The position numbers and the translations under genes were made by a program. A DNA stretch of 64,000 nucleotides. Source: Prorocentrum cordatum. Lineage: Eukaryota. The stretch lies in contig CAUYUJ010000203.1 in assembly GCA_963575745.1 (NCBI GenBank), forward strand, positions 124,001-188,000, given 5' to 3'. Below the pieces are notes generated by a model, which was not told the origin of the DNA, searched no databases, and was given only the letters and a program-made list of their open reading frames with translations. Of the stretch, positions 1 through 64,000 are shown one piece after another; within the stretch, counting starts at the first letter, position 1, and each line of letters opens with the position of its first letter.

Positions 1-12
1 CTCCGCAGGCGC

Positions 13-3000
13 GTGGGCTCACGGAGGCCTCGGCGCGCCGCCTGCTGCGGCGGCCTCGGTGGCGCGCCGCTCGTGCCCCCCGCCTCGCCAGACGCCATCG
101 GGGAGGTCGCCCTGCCCTCGTCTGACGGTTGGCCAGTGCGACAGCGGCGGCGACTTGCTCGGAAACGCGGGAGCGGGCCGGGGCGAGCGGCGGCGCGACG
201 CGATGGAGGGTCGCCTGCTGGCGGCACCGACGGGGCCACCGCCCCCATCCAAGGGTTCATCGCAACGGTGAACGACACTTCCCACAGCTGCCTTCTCGAC
301 TATCTGCCTGGAGCGGTGGCCACGGTGCTGCTCGCGCAGGAGCACCACCTGCTGGCTGACAGGATCCCGCGGGCCCAAGCCAGGGCTCGCGACATGGGCC
401 GGCATGGCCACTGGGCCCTTGCCCTCCCCAGCGACACGACCGAGAGCGGCACGGTCGCGGGCGTGGCGATCCTGGTGCGCGCGGACACCATGATCACGGC
501 GCCCGAGCTCGACGAGGCGAACCTGCGCCTGGTCGGCCCCTTTGCACACGCGCGCTGGGGCGTGCCAGGAGGCTTCGTGGCGGGCAGCCTCTACTTGGAC
601 AAGGGCGGTATGGGCCCCGGCAACTCGGCGCACGTCTGGAACATGGTCAAGACGGTTTGCCGCCTCAACGCCTTCGGCCATGATTGGGTGATCGGAGGTG
701 ATTGGGACAGCGAGCCCTCGGCCGCCCTCGCCTATCCTTGGGCGCAGTCCGCGGCCGCTGCTGCCTTTGTGCTTGCGCTGCCGACTTGCAAGCAATCTGC
801 TCCAGGCACCATCATCGACTACTTCGTTGCGTCGGCCAACTTGTCGGCTCGGTTACACCATCACGTGGAGGTGGACGAGGGCGCCGACCTTTACCCGCAA
901 CGCCCCGTCTTGCTGCAGGTGATGGTACAAGACACGCCGACGTGGAGACTGGTACCCGACGTGCCGAAGCCACTGCCTCGGCAGGTGCCCGTTGGTTGCG
1001 CGCTTCCCCGTGGACTGGGGCCCGCGGCCGATCGAGTGCGCTGGCGACTCGAGCGAGCTGGCGCACGCCTGGGACTACGCGGTGCAAGGCGTCGAGCGGG
1101 AGCCAACCAATCGCTGCGACTTCATCGGGCCAAGCGCCCTTGTCAACTCTGGCCGGGTAGGGGGGCCGCAGTTTGCGCGGCGGCAAGCCCGCTGGAAGCC
1201 CTCCTGCAAGCGAGCGGCCAAGAGGCCTGCCACCCTGGCTTGGAGGACGGCTGTTCGGTCGCTCGCCCGCAGTAGGCGCGAACGGCGCAGGCTGCGAGAC
1301 TTGGTGACCACGTCGCAGCTGGCCTTCATCACGGCGGCTTTCTCGCCTGAGCAGCGCACGGTGCTCCTCGCGGCCTTCTCCGACGTGCTGAGGTCTCTTG
1401 CCGGCGCACTGCGCGGCCGCATGGTCCTTGCCAGCCCCCCGATGCAGTTGGATTCCTTCCTTCAGTCCGGCCTGGGCGCGCTGGTCGCGCCGACCTTCGA
1501 CGGCCTGTGCGAGTCGGCGCAGGAGGAGTCCCTGCTCCGCGCCATGCTCGACCAGCAGGCGAGCCGACGCGCCTGGGGTGTGGCCTCCGCTGCACGCAAG
1601 GCTTCCAAGGCGCCCTCTGTCGACGAGGTGGTCTCTTGGCTACGGTTGCGCGACAGGGCCCAGCCCTGCGCGTTGATCGACGGGGACTTGGCCTCGTGGA
1701 GAGGGATCGGGTCGCACCATGCCTGCGTCGAGCTGGAGCGACCCGCCGAGTCGGACGAATGGCCCGCACTCCCCCCCACCCCAGGACTCGAGGTGCTGGC
1801 GGTCATCCTGTCCCTACCAGGGGCCACTTCCACGGGGCCGACTGAACTCCACCCGCGTTCCCCGCGGCGCCTTCCGGACCAGGCGCTCGGGGCGATGGCG
1901 AGGTTATCCGTGCAATGCGAGTCGGTCTTGGACTGGCCGAGGGACCACCTCTGGGCAATGATGCGCCGCGTCCCGAAGCCCGAGTCAGGCCACCGCCTCG
2001 TCGCCGTCCTGGACACATTATTCCGGGTTCGGGGCCGCCGGCGCCGCCCGCTCACCAGGGCCTCGTCCGTCGAGCACCGCGTCGAGGAGGTGCGGGGCAC
2101 GCGCAGCCGCTACACCAGCAGCGACAGCGCGTCCGAGCACAACCTGCAGGCCGAGATCGGCTCCATCAAGGGCCAGTTCGTGGTCACGGCCCTGGATGAC
2201 ATCAAGAAGGCCTGCGACATTTCACGCCCTGCCCAGCTGCGCCAAGAAGGCCTGCACTAGGTCCCCCCCCTCGGATGCCATGGAAGTTGGTTTGGCAGCG
2301 CAGACTGCCGCGCCGCTTGGAAGGCAACGCCTCGGTCTCCAGCGCCTTCGCGTCCGATCAGGGCTTCTTCGCTGGATGCGCGCGCCCTGGCGGCATGCTC
2401 GAGCTTCTCGCCTTGCGGGCCTCTTGAGGATTAAAGAGGCCCCCGTGAATCTCAGCCCGAGGATGCTGGTCGACGACGTCTCCATCCAGCACGATGGCGA
2501 TGACTAGCGTGGGGCTGTTCACCTGGACAGGGCAGTGCAGCTGTTCCAGGCGGACTCCGCGCCGCCTGGCGTTGTCTTCAACCTGGGGGAGTCTGGCGTC
2601 ATGGTTGCTACCAGGACCCCGCGCGGCGGTCAGGAGGTCGCGCGGACGCCTCCCTCTCCGCCCTTGGATGCGCAATCTCGGCCACGAGGCCGCGCGACAT
2701 CAAGAGCGCCAGCGGCTCCGGCAGCTCCTTCAGCGCAAGCATCGGCTGAACGTGTTTCGCGGTGCGGCAGGCCGCAAGGCTTCTATCTTATGGCGGTCTG
2801 GAGCTCAGCCCGCCGTCGGTCACGGCGCTGGAGTCTCTGGGGTGCCAGACTAGGTGCTGAAGCAGACGAGGCCCGTCGCGGCCGCGCTGGTCGGGGCCCC
2901 TGCTCACGTCTCAATAGCGCCGTACTTGCACTGCCAGTGGCAGCGGCGGCGCGACCCGATCTTCGACGCAACCGCAGCCATCCTCCGCCGCTTCCACTGC

Positions 3001-4780
3001 TTCATCTGGGACGGGCGGGCGCTCCTCAGCGACGTGCGCTACGCTTGGGCTGAACTGGTTCCTCGCGCACAGGCAGGCCTCTCCTGGGCGGGCGTGCGAG
3101 GCCCGATGGCGGCCGTGTTCCCTGCGCTTCAGTTCATTGGCTGGGAGTGCCAGTCACCAGTTCATTGGCGGGACGACCTGGGCCAGATCTACGACTTGCT
3201 GCAGGTGGCCCCCGCTGAAATGCGCAGCTTCTTGGAGGCGCAGGTCAAGCGCCAGCAGATGAGCAAGCTTGCCTCAGCGCTGCCCGCGACCGGGGAGACC
3301 TACGCCGACGTGCGCGAGCGGGCGCTGAGACTTGGGCCGACTGAGCTTCCGCCCTCGAAGCTCGGTGCGATTCGCGCGCCCTGGGCCGACCGTCTCCCGA
3401 CAGCGGCGAGGCTCGTCGCATGGGGCCGCCGCGCCGAGCCTTCGTGCCAGGCGCGCTCGGAGCCAGACGGCAGCTTCGGACGCGTCTGGCGCGCGCGCCC
3501 CGCTCTCGAGGCACCCGACGAGAAAGAACCTATGATGGAGTGCGATGTTCTGCCAGACGAGTTTCTTTCTCATCGGGAAGCGCATTGCATCTGCCCCGTG
3601 GCCTTCCCAGGCTGTCTGCTGACGCCACCCCCTTTCCACCGGCGATCCCTGAGCGCTGGGGGCGCGGCGACGTGCGAGGGTTTTGGGGGCCTGTGACGTT
3701 CGGGGGCGGGAGTGCTCAGGGATCCTCGGTGCCAGAGGTGCGCAGGGCTGGCTGGTCGATCGCGCAACTCTCCTCGGACCTCCCCCCTGTGCGAGCTCGG
3801 TTTGGCAGCCTCGATCGACCCGCGCAAATAGTTGGTCGCGCCGAGCGCACCGCTGCGTCAGATGCCTTCCGCGTGAATCCAGCTTTGAAGGCGCATTTAT
3901 TTGATATCTTGGCTCCTGTCCGCGAGGGGCAGAGCTGGGGCCCCGAGCTAGCTTGCGGCATGCGGAAATACGCCCTGGTCCGGAGGTCGATCTTCGCACA
4001 GGCCGATAAACGGACATCCCTCGCCCTTTTTTTCTTGCGTGAACCCCCGCCCACCTCTCGTTAGAGCAGGCCTATTAGCTTGGGTCGGCAGTGCATGGGC
4101 CGATTTCTTTGTTAAAATCGCGCCGCGTAGGTCTATGGTCTCTCGCGGGCTCTGCACAGCCATCGAGGGCGAGCTTCAATTCCATGGAACCTCGTTGCAG
4201 TATGTCTCATGGGCTGCAGCCAGGGTTGTCAGGCCTAGGCGTTGGACAGACATCCCTCCTCCTCCTCCGCATCCGAAGGCCCCGCGTTGTCGCTATATGA
4301 GCATCAGTTTTACTTGGGCAACCGTTCGGGCGAAGTCAGGTGTGGCAGCTGTTTTGTTGGGGCGCGTTCTGCCAGTACCTTCGCCCATCTGTGTAGCGAT
4401 TCCTTGCGATTTTGTCGTAGGAACGGGATGGCGGCCTTGGAGGGCCAGCGAGTGGCTCAGGAAGACGGGGCCCCGCGCCCAGGCAATCCAGGCCGAGGCC
4501 GTGGGTTTCGCCCTCGCCGCTGCTGCCGCTGCCTCCCCCCCTGCCGCTGCCTCTGCTAAGCCTCCTGAACCTCGTCTGCATGAAGACGCTGGGACGGCCG
4601 CCCTCCAGGAGTTTCGTAATCGCGGCCATGCAATGGCCCAGATTGGCAGCGTTTGCATATGCGCAGCCTGTTCTGGCTTCCTTCGGTGGGGTCACGTTGG
4701 CCCTCCTCGACGTTTGTCGTGGTCCTTCGGTCGTGCCCTTGGTTCGCGATGCGCAGGTGAGGAAGCTGGAGAGGGCCCGT
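13..4780 (+). mobile_element. Decayed non-LTR (LINE-like) retrotransposon: APE endonuclease - RT - RNase H, frameshifted
   Basis: EN motifs LLAQEHH, GVAILV, SLYL, VIGGDWD, TIIDYFV (~250-930). RT motifs TGPTELH, PKPESGHRLVAVL, LDDIKKACD, MLVDD (~1820-2480). RNase H-like FGGGSA..PEVRRAGW and QIVGRAE (~3695-3850). The motifs are spread over different frames with stops. Confidence 0.85.
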
Positions 4781-6861
4781 AGGGGCCTGCACCCGTCCAC
4801 GGGGTCTGCGCTGGACTGATTTGGCGTGTTCCTGGCCTGGCCCTGTCTTCTTGCCTGGCCGTGGTCAGCCCCGATTGGCCATTTGGTCGGGATCAGCATT
4901 CGGCCAAGTGCTTATCCCTACCGAGACGTCGTTCCGACGTTTACTCCATGTTTGTAGGGCACTTTGCTCATACCCCGTCGCTGTTAGGGCAAGCTGACGA
5001 CGCTTTGGCCGGCGCCCACCTCCTCCTTCCCCCCTCCAAGTGATGGTGGCGGTGGTGGAACACAGGCCCATCAGAGCAGGGGGGCAGGGGACAGCTCGGG
5101 GATACATCCACCCAGAGGCTAGACGGACGCACCCCTTATCGAAAACGGATGCCCCCCCCCCCCCCGTCGTAGATCCACGAGTTTGGCCCCGAATCTCTGG
5201 TCCGTTTGGGCACCCCCCACGAAGTCGGGGACTGGGGTCGTCATGCCTGCCGCCATGGGGTGCAGTGGGGGCCCATGCCCAAAAACACCCGGCTTGCATC
5301 CAGGGTGCCCTGGGTTTCTTGGGTTTCGATGGTTCTGTTGCGGCGAGCGCGACGCTCCCGCGCCAGAGCCTAATGGACGTCTTGGGGTCTCAGGGTTGGG
5401 TTTCGTGGGGTTGGGTTTCGTGGAAGGTTTCTTGTGGTCGAGCTCCCTGGAGTAGATCCCCGAGGGGAGGGGCGATGCAGGGAGAGGGGCGGGGCCGCGG
5501 GGGCGGGGCAGGAACGGCAAGGAGAACGGCGCGGGGGGGGGGAAACATGGCAGGTCGGGCCGCCGCCTGGGGACACGGTGCGGGTCCGAAAACCATCCAA
5601 CAGCGGGTCCGAGAACCATCCAACAGCCATCAAACAAGCCATCAAACAATCATCAAACGAAAACATCCGGAAATCATCGAAGTAGAAACATCCAACAGGT
5701 TTCCTGTGGTCGAGCTCCTACTGCACGCCACCTGCTCGAGCCTCGCCCCGGGCCCACAAACCTCCCCTGGGAGGGCTTCCCCCGGCCCCGCGCCGCCCCG
5801 CAGGGCGCGCGGGCCCGCCGGGCGCGGGGGGCGGAGAGGCCTCGGGAAGCCCTTCGGGTAGGCCCTCCGGAAGGCCCCAGGAAGTCCCAGGACGCTCCGG
5901 GAGGCCGGTCGCCACGTGTTCAGGTCGCTGGCACGGGCGGGAGGGAGGAAGCGAGGGAGGGAGGGAGGGAGGAGGAGGAGGAGGAGGAGGAGGAGGAGGA
6001 GGAGGAGGAGGAGGAGGAGGAGGAGGAGAGGGAGGTTGGAGGAGGGGGGGGGAAGGGAGGAGGGAGGAGGGAGGAGGGGGGAGAGGGGGAGGAGGAGGGA
6101 GGAGGTCAGTCGGTGCGGTTCGGCACTGCTGCAGCCTGCAGCCAGGGGGAGCTGGGGTAACTCTTACTCCGACCGCCGCGTGTCCAGCACATGAGGGTGT
6201 GCCCAAAAGCCCTGAGGCCCGAGCTTGTCACGGGAGTGATGTGGACGACGACGATGAGTGCGGCGACGGCGGCGGCGACGGCGATGGGATTGACGACGGC
6301 TCCAACGGCGAGGGAAAGGTCGGCCCATAATCGCGTAAGCACGAATAACGAAGACGACGGCAGCGACGACGACGACGATAGACGATAGCCATGGCGACAG
6401 CAGCGGCGACGTCGACGGCGACGGCAGCAGTGACAAGGACGACGGCGGCGGCGACGGCGAGAGACGACCACCACGTCGGGCCAGAAACGGGGAAGAGCCG
6501 AGCGCAGTCGACGACGTCGGCAGCGACCACAAAGATCGGGCTGGACGAACGGGTAGGATAAGTAAGGAAACGGGGGGGCACGAAATCTGCTGCCAGCAGC
6601 TGGTTTCAGCCCCGCCGCTGGGCGAAGTCCTCGATGGGCGCCTCCCGGCGCGAGGAGGCGCCAGGAAAACCAGCTACGTCGGCTGATTATCTACTCTGCC
6701 CTTCCGTTTCGCTCCCCAAAAAAGACGATGTCGACGGCGACAAGCGTTGACGCTGGCGACGACGGCGGCGGCGACGGCAGCGACGATGGCGGCGGCGGCG
6801 GCGGTGGCGGCGACGGGCCACGGTGGCGGCGGCGGCGACGGCGCTCGCGGCGCCGCCCGAG

Positions 6862-6894
6862 GAGTACATGCCGGTCAAGAGCTGCCCCGATGAG
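6862..6894 (+). CDS. PKD2-like exon a (EYMPVKSCPDE)
   Basis: cccgAG|GAG...GATGAG|GC, phase 0/0; the Cys sits in a position like that of the TOP-domain Cys. Linkage to the next exon is inferred. Confidence 0.6.
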
Positions 6895-9800
6895 GCTCGG
6901 GAGCCTTGGGACAGGAGTCGATACAAACGGGGTTCAGCCAGAGCGCTGAATCTTGCGGGATCCTGCGAAGCCAGGCTGGCTGGCGCGCTGGATCCTTTCA
7001 GGAGTTCGCAGGATCCTGCAATTCCTGACTGGCCCGTGTTTGCATTAACCCATGTCTGCACAAGCTTGACATGCTCCCACGGGATGGTCGGGGGTGGACA
7101 GACCTCCTGCCCTGACACGTCGATTAGCGAATTGGCCGTTTTCGGTTCGCGAGAGGGCGTCGCGGCCGTCATTTTTTGCGGATCCAGGTCCGTCGGTCTC
7201 GGTCCCGGGCCGTTTTCACGAAGGTCCGTCCACCGCCGAGAGGGGGGGGGGGGGAAGGTGCGCCCTCGCCGCGGGCGGCGGGCGCGCACGCGGCCAGGCC
7301 CGCGCGCCCACCGGGGGCCTCTGCGCGGAGGCCCTCGCGGAGGCGGTCGCGAGAGGGGCCTTCGATAGGGGGCCACACGCGAACCCTACCCCTACCCCCC
7401 ACGATTTCTGAGGGGGAGGGTGGGGTTCACTTCGCTCGGGAGCTCCCGAACGAAGTGAACCCCACCCTCCCCCTCAGAAATCGTGGGGGGTAGGGGTAGG
7501 GTTCGCGTGTAAGCCCCCATTCGAGGGGCCGTCGGGGCCCCGGGCGGGCCTTCGGAGCCTGAGTCGGCGGCGAGGGAGGGGGGGAAAGCGAGGAGGAGAA
7601 GGCCTGCTCGCCTGCTCAGAAGGCGGCGTGGCTTCTCAGGAGCCCGCCATCTTGGAAGTTTCCTGCGTCTTCGGGGAAGGCTCAGGGGACTTCTCAGGAG
7701 GCTAGGGGGCTTCCAGGCCTTTTGAGAAGGCCCGCCCCTTCTCCTCCTCCTCCTCCTCCTCCTCCTCCTCCTCGTCCTCCTCCTCCTCCTCCTCCTCCTC
7801 CTCCTCCTCGTCCCCCTCCTCCTCCTGTTCCTCCTCCTCTTCCCCCCCGGGGCCCGCCGCCGATGAAGACGCCGGAGAACTCCGGGGGCGTCTGGAGTCC
7901 TGCGCGGAGGCCTCGGAGGCCTCGCGGGTCAGCGCCTCCTCGGCACGGCGGCTCTCCGTCGCAGGATGAGGTTCGCGGTCTCTCTGTTCCGCATCGGGCG
8001 GGGGGGGGGGGAAGGGGCACTCGTGGCCGCGGCTGGGCGCGGCTCTAGCAGCTGGTCGGGGTGGTGGCCGATTTGGGGATCGATTCTCACCGACATCTCG
8101 ATCTGCTACAGAATTGATTTATCATTTTTTTTCTGCTCGCCGAGAATGTTTGCACACCCGGGGGACTTTTACGTACCTTTTTGTAGATCTGGCGGGAATT
8201 GTAATTTTGTGGTACCTCAATGTTGTTTGTGGTCGGTCTTCTACTCGAACATCCCCCTCGTTTTCCTCGCCCGCCCTGCAGGAGTTGGTGGCTGAGGCTC
8301 CTGGAGGTGCTCGCCGCAAGAGCGGCGGTGCCCCGCGGAGGCGCACGCCATCTGCAAACGTACCCGGGCCTCCTAGGGAGGGCGCCCATGCCATGAAACA
8401 CCCTGCTTGCTTCCAGGGTGGTCATGGTTTTCGTATTCATTGTTTTGCCGATTGGCGCGGACCCCTGCACTCCCTCCCCCACCCCTCCCCATGGAGCAGA
8501 TCCTGGCCTCTTGGGGGCGCCTGTTTCAAGCAGGTGGAATCTGCCCCGTGAGACGAGCTGTTGCAAACAGTCGCGCTAAGCAGAGGTCCAGAGCCAGACC
8601 CCCCCTCCCCCCCCCGTTCCGCCCAATGTCGAAACGCCGAATAAGAAAACGGCCACGTGCGCTGGGTTACTCGGGTTCCATGGTTCTTCGATGGAACGCG
8701 TCCTCGCACAATCATCGACAAGGCTAACCTCCAGCATATATATATATATATATATATATAACCATATCAACATCACCCGATTTCACCCGTACGATACAGT
8801 GGAAACCCGTGCCAAGAAACACCCGGTTTGCCTCCAGGGGTTCGATGGCTCTACGGTGGAAAATGTGGCGTCCCCACACCAAAAAACGAATGGACGTCCT
8901 GGGGTCTCAGGGCGGGCTTTCTTGCGGAAGGTTTTTGGTGGTCGAGTTATTATTGTACAACCGTCAAGAAGGGTACTTTCTAAAATAGTTAACACCAATT
9001 TGATATCACCCTCTTTCACCCGTTCAATATCGTTCCCTTCAATGTCGAAGCAGAGCGGAACGCGGTCTGGGCGGGTGCGGCTCGGAATTTCCACGATGGC
9101 CGACATTGGAGAGACGGCGCCAGCAAATATTTTGCACACAATGCCACCCAACGCCAGGACATCACGTCGACAAGGAAGCTTGACACATTTGGTTATAGGT
9201 TCTTGCGTCAAGGGTACTATGTCCTGGCTTGTTCAAAACAGGGCCCCCGTAGATCTTGACCCCTCCATGGGTGAAGCAGTGGCGAAGCGTCCTGGCTCGC
9301 CAATTGGTTCACCAACCAGTGTTCTAATATCTCGTTGTGGTTTGCACGACATGTCCTTGGAACACTTCTGGCTGAGGCCATCTTGGTTTAACACATCGCT
9401 TTTTGGTTTTTGAAGTTTCGCCTTTCCTATATGAGAAGATGTTAGAACGTTCGTTTTTGTTCAAGGACATGCCGTAGCATGCTTACCCGAATGCGCGGAC
9501 CGCTTGTCCCTGCTCAACGGTGGCTCGGTTTCATCCCGAGTTGTGTTGACGGCTCCGCATCCCGAGAACGGCCCCCGCGACAGAAAGACAGAAAGTATGC
9601 GAGTTACTTTTGTTCAGGACGCTGGAGGAGGTCTGAAGCTCCTCGCCCTCCCGCTTCCGCAGCAATTTTTGGCTCCGGCCCCTCGCCGACGCGCCGGCCC
9701 CGCGGCGATCCGCACATCCTCCTCCGGCGACGCGTAGGGGTGACCTTTTTTTCGCCGGAGTGACGCTCGGCGCGGGCACACCGGGCCCCTCCGATGGCTG

Positions 9801-12800
9801 AGCGCGATGCGACGGCAGCGGCTTGCGCGCTTGGGTCTGGCCGCCACGCGCCCCCCGGAAGCACTCCCTACGTGTGGCCGAGCCTCCTTTTGTCGGGGGT
9901 CCCCAAACGCGGTGGTGACTACACCGTGCAGCGAGTCGGTGGGGATTCGGAGTCATCGCACGGTCGTGGGACTCGGGTCGTTCTCCGAGGACGTCTCGGG
10001 CGACAGGGGCCTCCGGGGTCCCAAGACCGTGCGGTGACCTGCCGTGCGGTGAGGTGTGGGGAGATTTGAGGTCACCGCACGGTCCGTCACCGCACCGTTT
10101 CGGGACTCCAAATTTTGAGCGCGACGCGGAGGGCCCGGCCGCAGGGAGCCGGCGCGGGCGCCTCGCGATGCGGGAGCACGCGGCGGGCCTCGTTTCGCCG
10201 GCGGCCGCCTCCTGTTGCGAGGTGCCGAGGTGCTGCGAGCGCCCCTCGCGGGCGGCCGGTTGGGCCCGCACCGCGTGGTCACTCTGGCGGAGGGCCACTC
10301 CAGGTCGGGCAGGTCCTCCTCCTCCTCCTCCTCCTCCTCCTCCTCCTCCTCCTCTACCCTCCTCCTCCCGCTGCCCCGGGGGTCGCGCCCGCGCGCCGCC
10401 GACAGGCGAACGCGCCGCAGCGCAGCGCGGGGAGCACGCGCCGTGCGAGGCGCCGCGCGGCGAGGCCGGGCTCGTGGCAGGCGGCGAGCACCACCTGGTG
10501 GCGGCGGAGCCCCGAGAGGCGGCAAAGGTGCCCCTCCCACTGTCAGGAGGAAAAGAAACACACAGACACAATTAATCTTCGATTCCCCAGAAAATATGGG
10601 AAAGTATGGGAAGTGGGGGGGAAGACAGAAACCCAGAGAATGTTGGAAAATATGGGGAATATTTTTATTTGTGTGTATTTATTTGTGTGTCCTGGGGCCC
10701 CTTCACACTGCCCCGTGCCTCGTTAAAGCGACGCGAAGATCGGGACAAAAGCGGATCGGGATCACTCGAAATCTCTGGGAGTCGGCGGGTGTGGAGGATG
10801 TATTGGGCGCCGCGGCCGCTCCAGAGCGTTGCGGAGCGCTCTGAGAGCGCTCCGGAACGCTCTGGAGCGATTTATCCCGATCCTAGCCCTGCCCTCTGCC
10901 TCGTTCTGTCCGCCTCTCGGGGCCTCCCGGGTGGCCCTCGTCGCCACCGCCGGGGCTCGCTCGCCTCGAGCTCCTGACCGGAAGGCACCTCAGGAGAGGT
11001 CTGGGGAGCACCTTCACGCCGCACGGGAAGGATGGTGCTCTTGCATCTTTCCCCTGCGGCCCAGTCTTGCCCGCGCCCCGCTTTTGAAAAGCTTCGACCT
11101 GGGCGTCAAAGGCCCGTGCATCCTTATCGCGCCTCCTTGTGCCACGGGCTGACTGTCGCGGCATCAGCACCTCTTGGATTCCCCAGGATCAAGAGAGCGT
11201 AAGACCCGGGTACAAGGGACTCGGAAATCCCCGACGAGGTCGTCAAACAAGTGACGAGGCCGAGCCTGCATTTTGACGAGGCCTCCCGCTGCAGACATCC
11301 CACGAAACTCCTACTCGTCAGAATCCGAATCGCGGTCGTCAAAAAGCGATGGCGAACCCGAGTCCTGGCAAACCCGGGTCCTACGCTCCCCCGCCAGGAG
11401 CAGGCGGGCCTCCTGCCCGCGCGCGCGGACAGCGGCGGGCACGAGGGCGCCGCCCTGCGGCCCGGCGGGCGCGCGGGCTGCCCGACGTGGCCCGCGTGCG
11501 CGGCCGCGCTCGTCGGACGACGGCAACCGGGGCGCCGGCACCGGTCCGGGGGCAGAGGCGGGCGGGCGGCAATGTCGGGGGCGGAAAAGAGGGGGGGGAT
11601 GACTAGGGGGGGGTGGATATCATGGCGGGGGCCATGGTATTTCCCCAGATCTCATGGCGCCTCTTCTGATTTCATGACGTCCCTGGCCCCCCCGCTGGGC
11701 CGCGCACATGCCGCTGGTCATGATTTGCACCCCCCCCTCTTGGACCCCCCCCTCTTGGCCGCTCCCGATAATGTGAAGTCGGGCATGTTCATCTACAGGA
11801 GGAAGGTCCAGAAATAGTTCACCAAAGTAGTTTGGGGACGATGTTCTACACATGAGCAGCTATTTTTTGACATGTTTTGGATATCCTCTTGACGATTGCC
11901 CATTGTTCGTCGGAGTCGCGCGTGGGAGGACATGCTCGACATAATTGGTTGACCCACGTGGGGGGTGAAGAAAAGGGGCTTCATGGGGTCCATTGAGGGC
12001 CCCCTGCGGAGCCCTTTAGGGCCCTGCTCTTTCCCCTCCGTTTGGGTCAACCCCCACCACCACCCGCCCGAGCAGAGGCCCAGCCTGGGTCGAGGATCGG
12101 TGCATGAGTCGAAGAGGAAACAACGCCATACACATGATTGTTTGACGCTGCGCGCGGATTTCTTGGATCCACGCTGGACCCCCAAGGCGGCGCCTCCGGC
12201 GCCGCCCCTGGCGCGCTCCGCGCGCCAGAGAGGAGGGGCCAGCGCAGATCCAAGAAATCTGGGCGGAGCGCCAAAAGTTTATGTTGATGGCGTTTGATAT
12301 TGTTCTAATGAGTCGTCTTGACTTGGCTGGGAAGGGGCGTGCGCTGGCTAGGAGACACTCCCTGGAGACGCGTGTTTTTTTGTTTACCCTTTGGGCCATA
12401 ACGCGCGTTATGCCCATTCCCCGCCCCCTTCCCCCCAACGTGACGCTCCCCCTTTCAGTGCGTTCCCGGCACTGCGACGGCGTGTCTGGCACCACACTAT
12501 GTGGTGTGGGGGGGGGTTCGCTACGTTATGCTCCCTCTCCCGTTCCCCCCCTCCTCCCCCCCATAACGCCCGTCATGGCCGCGACTGCAAAAATGCGCGC
12601 GAGGTGAAATTCAGCATCGGCGCTGGCATCATCCGCGGTCGAATGCCAAAGCATCAAAATACTTGGGCTCATGACCCGGCATAGTCCTGGCGGATCCCGC
12701 TGGATCCCGCTCGTCCAGCTCCATTCGGGGTTGTGTCTTGGCCGATGCGGCTCGATGGCCCCGGGATCGGGCTCGGGAGCCTTTCGCCGTTCTCGCGAGG

Positions 12801-15800
12801 CGTTCCCCCAGGAACTGCATCCTACCGTAAAGGCATACACCAGGAGGGGAAGAACACACTGCCACAATGGAGTTGATCATCCACGCCCAGGAACATCTGG
12901 GAAGATACCGGCGGTGGGGGGAAGACGAACACCCATGGAAAAAACATTGGAAGCATATGAGGGATCCTGGGAGTTGTCTTTCTTCATTGGCGTACCCCCG
13001 GGCCCCTTCCAGCCGCGTGCATATGTCCGGAGGTCCGCGCGGATTCCTGGGGTCGACGCTGCGCCTCCCCCTCTTGGCGCTGCAGAGCCCGCCAGGGGCG
13101 GCGCCGGAGGCGCCGCCAGGGGGGGCCAGCGCCGCTCCAGGAGATCAGCGCGCAGCGCGAACCTCCGAAGTTCGGCGGCGAGCGAGGGGGGGGGGAGTGA
13201 GAAGGGTCGGGGTCGGCAAAGAGGGGGGTGATGACTAGGGGGGGGGGATATCATGGCGTGGGCCATGATATTTCCCCCCCAGATGTCATGGCGCCTCTTC
13301 TTGTTTCATTACGTCCCTGACCCCCCCGCTGGGCCGCGCACATGCCGCCGGTCATGATTTGCACCCCCCCCCCCCTCTTGGACCCCCCCCTCTTGGCCGC
13401 TCCCGAAAGGGGGATGGCCTTCTCAGAAGGCAGACTTCTCAGAAGCCCTCGCGCCTCCCGAGAAGCTGTGGTTCGTCCTCGGGGAAGGCTGTTGGACAAC
13501 CTCTCAGAAGGCCGGGGGACGTCCGCCCCTTTTCACTTCCCCCCCTCGCTCGCCGCCGAGAAGTGCTGTGCTCCTGTCATGGTGTGTCCCTCGATCCAAA
13601 CGCCCGCCCTGGGCCCAAGGCTGGTTCTGGCCAGGGCCCCGTGCTGGTGCGCAGAGTTGGAGTAGGAGATCGATTACAGAGTTGTTTGATCCCCAAATTG
13701 TTTTTTGTAGGTCTACGCCGTCTCTACGTAGACATTCTATGAATACTAAAATAAGGCTCCGTCGATCTACGAACATGATGCTCGTATACCGACGAAGCCT
13801 CAGCATTTGTTTGTGGATCTGGCGGGGAAAAATCATTTGGGGGTAGATCAATTCTTCGGGGAACGAGCAAAGACATAAGCATAAAAACTCGTAGGTCCGC
13901 GCGGATTTCTCGGATCGGCGCTGGATCCCCCTCCCCGGCTCGCGGAGCGCGCCAGGGGCGGTGCCGGAGGCGCCGCCATGGGGGCCCCAGCGCGGATCCG
14001 AGAAATCCGCGCGGACCTCAGAGTTTTTACGTTTATGTCGTTCTGCGTTCTCCTCACACCGCGTCGGGCATCTCAATTCTGCAGCCGATCTCCTGCTCGA
14101 CGCGTTGCCGTCGTCCCGCCTCGCGGCGGCCGTGCTCGCGGCGGCGGCCTCGCTGGGCCTCGGCGGGGTCCGCGCGCAGGGGTCCAGAGAGGCGGGCCGC
14201 CTCCTCTCGCTGCAGCGCGACCTCGTGCAGTTCCACTGGGTGCACGACATGGCCCGCTGCGTCGGCGTGGGCGGCGGGCCGGAGGGGGCCAGGACTGAGG
14301 GGTTGATCTTCCACCACCACCGCCATGAGCTGGAGGGGGGAGGGAGGTGGATGAGGAGGAGGAGGGGGAGGAGGAGGCGGAGGACCCCCTCCCCCTCCTG
14401 CTTGTGGCACAGGCCCACCAAGGACGGGTGGCCGCGGAGGAACATTGGGGAACAACCAATGACATGAACATACAAACTCGGAGGTCCGCGCTGGACCCCC
14501 CTGGCGGCGCCTCCGTCGCCGCCCCTGGCGCGGGACGGGGGTCCAGCGCGGATCCGAGAAATCCGCGCGGACCTCCGAGTTTTTATGCTTATGTCATTGC
14601 TCGTTCCCCGAAGAATTGATCTACCCCGAAATGATTTTCCCCCGCCAGATCCACAAACAAATGCTGAGGCTTCGTCGGTATACGAGCATCATGTTCGTAG
14701 ATCGACGGAGCCTCATTTTAATATTCATAGAATGTCTACGTAGAGACGGCGTAGACCTACAAAAAACAATTTGGGAATCAAACAACTCTGTAATCGATCT
14801 CCTAGGCTTCGTCGGTCTACCCACTGCCCCTTGCCTCGTGTTTTCGCCTTTCTGGGCCTCCCGGGAGCCCCTCGTCGCCACAGCGTTCTAGTCAGAAGGC
14901 GCCCTGGGGGAGCTCCGGGTGGACAGAACCCCCAACAGTGACACGTCGATTAGTGAATTGTCCGTTTTCGGTTCTCGAGAGGGCGCCGTGGCCGTTATTT
15001 TCCAGGCTTGCGCCCACCAGGTTTGGGCCTCAGGTCGTTTTCACTAAACCACGTTTTACTAAAGGGGGGTCTGTCCATCCCCGAAATTGGCTGTGTCGGT
15101 ACCTTCTGGTTCCCCCAACAGGCGGGCAAGATTTGTATCCACATCCACTGCGTCCTGGAGTTTCGGATTCCGTTCCCCAGGAGATGCGCAGTGGATGTGA
15201 ATGCGAATATTTGGTTTCTAGAGGCTCGATCTTTCTCCATGTCCACTGCGCCTCGGCTTTTCGGCGCCCCTGCCCAGAAAGTCCAAGACGCAAAGGATAT
15301 GGATATAAATCTGTCCCGCAAGGAGAGGTGCCAGTCTCGTGCTCACCAGCTGCGCGGAGGCGCCGCTGGTGTTCACGATGCCCGGGTTGGAGGACAAGTT
15401 CATCCGAGTGGCCGGGAGGCCAGACCTTTGCGTGCATAGTCCTTTGGAGACGCCGAAGCTGCGCTTGTGGAACTGCAGCGAGTATTTGAACATGCAGTTT
15501 ATCTTGCAGGCATCCCCCGGGAACCGTACCAGGGGGTCCATCCGTGGGCTCTGGAATTCGACCATGTGCATGGGCGCCTTGCAGGACAGGGTGGGTGAGC
15601 CGATGGAGATGCACGAGTGCACGAACAGCACGACCGACTTCTTCATGATGAATCTCGTGCTCGAGGGGTCCCTTCTGGGCGCAGCGCTGGACCCGGACAG
15701 CGAAGTGCAGGCAGATGCTGGAGGGGCCGGCCCAGGGTTGAGGCTCAGATCCGGGGTCGCCAAGGCCAAAGCTGCGATCGACGAGGCTGAGGCCCTGGCG

Positions 15801-16396
15801 GTGTCGATCTTGACGCAGGCGGCCAGCGGCGCCACGCAGGCGGTGACGAACGCCACGGAGGTCGTCGAGGCTTCTCTGAGGGAAGCGGGGGCGATGTCGG
15901 CCGGGGCGTCAGCGATCCTCCAGAATGAGCTCAACAGGACAGGGGAGGCCGTGAGGAATTGGGTGCGGTGGCACTGAGGGTTCGCCGCTTTGCCGATGCG
16001 GCATGGCCAGGCGTCCCCGTGGCAAGCCTGCCCTTCTACAACAGCACCAGGGCGCAGGACGCCCCGGCGTCCCCCTGCCCCTTTCCCCCCCCCCCTCCCC
16101 CCCTCCGTAAGCTGTACACGGTCAGTCCGTGCCGCCTCAGTTACAGCGCTTCAGTTCGACTTCCGCGAAGTGGAGGTCGACGAACAAAAAGTCGGTCCGA
16201 GCCGTCGTCGCGCACCTTGGGGCCAGGAGCATGTTCACTATATCATGCTATGCCTGTCCACCCCGGTGTGGGAAATGACGGCCCAAACACTGTGTGTATG
16301 CGTGTGTGTGTACATATATATATATATATGCATACATGTATACATATGTATGTATATACATACCTGTATATAAAAGTGCATGTATGTATGTATGTA

Positions 16397-16427
<31 letters not shown>

Positions 16428-16454
16428 GTGTGTATGTATGTATGTATGTATGTA

Positions 16455-16515
<61 letters not shown>

Positions 16516-19500
16516 GAATGTATGTATGTATGTATGCATGTATGTATGTATGTATGTATGTATGTATGTATGTATGTATGTATGTATGTGAGAAAGAGCG
16601 CGTTCTGTGGTCGCTTGGAGGGGGGGGGGTCGAAACCGACCCCCCCCCCTGGATGGAGTCCCCCCCCACCCGGGACGGGGGGGATTCAAACCCCCCTCTC
16701 CCCCCCTTCCCTCCCGTGACGGGGGGGGTTGGGTTCGAACCTCCCCCCTTTGCTTCCCCTCTCCTCGGTCCGGCGCTTGCGTCGGCGGCGGCTGGCGACG
16801 GCGGCGGGGACCACGATTTCAATTTCTGGGCCGGCGCCTGCGCCCTCGGCGGCGGGCGGCGGTGGCGGGGAGCGTCGACGAGGACGACGGTGGTGGTGGT
16901 GATGGTAGTGGTGGTGGATTGTGGTGGTGGTGGTGGCGGTGGTGGTGGTTGTAGTGGTGGGGGTGTGGTGGTTTGTCGTGGTGGTGGTGGGTTGTGGCGG
17001 TGGGTGGTGGTGGTGGTCGTGGTGGTGGTGGTGGTGGTGGTGGTGGTGGTGGTGGTTTGGTGGTGGTGTGGAGTTGGTTGTGGTGGTGGTGGTGGGTTGT
17101 AGTTAGTGGTGGTGTTGGTGGTGATGGGGTGGTGGGGTGGTGGTGGTTTGTGGTGGTGGTGGTAGGTTGTAGTGGTGGTGGTGGTGGTGGTGGGGTGGTG
17201 GTGTGGTGGTGGTTTGTGGTGGTGGTGGTGGAGGTGGTGGTGGGTTGTGGTTGCGGCGGTGGTTTGTGGAGGTGGTGCTGGTGGTGGTGGTGGTGGTGGC
17301 GGTGGGGGTGGTGGTGGTGAAGTGGTTTGTGGCGGTGGTGGGTTGTGCTGCTGGTAGTGGTGGTGGTTGAGGCGGCGGTGGTGGTGGTATTGTGGCAGAC
17401 TGGTGGTGGTGGTAGTGGTGGTGAGTTTTTGTGGTGGTGGTGGTGATGGTGAATTGTGGTGGCGGTTGTGGTGGTGTGGTGGTGGTTTGTGGTGGTTCGT
17501 GGTGGTGATGATGGGTTGTGGTGGTGGCGGTGGTTCGTGGACGATTGGAGGTGGTGGTGGTGGCTGTGGTGTCGGTGGTGGCGTGGTGGTTTGTGGTGGT
17601 GGTGGTGGTGGGTTGTGCAGCTGGTAGTGGTGGTGGTTGTGGCGGTGGTGGTGGTGGTGTGGAAGACTGTGGCGGTGGTGGTTGTAGTTGTGGGTTTTTG
17701 TGGTGGTGGTGGTGGTGGTGGTGAGTTGTGGTGGTGATTGTGGTGGTGGTAGTGGTGGTGGCTGTATGGTGCTGTTGTTGGTGGTGGTGGTGGGTTGAGG
17801 CGGTGGTGGTGGTGGTAGTGGTGGTGGTGGGGGTAGTGGTGGTAAGCGTCGCTGCGTCCCCGCCGTCGCCGGCGCCAGCTCCGGCGCTGCTGGCCGCCAG
17901 CGCCGGCGCCGGCGCGAGGGGGGGGGGGGGGTGAACCCACCCCCCGGCGCTAGGGGGGGCGGGGGCGGGGGGGGGGTTTGAACCGCCCCCCCGCCCCCCC
18001 CCTTTGGGCTGGCTCTGGCCATCGTCGCTGCGTCCCCGCCGGCGCCGAAGGGGGGAGGTTCGAACCCCACCCCCCCTTGGGAGGGGGGGGGTCTGGGGGG
18101 GGGGCCCACCCCTCGGTTCGAAACGCGCCGCCGACTGTTCCCCAGGCAAGCGCCCGTGAAACGCGCTCTCTCGTAGGTCAACACCTGTCTTCCCGAGAGG
18201 TGGCCGGACGGTCATGCATTATATGCGTTGGCCTGTGGCGCTCTTCTTGCGAAGCCCCATGGGGCAGGGCCCAGATACCTCAGCGCATAGACACGCGGTT
18301 CTCGGCGGTCGGCCGTGTGAGTGTGTTCGCTCGGGGCAGCAGGCCGCTGGCCAGCCCGCGCGGGGGCCCACGCGGCGGGGATATCCCCGCGGCGTCCCAG
18401 CGGCGGGGGGGGGGGCCAGATGCCCCGCCTGCCGAGGCGGGGGCCCCAGGTTTCCCTGCCGGCCCTCCGATGGCTTGTGATGCTCCAACTTCCTTTAGCG
18501 ATGAGAGCAGCATAACCCAAGGCCTCTGGAGGCAGAGCGTCCCCAAGAATTGATGTTCGCTTGGGGGGGGCCTCTCTGGGGCCCTCCTGGCGGATCTGTT
18601 CGACTCCAGTTCGGCTCCACTTCGGCTCCAGCTCGACTCCAGTTTGGCTCAAGCTCGGCTCAGGTTCGACGCGAGTTCGGATCGAGTCCGACGCAGCATC
18701 GACGCATGAGAGGAGCGATTGGCTCTAGGAGGGTTCCCCGAGAGATCATCTAACCCAAACGGCCAGATTCTTCGAACTCCAAGCCTGGATCCTGGGGACC
18801 TCCCCTTCTCGAACCTCGAGCCTCCGCTTCGAAGGTCGCAGGGTCGCAAGGCCGCAGGCCCGCTTCGAGCGCCAAGCAAAGAATCAAGGCCAGCAGACGT
18901 GTACGCGGGTCTCCCCGGTGCCAGCAGAGGTCTCCAGAGGCCCCCCAAAAGGTGAGAGGGGGAGCTCGCTGGTCGCCCTCCCGAGGCATCTCGAGGCCCA
19001 GGGGCGTCCGCCCGAAAGCCTTCCGAGATGTCCACATGTGGCCTGACCAGTGCAGGCCGCAGTTTGGCATCGTTTTTGGTATCTCTTGGAAGCGAGGGTG
19101 GTCAAAAGCGAGGTAGGTTTGTTTTCTCCTTAAATGGGGGCGCCAGCGCCGGCACGACGGCGGTGGCGACGGTGGCGCGCGAGGTGGTCGCGAGGCGGCG
19201 ACGCGACGCGACGCGACGCGGCGGCGGCGGCGGCGGCAGGCGGCGGCGGCTCCCTCCGCCCGCCGCCCCGAGCGCCCGCGAGGTGTTCCACGGGAGCCTC
19301 TTCAGCGGGAACTGCGTGCCGGCGCGGCCCCCGCCTCCTGTCCCTGGGCCAGGGGTGACGGGAAAGAGCGGGGGCGAGGCCTCGGTGGTTCGGAGATGGG
19401 GTCCTGAGGGATTCAGCGAGCGAGGAACGGTATCAAAGAAACTCTCCGCCGTCGGGGGCACCTGCCCCTGGGCGGCTGGAAAGTTTATACCCCTACGGTG

Positions 19501-20566
19501 CCCCGTAAGGGTATAAACTTTCCAGCCGCCCTGGGGCAGGTGTCCCCGGCGGCGAAACAGTTTATGTTATACCGTTCTTCGCACGTTAAGGGATGGGGTC
19601 CTGAGGACGAGGTGCCTCAAGCAGTGTGAATCCGTGTTTGAATCCCAGCCGATCCGTGTGTCCCTATCCCTCCTGGCCCCATCTTTGGAGCGCCCAAGGG
19701 TGGGAGGCTCCAGCGATCTGTGCACCTGCACCGATTCTGGACCAGCCCATCCTGCGCCCTGGATCGGCGCATCTATTTGCAACGCACGGCTTGGTGGTAC
19801 CAGTGCGATGGATAGTGGTCAACATGTTGTTTGCCTGCGCAGTTGCCGACTACCCAAGCAAGCCTGATCGTACTTGTGCAATCTGCAAGAAGGTTGGCCT
19901 TTTTGCAGACGGTCCACGCAGGGCTCCCACCCTGCTCAGCACCGTTTGGGATTACGAGATGGTGGTCAGTAGGTTCGGATCCAGAATGTGATGGTGAAAA
20001 CTATTTCTGCACACCGACCTAATCACTGGCGCAGTTTGGAAACAGGCCGAGCGGCGTAACCGCCACCCCCGGATAATAAAGTCCCCCCCCTTTCCAGCCT
20101 GAGAGTTTATGATCCCCGACCAATACAGATTTGGTCGGGGGAGTGGGGTGGCAAGGCCGAATTGTAGCATCGCCGGGGAAGGTGCGAATCGAAGATGCTA
20201 TCTTCTTATCTCCATTAGCAACATCACCAAAAGCGTGTGGCATGGCAATTGGTGTCTCACCATTTCAGCTTTCGCGAGTCACGAACGTGTGGCACGGCAA
20301 TGGGATTCTCACCATTTCATTTTTCCCAAGTCACGAACGTGTGGCAGGGCTTTGGGGTTTTCACTTTGACAAAGGTCTTCTATCCCTGGCCCCCGTCCCG
20401 AACTTCTTTGCCCCGGATTGTTTATCACAAGAAACGGCCCACCATGTATTCTTACACATACAATTTGGTTATATTAATCAAAACCTGTGATCCAGAATTC
20501 GATTTGTTGTTGGAGATTTGGTCCTGGGGCCTCCCTCCGCTCCCTCCCCTTCTCCTCACTTCCTAT

Positions 20567-20598
<32 letters not shown>

Positions 20599-20981
20599 TT
20601 ACTACTACGACTACTACTACTACTACTACTACTAGTCCTAGTACTACTACTGCTACTAGGACTACTATCACTGCAACTATTATTATTACTACTACTGCGT
20701 CTCCTACTACTCTACTACTACTACTACTACTACTGCTACTACTACCGTCAGTACTTCTACTACGACTACCTCTACTACAACTACTGCTGCGACTACTATC
20801 ACTACTTCTACCACTACTACTATGACTTCTACTACTACTATTTCTACCACTACGACTTCTAGTAGCACTACGACTGCTAGTACTACTACGACTACTACTC
20901 CTACTGCTGCTACTACTACTACTACTACTACTACTACCTCTCCTACTACTACTACTACTTCTACTACTACTACTACTACCT

Positions 20982-21017
<36 letters not shown>

Positions 21018-21194
21018 TTACTACGACTTCTAGTACGACGACTATGAGGTTGTTGACGACTGCGACGACGACTAGTACTTTTATTTTTACTATCACTACT
21101 ACCACGAATACTACGGCTACTACGTTTTTATGACTAGTACTTTTACTTCTACTACGAGACCGACCACTACTACGAGTACGACTACGGACTACGG

Positions 21195-21226
<32 letters not shown>

Positions 21227-21332
21227 TACTATTACTACTAGTGCTACTTGTGCTACTTCTACTGCTATTTCAATTCCTACTACTACTACTACTACAACTA
21301 CCGCCAGTGCTTCTACTCGGACTAATACTAGT

Positions 21333-21372
<40 letters not shown>

Positions 21373-21386
21373 TTACTACCACTACG

Positions 21387-21437
<51 letters not shown>

Positions 21438-21463
21438 GCGACTACTACGACCACTACTATTCT

Positions 21464-21502
<39 letters not shown>

Positions 21503-21824
21503 TACTACTACTACTATTACTACTGCTACTTTTACTACTACTACTACTGCTACTACCACTATTACTATTACTACTACTACTACTACTACCACTACTACTA
21601 CTACGATTACCACTACTACTACTACTACTACAACTACTACGACTACTACTACCAGTGCTTCTACTCGGACTACTACTCGTACCACCACTACTACTACTAT
21701 TACTACTACTACTACTACTACTACTACGACTACTACTACGACTACTACCACTACTGCTACGACGACTACGACGACTACTACTATTTTCACTACTACTACG
21801 ACCACTACCACTACTACTACTACG

Positions 21825-21922
<98 letters not shown>

Positions 21923-21992
21923 AACTACTACTCTTACGACTACTACTACTACTACTATTACCACCACTACTACTACTACTACTACTACAACA

Positions 21993-22023
<31 letters not shown>

Positions 22024-22232
22024 GTGCTACTTCTACTAGTGCTTCTACCCGGACTACTGCTAGTACCACCACTACTACTACCACCACTGCTACTACTACT
22101 ACTACTACTACTACGACTACTACTACTACTACTACTACTGCTACTACTACTACTACGACGACTACTACTACTACTACGACTACTATTACGACTACTACGA
22201 CTACTACTATTTTCACTTTACTACTATTACTC

Positions 22233-22263
<31 letters not shown>

Positions 22264-22278
22264 AACTATTACTACTAC

Positions 22279-22312
<34 letters not shown>

Positions 22313-22338
22313 TCTACTACTATTACCAGTATTACTAT

Positions 22339-22369
<31 letters not shown>

Positions 22370-22590
22370 GCTACTACTACTACTTCTATTACCACTACCA
22401 CCACTACTACTACTACTATTACTACTACTACTACTACTAGTACTACTACTACTAGTACTACTACTTCTACTAGTACTACTACTACTACTACTATTACTAC
22501 TACTATTACTACTACTAGTACTACTACTTCAACTACAACTACAACTACAACTACAACTACAACAACTACTACTACTACTACTGCTACTAG

Positions 22591-22643
<53 letters not shown>

Positions 22644-22875
22644 TTACTACTACTACTACTACTACTAATACTACTACTACTACTAGTACTACTACTTCTA
22701 CTAGTACTACTGCAACTACTACTACTACCACTACTACTACTACTACTACTACGTCTAGTTCTAACTGCTACTGCGACTACTGCTTCTACTGCTACTACTA
22801 CTTTTACTTCTACGGCGACCTACTACTAGTACTACTGCTGCTGCGAATGCTTTAACTATCCCTGCTACTACGACG

Positions 22876-22908
<33 letters not shown>

Positions 22909-23064
22909 GCTCCTACTACTACTGCTCCTACTACTTCTGGCGAGGAGCGCCAAGGATCTCGAGAGCGCGGGCCAGCTTTAGGATGTGCAGAGTGCAGGCA
23001 GGGATATCATCGTCATCATCATCATGATCATCAACACCATCATCATCATCATCATCATCAACAC

Positions 23065-23109
<45 letters not shown>

Positions 23110-25068
23110 GAAAGTCCTTCACGCTGCGATCTGCCGGTGAAATGTTTCTTTCCACCCCTGGACTCCGAAACTTTCTATCCCCAGGGGTTTCCTATCAGGG
23201 GCAGGTGGTTCTATCATTTCCGTGGGCCCAGTCGGGCCTGGCCAGGGCAAGTGCACGTCCGACAGCAGTTCCTGACCACTTTGACTACGATTCGCTGCCA
23301 GTGTGGCCGTGGACTGCTTGCCATTCGGGACAATTGCCGCCTGTCCAGGAGGGGCCGCTAACGCTTTTGGACAGCATTCGCTGAAGGTCGTCGTCCCTCT
23401 CTTTGTTCCGTCACGTCCCTGTTTCGGGCGGGCCAAGTAGAGGACGTCGACGTCGACGACTCCGCGATCGAGGTCGGCCGAGGCTCGAGGGTCGAGGAAA
23501 TGAATGGTTTTGCATGGATTTCGGCCCCGCTGGCTCTGGTTCGGGGTCCAGGGACTCCAAAAAAAATCGATCCGCGACCAAAAACAAGGGCAAGGTTGAA
23601 CCCCTGGAAAGCCTGGGCCTGGGGCCTGCTTTCAACAAGACTTGGATCGAGGTTCGAGACTTCTAGGCCTCCTAAATGGTGTCCGAGTAGATTGGGTCGG
23701 AGAATCGTGCCGCATCGCCGATGTATCGACGATGCGGCTTGACGTGGAGCTCGTGTTTCCCCACTCCACTGTCGCCGATGCATCGCCGACGTTACCGATG
23801 CATCGCCGATGCATCGCCGATTCATCGGCGATGCATTGGCGATGCGGCGCGATCCTTCGACCCCATCTACTCGGACCCTATCTAGGAGACCTCTACGAAT
23901 CGAGGACGTTGACCACGTCGGCGTCTTTGTTTCGGAGGCTTGCTGGGCGATGCGGGAGGTTCTCATCGCCACGGCTGGACGCAGCTTGATCAGCTGGCCA
24001 GGGCACACCAGATCCCAGGAGGGGGCGGGGGTATCGATCTGGAGCGGACTCGGGGATGCCGCAATGAAGGCAAGGAAGGGGTCGTGAGAGCACGCGGGTG
24101 AGCCTTTTATGTGCCGCGCTCGGTCTTCCCATTTTCCCTATCTTGCACGCGGGCCACTCAGTCGTTCGGTTGCCCCGATTTGCCACACGCTGGAGCGGAC
24201 CGCCTCTGCCGCGCCGCCGACGAACAAAGAGTGCTCGGCCTTCCCATTCGGACCGTCGATCACGTGTGAGCTCGCCGCTTGGGCACCACCGCCAGGCAGA
24301 CGGCGAAGGCTCGTCTTCGTCGAGCGTGCGCAGCCCGGTGCGACTGGCGTCTGCCAGCCACGGGACCCCGTGGGCCTGCTCCTCCGTCGGCGTCACGCTT
24401 GCCGTCGTCACTCCGAGTGACGACGGCGAGCGTGACGGCAGGGGAGCAGGCGGCTGGGCCGAGTGACTCCGGTTCAGCGGCAGGGGCAGGCGGCGCGCGA
24501 CAGTGCGAGAACGCGCGGGCGTTCTACGATGCCTTCCCAAGTCCCCGTTTCAGGAGGTCGGCATGTTGATTTGTTCTGCAACTCAAAATCGTTGCGGCTC
24601 CTTGGGTCTGCACGCCCGAGATGGGCACTGAAAGAATGGGCACGATGCCCAACAGCAGTTCCTGTTCCTCTTGAACAGGACTCGCTGTCCGCGCCGCCGC
24701 GGCCTGTGTCCGTTTGAGGCAGGAGGCCGCCTGCCCGACAGCGGCCGCTGTTGGTTCGGGACAGCATTTGCTGTTGGGCATGGTGCCCATTCTTTCGGTA
24801 CCCATTTCGGGCGTCCAAAATTGGGGGGGTGCGGCCTCGCAACACTCGAGGGAGGGAGATCCACCCCGACCCCCACGGGTGGTGTTTGCTGGGCGGCCCC
24901 GGGCGTCGGCTCCACGGCCCTGCCGCGTGTGGCCTCCCCCCCTCACTCGGCGGCGGGTCTGCTGGGCGCCCTCGCTCGTGGGGGTACCTGCTGTAATGGT
25001 GGCTGTTCGGCCTCCTCCTCCTCCTCCTCCTCCTCCTCCTCTTCCTCCTACTCCTCTCTTCCTGCTCA

Positions 25069-25121
<53 letters not shown>

Positions 25122-28100
25122 TTCTCTCCACCCGATCGAGGTTCGACTCAACAGCAGGGCCTCGTGGTCCGCCCGCCTTTCTGTTCTCTCCTGCCTGGCC
25201 AGCGCCGCAGTGAGGCCGTGGCTGGCAGTGGCCCCCTCGCCCCTCCCCCTCTTACCAGCTGGAAGCATATCCCTATGCTTGGCATCAGCTTGCCTCGGTG
25301 CCAATCCTAAGGAGTCCCTTGGTTCCTGAAGGCACATTCCTAAGATCAACATTGCCCGGGATCATGTCGGGACCTCGGGGATAGGGGGTTCGTGCGAGGC
25401 CAGTTGCCCTTCACGGAGGCTCGATAACATGTGTGCACGGGACCCCGCCCGGGGTCGGCTGGGGCCAGGACGAGGATAAATCCGTCCCAGGGCGTTCCGG
25501 AACGCTCTCAGAGCGTTCCAGCACGCTCTCGGAAGGCCGCAGCGCCCGAGACCTCCTCCAGAGCCGCCCCATCCCTTCCTCCTCGTCCTTGCTTCGTCTC
25601 ACCCGTGGCCGCCCCTGGGGCAGGGTGCACCGGCCTTGCGGCCTGGCCCCGGGAGTCGCCCCGCCCCGAGCGTGCACCCCCCGCCAGGGGCCTCCCTCCG
25701 AGCCTGGCCTGGCCTGGTCTCGCAGGCCGGCTGGGGCAGGAGGCTGCCACGCCAAGAATCAGGAGGGAAAGAAACACACAGACAAAATTAATCGTCGATC
25801 CCCCAGAAAATATGGGAAAATATTGGAAGTGGGGGGGAAGACAAAAGCCCAGAAAATATAGGAAAATATGTGGGATATGTTTATTTGTGTGTATTTATTT
25901 TGTGTCCCAGGGCCCCTTCAAAGAAGCACCCTGCCTGCCTCCAGGGCGCCCTGCTGTTCGGAGGTGGCTGGGCCTCTTCTCCTGACTCGGAGGCGAGCGG
26001 GGGGGGGGGAAATGAGAAGGAGAAGGCCTTCTCAGAAGGCGGCGGGACTTCTCAGAAGGCATCCGGCCGTCTGAGGAGTTTTTGTCTGTCCTCGGGGAAG
26101 GCTTGGGAGACTCTTCAGAAGCCCCGGGAACTTCCGAGCCTTTTGAGAAGGCCTTCTCCTTCTCACTTCCCCCCTGAGCGCGCCGCCTACTGACACGTTG
26201 ATTTAGGAATCAGCCGCTTTCGGTTGGCGAGAGGGCGTCGCGGCCGTCATTCTTGCGGGTCCAGGTCCGTCGGTTTCGGTCCCAGGCCGTCTTCACTACA
26301 GGGAGGCTTACTGAAGGGAGGTCTGTCCACCGCCGAGTTGTTTTCATGGGAAGAGGGGTCCTGGAGGGGTTGTGCGGGATGTCTTGCGCGGTCTTGTGTT
26401 AGCTCCTTGTATTGGGTTCTGGGCGTCGTTTCGCGTTCTTTGCTTCGTTCTTGCCCTCCTGAGACCACCGTTTTTCGGTGAGCAGTGGACGCCGCCCACG
26501 CGGCCAGGAGGTCGTCTTGTGCGCGTGTTGTGCGCGACCACTCTTCGCTCGACCATTGTTTCTGTTCCAAGGTGTCGATTTCTTGGGTTCCGCTGGTTTT
26601 GCGATAGGAAGCTTGACGTCCCCACGCCGAAAATCACTGGAAGTCCTGGGCTCTCAGGGTCTGGTGTCTTGTGGAAGGCTTCCTGCTGCTGCATTTTTGG
26701 AGCTGTGCTTCCGAAGCCTCGTCGGAGCTCGTGCTGCCATCCTGCCCCCCCCCCCGCCGTGCGTCCCCCCGCTCCCCGCCTCCTCCGTCTTCCGCTTCCT
26801 GGGCCCCCCCCCCTCCTTCTTTTTCCTCGTCCTCCTCCTCCTCCACCTCCCTCCTCCTCCTCCTCCTCCTCCTCCTCCTTCCTCCTCCTCCTCCTCCTCC
26901 TCCTCCTCCTCCTCCTCCTCCCCCACCTCCTCCTCCTCCTCCTCCTCCTCCTCCTCCTCCTCCTCCTCCTCCTCCTTCTCCTCCCCCTCCTTCTTTTATC
27001 CAGCTGGAGGGCCTCCGCAGCCGTCGGCCGTCGCGCGACGCCCGCAGGGAATGGAGCCCAACTACATGCTCGAGCCCGAGCCGCAGCAGGCCGGAGCCGC
27101 GCGCCAGGGCAGGGGGCGGGCCTTTCCTGGGCGAGGGCGGGCGCAGAGGGAGGGCTCCGCCCGCCGAGGGGGGGGGGGGGGGCGGCGGAGGGGGAGCGGG
27201 AGGCGAGGAGAGGAGGGGGGGCAGGGAGGGGCAGGGATGAAGGGGGGGGGAGGGGTGAGAGGAGGAGAGGGGGCAGGGATGAGAATCAGGGGGAGGGCGA
27301 AGGGAGGACGAGGAGGACGAGGGCGCGGAGGGGGAGGCGATGAGAGAGGAACAGGAGAGGAGGGAGGGGCGATGAGGGGAGGGCGGGGGGAGAACGAGAA
27401 GGACGAGGGGGAGGAGGAGGGAGGAGGAGGCGTAGGAGCGTAGTCTGTTAGAGGATCCTCTCTTTCCTTCAGCGGACTGCGGAAGACGTACAGTGGAGGC
27501 CCGTGCCAAGAACCACACTGCTCGCCTCCAGGGTGCCCTGGGTTTCTTGTGTATCGATGGTCTTGCGACGGACAGCGTGACGTTCCCACACAAAAGCCAG
27601 TGGACGTCATGGGGTCTCAGGGTTAGGTTTCTTGTGGAAGGTTTCTTGTGGTCGGGCCCCTACTGTATCCGCAGTGTCCGTATCCACGGCCTCACGGGCT
27701 GGGACTCTGAGCCACGTTCCCGTGGGTGCGGGGCGCCTTTGTCGCGTATCCAAGCGACCGCGTATCCAAGGGATCGTGCCTGGAAATACAGACCGCGAGG
27801 ACGTGGACGTGGATTGTCGGATACGTTCGCCGCTCGTGAGGAGGAGGGGCGATGCATACCCACTCGCGTCGTGAACGTCGCAACTACACGTTGTTTGGGC
27901 AGTGTCCTGCTTCCCGCTTGATATGTTTCGGGGGGCCATGGCCGTCAAAACGACTCCGGCTTAAAAAGCGGGTCCTCGGAGGAGGGATGGATATTTCGGG
28001 GGGTCAAGGTGCGAGCGTCTGGGAGTGTCGCCATGAAGAAAATGGCCTGCCATGCAGCGATTTGTTTTACATGTGTTTCGGTCATTTTCGGCCTTCAGGT

Positions 28101-31100
28101 GGCGTCAACCAGGTGATGTCTTGCTCGCCTCTCCTTCCCCAGCTCCTGGCTCGTCCTGGTCCTGGGGTGTCGCTTCCTTCTCTGCCTTTCTGCTGCCGCT
28201 GATTTGTTGGGCCGTCCGCCGAGTGGGGCACGCACGACGAGATGCTTCAAGCCTTTCCTGTCCATGGAGCCGGCGAACGGTCGTGCACAGTGGAAGCCCA
28301 TGCCAAGAAACACCCCGCTTTCCTCCATCGTTCGGGCTGGACAAGAGGGGGGATTTGGAAAGGGGGGGGGTACGAAATCTGCTGCATGCAGCTGGTTTCG
28401 GCCCCACCGAGGGGCCCATTCATAGATACATAGCCGCCTCCGGCGCCGGGAGGCGCCAGGAAAATCCGCTACGTGAGCTGATTCTCAAATCCCCCTTTGC
28501 TATCCCCCCCTTGCGCCCGACCCGAAGGGTGTCCTGGACTTCTTTTGGGCCTCGATGGTTGTCGTGCCACCCCGTTTGCCAACGCACCTCGGACGTGCGC
28601 GGCTTCTCTCTCTCTCGTTCCCCCTCGCTCGGCTTCGGGAGGCCTCCCGGCGCCACGGCGGGGCTCCTCCCCTCGCAGCTTCCGGCCCGCGCGCACCCCG
28701 CGAAGCTCGGAGGGCACACAGCTGCACAGAGGCAGGAAGCTCTGGAGGCCCGCCCGGAGCTCTTTGGTCCACGCGGGAGTCCGAGGCGGGAATTCATACA
28801 TGGATCAATTTTCGGGGACCTCGACAGGCGGTGGATATGGATGTATTCGGGCCCCCAGGGGCCGAAATTTATCCCATATCCACCGCCCGCTGGGGCACCA
28901 GGACGTCGGTTCCCAGGCGGTGGACATGGATAAATCCCCGCCTCGCATGGATTCCCCTGGGTGGCGCCTCCGAGCGCCGATGTGAGAACTCCGCGCTGAC
29001 CTCCGCAAGTCTCTGCCTGCGGCGTTGTCGATGTCCTTTCGGGCCGCCATGATGAGAGATGGGTCCCTGCAGTCAACCCGCATGGGAAGGATGGGCAACC
29101 TTCCCAAGGGTACCCTTGCATCTCTGCCTCCTCGGTCCGCCCGTGGCCACTTTCGCGGGCCGCGCCCCGCTCGAGAAGCGCTTCGAAATGGGCGCCCGAG
29201 GCCCTTGCATCCTTACCGCGCATCCTTGTGATACGGGCCGACTGTAACAGCTCGGGCCATGGATACTTTTACTGCCGCCCTCGGGCCGCCTGGGCGGACC
29301 GGCTACCGGCTCTTCACGCCACGCAGCCAGCCGCTCGTTGTTTGACTGCGGATTATGCCGGTGCAGAGGGAGGGGTTCGGGGGGGGGGAGGGCAGGAGGA
29401 AGGGGGAAGACCAGCAGGCAGATTCTGGGGCGATCGCAAACAGGGGTCAGGGGGGCGTGGATTAGCGACGGGTTCCGTTTTCATGGGAAACCGTGGGTGT
29501 CCACCGCCGAGCGAGGCGGCACCGGCCGCAGTTTGGGGAGGCGCCAAACCCATGGGTCGTTCATCCCTGTTAGCGCGCCCCCGAAGACTCAGGTTGGGTC
29601 TTGAGCGCTCGACTGCGCCCCCCGACCTTCAGCGGGATCGGGGGCGGCGGGTTCAGACGTCGTCCCGTGGCCGAAGGCCCTAGCGGGCTGGCAGGAGGGA
29701 GGGGCGCGGAGTCGGTGGAGCAGGCAGGGGAGAACAGAAACCGGCATGACCACTAATTAATTGTTTAGAGCCCCGCGCGGATTCCTTGGATCGGCGCTGG
29801 TGGCCCAGCGGAGCGCGCCATGGGCGGCGCTGGAGGCGCCGCCAGGGGAGGGGGGGGGGCCCAGCGCAGACCCTAGAAATCCGCGCGGAGCTCCAAGAGG
29901 TGATGTTTCTCTAGCTTTTCGCTCCTCTGGGGAGAGGGAGGGGCTGGAAGGGCTCGGGGCTTCGCACGGTCAGGCCGCAGCCGGGCTGGCCTCCGCAGGC
30001 CGTCGCCTCCAGCGGCGCGCCCGTGGCGTGGAGCGCCTGCTCTGGGAGCTGTCTGTGCCAGGTGGATCGAAGAAAAAAGACACGTCATAAGTTACGACGT
30101 TTTTTTTTCGATCCTCCTACCATGGTTATGGCTCTGGTGATGACTCATAGCCATAAGCTGTCGGCGCTCCGCGCGGATTTCTTGGAGCGGCCCTGCCAGC
30201 CCAAGAAATCCGCGCTGAGTTCCGAGGATTTGCGTCTACGATGTTCCGCTGGGCAACCCCCAGATGGGGTCTGAGCAGATCCGGTCGGGGAGTCGCGCCG
30301 TAACGCCGATACATCGGCGATGTGGGCTCGATGTAGAGTCGGATTTTCTCCGCGCCGACGTCACCGACGCATCTCCGATGCTTCGCCGATGCGTTGGCTG
30401 TGCGGCGCGATCTTCCGACCTCATCGACTCGGACCCCATGGGGGAGTCCAGTCCTCGTCCTCGTCTTCCCCCCTTTCCCAAACTCGTTATCCTACCCCTC
30501 CCTCCTCGTCCTCCATGTCCAGTCCACCTCCTCATGGTCGTTGTCCCCCTCCTCTCTGCTCCCCTCTGCTCCCTCCTCCTCCTCCTCTGCTCCTCCTCCT
30601 CCTCCTCCTCCTCCTCCTCGTGGTCCCTCCTCCTCCTTCCCCTCTGCTCCCCTCCTTCTCTTGCTCCTCTCTCTCCTGCTCGGTCTCTCCAGCTTGTGGC
30701 TCTTCCGTGCACGCGACGGCGGCCGCGGCCGCGCCGAAGGCGTTCTTCCCGTACGACACGCAGTACCTGAACACGAGCACGCGGGCGGCCCGCGCGCGAG
30801 GAGGATCGGGATGAGAAGTTGGAGGAGGAGGAGGAGGAGGCGGAGGAGGAGGAGGAGGAGGAGGAGCACGAGGAGGAGGAGGCACGAGGAGGAGGAGGAG
30901 GAGGAGGAGAGGAGGAGGAGGAGGAGAGGAGGAGGAGGAGGAGGAGGGAGGAGGAGGAGGAGGAGGAGGAGGAGGAGGAGGAGGAGGAGGAGCAGAACGA
31001 GGAGCGTTTGGAGGGGAAGTGAGTGGGATGAGCACGATGAGAAGAAGGAGGAGGAGGAGGAGGAAGGAGGAGGAGGGTCAGCGGGGCCCTGAAAGGTGCG

Positions 31101-34100
31101 TGCGGGGGGGAGGGGGAGGGGGTCGACGGCTGCACCTTCTTGGAGGGCACAGGCCGCCAGCGTCAGCGTCGGCAGGAGGAGGAGGAGGAGGAAGGAGGAG
31201 AGGAGGAGGAGGAGGAGGAGGAGAGGAGGAGGAGGAGGAGGAGGGGATGATGAGGAGGAGGGGGGGAGGAGGAGGAGGAGGAGGAGGAGGGAGGAGGAGG
31301 AGGAGGAGGCGGAGGAGGAGGAGGAGGAGGAGGAGGAGGAGGAGGGGGGGTAGCATGAGCACCGCGTCGCCGGGTAGGGAGGTTCTGAGCCCTACCCCCC
31401 CCCCGCCTCCATCCCTCTTCGCTCTCCGCTCTCCTCCTCTATTGAGCCCCCTCCGCCCCTGCTGCTCTCCGAGGCCCTGTCACGCGGGCACGCAGCGCAA
31501 CCGAGTCGGCGCACCCCCCTCCTGGATGCAGCCGCTGCTTGGAGCCCGGCCACCCAGCACCCGTCGTATACCCCTTCTCCTCCTGGCTTCCTCTCCCGCG
31601 GCCGCCGCCCGCGTGGTTGGCGCAAGGGTGACTCTTGGCTCGGTGGTGCAAAGATGGGGTCCCGAGGGACGGGGTGCTAAGGACAGGACGGGATCCAAGG
31701 GTGGATCTTATTATACACTGTTCGAGGCACCTTGTCCTCAGGATCCCATCGCCCGGGACCCAGTCCTTGAACCACCGAATGGCGTGGGGAGGAGGTGCGG
31801 CGAGGAAACATCTGCACGAGCATCAACTTTTGGCGCCCCGCGCGGATTCCTTGGGTCTGCGCTGCCGCCCCCCCCCCCCTCTCGCGTCGCGCTCCGCAAG
31901 CTCGGGTCTGTGCGGACTCCGAGGACGCCCTCGAGGGCGCGCAAGTTATTCGCGCTCCGCGCCGCGACGCGCGCAGTTGGGAGCCCTTGTGACTCTCTCT
32001 TCATCCGCCGGAAGTTGCGGCTCGCGGCGGTCTTTGGACCTGGCGCCCGGTCACGTGGGCCATTCTTGGGGCGGGTGCGCGTCCTCTGGTCCCTTCATCC
32101 TTCACTCCCCCCCTCCTCGAGCAGAGAGAGAGAGAGAGAGAGAACAAGAAGAACGAGAGAGAGAGGGAGAGGGAGTCATCATCGTTTGACCGATCCCTAG
32201 CCCCATGCCCATCCCGATCTCCACCACTCCACCACCCCAGTTGGGGATAGCCCAGATCCCCATCTAGGGGGTAGATCGCCCAGTGTGGCCCGGGCCACGC
32301 CGGTGGGAATGGGGATCGGTGGGAACGATACCCAGAGCGAGAGAGAGAGAGAGAGACCCATATATCCCATCCGGCTGCTCCAACTTCTTCGATTCGTGGG
32401 CACCAGAGGTCTGGGGCGAGTTCTGCACCCCGAGAGTCCCTTCTCTGACGGCCCCGAGGCCCGGCGAGGGCCGCTGCCAGCCGAGCACGGCCCAAAACCT
32501 GCCGCTCCAGCGCTTCCGGAGCGTCGGGACTAAGGGGTGGCAGAGGCATCTCGGCTTGAGTCGTGCACGTCCCTCTACAGGAGGAATATTCAAAAACAGT
32601 TTAAAAAAATCGCATGGGGACCATTTTTTTCGTTTGTTGACTTTTTGTGTATGTTTCTGACCTATTACATGGTTCGTCCAGAATCCGCCTGTAGGGGGCC
32701 ATGCCCGACCTAAATATCGGCGGGTGCGGGCCGCGGCGAGGTGTTCCTGAAAGCGCACACCTCCCAGGCGGACCTCAGGGCGCAGCTCCGCGAGCTCGAG
32801 GACCAGGCCCCCCCCCCGCGGGCCCGCGATGGCCGCGACATCTCCCCCCCCCCTCCCACGATGGGGTCGACGACGGCTGTGTGGGGGGAAGGAGGAGCGA
32901 CACCAACACCACTAGGGGACCAACTCCGGCGAGGAGATCCACGATGCCTCGCCGAGCTGGGGAGAAGGGATGTCCCGAGCGAGAGGGGGGACCACACCAC
33001 CAGGGGAACCCCTCCTTAGCTCCTCCCGCTGGTGGTCCCTGGTGGTGTTGGTGTCTGTTTCCCATGTTCCTACTGTGGTGCTGAGGATTCGACTCGGAGA
33101 TCGACTACAGACCGTAGACACGCTAACGGCGATGTAGGCAGCGGCGATGTAGACTTCGGCATCGTAGGTGGGGGTGGTTCGTGGCCGACCCTGTCGTAGG
33201 GAAGCGTGGTCGTGGTCTCCTACAACTCTCCGGGTCGTCGTTGCTCGATACCTTTGCGTGTTTGAGCGTAGGAAGGTGTGGTTCGTGATTTTCTTCAACT
33301 TGTTCTGCGCGAGTCCGGCGTCGCAAAAAACATGTTCCCAACATCGCCGTTAACCAACATCGCCGTTAGCCTGACATTGGATGAACAATTGTTCGTCGAA
33401 TCGAGACGAAATACGTAGATGGAATGTCCGCACATCAATCTCTACAAGCATTCTACGTATTTTGGCACGGGTTCGACGAACAACAGTGTTAGGTTACATC
33501 GATTCTGTAGTCGACCTCCCAGTCGAAGGAGCATGACGATGATCCGAAAAACAGAAACGGAACAAACATACTTTCTTGGAGGTCCGCGCGGATTGCTTGG
33601 ATCGGCGCTGGGTCTTCCTGGCGGCGCCTCTGGCGCCGACGATTGCACGCTCCGCGCGCCAGGGACGGAAGGTTTGGCGCAGATCCAAGGAATCCGCGCG
33701 AACCTCCGAAAGTTCATTTCCCAATCACAGCGCTCGTATTGAAGGGTCCCAGCGGAGGTTGAAAGAGGCGGCACCGATTCTGGTGGGCGGCCAGAGTTCC
33801 GGATGGTCCAAGGTTCTCGGGGTCCCGTGCCCGGTATCCGTGCCGAGTTCGGTGGGCGCGACTTGCAGGTTCTCGGGCTCTTTGTTCCGAGTGTCTTGGT
33901 GCGGCCAAGGACCCAGGTCTTTGCGGTCATGCCCACAATTTTTTGTACATAGTACATCGTGAAGTGCAAGTCAGTACACCAGAGAGAAGCCCCAATCAGT
34001 GGATGGTTTGAAAATCAGTGGCATGGATATTGAGATCTTCAGTGACATCGATCGTGAGATCGACAGTCGGATCGATAGTAATGACGATAGTAAGGTCGAT

Positions 34101-36864
34101 CGTGAGACCGATAGTGAAGTCGATTCAATGAGATCGATGGTGAGATCGATCGTGAGATCACTCGTACAATTTATAGTGATATTAGTTGGGATATCGATGG
34201 AGAGTTCGATCGTAAGGTCGATAGTTAGATCGATTGAGAGGTGGGTCATGAGATCGATGGTGAGACCGATCGATAAGGAGATCGACCAGGAGCCCGGAAA
34301 CCCGGGAGCCCCATTGACCACCGAAATCGGCCCAGAACCAGCAACCGTGGGAACCGGGGAACCCGGATCCGGGAACCCGGGAACCCCACCGCACACCGAA
34401 ATCGGCCCGTTCTTTTTTGTTTTTGCAAAACCCCGTCAGTACACGCAATTGATTGGGGAATATCGCAGAGAGCATAGCTGGGATATAGCATTGAGCATCC
34501 GGTATTTGCACACATGCGCGTATAAATATCTATGTGTATGTATAGATCTAGAATGGCTTTCGGCCAATCCCGCCGCCGTGCATGGGTTGTTGTGGTCATA
34601 CAGGCCGCTAGGATGTTCGTTGGGATATCGCGGGAGGCCTCTCGGGAGCTTATTGGGGGCCGTGTGGGGACCTCTTGGGGGGCATGTTTGGTTGTTTGCG
34701 GGTTTCGTGGGGGGTTCTTCGGGCCTCTTGGGGTGCCTCTTGGCGTCGCCTCACGCGTCTTGACGGATGCATGGTCAGTGGTGGCAGTGGGTGGTGGTTT
34801 GCCTTTTTTGGCTCTTCTTGAGGCTGTCCTGAGCGCCTTTGGGGCCGTCTTGGAGCCCTCTTGCCCTCTTGCGCCGTCCAGGGGCCCTCGGGGGGGTCTT
34901 GGGCAGTCTTGGGGCGGTCTTGGGGGCCTCTTGGGTCATGGAGCGTTCGAAGCTCGAACAGTCTAGGGCCCCCCAAATCCTGAACAACCTAAGGAAACAT
35001 ACTGACTTTGAACTGTCGGGGCCATCTTGTTGCGGCTCTTGGAGGCCTCTTGCGACGTCTTGGGCGTTTTCGGCCGACTCGAGATCATTTTGTGCGTCTT
35101 GGACCGATCGTGACTGATACGGGGCCCTCTTGGACCGTCGTGGGGCCCTCTTGGGCTGGCTACGCTACCCGGGGACGCACGCGACACACTCTGGGAGCCC
35201 CCCGTAATCCATTGAACTCCCCGGGAATCCTAGTGAAACCAGTAGGCAAAACTTTTTATTCGACGGGCTGCAGGAGCCTTCGAGCATTCCAACACGTGCT
35301 GAGGGCACGGTGGCGGACACATGAAAGCCAGCGTGGACCCTGGACCGCGTGTTTCTAGCAACCTGTGTGGTGCAATCGATGTGGAGCAATCCATGTGAGG
35401 CAATGTGCAGTCGGTCCTGCTAAGTCGTTCCAGGTGTTCTGGCGCTGGCGCCTCGACAGGAATTCGTATCTTCAGAAAGTGTAGAACAGTCGCCACACAA
35501 GAGTCCCGATTTTTCGTATCGCCGCAGCGACGCCCAGATTTGTTTGTTATGGAGTGGTGCTCTCATTTCAGCTCCAGCCACGTCCGTAAGTGATGACGGT
35601 TCTCCAGCTTGGGCGTTGCCCTTGCTGTCCCAACAGAGCTCGCGCCTGCGGAGGGACTTGAAGCGGCGCCTGCGGCCGTTCCGGAAATAGCGCAGGAGCG
35701 TGGCGTTTCTCCATAACATTGTGGCATAGCCACTGAAAGAGTTATCAGGGTGCTAGAGAAGAAGCCGGTAGGATCGGCTAGGCTATATTTTTTTCTGCGG
35801 TTACTGGCCAGGGAAGGGAGCGGCGCAGCGTCTTGCCCGAGTCAGCATGTCCCGGCTTCTGACTCGTGCCCACTACGTGGGCCGCAAGCGTTTGCGCAGC
35901 TCCTCGCGCTCCGTGAGCTCGGGCGCAGCTCTTAGGGAGTGCCTAGGCAGTTCGAGGCAGCGCTATACTTCAGGCCTCGGGCCCATGGCCCACATACAAC
36001 AAACAGCGTCAAGGAGAGAAGGGACAGGAGAGAGTCAGGCACACAGTTCCAGCACAGCTCTTTGAGGGAGCTGGTAGGGTTTGAGAGCGAAAGTCAGCAG
36101 GCTGAGCTAGGCCAGTTTCCTCCCTCCAGCCGCTGGTGAGGGAGCGCCGCAGCGATCTGCTTGATCTCGCAGCGTGTCCCGCGACCACTTTCTTGCGCAT
36201 TTCCACCACGTGGGCCGCAAGCGTTTGCGCAGATCCTTCGCACCGCTTCCTGCACTCGCGCGGAAGCCTTTGGCAGTTCTTAGGCAGCGCTTCCCAGGCC
36301 CGTGGGTTGCAAACAAACAGTGTGATGGGGGAAAGAGAGAGAGAGAGAGAGAGCAACAAAACAAAGAAAGAGAGAGAGAGAGAGAGTGAGAGAGAGAATC
36401 GGGCATAAAGTTCCGGGATAGCCCGAGGAGGTTGATAAGGGGTTATCGACAGGTGGCGGTCCGAATTTGGTTAATTTCTTCCTTGCAGCCGCAGCGTGTC
36501 CCGCAAGCGCTTTCCTAGTCAGTCCCAAAACGTGGGACGCAAGCGTTTGCGAAGCTCCTTCGCAGCTCTTCCTGCACTCTCGCGAAGGTCCCAGGCAGCT
36601 CCTAGGCAACGCTTCCCATGCCCGCGGGTCGCAAACACAGTGTGATGGCGGGTAGGGTAAAAAGAGGGAGAGAGAGAGAGAGAGAGACAGGGACAGAGAG
36701 AGGGCTGGCCGATGTTGAGCCTCGTGCCCAGCATCTGGCCATAATAGTTCACAAATGTGGTTGAGGCCTTGCTTTGACCCCGCACCATAATCACCACCAT
36801 CAGCATCAGCCCCATGAACTCCTCGCTGTACAGCGCACGATTCAGCCACAGTCGCCACCACTAA

Positions 36865-36896
<32 letters not shown>

Positions 36897-39800
36897 GCAT
36901 CATCATCATCAGCATCATCAGCATCAGCATCAGCATCAGCATCAGCATCAGCATCAGCATCGTCATCAACATCATCATCGTCGGCATCACTATCATCATA
37001 GTAATCACCATCGTCATCATCAGCATCGTCATCATCATCATAATCATCATCATCGTCATCATGATTATCATTCTCAGTATCATCATCATCAGCAGCAGCA
37101 GCAGCAGCATCATCATGATTAGTATGTTTGCCAGCAAGAGCAGCAATGAAACACCACCAGCATCACCCTGCCGCCTCTCCGTGCCCGCCGCACCCCACCG
37201 CTGCGCGGGCGCTGCTAGTCCGCGCCCACCCGCGGCCAGGTCTGGCTGTCGCCGCACACGGCGAAGGCGTGGCCCCCGATCCTCCCCGACTCCTGGGTTG
37301 GGAGCCGCACGTGCCACACCGCCCTGGGGGGCCGATGGGCCACCACGGGCGAGGAGGACCCGGGGCCAAGCGCTGCCCACGCCCTCTGCTCCCTGGGGCC
37401 CTGGCAGACCCGCTCTCCAGGCACGTGTGTATGTGAGTGCATCGAATATTTCGATGTCTGTCCATATATATCTATATATACATATATAAATATGTGGTCG
37501 ACCCCCGCCCCCAGCACCCCCAGACCACCCAAACACAAACGAAGCACACATGTGCATCTTCACACACACACACACACACGCTGTGTATGTAAGATGCCGG
37601 AGTAACTTAGCCCCGGGCTGGGACACCTTGCCGGATGATCTTCCCCTTGACTCTCCCCCCAAACACCTACCGGGGAGCGCGGATAGTCGACGAGATCGAC
37701 GCAATAGGGTCCGAGACGCCAAACGATGTACGAATAGCCGCCGAGAGGCTCCCATCACGCCCCAAGAAGGCTCCAATGTGGTCTACAAGAGGGCCCAGGA
37801 TGGCCAAAGTTCCTCCTATCGTTCAGCAAACGTATGTTTGGAGCAGATCCCCTTCTCAGCTCTTCGCAGCGTCCACGGCGGCCGAAGAGGCTACCAAGAT
37901 CGCCCCAAGACGGCCCAAAAGGCCCCAAGAAAGCCCAGAGTCGCCCAAGAGAGCGGTCCAAGAGGCTTCCAAGCAAGTAGGCTCAAGATTTCCCCAGCAA
38001 GGGGCTTAAGGCGGGGAGCTCCAGCTCACATGTCGAGACCTATGCCCCAAGTTGACCCCCCACACCGCCAGCAGGCCCCCAGCCCAAAAAAGGCCACAGG
38101 AGACCCCCAAACAGCCTCCAAGAGGCCACAATAGGCTTCAAAGCAAAACTGGACTCCCAGAGGCGCCCGCCTGGCAGATATCCCCGAAACCCTGACCGGG
38201 AACCCAGGCACGGTGGCGGCCTGAGCCGAAAGCCAGTAGATCCGCCGCCCCCTGTCGCTTGCAGGAGGGGTGCCTGGCGTGCTGAATCCTCTCGGTTTGG
38301 GTTTTGGTTTTTTTTCTAAATGAACTCCCCCTGGGGCTTCGGCGCGTCCCGCCGTCCACCCGAAAGGATTGCCCAGACCCTTCGGAGGTGGTTGCCGAGG
38401 GTTTTCCTGCTCCAGATGGACGACGGCCCAAGATGGCCTCCAAGACGGCTAAGATGACCCCAAGATGCCTCCAAGACGGCCCAAGATGCACCCAAGACGG
38501 CCTGAGATAGCCTCAAGATGGCCCAAGACGGCCGGAGAGGCCCCCGAGAGGCCTCCAAGACAGCCCAAGAGGCCTCCAAGAGTCCTCCAGAAGGGGCCAA
38601 GAGGCATTTGTTTTTAGGTTTTTCGAAGGACTTTGGCATTTGCTTCATTTCGGCCTCCCGACGGCTCAAGAGGGCCCAAAGGCCCCCACGATTGTCCTAA
38701 GATCGCCCACGAGGCCTCCAAGATGGCCCGATGACGGCCTAAGAGGCCCCCAAGACTGCCCCAAGAGGGCCCCAAGACGGCCCAAGAGGCCTCCAAGACG
38801 CCCAAGATGGCCTCCAAGACGGCTAAGATGGCCCCAAGATGCCTCCAACACGGCCCAAGGTGCACCCAAGACGGCCTGAGATAGCCTCCAGATGGCCTAA
38901 GACGGCCCAAGAGGCCTCCAAGACGGCCCAAGAGGCCTCCAAGAGGTTTTCCAGGAGGGCACGAAGAGGCCAAAATCATTGATTTTCTTAAGGTTTTTGA
39001 AGGATCGTGGCATTTGCTTCTTTTCGCCATTCCGACGGCTCAAGACGGCCCAAGAGGCTCTCAATATCGCCCACGAGGCCCCCAAGATGGCACCATGACG
39101 GCCCAAGAGGCCCCCAAGACGGACCCAAGAGGGCCCAAGGAGCCTCCAAGACGGCCAAAATGGCCTCCAAGACGGCTCAGATGGCCCCAAGATGCCTCCA
39201 GGACGGCCCAAGATGCACCCAAGACGACCGAAGATGGCCGCAAGATTGCCCAAGACGGCCCAAGAGGCCCCCAAGAGGCCTCCAAGGCGGCCCCAAAGGC
39301 GTTCAGGAGGTTTTCCAGGAGGGCCCCAAAGGCGTTCAGGAGGTTTTCCAGGAGGTTTTTCAGGGTCCAGGTTCCAAGAGGCCAACATCATATATTTTCC
39401 TCAGGTTTTCGAAAGATTTTGGCGTTTGTTTTTTCTCGGCATTCAGACGGCTCAAGACGGCGCAAGAGGCCCCCAAGATCGCCCAAGAGGCCTCCAAGAT
39501 GGCCCCATGACGGCCCAAAAGGCTCCCCAGACGGCCCCAGGAGGTCGCCCAAGAGGCCTCCAAGACGCCCAAGATTGCCTCTAATAACCCCTGATATGCT
39601 CCAAAAGGGCCCCAATACGACCCAGACAGGCCCCCAAGACGGCTTCCGACGGCGTTAGACAAGCCAGGAACGCCCTAAGACGGCCCAATAGGCCCCCAGC
39701 CCAAGAGGCCTCCTCCTCTTCTTTTTTCCTCATCCTCCCCCTCCTCCTCTTCTTGCTCCCCCATACGTTCCCCGAAGTCTTTCCAAACCGACTCGGGTAA

Positions 39801-42800
39801 CAATTGGCCTGATAGCTTGGCCAAGCTGTGGCCCAGCTGTCGGCCACGGAGGCGCTTCCAAAGGGGCAGGGGGCGGCGGTGATTCGCCGTAGGCGTCTTC
39901 GATCCGCCGCCCCCTGTTGCTTGCAAGAGGGCTGCCTGGCGTGCTAGACCCTTTCGGTTTTTGGTGTTCGTTCTTTTCCAACCGAACTCCCCCTGGGCCT
40001 CCGGCGCGTTCCGCCAGCCAATCCGGAAACAAATATTCAAACATGGTCCAAGATGGCCTCCAAGAATGCCACGTTGGCCTAAGATGACCTCCAAGATGGT
40101 CCAAGATGGCCTCCAAGTCCGCCCAAGATGGTCCTTGACGGCCTCCAAGACGGCCCAAGAGTCCAAGATACCTCCAAGGTCGCTCGAAGAGCCTCCAAGA
40201 CGGCCCAACACGACCCAAGAGGCCTCCAATAGGCCCTCCAGAAGGGTCCGAAGAGGCAAAAATCATTGATTCTCCATACGTTTTTGAAGGATTTGGGCAT
40301 CTTCCTTCTTCTTGGCATTCCGACGGCTCAAGACGGCCCAAGAGGCCCCCAAGATCGCCCCAAGATCGCCCACGAGGCCTCCAAGATGGCCCGATGACGG
40401 CCTAAGAGGCCCCCAAGACGGCCCCAAGACGGGCCAAAAGGCCTCCAAGACGCTCAAGATGGCCTCTAAGGGGGCCCCGAAGCGCCCCAAGAGGGCCCCA
40501 AGTCGGCCCAGAGAGGCCCCCAAGACGGCGTCAGACGTGCCAGGGACCCACCAAGATAACCGACGATGGCCCTAAGATGGCCCAAGACGGCCCAAGAGGC
40601 CTCCAAGAGGGCCTCCAGGAAGGCCAGAAAAGGCCCAAACCATTTGTGTTCCCTGGGTTTTGGTGGCAGGATTTTAATATTTGCTTCTTTTCGGCATTCC
40701 GACGGCCCGAGATGGCCCAAGAGCCCCCACAGATCGCCCAAAGATCGCCAAAGAGGCGTCCAAGATGGCCCCAGAACGGCCCAAGAGGCCCGCAAGACTG
40801 CCCAAAGAGGCCCCCAAGACAGCCCAGGAGGCCTTTAAGACGCCCAAGGTGGCCTCCAAGACGGCCCTGGAGCATTCCAAGAGGGCCCCGAGTCGGCCCA
40901 GAGAGGCCGCACAAACGGCTTCCGACGGCGTCGCCAGGAGCCCACCAAGACTGCCGAAAATGGCCCTAAGATGGCCCAAGACGGCCCAAGAGGCATCCAA
41001 GAGAGGGCCTCCAGGAGAAAGGCCCGAAAAGGCCAAAATCTGTGATTTCCCATAGGTTTTTGAAGGATTGTGGCATTTGCTTTTTGTTCGGCCTTCCAAC
41101 GGCCCGAGACGGCTAAAGTGCCCCCAAAGATCGCCCAAGAGGCCCAAGACGGCCCCAAGAGGCCCCCAAGACGGCCCAAGAGGCCTCCAAGACGCTCAAG
41201 ATGGCCCACAATGCGGCCCAAGAGCCCCCCAAGACGTCCTCCAAGGAGGCTCGAAGGGGTCAAAATGGCCTCCAGACGGCCAAGAGGACTGACTTTGAAT
41301 ATGCCCACGTGTTCCCCGAAGGCTTTCCGAACCGATTCGGGGAGCACATGGTCCGATAGCTTGGCCGGTCTGGCCGCAACGTTCGGCCACACAGACGCCT
41401 TCCAACAAAAAGGCAGGGGGTCGGCGAGCCCTCGCCGCAATTAGGCGTCCTCGATCTGCCGCCCGCGGTTGATTTCTCGCCGGGGCGCCTGGCGTGCTAG
41501 ATCCTGTGCGGCTGTTGGTGTTCGTTTTTTGTTCCAGCTCCTCCTCCTCCTCCCCCTCCTCCTCCTCCTCCTCCTCCTCGTCCCTTAGGGGCTTCGGCAG
41601 AGCGCACAGGCCACCCGGAAGATGTACGTGCCGATGCCTTTTCGCGCCCAAGATGGCCAGACATGGACTCCAAGCTGCCTCGCCGACGACCAGGATGGCT
41701 TCCAAGATGGCTTCCAAGAGGGCTCCAAGACGGCCCCAAGAAGCCCCAACGTGGTCCCAGGATGCACCCAGGACGGCCCCAGATGGCCTCAAGATAGCCC
41801 CCGCGGCGGTCTAGAAGGTTCGCAAGAGGCCCCCAGGAGGCCTCCAAGACGGCCCAAGTGGTCCCCCAAGAGGGCCCCCAGGACGGCCCGAAGAGACCCA
41901 AATCATTGATTTCCCTTAGATTTGTGCTGAAGGATTTCAGCATTTGTTTCTCTGCGGCCTTCGACGGCCCTGAACGGCCGAGCCCCCAGAGATCGCCCCA
42001 ACGTCGCCGCCCAAGAGGCCTCTAAGGTGGCCCCAGAACGGCCCAAGACGCCCCCAAGAGGGCCCCCAGAGGGCCCCAAGACGGCCCCAGATGCTTCCAA
42101 GACGCCCACGATGGCCTCCACACTGGCCCAGGAGCACCCCAAGAGGGCCCCAAGTCGGTCCAGAGAGGCCCCCAAGACGGCCTCCGACGGCGTCAGACGG
42201 GCCAGGACTGCCCGGGGGAACACATGGACCGATAGCTTGGCAGAGCTCTTGCCACGACGCTCGGCCACGTGGGCGATTCCACAAGGCGCATCTTCGATCT
42301 GCCGCCTCCTGTGGTTTGCCACGGGGGTGCACGCAGTGCTGCACTTTGGGTGGTTTCTGGTCCCTGCAGACTCCCCCTGGGCCCCCGGCCCGATCCGCTG
42401 GCCACCCGAAGCACTCCCAAGTGTGGATCTCCATGGGCCCCCTTTCGGCTCGAAGACGGCCAAGGTGGCCTCCAGGGTGGTCTCAAAGACGCCTCCAAAA
42501 GGGCGAAGCAGGCCCCGAGAGAGACCGAGGTGGCCCAAAGATGAGTCCAAGACGACCCACGATGCACTCAAGACGGCCTGAGATGGCCCAAGGCGTTCCA
42601 AGAAGCTCCAATGGGGCCTCCCAGGCGTCCCACGAGGCCGCCGAGAGGACCCACAGGAATGCCCGCAGCGGTCAACCTTATTGATTTTCCGGCGGTTGTT
42701 TATTCAGGTTTTCGCATTTTGCGCCTTTTCGGCCTTCGAAGACCCAAGATGGCCCAACAACCCCCCAAGGTCGCCCCAAGATCGCCCAAGAGGCCTCAAA

Positions 42801-45800
42801 GATGACCCCATGGTGGCCCCAGAGGCACCCAAGCCAGCCCCGAGAAGGCCCAAGACGGCCCAAGAGACCTCCAAGACCCTGGAGCGCCCCACGAGGGCGC
42901 CAAGTCGGTTCAGAGAGCCCCCAAGACGGCTCCCGACGGCGTCAGACGGGCGAGGAATCTACTATAAGTCGGCCAAGACGGCCCAAGAGGCCTCCAAGAG
43001 GAACCCCGGGACGGGCCAGCCGAGCGATGCGGCCCGCGCAAGCGGCGACTCGAGACGACCGTGGCCCTCGAAGCCCGAAGGCCTTGGCGGCAGCAGCAGG
43101 GCCTTCCCTGGCGCTGCTGCTGCGACTGAGAACGGCAGTATCTGCTCGTCCCAGGAGTTGGAGTGCACGAGCAGAGGGCGAGCAGGAGGAGGGAGGACTG
43201 CGGGAGACGAGGGCAGGGGAGGGGATCGGGGCTCAAGAGGCGGGGTCAATGCAAACGGGGGTCAGCAGCCAGAGCGTCGGACGTTGAAGGATCCCGCAGA
43301 GCCAGAGCTGCATTGAACCGGAGTAGGGTGCAGGAACCTTCAAAGCCTGACCAACCCGGGTTTGGATTGGCCAGGGTCAGTACAGTGGAACCGATGCCAA
43401 GAAACACCCTGCTTGCCTCCAGGGTGCCGTGAGTTGATTGGGTTTCGATGGTTATGCTATGGCGAGCGCGAAGCTCCCAGACCCATCCAACAGCCATCGA
43501 AGAAGCCATCCGACAACCGTCCAGCAACCTCGAAACCATCAAACAACTCTTTGCACAACCAGCCATCAAAAGATCCATCCGAGAACCTTCGGTGGTCAAA
43601 CAGCAGCGATTCCCAGAAAGAGGCCGGGGGAACGGGCGCGCGGCGCGCATGCACCGCATCGCAGGGGGCGGCCAAGGGCAGACGCACGCGCAACCGCGGC
43701 CGTCTCCCTGGGCGTCGCCGCCGCGCCCCGCCAGCCGCGCCCCGCTCCGCAGCGGTCGGGGCGCAGTGCAAAGTCGAGCAGCGGCGAAGCGTCCCGGCTC
43801 ACCCAGAGGCCTACTAACAGATGTTCTAATACACCCTTTCGTGGTCTGCACGAGCTGTGCTTAGAACATGTCTGGCTGGGACTGTCTTGTTTTCTCACGT
43901 CGGGCTTATGTTCGAAGAACATTGTTTTTCTTACTAGAACATCTTGGAGATCTAAGAACATGTCGTGGTCGGCCTATAAGAATCCCGCGACGACCGGTCC
44001 CTGCTCCAAAACGGGGGTCAGCCAGAGCACCCGAAATCTCGCAGGATCCTGCAGGGCCAGGGTCGCATGGACCCGGGTCTGGGTTCCGAGGCGGGAATGT
44101 ATCCATAGCCATCGCGGACCTCCACAGGCGGTGGATATGGACATATTCGGGCCCCCAGGGGCCAAAATATATCCATATCCACCGGCCGCCGGGGCACCAG
44201 GACGTCGGTTTCCAGGCGGTGGATGTGGATACATTCCCGCCTCGCATGGGTGCAGCATCCTGCAGGAGCCTGCAGGATCCTGCAACGCCCGACTGGCCCG
44301 GGCCTGGACGGACCTGGGCCAGCAGATCCCCGAAGCGGGCGGCTCGCGGTGCCGCGGGGGCGGGGCCGCGGGCCGAAGCTGCGCCCCCGGGGGGCCGCGG
44401 GCGGCCGAGGCTCCTCGGCTGAAGGGCAGAGCCCTGTCCGTGGGGCGGCCTTCATGCTCCATCCAGCCTCCTGCCTCCTGCCTCTCACTCCTCTCCCCCC
44501 CTCCCCCCCCCCCTCCTCATCATCTTCTTCTTCTTCTTCTTCTTCCTCCTCCGCTTCCTCCTCCCTCCTCTTCCTGCTCCTCCTCCTCCTCCACCCTCCT
44601 CCTCTTTCTCCTCCTCCTCCTCCTCCTTCTCCTCGCGCTGGGAGCCCACCGTCGCCGAGCTGCAAAAGGCGGGGAGGCGTAAGGCTTGAGGGCGCCAGAG
44701 TTCGGGGGTGCCGGCGCTTTCTGGCAAGCGCGTCCTAGGCTTCGGCGGCCCTCTTTGTTCGTGAGGTGTCTGCAGCGGGAGCTCGCGTCGAATTTCAGAG
44801 TGGGTCTCGTCCTTCTCCTAACGGCCCCGTCAGGCCAGTCCGAGTCCTCCGAGCCCGAGTGTTGCGTCTCTCCGACTACCAGGGGACGGGGCTGAGTAGC
44901 AGGTCGACCCTGCCAGATCAAGGGTACCTTTGTGTCTTGTGCTTCGCGGCCCATGCTTTCTGCATTCCTATGGCAACGTTGCCCTCGGAGGGGTCTTCTT
45001 CTGTCCTCGTATCAGGCGGGTGGCAAGGGGGGGTGACCCAAATGGAGGGTGACGAAAAGGGATCTAAAAGGAACCCGTTCCGACCCCTTTTGGCCCCCCC
45101 AAGAGGGGCCCCAAAGGGCCTTCTCATGATCCTGTTCGCCGCCCGCCGTGTACGTCACCTCCTCTTGCCGCCACCCGCCCGACTGCAAGAGACGGGCCTC
45201 AGTGCACACATGGGTTTCGATTGAACGGCAGTTTCTGCTCCTCCCAGGAGCTGGGGTGCACGAGCTGCAGCTGCAAGAGGGCGAGCAGGAGGAGGGGGGA
45301 CTCCTGGAGAAGAGGGGAGAGGAGGGGATCGGGGCTCAAGAGACGGGTATCAATGCAAAACAGGGGTCGGCCAGAGCGCCAGAGCGAAAGTGGTACGGAA
45401 AGAGCGGGTGATTACGAAGACCGACAGCAGGTCTTGTCCGTGGGCAAGATTCGTTGTCGGCGTCGCCGCGGACAATGTCAATTTTGAGACAGGAGGCCGC
45501 TTGCCAAACAGCGGCCGTTGACAGTTTGTGGCAACATTTGCTAATGGGCATCATACCGGAGTCCGAAGCTTACCATCGCCGATCCACGATTCGGCCAATT
45601 CGGTGGGCCTCGGGGGTAGGATTCGGAGTCTGCCGAACGCGTGGCGAAACATCCGAGCCCGACCCTGAGCCCCCGATCGATTCAGGAGCATGGCAGGGTT
45701 GGGATGCCGCCGCCCACTCAGGGGCAGCGTTTGGGGAGGATCGGCTGTCCGGGGGATCGATCCTCGGAGGCCTGAATGGATGTATGGATGCATGGAGATG

Positions 45801-48465
45801 GATGCAGGACACAGGTCGAGGATCCTGACGAGAATGCTGTCGAACATCATGTCGAGGATCCTGTCGAGGATCCTGTCGAGGATGCATGGTATGCATCCCC
45901 TCGGAGGCCTCTCGGCAGGCGACGGGACGTGGGGATTTGCAGGATGCCGTCGGGCCCCCTGGGGTGGCCGAGCTCATCCACGTCCGCCGCCGGCCGAGGT
46001 CCTCGAAGGTCGCTCCCCCACGAGGAGGAGGAGGAGGAGGAGGAGGAGGAGGAGGAGGAGGAGGAAGACCAGGAGGAGGAGGAGGAGGAGGAGGAGGAGG
46101 ACCAGGAGGAGAGGAGGAGGAGGAGGAGAGGAGGAGGAGGAGAGGGGAGGGGAGAGGGAGAGGGAGAGGAGAGGGAGAGGGAAAAGGAGGAGGAGGAGGA
46201 GGAGGAGAGGGAGGAGGAGGAGGAGGAGAGGGAGGAGGTGGACCAGGAGGAGGAGGAGGAGGAGGAGGAGGAGGAGGAGGTGGAGGAGGTTGAGGAGGAG
46301 GAGGAGGAGGAGGAGGAGGAGGAGGAGGAGGTGGTGACGTTGGGGAGGGGATGGGCTCAGGGGTGGACGCAGCAGCCCCAAATCGCCCACTTGTCGCCGA
46401 TCGGGGCCCGATTGTCTGCCCTGCCCGGGAACGAGCGTTTTCGCTTTCGGGGGGCCTATCGCCGGTCCATCGGCGCCGTACCTCGGTGGCGAGTCTGGGG
46501 CGACGTGAGAAGGGGCGAGCCTTCTCAGAAGTCTCGGGAGTCCCTCGGCCTTCTGAGGGGTTTCCTATAAGCCTTCCCCGGAGGCGCGGGGACCTTCTCC
46601 GAAGGCGTTCGGGCTCCTGAGAAGCCCCGCCGCCTTCTGAGAAGGCCTTCTCCTTCTCGTTCCCCCCCCTCGCTCGCTGCCGAGTATCGCTAATTCCAGC
46701 TCGATGGATCCCCCCCGAGCTGGATCCGCCCTAGCGCTGCCCCTCACAGGAGGAGGGAGCGCGAGGAGGGGGAGGGGTCGGGAGGCGGACAGGGCGGGGG
46801 AGAAGGAGGAGGATGAGGATCAGGTGGTGAAGGAAGATATGGGTGCGCTGAGCATGAGCGGATTGAGGTGGAAGATGGAGAGCATATGGAAGACGCAGCA
46901 GGATGAGAGGCAGGGATCAAGCCAAACGGTGTTTTGTAGCGATTTCGTGGACCGTTTGCGTTTTGAGTTCGCTTCACAGCAGAGGCGGAACGAAAACAGA
47001 CCGAAGGATAACGAACACAGAACTGAGTAGATCGAGCACTGTGCTGAGCGTGAGCGAATCGAGGTGGAAGATGGAGAGCAGATGGAATCTGGAGCAGGAT
47101 GAGAAAGGGGGGCGAGGAGAAGGAGGAGGAGGGGGGCGAGCGGGTGGCGGGGGGGCACGCGGGAGGTGCGGAGGGCCCCTGGCCCCAGGTCGAGATCGTT
47201 TACACCACGTACAACCCCCATCTCAACTCCATGACGCTGACCTTTATCAATTTCTTCATGAACCGAGCAGGCGTGGCCCTGCCCACGCTGGCCGCCGCCG
47301 CTGCCTGCCGCGACCCCAGGTTCTGAAAGCAGCTCCCCGTGCCGAGCAGGTCCTGGGGACGCCACTTTTGCAGACAGACAGGTCCTGGTCGAACCAGCCA
47401 TGCCTCCCAGATGGGGTCGGAGGATCGAGCCGCATCGGCGGTGCATCGTCGATGCGGTTCGATTCGCAGCTCGATATTCTCCACCCCGACGTCGCCGATG
47501 CATCGCACACGTCGCTGATGCATCGACGAAGCATCGCCGATGCGGCCAGATCCTTCGACCCATCTAATCTTAAGTCGGGCCTGCCCCTTTACAAGAGGAG
47601 TATTCAAACTAGTCTAGGGAGTTTGCTTTCCCTACCTAGGCTCTGCCTAGAAGGGTTCTTACTCGGTTTGCTTAAAGGGCCGGGCAGTGGGGCCCGCCCC
47701 GGGCGGTTCCCCCGGCATCCGCTCCGCGGTTCCCCCAGTGACGTTTCTTTAGCTTAGCGTTGCTTATCTCATCTTAGCTTAGCTTATTTCATCTTAGCTT
47801 AGCTTAGCTTCATCTTAGCTCAGGTGTATCTTACCTTATCTTACCTTCATCTTAGCTTCTCTGAGCTTTAGCATAGCACAGCACAACATATCATAGCAGA
47901 GCGTAGCACAGCACAGCGCAGCACAGCATAGCGCAGCATATCATAGCAAAGCCTAGCATAGCACAGCATAGCGCAGCATAGCATAGCATAGCATAGCATA
48001 GCGCAGCACATCACATCGCAGCATAGCACCGCGCAGCACAGCAGAGCACAGCATAGCACAGCAGCAAAGCAAAGGCAAAGCAACAGCAGCGACAGCAAGG
48101 CAAAGCACAAGCAACGCAAAGCAAAGCAAACACAAAAGCAAAAGCAAAGCAAAGGAAAGGCAAAGGAAAAGCAATGTGCGACAGATGCCGAGCTGGCCTC
48201 GATGGCCGGACCGGAGCCCCCGCAAGCAGTGCCTTCCGTAACCATTTCGGCTCAAGTCTTAGTTTTAGCTTAGCTTTACTGTTACTTCTAATGCTGCTTT
48301 CCTAGGGGCTCCAACTCCTAGGTAGGGTCGCACTGGGATAGTGATGAAAAATGTATATTTACATATTGTTGATTATTTATCAGAGTGAGGGGGCCGAACG
48401 GACATTCATTGTCCCCAGGTGCGTAGCTGAATAGGGAATGTGTGGTGAAAATTATGCATGTTGCG

Positions 48466-48497
<32 letters not shown>

Positions 48498-49747
48498 GCT
48501 GTTGCTGTTGCTGTTGCTGTTGTTGTTGTTGAACTCTCATTCTTGAAGAATAAGTATTGTTGATCACCCCACACAGGTGCACATTGATTTGTTTCAATTG
48601 AAGTGCCCCCCTTTTGGTCAAAGAAAGTCTTCCTGCTCAAACTGGCCCCCTGCCCCCCGGACTGCAACAACAACGGCTCCCGCCTGAGACGTCCTCACAA
48701 TTTAGCAAGGACCCCCGCTCCCGCCCGAGACTTCCTCGCATTTTATTCAGGAATCGCGCTCTCGCTTGGGACTTCCTTACAATTCATTCACGAATCGCTC
48801 TCCCGACCCTCTGGAGTCGCGCTTTCGCTGGAGACGTGCTTGCAATTTACTGAAGAATAGCGCCCTTGCGTTGGAATTTCTTGCAATTTACTCCAGCGCC
48901 GCGCTCCCGACACCCAGGCACCCAGGAGTCGCGCTCACGCTTAGGATTCCCTTACAGATTACCTAGGATCTCGCTGCCCTTCGTGACCCCGTTGCAGCCC
49001 TTCGTGACCCCCTCGCTTTGTTTCGTGGCCCCGCTGTAGCCCTTCGTGGCCCCCTCGCTTTGTTTCGTGGCCCCGTTGCAGCCCCTCGTGGCCTCCTCGC
49101 TGCCCTTCGTGGCCCCGCTGTAGCCCTTCGTGGCCCCCTCGCTGCCCTTCGTGGCCCCGTCGCAGCCCCTTCGTGGCCCCCATCGCTACCCTTCGTGGCC
49201 CCGTCGCAGCCCTTCGTGGCCCCGTTGCAGCCCTTCGTGGCCCCGTCGCTGCCCTTCGTGGCCCCGTTGCGGCACTTCGTGGCTCCCTCGCTGCCCTTCG
49301 TGGCCCATATATGTATGCCCTTCGTGGCCTCCGCTCGTTCGCGCCCGTGGTTGCCTGATATGCATGCCCTTCGTGGCCCCCTCGCTTTGTTTCGTGGCCC
49401 CGTTGCTGCCCTCAGTGGCCCCGTTCTTACCCTCCGCGGCCCAAAATACGTATGCCCTTCGTGGCCCCCGCTCGGTCGCGCCCGTTGTAGCCCCATGTGC
49501 ATGCCCTTCGTGGCCCCGCTGTCGCCGTGTGTGGCCCCCATCACTGTCCTACGTGGCCCAATTGCTACCTTCAGTGGCCCCATCGTTGCCTTCTGTGGCC
49601 TCGCATTATCTGCCTTTCGTGGCCCCCGCTCGTTCGCGCTCTTCGTGGCCCCATACGCATTCCCTTCGTGTCCCCGCTGTCGCCCTTCGTGGCCTACTTC
49701 GTGTCCTTCGTGGCCCTGCTGTCGCTCTCTCTCGTTCTCGCTTTCGC

Positions 49748-49779
<32 letters not shown>

Positions 49780-50054
49780 GCCGTCGCCGTCGACGTCGTC
49801 GTCGTCGTCGTGGTCGGTCCCCTGTCCGTCCCTTTGGGGGTCGGGTCGACGGTCCGCGGCCGCCCCGCCGATCAGCGCTGCCGCTGGCCAGGCCGACGGT
49901 ACGCGGCCGCCCCGCCGCTTGCCGGGGCCCGGCCTGCAGGGAAGAAAGGTACACCCCCCAAAAGGGGTTCGATCGAAGACGGCGGGTATCGAGGGTTTGG
50001 GAAATACGCGTTATTGGACACTCGAGCAGATAAAGGCGAACAGTCTCAAAATGA

Positions 50055-50133
<79 letters not shown>

Positions 50134-53100
50134 TGTTGTTGTTGCTGTTGTTGTTGTTGTTGTTGAACTCTCATTCTTGAAGAATAATTATTGTTGATCA
50201 CCCCACACAGGTGCACATTGATTCGTTTCAATTGAAGTGCCCCCCCCGGGGCTCGCACCTTGTTTTTTGTCAAAGAAAGTTTTCCTGCTCAAACTGGCCC
50301 CCTGCCCCCCGGACTGCAACAACAACGGCTCCCGCCTGAGACGTCCTCACAATTTAGCAAGGACCCCCGCTCCCGCCCGAGACTTCCTCGCATTTTATTC
50401 AGGAATCGCGCTCTCGCTTGGGACTTCCTTGCGGTTTATTCAGGGATCGATATTCCTGTGCTCTGGAGTCGCGTTCTCGCTGGCGACTTGCTTGCAATTT
50501 ACTGAAGAATAGCGCCCTTGCGTTGGAATTTCTTGCAATTTACTCCAGCGCCGCGCTCCCGACACCCAGGCACCCAGGAGTCGCGCTCACGCTTAGGACT
50601 CCTTCACAGACTACCTCAGACTCAGGATCTCGTTTTGTTTCGTGGCCCCGCTGTAGCGTTTCGTGGCCCCCTCGCTTTGTTTCGTGGCCCCGCTGCAGCC
50701 CTTCGTGGCCCCCTCGCTTTGTTTCGTGGCCCCGTTGCAGCCCCTCGTGGCCTCCTCGTTGCCCTTCGTGGCCCCGTTGCAGCCTTTCGTGGCCCCTTCG
50801 CTTTGTTTCGTGGCCCTGTTGCAGCAGCAGCCCTTCGTGGCCCCCTCGCTGCCCTTCGTGGCCCCGTTGCAGCCCTTCGTGGCCCCGTTGCAGCCCTTCG
50901 TGGCCCTCTCGCTGCCCTTCGTGGCCCCGTTGCAGCCCTTCGTGGCCCCCTCGCTTTGTTTCGTGGCCCCAGATATGTATGCCCTTCGTGGCCCCCGTTT
51001 GTTTGCGCCCGTGGTGGCCCCATATGCATGCCCTTCGTGGCCCCGCTGTCGCCCTTCGTGGCCCCCCGCTTCCCTCCGTGTCCCCGTTGCTGCCTTCAGT
51101 GGCCCCGTCCGTACCCTCCGCGGCCCAACATACGCATGCCCTTCGTGGCCCCCGCTCGGTCGCGCCCGTTGAGGCCCCATGTGTATGCCCTTCGTGGCCC
51201 CGCTGTCGCCGTGTGTGGCCCCCTCATTGTCCTACGTGGCCCAGGTGCTACCCTCAGTGGCCCCATCGTTGCCTTCTGTGGCTCGCATTATCTGCCCTTC
51301 GTGGCCCACGCTCGTTCGCGCTCTTCGTGGCCCCCATACGCATTCCCTTCGTGTCCCCGCTGTCACCCTTCGTGGCCTACTTCGTGTCCTTCGTGGCTCT
51401 GCTGTCGTTCTCTCTCGCTTTCGCTCGTCGTCGCCGTCGCCGTCGTTGCCGTCGTCGTCGACGTCGTCGTCGTCGTCGTCGTCGTGGTCGGTCTCCTGTC
51501 CGTCCCTCTTGAGGTCGGGTCGACGGTCCGCGGCCGCCCCGCCAATCAGCGCTGGCCAGGCACGGTCCGCGGCCGCCCCGCCGCTTGCCGGGGCCCAGCC
51601 TGCAGGGAAGAAAGGTATACCACCCAAAAGGGGTTCGATCGAAGACGAAAAGGGCGGGTATCGAGGGTTTGGGAAATTCGCGTTATTCGACGCTCGAGCA
51701 GATAAGGGCGAACAGTTTTAAAACGATTGTTGTTGTTGTTGTTGTGGGTGGTGGTGGTGGTGGTGGTGGTGGTGTTGTCGTCGTCGTCGTCGTTGTTGTT
51801 GTTGTTGTTGTTGTTGAACATTATTCCTTCTAAAGAATTATTATTGTTGGGACCCCTGGTGCGCGACCTCTGCGCCGCGCCTAGGCCGCAGCTACATTTT
51901 CATCATTTTTTCGCGAAAGCTTCAGAAAAGTGGATGAGCTCCGGATCCGGTTTTTTGTTGACGCTCGTTTTCCCTTGCAAAAAACAATAGAAAATGAAAA
52001 TTCTTGTTTTTACTTGATCAAATTGCAAGAATCCCTTGCAAAAAATAAGGTAAAGTGGACATTCGTGCGCGCAAGACGAAATCCTTCCAAAACCTTAGGT
52101 TTCGTAGCGATTTTAACATAAAAACATCAAAAACCCAATGGTTTTCTCAGAAAAAATTGTCAAAATGTCCTTCCGCGCGCTCTTGCGGATTCCTAGGAAA
52201 CCCACCAGATTTTAAACATTTCTGTTAAAAGGGCCTTTGCGAGGAACCTTTTCAGGTGCTTCGACCTTCTGCAACAACGGTTGCGAGCCTACGAGGGCCA
52301 CCATCCCTTGCAAAAAATGACACGAAGTGCACATGCGCGCGGCCGCCGCGCGCGCGTGCCGAAATCCTGCCAAACATAATGTGATTTCAATAATTTCAAG
52401 ATGCGATGTTCCGAAAACATATGCAAACGCAAGACTTTCTCATCCGAAAAATATCAAAATCCACCCGCGGGCTCTTCATGAATCTTTAAAACCCACGATC
52501 GTCCGCGCGCCACGAAGTGAAGTGTCCTGACGTCATAGGGCGGGAAGCTGGGTGTGGGTGGTTCCCGAGAGTCGTGTGGATGTTTGGTAGAGCTTGCATT
52601 GCCCCCCCACGAAGTGGGGGTATTGGCTGGCGTCGCATGAAAACCCTGGCACTGGGGAGAACACTGAGCGTTCGGGTAAAATGATTGTTGTTGTTGTTGT
52701 TGTTGTTGCGTCGTTGTCTTTGTTGCTGTTGTTGCTGTTGTTGTTTTTGTTGTTTTTGTTATTGCTGTTGCCGTTGCTGCTGTTGTTGTTGTTGTTGGTG
52801 GTGGTGTTGTTTTGGTTGTTGCTGTTTGGTGTCATCGTCCCACCCGCGACCCACCCGCGACCCACACCGCGACCCACCCCGCGACCCACCCCGCGCCCCG
52901 CCCCGCGACCCACCCGCGACCCACCCCGCGACCAACCCCGCGACCCACCCGCGACCCACCCCGCGACGCAACCCGAGACCCACCCACCCTCCAGGGAGGA
53001 GAAGCTACCCGGACCTGACAATGGACGTTTACGGAACGGCCTTGGGCGTGTGCGCCCTGCCCCGTTCGATCCGTTCCTCGCGTGCGTTCACTGAACGGCT

Positions 53101-53349
53101 TCGCTTGCCGGGGGTGATTTTTATGGGGTGGACGTTCTGCCCGACCCACCCGCGACCCATTTGCGACCCACCCGCGACCTACCCACACATAGGTTGTAAC
53201 GAAAAAGTCGGCGCCTGCGGCGGCGGGCTCGCTGCATGATGTTTGGAGTTTTGGCGCCTGCGGCGGGCTTCTCCAGAGTCTCGCAAACTGCCGACGTCCC
53301 CACCGCCCCCTTACTCTTACCCGCATCTGCGGGGTGCTACGTTTTTTGT

Positions 53350-53387
<38 letters not shown>

Positions 53388-56300
53388 GTATATATACACA
53401 TTTGTCGTTCGAAATCCGCCTGTAGGAGGACACGCCGGACCTGAAACCACTCGGACCCCCATCTCGGAGGTTTCTGCATGGGCGTCTGCTGACGTCGGTC
53501 ATCCAGCAGGCACCGTCCTGCTCGCTCCGCTCAAGGGGCTGCCGCCCGCTGCCCGCGGCCCGCGCGGCGAACGCGCGCGCCGTGATCCTCTCCGACGCGG
53601 AGTGTGGGGCCTCACCATTGCTTGGGGGATTGGCCTTCGGAGGCCCCGAGCTGGCCAGACGCATCCGTGTCTATCCGCCTGCCGAGGTCCTCGAAGATCG
53701 CTCCCCCAGGCGGTGGTCTTCGGGGGCAGCGTTTGTGGGGGATGGGTTCAGGGGGAACTGCATCGACCCCCAGTCGCCCACTCATCGCCGATAGTGGCCT
53801 GGTAACCCGTCCCGCCTAGGAATGTGTGGTCTAGCTATTTGGGGTCTATTGCCGATCTATCGGTGCTGTAACGCCGATTCCAGGTCGATGTTTCCCCCCT
53901 GAGCCAGTTCCCCCTTCACATGGAACCTCAGGTGACGGATAAGCCCCCGCCTCGTGTCCGCCGTCTGCCCCGAAGTGGTCGGTGCACGGGCCCCTTTGAG
54001 AGCAGGGGGCAGCGAGTTGGAAGCGCCGCGAGGTCCGCTGATACGTAGCACCCCGCAGTTGCAGATAAGAGTGAGGGGGCGGGCGCGGGCGACGCGGGCG
54101 TCGAGCCGTTCACTGAGCGTTGTTTGGTTCGTTCAGTGAGAGTTCAGTGAACGTAAATTGGATCGTGGGTGGGTCGCGGGCTCTGCACCTCCACCTGGAA
54201 GGAATTCAAAAACAGCCTGCCGCAGGCGCCGAAAATTTTGATTTGTACACTGAACGCGGTTTGGGTCGCAGGTTTCCCACTTGGAACGAATGCAAAAGAA
54301 ACCCGCCGCAAGAGCCGAAATTTTGGGTTGTTCAGTGAACGTAGTTTGGGTCGCGGGTGGGTCGCGGGCTCACCACCTCCACCTGGAAGGAATTCAAAAG
54401 CAGCCCGCCGCAGGCGCCAAAATTTTGATGTGTACACTGAATGCGGTTTGGGTCGCGGGTGGGTTCCAGGTTCTCCACCTGGAACGAATGCACTAGAAGC
54501 CCGCCGCAGGCGCCGAAATTTTCGGGTGGGTCGCGGGGTGGGTCGCGGGTTGGGGTCGCGGGTGGGGTCGCGGGCGCGGTTTGGGTCGCGGGTGGGTCGC
54601 AGGTTTTCCATTGGGAACGAAAGCAAAAGAATCCCGCCGCAGGCGCCGAAAATTTCGGGTGGGTCGCGGGGTGGGTCGCGGGTGGGTCGCGGGTGGGTCG
54701 CGGGTGGTTCGCCGGTGGGTCTCGGGGTGGGTCGCGGGCGGGTCGCGGGGTGGGTCGCGGGTGGGTCGCGGCTGGGCCGCAGGTGGGTCGCGAGTGAGTC
54801 GCCGGGGGGTCTCGGGGTGGGTCGCGGGCGGGTCGCGTGGTGGGTCGCGGGTGGGTCGCGGGTGGGTCGCCGGGTGGTCGCGGGTGGGTCGCGGGGTGGG
54901 TCGCGAGTGNNNNNNNNNNNNNNNNNNNNNNNNNNNNNNNNNNNNNNNNNNNNNNNNNNNNNNNNNNNNNNNNNNNNNNNNNNNNNNNNNNNNNNNNNNN
55001 NNNNNNNNNGAGGAGAAGGAGGAACACGAGGCCTCCCATACCTTCAAAATGACGACTTGCCCCGCTAGAGAGACGTCGTTCGTGCCGGGGCCGCGCCGTC
55101 GCCGACCGTCCTTTCCTTCCTCCCCCCTTGCCTCCTTCCTCCAGGTCTTCCTTCCTCCTTCCTCCTTCCTTCACCTCTGTCCTCCTTCCTCCCCCATCCC
55201 AGTCTTCCTTCTCCCTCCCTCCTCCTTCCTTCTCAATCCTTCCTTCTCCCTCCTCCCAGTCTTCCTTCCTCCCTCGTCCTTCCTCCTTTCTTCCGGCCTT
55301 CCTCATTCCTCCCCCCTTGCCTCCGTCCTCTCTTCCTTCCTCCCTCCTTACCTTCCCCCGCCTCCTCTCAAGCATTGGCGAAGCATCCTGGCTCGCCTAG
55401 CGGCCCGCCAAAGAACGGTCTGAGAACCTCTTGTGGTCTGAATGGAGTGTTCCGAGAACGTTTCTTGCCGAGACTGGCTTAAAAGGAATGCCAGGACGGT
55501 CTGTCCCTGCTCAATCCCCCCGTGCGCGCGAGAGGTAGCGGGAGCGGGAGGAGGGCAGAGGAGCTGAACGGGGTGGGGAGGAGGGCTTCCTCGGGAGAGT
55601 CTGCGCCGGCAAGAAGGGGGTGGTGTGAGGGGGGAGGAGGAGGAGGAGAGTTGAGCGGTGAGAGGAGGTGCTCTGGCCTCTGGCAGCATCACCTGGCATC
55701 CACGGCATCCGAGGTAATTATTCAAGTCGGTGGCCTTCCGCGGAAGCGCCGAGGGGTCGCGCTGCCTCACCTCCTCCTCGGCTGCGCGCAAGGGCGACCC
55801 TTCGCCGGAGTGACCTCTGGTGCGCGGCTTTCAAGGGGCGCTGGAGGGCCGAACCCGAGGGCGCAGGCCGCTACGGTTGCATCGCGTACGACGATCGGTT
55901 CAAGAGTGCCTTTTCGCTGGGATCTGCTTGTGGTGCGGGCCCAGGGGGGTCCCCCGATCGCCCAACGCGATGCGGTAGTAGCGCCCTGCGCGCTTGTGTT
56001 TGGTCCCCCCGCGGCCCCCAAAACGCCGCGCACCAAAGGCCACTCTTGCCCAGGGTCACTCTTGCGTGTAGCCGACCAGCATGCCGTGCACCACAGCCTC
56101 TTGCCCAGGGCCGCGGGTCCCCTCCTGCGTGTCGCCGATGTGCCCGTCCTCCCCCCTGCGACGCCCCTTCCCTGGCCCTCTCCCGAGACGGCGGAGGGTC
56201 TGCACGCAGACGCGACCCGACCAGGGCCTCGACGCGGCTGCAGCCGTGGCGACGGGGGTGCCCCCCCGGAGGCCCCAAGACGAAGCCCAAAGACCCCGAT

Positions 56301-59300
56301 CGAAGGAGAGGGGGATCAGGGGTCGGGGAGGAGGAGGAGGAAGATAAGGATCCAGGGTCTAGGTCGCTCGTGGCGGATCCAGGATAGATGAGGAGGATCC
56401 CGAAAACTTACAAACGTCCGAGGAGGATCCCCAATCGGTGCTCCCCTATCCTCGGATACTCGACCCTCGACCCACGCACCACCACCCCGCACGCAGCCAC
56501 CCGCCCGCCGCCACCCTCCGTCCGGCTGGCTCACCCGCGGGAGCGCGAAGATCATAGCGCTGCGCGCGTCTCGCTCTGGGCCAGAGCGGCCGCCCTCCTC
56601 CAAGGAGGGCTCGAGGACAATCGCGCATCGCGGGTCCTGGAGCGCGACGCGCGAGGCGACCTATAGGTCCAACCGCCCCCGAGCCAGCGTTCGGCGCCCG
56701 CCGGCGCAGCGGCGGGCGCGGGCGGCGGGCGCGGCCGCGGGCGCCGCCGAAGCGGCGCGGTTGCCTCTCCGTCGGAGCGGCGGTGGCAGGCGCGGCTCGG
56801 CGACGGGGGCAGTCCCCCGCGGGCGCGGCGGCGCCGGCACTGGCGGCGTCAGCGCGCGGCGGGGTGGCCCCGAGCGGGGCGGCGGCGGCGGCGCCAGCGG
56901 CGAGCGGAGGCCACATCCACAAGGTGATCGAGCCGATCAGTTTCTTCCTCCAGCCGTACAACACGTGGTCGGACTACGTCTGGCGGGGCAGGGCGGGCCA
57001 CGTTCGGCAGCAGCGGGGGGGGGACAAGTGGCAAGCGTTCGAGGTAAAGAAGGAGGAGGAGGAGAAGCAGGAGGAGGTGAACAAAAAATTGTAGAGAAGG
57101 GGAGGAGGAGGCGGAGGAGGAGGAGGAGGAGGAGGAGGAAACCAGGAGGAGAGCCACGATCGCCCGATTTGCCCCGCAGGGGGGCCAAGGCGGCGGCCAG
57201 CGTGGCAGTCACCGGCCCATCGGGCCTGCGATTGACAACTACAGCCCCGCCACAAGGACCTTTTCCCTCGTCCCCTCCCCGACGGCTACCGGAGCAGGTG
57301 CACCAACGGCAAAGGCAAGGTCACCAACGACAAAAGCAAGGGTACCTTCCTCAAACCACACGACGATACCGCCAAACAATTCCGCGGAAGGGCGAGCATA
57401 GATACAAGAAGGGCAATGGAAAACAACAGCCCCAACGTGAAGGAGGCGTCCCCCCACCAGGAGGAGACAACGCGAGCCCAGCCAGGATTACAAAATCACC
57501 AGGACCATCAAAAGCGTCCTGCCAGAAACAATCTCCAATGAAAGGAAGATGGGAATAATGGCGGGGCCGCAAAACAACGGAAGACAGCAGCAGCCATCGT
57601 CAAGAACAGTGCCGTTGGATTCCATTTTCTGGATGCTGAGACCCACGTCGCCTCCACGAAGCCATGATCATCAGCAGCACCCCGCTCGACCCACAAACCA
57701 AAACCATCGAACGTACCAAACATGTGATGGAGGACCAATTCAAGAATGCCAAAGCACACCACAAGATGGTGGACATCTACCTGACAACGCCGGGGGGGAC
57801 ATCGCCGAACCTCACGCCGCCAGGAGTGACATCAACGACGCCATGGACGTCGTTCACAACGACACATGGGCAGCCGACGAAGAGGTAGAACCATGCCAGA
57901 CGGAACGCCCGACGAGAAGGGCTGCAACACTGGCTGCAAGGAGACATACGCGGGCCAGGGAGTCGACGCAGGGGCAGGACATCAGAACATGCCCAACAAC
58001 TTAGAAAGGAGGATAACCATCGCCTGTTGCATGACGTCAGAAACACCAAGAAGGAGGCCAAGGATAAGTTCGACAGCCTCAACGCTATCAAAAACTAGCC
58101 TGATGCCGCACGGGAAGAAGCTGCAGCCAAACTACACGAATTACATCACCCACGTGGCGCCGAGTCCAACGTCGAGGGCGAGCGGACCAATCTGAGACGC
58201 GTTGCAAGCGAACTATATATCCGAGTGAATCGAAATAGCCTGCCGCCTCCATGGATGCCCGAACGAGCCACAGCCAGGCTTCACAGCGAGGAGGACATGG
58301 CACCCATCAAGAAGGCCAACCAACATCGACTTCCGGAAGACCCGATTGCCCAAGGAAACGACGACATACATCGTGGAGTTTGAGATCAAGCTAGACAAGC
58401 TCTGCAAGCACAGCCTCAACGCCATGCATCAACATCTGCGGCTGGCAGAGAGGACAGCTGTCGAAATGGTCGCCTATTACAGAGAGACGACGACGGCGGG
58501 CCACCGCATCTCGACCATGGAAGGCCCCGGGGATCAACGACGTCGTCGAGCCGGTGGAGCTCCGCAGACAGGGACAGCACCGACAACCAGTTTTTCGGGG
58601 GAGCGTACGACCCGGGTTTGCCAGGACTCGGGTTCGCCATCGTTTTTTGACGACCGCGCCTCGGATTTTGACGAGGAGGAGTTTCGTGGGATGTCTTCAG
58701 CGGGAGGCCTCGTCAAAATGCAGGCTCGGCCTCGTCATTTTTTGACGACCTCGTCGGGGATTTCCGAGTCCCCTGTACCCAGGTCTTATGTCCCCCTGAG
58801 TTTTGCAAGGCGCACGTCGAAATATCAGACCGAAAAAGGCGCGCGGGGGCTGGTTTTCAACGCGGCGTCGCCGACAGCGAGAGGCAGGTGCGCGCCAGAG
58901 GCGCTACACAAGCTCGGCGTAATGAGCATTCGAGCCTTGGAAGCACGAGGGGAAATGAGCGCCGGGAGCAGACGCAACAGCATACAGCCCAAACAGAAGG
59001 TCGATTCCGATTTGCTCTGAAGTGAGGGGGGTTCGGCCCCCGCCAGCACAGCGAGGCCCATCGGCGCGAGATCGACTTGCGCGAGCAGAAGGCGGACACA
59101 CGAAGGCAATGGCACGCCACTCGCCAGAAGCGCACCCGGGAGGCCCACCAGGAGTACGTCTACGCCCAGCTAGCCACCGCTCATGCGCCAGAGCGCCTGC
59201 CGCAAGTCGAGATGCTAGACCAGCTCGAACAGGCGCCATCCACCGAGTCCCCCCGCGAAAACCCAGCGATCGTGACTTCCACGCTGCAGGCGGAGCCGAT

Positions 59301-62300
59301 GCCCGCGCCCGGCGCAACTCAGGGTGCCGCGCGACCTACCCAGACGCAAAGTGACGAGGCAGCCAGGGGCGCCGACAACATGGCAACACGTGCTCACAGG
59401 CGTAAATTCCCCCACCATGATTCTTAGAAAGTTGCGGGCGGATGAAACATAAAACGCCATGTCCGCCCCGGCCCCCCGTCGGAGGAGCGGATGCGCCAGA
59501 AGGAGGAGGAGGAGGAGGATGAAGAGGACGAGGACCAGGACGAGGACGAGGAAGAGGAGGAGGATGATGAGGAGGAGGAAGAATAATAATGTTAAGCAAA
59601 AGCATAAGCAAAAGTAGAAGCAGAAGCATAATAATAATACCTAGAATGATAATAAGACGACGAATAATAATACGAATAATAGTAACACTAACAGTAATAA
59701 TAACAATAATGATTAACATAATAGTAATCGTAGTAACAATAATAGTAATAGTAACAATCATAGTAATAGTAATAACAACACTAGTAGCAATATTAGTAAC
59801 AATAATAGTAATAATAATAACAATCGTAATAATAAGAGGAGGAGGAAGAAGAGGAGGAGGAGGAGGAGGAAGAGGCGGAGGCAGAGGCGTAGGAAGAGGA
59901 GGAGGAGGAGGAGGAATAAGAAGAAAAGGCATAATAATAAGAAGAAGACGAAGAAGAACAGGAGGACGAGGAGGAGGAGGAAGAAGAAGAGGAAGACGAA
60001 GAGGAAGAAGAGGAGGAGGAGGGGAGTAGGAGGAGGAGGGGGTGACGAGGAGGAGGAGGAGGAAGAACATGTGGACGGGGGTCATGGGGCAATATCTGGC
60101 ACCTCCCGGGCCGTCGAATGTGCCAGCCGTGGGGGCCGTTGGTCCTCCTCCACGCCTCCTCCTCCTCCTCCTCCTCCTCCTTCTCCCCCCTCCTCCTCCT
60201 CCTCCCCCCTCCTCCTCCTCCTCCTCCTCCTCCTCCTCCTCTTCGACCTTCTCCTCCTCGTCTCCCGCACGTCCCACTATCTTCCCAGGCCTACGAGAAC
60301 CAAAACGTGTTCACCCAAGCGCTGTCATGGCGCTGGAATTTGCGTCCCCGAGACAGACGGGCAGAGACCAGCGGATTCGGCTCTGCAGCGAAGCCGACTC
60401 CACAAGGGGTGCATGGGCCATCGCTATCGCTATCGCTACAGAGGATGGCCATGGGTTCGCATACCTTCGCACAGTTGCAGCCCAAACCTCAAGTGCTACA
60501 TCTAGCGGCGACTACGGCTAACTCACGTCCAAAACGTCAGACCAGGCAACTCTCATATGGGCCTACGCAATCTACGCGCAGAAGGACATATTACGGCAAC
60601 CCCCATGCAAGGGTCCACGCCGACTCCAAGGTGGCAAAGGGTCTTGCTGAAGAACGGTGCAGGTACGAACCAACCGTGACGTGTCAGCCACGGCCAGGCA
60701 TTACACGACCTTCCAGCAACATCAGCCGATTCCACACCGACCGCGTCTACGCCTACGCCGGCCGCCCGTGGAAAGAGCTTGCAGACTTGGTCGCCGAGAG
60801 GCAAACCAGCCGCTACGACAACAAGCCGCAAGCTGAATCGGCCAAAGCTCTCGACGCACAGAGCCACGACAAAAGGAGTAGCTGCGCCAAGCCGACGACG
60901 AAACGAAGAACGCATACCTCAAGTTGACCTCCAATGGGCAACAATTCATTGCACCCACGGCAGTACTTGCACCTGAGCACTTTCAACCACCCAATGATGA
61001 GAGCAGCAAAAGGTCGGCGTCGACATAGCGATTATTTTTTCTCATTCAACGCGCGCAGTTTCAAGCAACCAACCTACACCAGCGGGAAGCAGTACCGCAG
61101 GGTATCTTGGATCGAGGCCATCAAGTCCAATTTGGGTCATGCTGGTGATATGAGTGAATATATGAGAAAACGACGATTTATCGTCGACTCGAGACTGTTG
61201 AGCGTCAATTGGCGTCGACTCGCAAGAGCCAGCAAGATGACATGGGAGGCTGCCGCGAGTTTCCACAGGAGGCGGTACATTCAACACGGATTTTAAAGGC
61301 AGAGCGACTTTCCCATGTTTCCTTTGCATTTTTCTTCTTCGACCCATCCTTGGCCACTTTCGCTGGCCGTGCCCCTTTCGAAGGGTGTCGGCATGCCCCC
61401 CCCCCCCTCCAGGGCCCTTGCATCCGTCCCGTGCACCATTATTACTCGCTCTGACTGTAGGCCTCCGCGATGGGATTCGAGGAGATGGGGCCGGAGGAAC
61501 GCGCCGCGTCGCTGATGCCATGGCGATTCGGCTCGAGGTGGCCTCCCGACTTTCTCCACGCCGACGGCGCGGGAGCATCGCCGATGCGTCGGCGACGCAT
61601 TGGCGAGGCGGCGCGATCCACCGACCCCATCTACTCCGACCCCTGCCCGACCCTATGCAGGAGGCCTCCAGTGATGGCAAACTCTGGATGGGGCAATTAT
61701 CGTCCCTCCCCCCCCACCTTGGATCCGCTGAGGGTGTTGGGCACGTGCTGTCGGAACGGGTGGAGGGGGGGTTGGAGGAGGAGGAGGAGGAGGAGAATGA
61801 GGAGGAGGAGGAGGAGGAGGAGGAGGAGGAGGAGGAGTTGGAGGTGGAGGATGGGCTGGATGGGCAAGCTCCGTCGGAAGGTTTGTCGCCCACCCCTCGA
61901 TCAATGTTCCACCCATAGAAGGCTGTCGACGCAGAAGTCTATGCCTCCCGCCCGGCCGTTCTTGCCGTCCTCGTCCGCGCTCCGGTCACGCGCCGTCCCG
62001 CGGCCCCCGTGGCCCGGTTCGCCCGTGGGGGTTCTGGAGGGCGTGGCCTCGGCGGAGCGCAGTGCCTCGGGCGCCAACGGGAGGTGCCGTCGTGCAGTTG
62101 CGCACCGTTTCCACCGTGTTCCTCGGGTCGGGCGAAAGGGGGGGGTTGGGAAAGGGGGGGGTACGAAATCTGCTGCAGGCAGCTGGTTTCGGCCTCACCG
62201 AGGGGCCCGTTCCTCGATGCATGGCCGCCTCCGGCGCCGGGAGGCGCCGGGAAAATCAGCTACGTGAGCTGATTCTCAAGCCCCCCCTTTGCTATCCCCC

Positions 62301-62714
62301 CTTTTCGCCCGACCCGAGCCTGGCGAGGGGACAGGAAACAGGTGGAGGATGGTCTCAGAAGGGTTCGGGAGCAGGAAGGAGGAGGGGGGTGGAGAGTGAG
62401 AGGCAGAAAGGGCGAGGGACAAGACCATCTCGAAGTCAGCAGCAGTGGAGACGGAGTCGAGGAGGACGACAAGATGGGCAAGGCGATTGCCACGGAATAA
62501 CAGGCAAGTGGGACCCGCAGGATTTTCAGTTCAGTCCCAGGGGGGCGTTTGATGATTGTTGCCGCCGTTATGGAGTTGTATTTGCATTGATGGAGGGAGT
62601 CGGACTTGCCTTTGAGGAAGGGGGATTGGGAGGGACGTATTGTGGTGCGTCATGGTGGTGAAGCTTGCCTTCGACGAGATCCCAGACCTCTACTCTAACA
62701 TTAGACTGCACGGA
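6862..62714 (+). CDS. Polycystin/PKD2-like (TRPP) cation channel, partial multi-exon gene; 5' and 3' parts not identified or outside window
   Basis: Exons 6862-6894, 19283-19321, 27048-27089, 30740-30784, 32741-32806, 37240-37266, 47189-47270, 56910-56982 and 62633-~62714 splice in frame to EYMPVKSCPDE-VFHGSLFSGNCVP-GMEPNYMLEPEPQQ-AFFPYDTQYLNTSTR-VFLKAHTSQADLRAQLRELEDQ-VWLSPHTAK-VEIVYTTYNPHLNSMTLTFINFFMNRAG-HIHKVIEPISFFLQPYNTWSDYVW-DVLWCVMVVKLAFDEIPDLYSNIRLHG. The segment L..LE..WL...T..V.I....YN.......F...G parallels the PKD2 TOP-domain motif (WLDRGTRAxFIDFSVYNANINLF...GG) and is followed by a hydrophobic helix ending in E. All acceptors are AG|G and all 8 donors are GC. Confidence 0.8.
7088..7239. 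mobile_element. MITE family D (copies ~14915-15084, ~26190-26336)
   Basis: TIR ggtggacagacc / ggtc(c/t)gtccacc; shared body tgacacgtcgattag..gagagggcgtcgcggccgtcatt; flanks GATGG/GAGGG. Confidence 0.7.
7375..7510. repeat. 136-bp loopless palindrome
   Basis: Centre GAG|CTC at 7442/7443; one mismatch seen. Confidence 0.9.
9656..9678 (+). other. Possible degenerate DinoSL relict
   Basis: TCCGCAGCAATTTTTGGCTCCGG: 4 substitutions and 1 insertion relative to DinoSL. Confidence 0.4.
11200..11383. mobile_element. TA-flanked MITE; inverted copy at 58606-58788
   Basis: About 185 bp, high similarity between the two copies; TIR gacccggg/cccgggtc. Confidence 0.75.
11575..11768. mobile_element. TCGG...CCGA MITE family A copy
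   Basis: Close copy of 13207-13406; TSD CAATG/TAATG. Confidence 0.8.
12604..12989 (+). CDS. Putative three-exon fragment of a hypothetical protein (12604-12678, 12800-12832, 12891-12989)
   Basis: All three have AG|G acceptors and GC donors in phase 0, giving VKFSIGAGIIRGRMPKHQNTWAHDP-AFPQELHPTVK-EHLGRYRRWGEDEHPWKKHWKHMRDPGSCLSSL. No family recognised. Confidence 0.35.
13172..13559. mobile_element. TCGG...CCGA MITE (family C) with GAAGT TSD, carrying a nested family-A MITE (13207-13406, TSD AAGGG)
   Basis: TIR tcggcggcgagcgagggggg / cccccctcgctcgccgccga; 5-bp direct repeats at 13167-13171 and 13560-13564; inner AAGGG at 13202-13206 and 13407-13411. Confidence 0.85.
13663..14804. repeat. Inverted pair of ~350-380 bp repeats (13663-~14040 and ~14460-14804) enclosing lectin exon 1
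   Basis: taggagatcgattacagagttgtttga... is the reverse complement of ...tcaaacaactctgtaatcgatctccta, with high identity over more than 250 bp. Confidence 0.9.
14105..15977 (+). CDS. Secreted ricin-type beta-trefoil (ricin B-like) lectin-domain protein, 2 exons (14105-14301, 15323-15977), nested in a PKD2-like intron; no ATG at the apparent start
   Basis: Signal-peptide-like LPSSRLAAAVLAAAASLGLGGVRA. Three repeats: VQFHWVHDMARCVGV...GASLVLTSC, FIRVAGRPDLCVH...LRLWNC...NMQFIL, GSIRGLWNSTMCMGA...GEPMEMHEC (C-x-x-V...L-x-x-C subdomain pattern). Several N-glycosylation sequons (NCS, NRT, NST, NAT). A GT(14302)...AG|G(15323) intron keeps the frame; TGA stop at 15975-15977. Confidence 0.7.
16290..17845. 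repeat. (TATG)n/(TCTG)n and (GGT)n microsatellites
   Basis: Direct inspection. Confidence 0.95.
19283..19321 (+). CDS. PKD2-like exon b (VFHGSLFSGNCVP)
   Basis: gcgAG|GTG...CCG|GC, phase 0/0. Confidence 0.65.
19420..19582. repeat. Foldback/hairpin element
   Basis: gggcggctggaaagtttataccc...gggtataaactttccagccgccc core; imperfect arms extend to gcgaggaacggtat / ataccgttcttcgc. Confidence 0.85.
20560..23107. repeat. ~2.4 kb (CTA)n microsatellite followed by (CAT)n
   Basis: Direct inspection. Confidence 0.95.
24611..24814. mobile_element. MITE with ~45 bp TIR; partial copy ~45450-45552
   Basis: acgcccgagatgggcactgaaagaatgggcacgatgcccaacagc versus gctgttgggcatggtgcccattctttcggtacccatttcgggcgt. 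Confidence 0.7.
25987..26189. mobile_element. MITE family C copy (others at ~7565-7745 and 46483-46683)
   Basis: Shared CTTCTCAGAAG-rich body; TSD CTGAC here and GTACC/GTATC at the 46483 copy. Confidence 0.8.
27048..27089 (+). CDS. PKD2-like exon c (GMEPNYMLEPEPQQ)
   Basis: cgcAG|GGA...CAG|GC, phase 0/0. Confidence 0.65.
27491..27665. mobile_element. Tc1/mariner-like MITE (TA|CAGT...ACTG|TA); relatives at 8797-8955, ~5263-5450, ~26560-26680, 43383-43470
   Basis: CAGT/ACTG termini with TA on both sides; shared gccaagaaacaccc..ccagggtgcc and ggtctcaggg..ggaaggttt..ggtcg body. Confidence 0.7.
28782..28945. mobile_element. MITE with cgaggcggg/cccgcctcg TIR (copy 44087-44244; relative 15119-15320)
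   Basis: Shared body ggcggtggatatgga..tattcgggcccccaggggcc..ggggcaccaggacgtcggtt. Confidence 0.75.
30740..30784 (+). CDS. PKD2-like exon d (AFFPYDTQYLNTSTR)
   Basis: cgaAG|GCG...CGG|GC; the exact 3' boundary is less certain. Confidence 0.65.
32741..32806 (+). CDS. PKD2-like exon e (VFLKAHTSQADLRAQLRELEDQ)
   Basis: gcgAG|GTG...CAG|GC, phase 0/0. Confidence 0.75.
34025..34290. repeat. GATCGAT-based ~12 bp minisatellite
   Basis: atcgatcgtgag / atcgatggtgag units. Confidence 0.85.
35820..36660 (+). repeat. Three diverged ~330 bp tandem units
   Basis: gcagcgt...acgtggg(c/a)cgcaagcgtttgcg...taggca recurs at ~35825, ~36168 and ~36490. Confidence 0.75.
37240..37266 (+). CDS. PKD2-like exon f (VWLSPHTAK)
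   Basis: gccAG|GTC...AAG|GC; supplies the conserved W..(..)T motif between exons e and g. Confidence 0.75.
37740..43000 (+). repeat. CCAAGA-rich composite minisatellite array; inverted copy ~34600-35160
   Basis: Recurrent ccaagacggcccaagaggcctccaagatgg units punctuated by aaatcattgatt..ggtttttgaaggat..gcatttg modules. Confidence 0.9.
47189..47270 (+). CDS. PKD2-like exon g (VEIVYTTYNPHLNSMTLTFINFFMNRA+G)
   Basis: cccAG|GTC...GCAG|GC, ends in phase 1; carries the YN motif. Confidence 0.85.
47410..47565. mobile_element. CATCG-rich palindromic MITE (copies ~23689-23882, ~30263-30440, ~61482-61632)
   Basis: TIR agatggggtcgg / tcgacccatct and a catcgccgatgcatcg core in four copies. Confidence 0.7.
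47745..48170. repeat. Pentamer microsatellites (CTTAG)n, (GCATA)n, (GCAAA)n
   Basis: Direct inspection; they lie immediately upstream of the SL relict. Confidence 0.9.
48235..48256 (+). other. Relict dinoflagellate spliced-leader (DinoSL) copy
   Basis: TCCGTAACCATTTCGGCTCAAG versus consensus DCCGTAGCCATTTTGGCTCAAG: 20/22 identical. Confidence 0.85.
48531..51815 (+). repeat. Tandem duplication with ~1634 bp period, containing CTTCGTGGCCCC minisatellite; third partial start at 51816
   Basis: gaactctcattcttgaagaataa starts at 48531 and 50165; the two units are colinear. Confidence 0.9.
52840..54909. repeat. Inverted CCCGCGACCCA / TGGGTCGCGGG arrays around a TIR-bounded core (53311-54074)
   Basis: The arrays are on opposite strands; ttactcttacccgcatctgcggggtgctacg versus cgtagcaccccgcagttgcagataagagtga. 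Confidence 0.8.
54910..55009. other. Assembly gap (100 N)
   Basis: Run of N. Confidence 1.
56910..56982 (+). CDS. PKD2-like exon h (GHIHKVIEPISFFLQPYNTWSDYVW)
   Basis: cggAG|GC CAC...GTC TG|GC; the phase-1 start matches exon g and it ends in phase 2. Confidence 0.85.
57240..61000 (+). mobile_element. Second decayed retroelement-like region with RNase H remnant (~60360-60800), interrupted by MITEs and microsatellites
   Basis: A/C-rich fragmented coding-like sequence; AWAIAIA, VHADSKVA and RVYAYAGRPWKELADLVA (like the RNase H HVxAHxGxPWNELADxxA motif), followed by LQWATIH, which may be the start of an endonuclease. Confidence 0.5.
62123..62317. mobile_element. TCGGG...CCCGA MITE family B (copies 6536-6720, 28332-28525)
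   Basis: TIR tcgggtcgggcgaaaggggg / cccccttttcgcccgacccga; shared body cgaaatctgctgc..cagctggtttc..gctacgtgagctgattc; AAAGA flanks the 6536 copy on both sides. Confidence 0.8.
62633..62714 (+). CDS. PKD2-like exon i (DVLWCVMVVKLAFDEIPDLYSNIRLHG), TM helix
   Basis: gggAG|G GAC GTA TTG TGG; the first G completes the TGG codon split from exon h. The donor is ambiguous between 62712 and 62717. Confidence 0.75.
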
Positions 62715-64000
62715 GGAGTCTGTGCCGCGTTGCCTTGCTCATCCCTCTCGCCTCCGTCTTCCTGTTATGTTTCATCTCCACTTCTTCCTCGCTTCTCCCT
62801 TTTATATGGCTTCGCCTACGATGGGACATTGCACGTTTCGATCAGACCCCCTCGGATCGCGTTTGCCCCAATCGAATGTACGTGACCGATTATGTTTATA
62901 GTCCGAGAGATGTGTTGCCTCACGTTTTCCCGCGGTTGTTAAGTCAGTGTGTTCCGAGCCTTGGATAGCAAATCTGTCATAATCCAATGTGCATCCCATG
63001 GGTGGTACCAAGTCGTTTGGACCAGGCAGGTATTGTGGTGTCTCGCCTTTTTGATGTCTGCATCACGATCCTCCAGCAAGAAGGCCGAGATCGTGATCCA
63101 CGACGGCCCATGAGCTTCATCCAACGGGTGCATCTCTGCAGCAGCATTCCCTTGCGTGCCAGGATACAGAAGAGCGGCGAGCTCCCCTCGTCGCATATAT
63201 CTGCAACGTTGGCATCACCTGGAGCCTTTTTTGGGGTCCTGCTTGGGGCCTGCGACGCTCCCAAGAGGCCCCTGATATACTATAGGAGCCAAGATTGCGC
63301 CACGAGCCCCCCGACACCGCCCTAGATGTCGGAAAGATGGCACGAGAGGATCCACGATGCGTAGGCGTGGGATCTACAGCGACCAGTAGAAAGCCCCCAT
63401 ACAGCCGAACTCATTGCAAGCACGGTGCTTCTCAACGAATTTTATTGTTTCGTGCGTTTCGGCCCAAGGTTTCCCCAGGAGTGTTCAAGAGGCCTCTTGA
63501 AGGCCTTAGCGTTGTCTTTGATGTTGTATCTGGATGGTCATGGGGCATGCATGTGCCGTATTGGACCTTACAGGAATTATGTTGGCCTTTTGCGAGGGCC
63601 GTGTTGGGGCCTCATGGGATGGTCCGGGCGTGCCGATACGCGCGAGTGGACCTAGGGTCTTGCAACACACTCCCAGTGACAGCAGCGCAGCACAGAGGCT
63701 TCCCTCGTCGAGATCTTCCTCTCCTCATCTTCCTCCGCGCGGAAGGTGATTATCAATCCGTTCGGTCTCTCGGGGCACGGCAATGGATCTCTTCCCCGCT
63801 TCTGCGCCTCGGACTTCGGGGTACCCCCATAGCAGAAGTGATGCGGCTGTTCTCGAGCGCCCAGCATTCGAAATGTGTTTCCCGTCCACTGCCCGCCCAT
63901 TCCAATGTTCTCGTCGGAAGAGGCGAGGACGGCCCCAAGTCGGGACGGATATGTCTTGGACATAAGGCAAGACTTTCCTGAAGGTGTGTGCGTATGTGAA

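What the first reader, a model, noticed from the sequence alone, without database searches (positions are those of the whole stretch)
6862..62714. Hidden PKD2/TRPP-like channel gene: nine micro-exons over 56 kb, every donor GC
Seen: nine 27-82 nt segments with AG|G acceptors and eight GC donors join in frame, including two split codons (G|GC, TG|G), and none of this is visible in the ORF track. Known: dinoflagellates use GC/GA donors and have G after the acceptor AG; the WL..T..V....YN motif marks the polycystin TOP domain. Inference: under 1% of the span is coding and everything else in the window is intronic. Exons g and h also join across the N gap, which supports the scaffolding there.
Basis: partly seen in the sequence, partly recalled or inferred. 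Interest (0 to 1): 0.75.

Follow-up and report, generated by a model that had tools for sequence, protein, structure and literature searches.

The report
Real polycystin channel gene in micro-exons

Summary
Confirmed, but ordinary. A piece of the window around 47189 pulled out two proteins: a public Prorocentrum cordatum gene model (P0001) and a 987-aa protein from a 3.4-kb transcript-like contig (P0002).

- **Exon match.** Residues 353-516 of P0002 match nine collinear + strand blocks exactly, 164 of 164 aa.
- **Splice sites.** Each of the 8 junctions has only one split with an AG acceptor, and its donor is GC.
- **Coding density.** Exons are 27-85 nt and introns 2-12 kb. Coding sequence is 0.88% of the span.
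- **Gap.** Exons g and h join across the N gap.
- **Family.** P0002 is a PKD2/TRPP-type channel. PKD_channel scores 87 bits, PKD2L1/PKD2 match at E about 1e-24, and the predicted fold matches PKD2 at TM 0.75-0.79.
- **What the window encodes.** It holds the back half of the extracellular TOP domain plus helix S2. Alone, this peptide gives only a sub-threshold Polycystin_dom hit.

In this genome GC is the commonest donor (51.4%), 79.7% of acceptors are AGG, and introns average 4.7 kb (PMC10666404). P0001 already contains all nine exons.

The parts
1..6861 (+). 3' part of the intron upstream of exon a; its donor lies beyond the window start
   Evidence: No match to P0002 residues 250-352 beyond 4-5 aa low-complexity words. 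tblastn found nothing in order. The sequence ends ...cccgAG before 6862.
6862..6894 (+). Exon a, 33 nt, residues 353-363 (EYMPVKSCPDE); AG|G acceptor, GAG|GC donor
   Evidence: Cys360 is invariant in a 50-sequence alignment.
6895..19282 (+). Intron a/b, 12,388 nt, GC..AG, phase 0
19283..19321 (+). Exon b, 39 nt, residues 364-376; AG|G acceptor, CCG|GC donor
19322..27047 (+). Intron b/c, 7,726 nt, GC..AG, phase 0; holds a 2.4-kb (CTA)n run
27048..27089 (+). Exon c, 42 nt, residues 377-390; AG|G acceptor, CAG|GC donor
27090..30739 (+). Intron c/d, 3,650 nt, GC..AG, phase 0
30740..30784 (+). Exon d, 45 nt, residues 391-405; AG|G acceptor, CGG|GC donor
30785..32740 (+). Intron d/e, 1,956 nt, GC..AG, phase 0; a 9-nt inverted repeat, GCGGCCCGC at the 5' end with its reverse complement GCGGGCCGC 6 nt from the 3' end
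32741..32806 (+). Exon e, 66 nt, residues 406-427; AG|G acceptor, CAG|GC donor; the Polycystin_dom match starts here
32807..37239 (+). Intron e/f, 4,433 nt, GC..AG, phase 0
37240..37266 (+). Exon f, 27 nt, residues 428-436 (VWLSPHTAK); AG|G acceptor, AAG|GC donor
   Evidence: Trp429 is invariant and aligns to the WLDRGT stretch of PKD2L1.
37267..47188 (+). Intron f/g, 9,922 nt, GC..AG, phase 0; holds 21/32-nt satellite arrays at 38.4-41.3 kb
47189..47270 (+). Exon g, 82 nt, residues 437-464 (first base of Gly464); AG|G acceptor, CAG|GC donor
   Evidence: Distant homologues at 40-58% identity also hit it by tblastn.
47271..56909 (+). Intron g/h, 9,639 nt as assembled (includes the 100-N gap 54910-55009), GC..AG, phase 1
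56910..56982 (+). Exon h, 73 nt, residues 464-488; completes G|GC and starts TG|G; AG|G acceptor, CTG|GC donor
56983..62632 (+). Intron h/i, 5,650 nt, GC..AG, phase 2
62633..62717 (+). Exon i, 83 nt (end 62715, GA donor) or 85 nt (end 62717, GT donor), residues 488-516; most of transmembrane helix S2
   Evidence: Helix 483-513 in the model. The end is undecided because the next exon is outside the window.
62718..64000 (+). Start of the intron downstream of exon i
   Evidence: No match to residues 515-640 beyond 4-5 aa words.

Best explanation
The window lies wholly inside one nuclear gene of the dinoflagellate Prorocentrum cordatum. The gene encodes a polycystin-2-like (TRPP) cation channel of about 1,000 residues. 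Nine exons of 27-85 nt, separated by introns of 2-12 kb full of satellites and microsatellites, are spliced through G|GC...AG|G boundaries. These are ordinary spliceosomal introns with the GC donor that is the majority type in this species. Together the exons encode residues 353-516: the C-terminal half of the extracellular TOP (polycystin) domain between S1 and S2, and most of helix S2.

The exon positions, the reading frame, the family and the fold are shown. That the protein forms a tetrameric, cation-conducting sensory channel is inferred from the family.
For: - **Organism and relatives.** An ORF piece around exon g hit P0001 ('unnamed protein product, partial [Prorocentrum cordatum]') and P0002 (987 aa, from a 3,421-nt contig) at 97% identity over the exon.
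- **Exon match.** There are nine exact collinear blocks, and the joined translation equals P0002 353-516, 164 of 164 aa, with GC3 of 0.89.
- **Splice sites.** Each of the 8 junctions has a single AG-acceptor solution, and each has a GC donor.
- **mRNA origin of P0002 (inferred).** 987 codons sit on a 3.4-kb contig. A 1,064-aa version sits on a 4,055-nt contig. An MMETSP transcript fragment identical to residues 845-987 is in the same cluster.
- **Continuous ORFs in relatives.** Relatives on six short metagenome-collection contigs (2.4-4.0 kb) carry long uninterrupted ORFs. Homologues at 40-58% identity hit exons g, h, e, i and c by tblastn.
- **Conservation.** Cys360, Trp429 and Gly464 are invariant among 50 aligned relatives.
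- **Family.** Model pLDDT is 71-97 in ten-residue blocks over residues 351-520.
- **Genome norms.** Table 2 of PMC10666404 gives GC donors 51.4%, AGG acceptors 79.7% and mean intron 4,709 bp (passages read).
Against: - No RNA reads could be laid on the locus, because no RNA run was listed. The junctions therefore rest on protein-level identity, not on reads.
- cDNA-to-genome alignment leaves each boundary ambiguous by 2-5 nt. GC..AG is chosen by the AG-acceptor convention.
- A second contig holds a model (P0004) that is 100% identical to residues 622-983. The transcript could therefore come from a duplicate locus.
- The window-encoded peptide alone does not reach any Pfam threshold.
Confidence: 0.95

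Rival explanations
1. This locus is a silent duplicate or redundant haplotig. The transcript behind P0002 comes from an identical copy elsewhere in the genome.
For: P0004, on a 788-kb contig, is 100% identical to P0002 622-983. The models P0154 and P0128, on the 665-kb contig that carries P0001, cover residues 593-739 at 98.3-98.6%. At least the 3' half of the gene therefore seems to exist twice in the assembly. Extensive gene duplication is reported for this genome (PMC10666404, passages).
Against: All nine exons are intact, with 164 of 164 residues identical, GC3 of 0.89, and every acceptor and donor in place. No second copy of any exon lies in the window. The two mismatches of P0154 and P0128 sit at the very end of the alignment, where those models run on into other sequence (sequences printed).
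Confidence: 0.08
2. The nine segments are a chance assembly of short open stretches picked out of thousands of AGG and GC sites.
For: The search space is huge. There are 1,465 AG|G sites and 6,129 candidate 27-82-nt AG|G..GC segments in the span, giving 13,940 stop-free readings. Single exons give no Pfam or PDB signal.
Against: The segments give an exact, collinear, 164-residue identity to an independently assembled protein and to the public model. Distant homologues also hit the exons.
Confidence: 0.01
3. The introns are not GC..AG. They use boundaries shifted by one or more bases (for example GG..GA), which reproduce the same mRNA.
For: Each junction has 3-6 equivalent splits, because the donor and acceptor regions share 2-5 identical bases.
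Against: Only the GC..AG split gives an AG acceptor in all 8 junctions. GC donors with AGG acceptors are the published majority pattern of the species. A GT donor appears in only one split, and there it pairs with a GC 'acceptor'.
Confidence: 0.03

Closest known systems
Human polycystin-2 (PKD2) and PKD2L1, TRPP channels with solved structures (e.g. 5k47, 5t4d, 5z1w, 9dwq)
   Same: The order S1, TOP domain, S2-S6 with pore is the same. phmmer gives E = 5e-25 to 3e-22 over residues 408-740. Foldseek gives TM 0.72-0.79 normalised to the target over about 570-610 alignment columns. The stretch WLSPHTAKVEIVYTTYN aligns to WLDRGTRVVFIDFSVYN of PKD2L1.
   Different: Identity is only 16-19% in the structural alignments. 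The first half of the TOP domain is not recognised by Pfam: Polycystin_dom positions 134-186 of 199 only, at 21.8 bits, below the cut-off. The roughly 160-residue N-terminal region and the roughly 250-residue C-terminal tail match no family above threshold and are modelled at low confidence.
Public P. cordatum gene models: P0001 (this gene's 5' half) and P0154/P0128 (CAK0789235.1 / CAK0789236.1, on the same 665-kb contig)
   Same: P0001 is identical to P0002 over residues 14-537 and so includes all nine window exons. P0154 and P0128 cover residues 593-739, and UniRef names P0154 a polycystin channel domain protein.
   Different: After residue 537, P0001 continues into 213 residues unrelated to P0002 and has no PKD_channel hit. 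One transcript thus appears split over at least two or three public models. The window cannot show where, because the divergence lies downstream.
Polycystin-2 genes of Symbiodinium microadriaticum (nine genes; PMC9102920, passages read) and TRP channels in dinoflagellate mechanosensing (Lindstrom et al. 2017, as cited in PMC7935092, passages read)
   Same: PKD2-type and TRP channels are already reported in dinoflagellates and linked to motility, life-history change and mechanotransduction.
   Different: These are other species. I did not compare their sequences with P0002. I found no paper on a Prorocentrum PKD2-like channel in the held library.
Dinoflagellate nuclear intron pattern (GT/GC/GA donors, AG|G acceptors), Table 2 of PMC10666404
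   Same: G|GC donors occur at 8 of 8 junctions and AG|G acceptors at 9 of 9. Mean intron length is 6,920 nt here against 4,709 nt genome-wide.
   Different: A run of 8 GC donors has a probability of about 0.005 if donors are independent at 51.4% (my arithmetic). That would still be expected thousands of times among the roughly 840,000 introns implied by the paper's gene and intron counts (my arithmetic). Exons average about 55 nt here against a genome mean of 240 nt.
   Same: It shows the same kind of hidden micro-exon gene and received the same verdict, ordinary for this genome.
   Different: It is a different gene, and I did not re-test it.

Membership tests
Polycystin / TRPP channels (Pfam PKD_channel PF08016) | PKD_channel profile match above the curated cut-off | tested here: met
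   P0002 scores 87.4 bits against a cut-off of 22.4, E = 1.3e-24, over residues 566-723. These residues are encoded downstream of the window. The 164 window-encoded residues alone give no PKD_channel hit.
Polycystin / TRPP channels | Extracellular TOP (polycystin) domain between S1 and S2 | tested here: met
   By sequence the result is inconclusive: Polycystin_dom scores 21.8 bits on P0002 and 18.3 bits on the window peptide, against a cut-off of 23.6. By fold the feature is met. The model has a helix (414-426) and three strands (434-445, 450-460, 466-476) before S2, at pLDDT 87-97. The whole core aligns to PKD2 at TM 0.75-0.79 normalised to the target.
Polycystin / TRPP channels | Six-helix voltage-gated-like core with pore (Ion_trans) | tested here: met
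   Ion_trans scores 47.8 bits against a cut-off of 25 over residues 522-725. Long helices lie at 157-195, 483-513, 527-562, 574-613, 620-655 and 690-726.
Polycystin / TRPP channels | Closer to TRPP than to the sister group TRPML | tested here: met
   All 16 PDB sequence hits at E of 2.3e-21 or better are PKD2 or PKD2L1, and no TRPML appears among the 24 hits. Foldseek gives TM 0.72-0.79 for most PKD2 and PKD2L1 chains (0.68 for two of those listed), against 0.41-0.53 for TRPML1.
Polycystin / TRPP channels | Tetrameric cation-conducting channel | not testable with these tools
Dinoflagellate GC-AG spliceosomal introns | GC at the intron start, AG at the intron end, G as the first exon base | tested here: met
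   GC..AG holds at 8 of 8 junctions, the only split with an AG acceptor at each. G follows AG at 9 of 9 acceptors.
Dinoflagellate GC-AG spliceosomal introns | Removal from a transcript | tested here: inconclusive
   The feature is met at protein level: the joined exons equal transcript-derived P0002 and the MMETSP fragment P0152 is in the same cluster. It could not be tested with reads, because no RNA run was listed.
Introner elements as defined in PMC10666404 (inverted repeat of 8-20 nt and direct repeat of 3-5 nt within 30 nt of the intron ends) | Terminal inverted repeat of 8 nt or more within 30 nt of both ends | tested here: inconclusive
   2 of 8 introns qualify: d/e with 9 nt, and g/h with 10 nt of GCC repeat. 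As a control, 4 of 56 non-cognate end pairs also qualify. Duplex energy is -28.0 for cognate ends, -25.7 (sd 6.2) for non-cognate ends and -28.4 for random GC-rich pairs. The shared bases at donor and acceptor number 5, 2, 5, 2, 5, 3, 4 and 2, of which 2 follow from the G|G..G|G consensus alone.

The most novel reading that the evidence does not exclude
The tiny exons may be found by the splicing machinery because each is wrapped in a short, very GC-rich intronic collar. The first 15 intron bases are 86% GC and the last 15 are 84% GC. GC falls to the 60% background within about 100-200 nt, and unused GGC and AGG sites in the window have flanks of 68% and 64% GC. The collars could be an exon-definition or end-pairing signal, or relics of introner ends, that lets 27-85-nt exons be recognised across multi-kb repeat-filled introns.

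In addition, the six consecutive phase-0 introns make exons b-f (39, 42, 45, 66 and 27 nt) skippable in frame. That would allow variation of the sensor (TOP) domain by the differential exon usage reported for this species.
Probability: 0.15. Interest if true: 0.4.

Novelty: already known. Interest (0 to 1): 0.15.

Why it matters
The finding shows that a reader working from raw sequence alone can recover a correct nine-exon gene fragment at under 1% coding density. That is a useful validation of the scan.

Biologically it adds little. The exons are already in the public model, and GC donors, AG|G acceptors and long introns are published norms of P. cordatum. Polycystin-2 genes are also already reported in dinoflagellates.

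There are two small practical gains. First, the public model P0001 appears to lose the channel half of the protein, and separate small models on the same contig hold it. The proteome therefore under-reports this channel as an 'unnamed protein product' with no domain. Second, the g/h join supports the order and orientation of the scaffold across the N gap.

Tried and rejected
- **Whole genome.** None is held for this window.
- **Six-frame Pfam scan.** I used stop-free ORFs instead.
- **Single exon ORFs.** The ORFs around exons a, g and i gave no Pfam family. The two sent to the PDB sequence search, around i and g, gave no polycystin hit, so single exons are too short.
As a regular expression it found nothing in any frame or across any GC..AG junction. 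Partial motifs led first to chance sites at 8941, 12345 and 33206, which I dropped.
- **Short query.** The 28-aa exon g was too short for the homology search. A 54-aa ORF piece worked.
- **RNA runs.** No RNA holder was listed, so I did not call the read-laying tool.
- **Exact cDNA.** The metagenome-collection scan did not return it. It found only relatives at 30-71% identity.
- **Flanking exons.** None was found in the window.
- **Other genes in the introns.** I scanned 391 stop-free ORFs of 100 aa or more on both strands. None had a credible Pfam family. Eight ORFs had hits at E of 0.001 or better, all in repeat or low-complexity sequence: YxzE, New_glue, MINT_RAM7 (four ORFs) and MARVEL below their cut-offs, and RXT2_N at 24.0 against 22.3 in a TCG/TTG repeat.
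- **RNA families.** Rfam gave 0 matches at gathering thresholds.
- **Introner-type end pairing.** It was not better than the controls.
- **Extra exon copies or alternative exons.** None was found.
Full report
**What the window is**

The window is 64,000 bases at 61% G+C, with one run of 100 N at 54910-55009. It is dense in microsatellites and satellites. No whole genome is held for it.

**Finding the exons**

The finding gave only outer coordinates, so I first read both ends. The stretch after the AG at 6860-6861 reads EYMPVKSCPDE. An 82-nt stretch from 62633, after an AG, ends at 62714. Single ORFs around these stretches gave nothing in Pfam or in the PDB sequence search.

Partial matches at 8941, 12345 and 33206 were chance sites.

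I then listed all AG|G..GC segments of 27-82 nt. There are 6,129 such segments with 13,940 stop-free readings, which shows how large the search space is. One candidate, at 47189-47270, read VEIVYTTYNPHLNSM.... A 54-aa ORF piece around it hit two proteins at 97% identity over the exon:
- P0001, 737 aa, named by NCBI 'unnamed protein product, partial [Prorocentrum cordatum]'.
- P0002, 987 aa, from a 3,421-nt JGI contig, with precomputed PKD_channel and Ion_trans domains.

Exact word matching of P0002 against all six frames gave nine collinear + strand blocks covering residues 353-516. Everything else was scattered 5-6-aa low-complexity words.

For each junction I listed every split that reproduces the protein. 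There are 3-6 equivalent splits per junction. Exactly one has an AG acceptor, and in all eight its donor is GC.

The exons are:

| Exon | Coordinates | Length (nt) |
|---|---|---|
| a | 6862-6894 | 33 |
| b | 19283-19321 | 39 |
| c | 27048-27089 | 42 |
| d | 30740-30784 | 45 |
| e | 32741-32806 | 66 |
| f | 37240-37266 | 27 |
| g | 47189-47270 | 82 |
| h | 56910-56982 | 73 |
| i | 62633-62715 or -62717 | 83 or 85 |

- Joined by coordinates, the exons translate to P0002 353-516 exactly, 164 of 164 aa, with GC3 of 0.89.
- All nine acceptors are AG|G, and all eight exon ends before GC are G.
- The introns measure 12,388, 7,726, 3,650, 1,956, 4,433, 9,922, 9,639 (with the gap) and 5,650 nt.
- Coding sequence is 0.88% of the span.
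- Exons g and h are consecutive in the protein, and the N gap lies between them, so the scaffold join is supported.
- No exon for residues before 353 or after 516 is in the window. The whole window therefore lies inside the gene.
- The 3' end of exon i cannot be fixed here. Position 62715 would give a GA donor and 62717 a GT donor.

**What the gene encodes**

- P0002 has PKD_channel at 87.4 bits (cut-off 22.4; residues 566-723) and Ion_trans at 47.8 bits (cut-off 25). It also has a sub-threshold Polycystin_dom match at 21.8 bits (cut-off 23.6; residues 413-465).
- Against solved structures it matches PKD2L1 and PKD2 at E = 5e-25 to 3e-22 over residues 408-740. In that alignment LRELEDQVWLSPHTAKVEIVYTTYNPHLN lies against the WLDRGT...YNANIN stretch of PKD2L1.
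- A search of 1.84 billion representative proteins found 4,279 relatives at E of 0.001 or better and 385 at 1e-30 or better.
- In an alignment of 50 relatives, Cys360, Trp429 and Gly464 are invariant. Cys374, Pro386, Glu425, Thr434, Asn445, Asp489, Glu503 and Gly516 are nearly so. Every window exon except d and h carries at least one of these conserved residues, counting the split codon of Gly464 to exon g.
- An AlphaFold model built from that alignment has pTM 0.68 and ten-residue block pLDDT of 71-97 over residues 351-520.
- The model's best PDB matches are PKD2 chains at TM 0.75-0.79 normalised to the target. PKD2L1 follows, and TRPML1 reaches only 0.53 or less.
- The window therefore encodes the back half of the TOP domain (a helix and a three-stranded sheet) and helix S2.
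- The 164-residue peptide alone gives only Polycystin_dom at 18.3 bits and no PKD_channel hit.

**Transcript evidence**

- I infer that P0002 comes from mRNA, because 987 codons sit on a 3.4-kb contig. Its cluster also holds a 1,064-aa version that begins with Met, on a 4,055-nt contig, and an MMETSP transcript fragment identical to residues 845-987.
- Relatives on six short contigs (2.4-4.0 kb) of the metagenome collection carry long uninterrupted ORFs.
- No RNA run was listed for the locus, so I laid no reads.

**How unusual this is**

Table 2 of the P. cordatum genome paper (PMC10666404; I read passages) gives these values:

| Feature | Genome-wide | This gene fragment |
|---|---|---|
| Donor GT / GC / GA | 24.7% / 51.4% / 23.8% | GC at 8 of 8 |
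| AGG acceptors | 79.7% | 9 of 9 |
| Mean intron | 4,709 bp | 6,920 nt |
| Mean exon | 239.9 bp | about 55 nt |
| Exons per gene | 11.7 | nine in the window |

- Eight GC donors in a row has a probability of about 0.005 if donors are independent (my arithmetic). Among the roughly 840,000 introns implied by the paper's gene and intron counts (my arithmetic), that would occur thousands of times.
- The public model P0001 is 100% identical to P0002 over residues 14-537. The nine exons are therefore already annotated.
- Polycystin-2 genes are reported in Symbiodinium (PMC9102920, passages). TRP channels in dinoflagellate mechanosensing are cited in PMC7935092 (passages).
- I found no paper on a Prorocentrum PKD2-like channel.

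**What is slightly new**

- After residue 537, P0001 runs into 213 unrelated residues and has no channel domain.
- Two small models on the same 665-kb contig (P0154, P0128) hold residues 593-739.
- A model on another contig (P0004) is 100% identical to residues 622-983 and then continues into a second PKD-like N-terminus.
- One transcript thus seems split over several public models, and the locus may be duplicated.

**The rest of the window**

- Among 391 stop-free ORFs of 100 aa or more on both strands, none has a credible Pfam family.
- Rfam found nothing.
- One ARAGORN tRNA call is not supported by Rfam.
- These results are consistent with 'all intronic' but cannot exclude other micro-exon genes.
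- The introns do not show introner-type end pairing beyond the controls.
- The 15-30 nt next to every splice site are far more GC-rich than the background or than unused GGC and AGG sites. I leave this as an open lead.

Noticed in passing
window 48236-48256 (+), inside intron g/h: A near-copy of the dinoflagellate spliced leader, with 2 mismatches to a 21-nt motif that I recalled from memory. It is the only match in the window, and none of 100 shuffles gave one. It suggests a retroposed, leader-headed element inserted in the intron.
   Followed up: partly
window 48464-51816: A unit of about 1.65 kb is present twice in tandem at 84-95% identity (families D8, D9, D11, D13, D14 and D16). Each copy holds arrays of a 21-nt satellite (TTCGTGGCCCC...) and TTG/TCG microsatellites.
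   Followed up: partly
first and last 15-30 nt of the introns next to exons a-i: Intron ends next to the micro-exons are 84-86% GC in the first and last 15 nt, falling to about 60% within 100-200 nt. Unused GGC and AGG sites have 30-nt flanks of 68% and 64% GC. In 20,000 random draws of 16 windows of 30 nt, none reached a mean of 80% GC.
   Followed up: partly
introns a/b to f/g; exons b-f: Six consecutive introns are phase 0. Exons b-f (39, 42, 45, 66 and 27 nt) are all multiples of three, so skipping any of them would keep the frame. I saw no evidence of skipping.
   Followed up: no
beyond the window: P0001, P0154, P0128, P0004: The public model P0001 diverges from the transcript protein after residue 537 and lacks the channel domain. 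P0154 and P0128 on the same contig hold residues 593-739. P0004 on another contig is 100% identical to residues 622-983 and is fused to a second PKD-like N-terminus at 30% identity to residues 67-235.
   Followed up: partly
window 52839-52985 and 54656-54909: An 11-12-nt satellite (CGGGTGGGTCG) runs right up to the N gap. Its reverse complement forms an array 1.7 kb upstream, which probably explains why the assembly broke here.
   Followed up: no
window 10176-10254 (+): ARAGORN calls a 79-nt tRNA-Asn (gtt). Rfam finds no tRNA there, even at E up to 1. It is probably a false call.
   Followed up: yes
window 20563-22935 and 16889-17843: The introns hold very long microsatellites: (CTA)n of 2.4 kb and (GGT)n of about 1 kb. 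These cause the sharp composition shifts in the profile.
   Followed up: no
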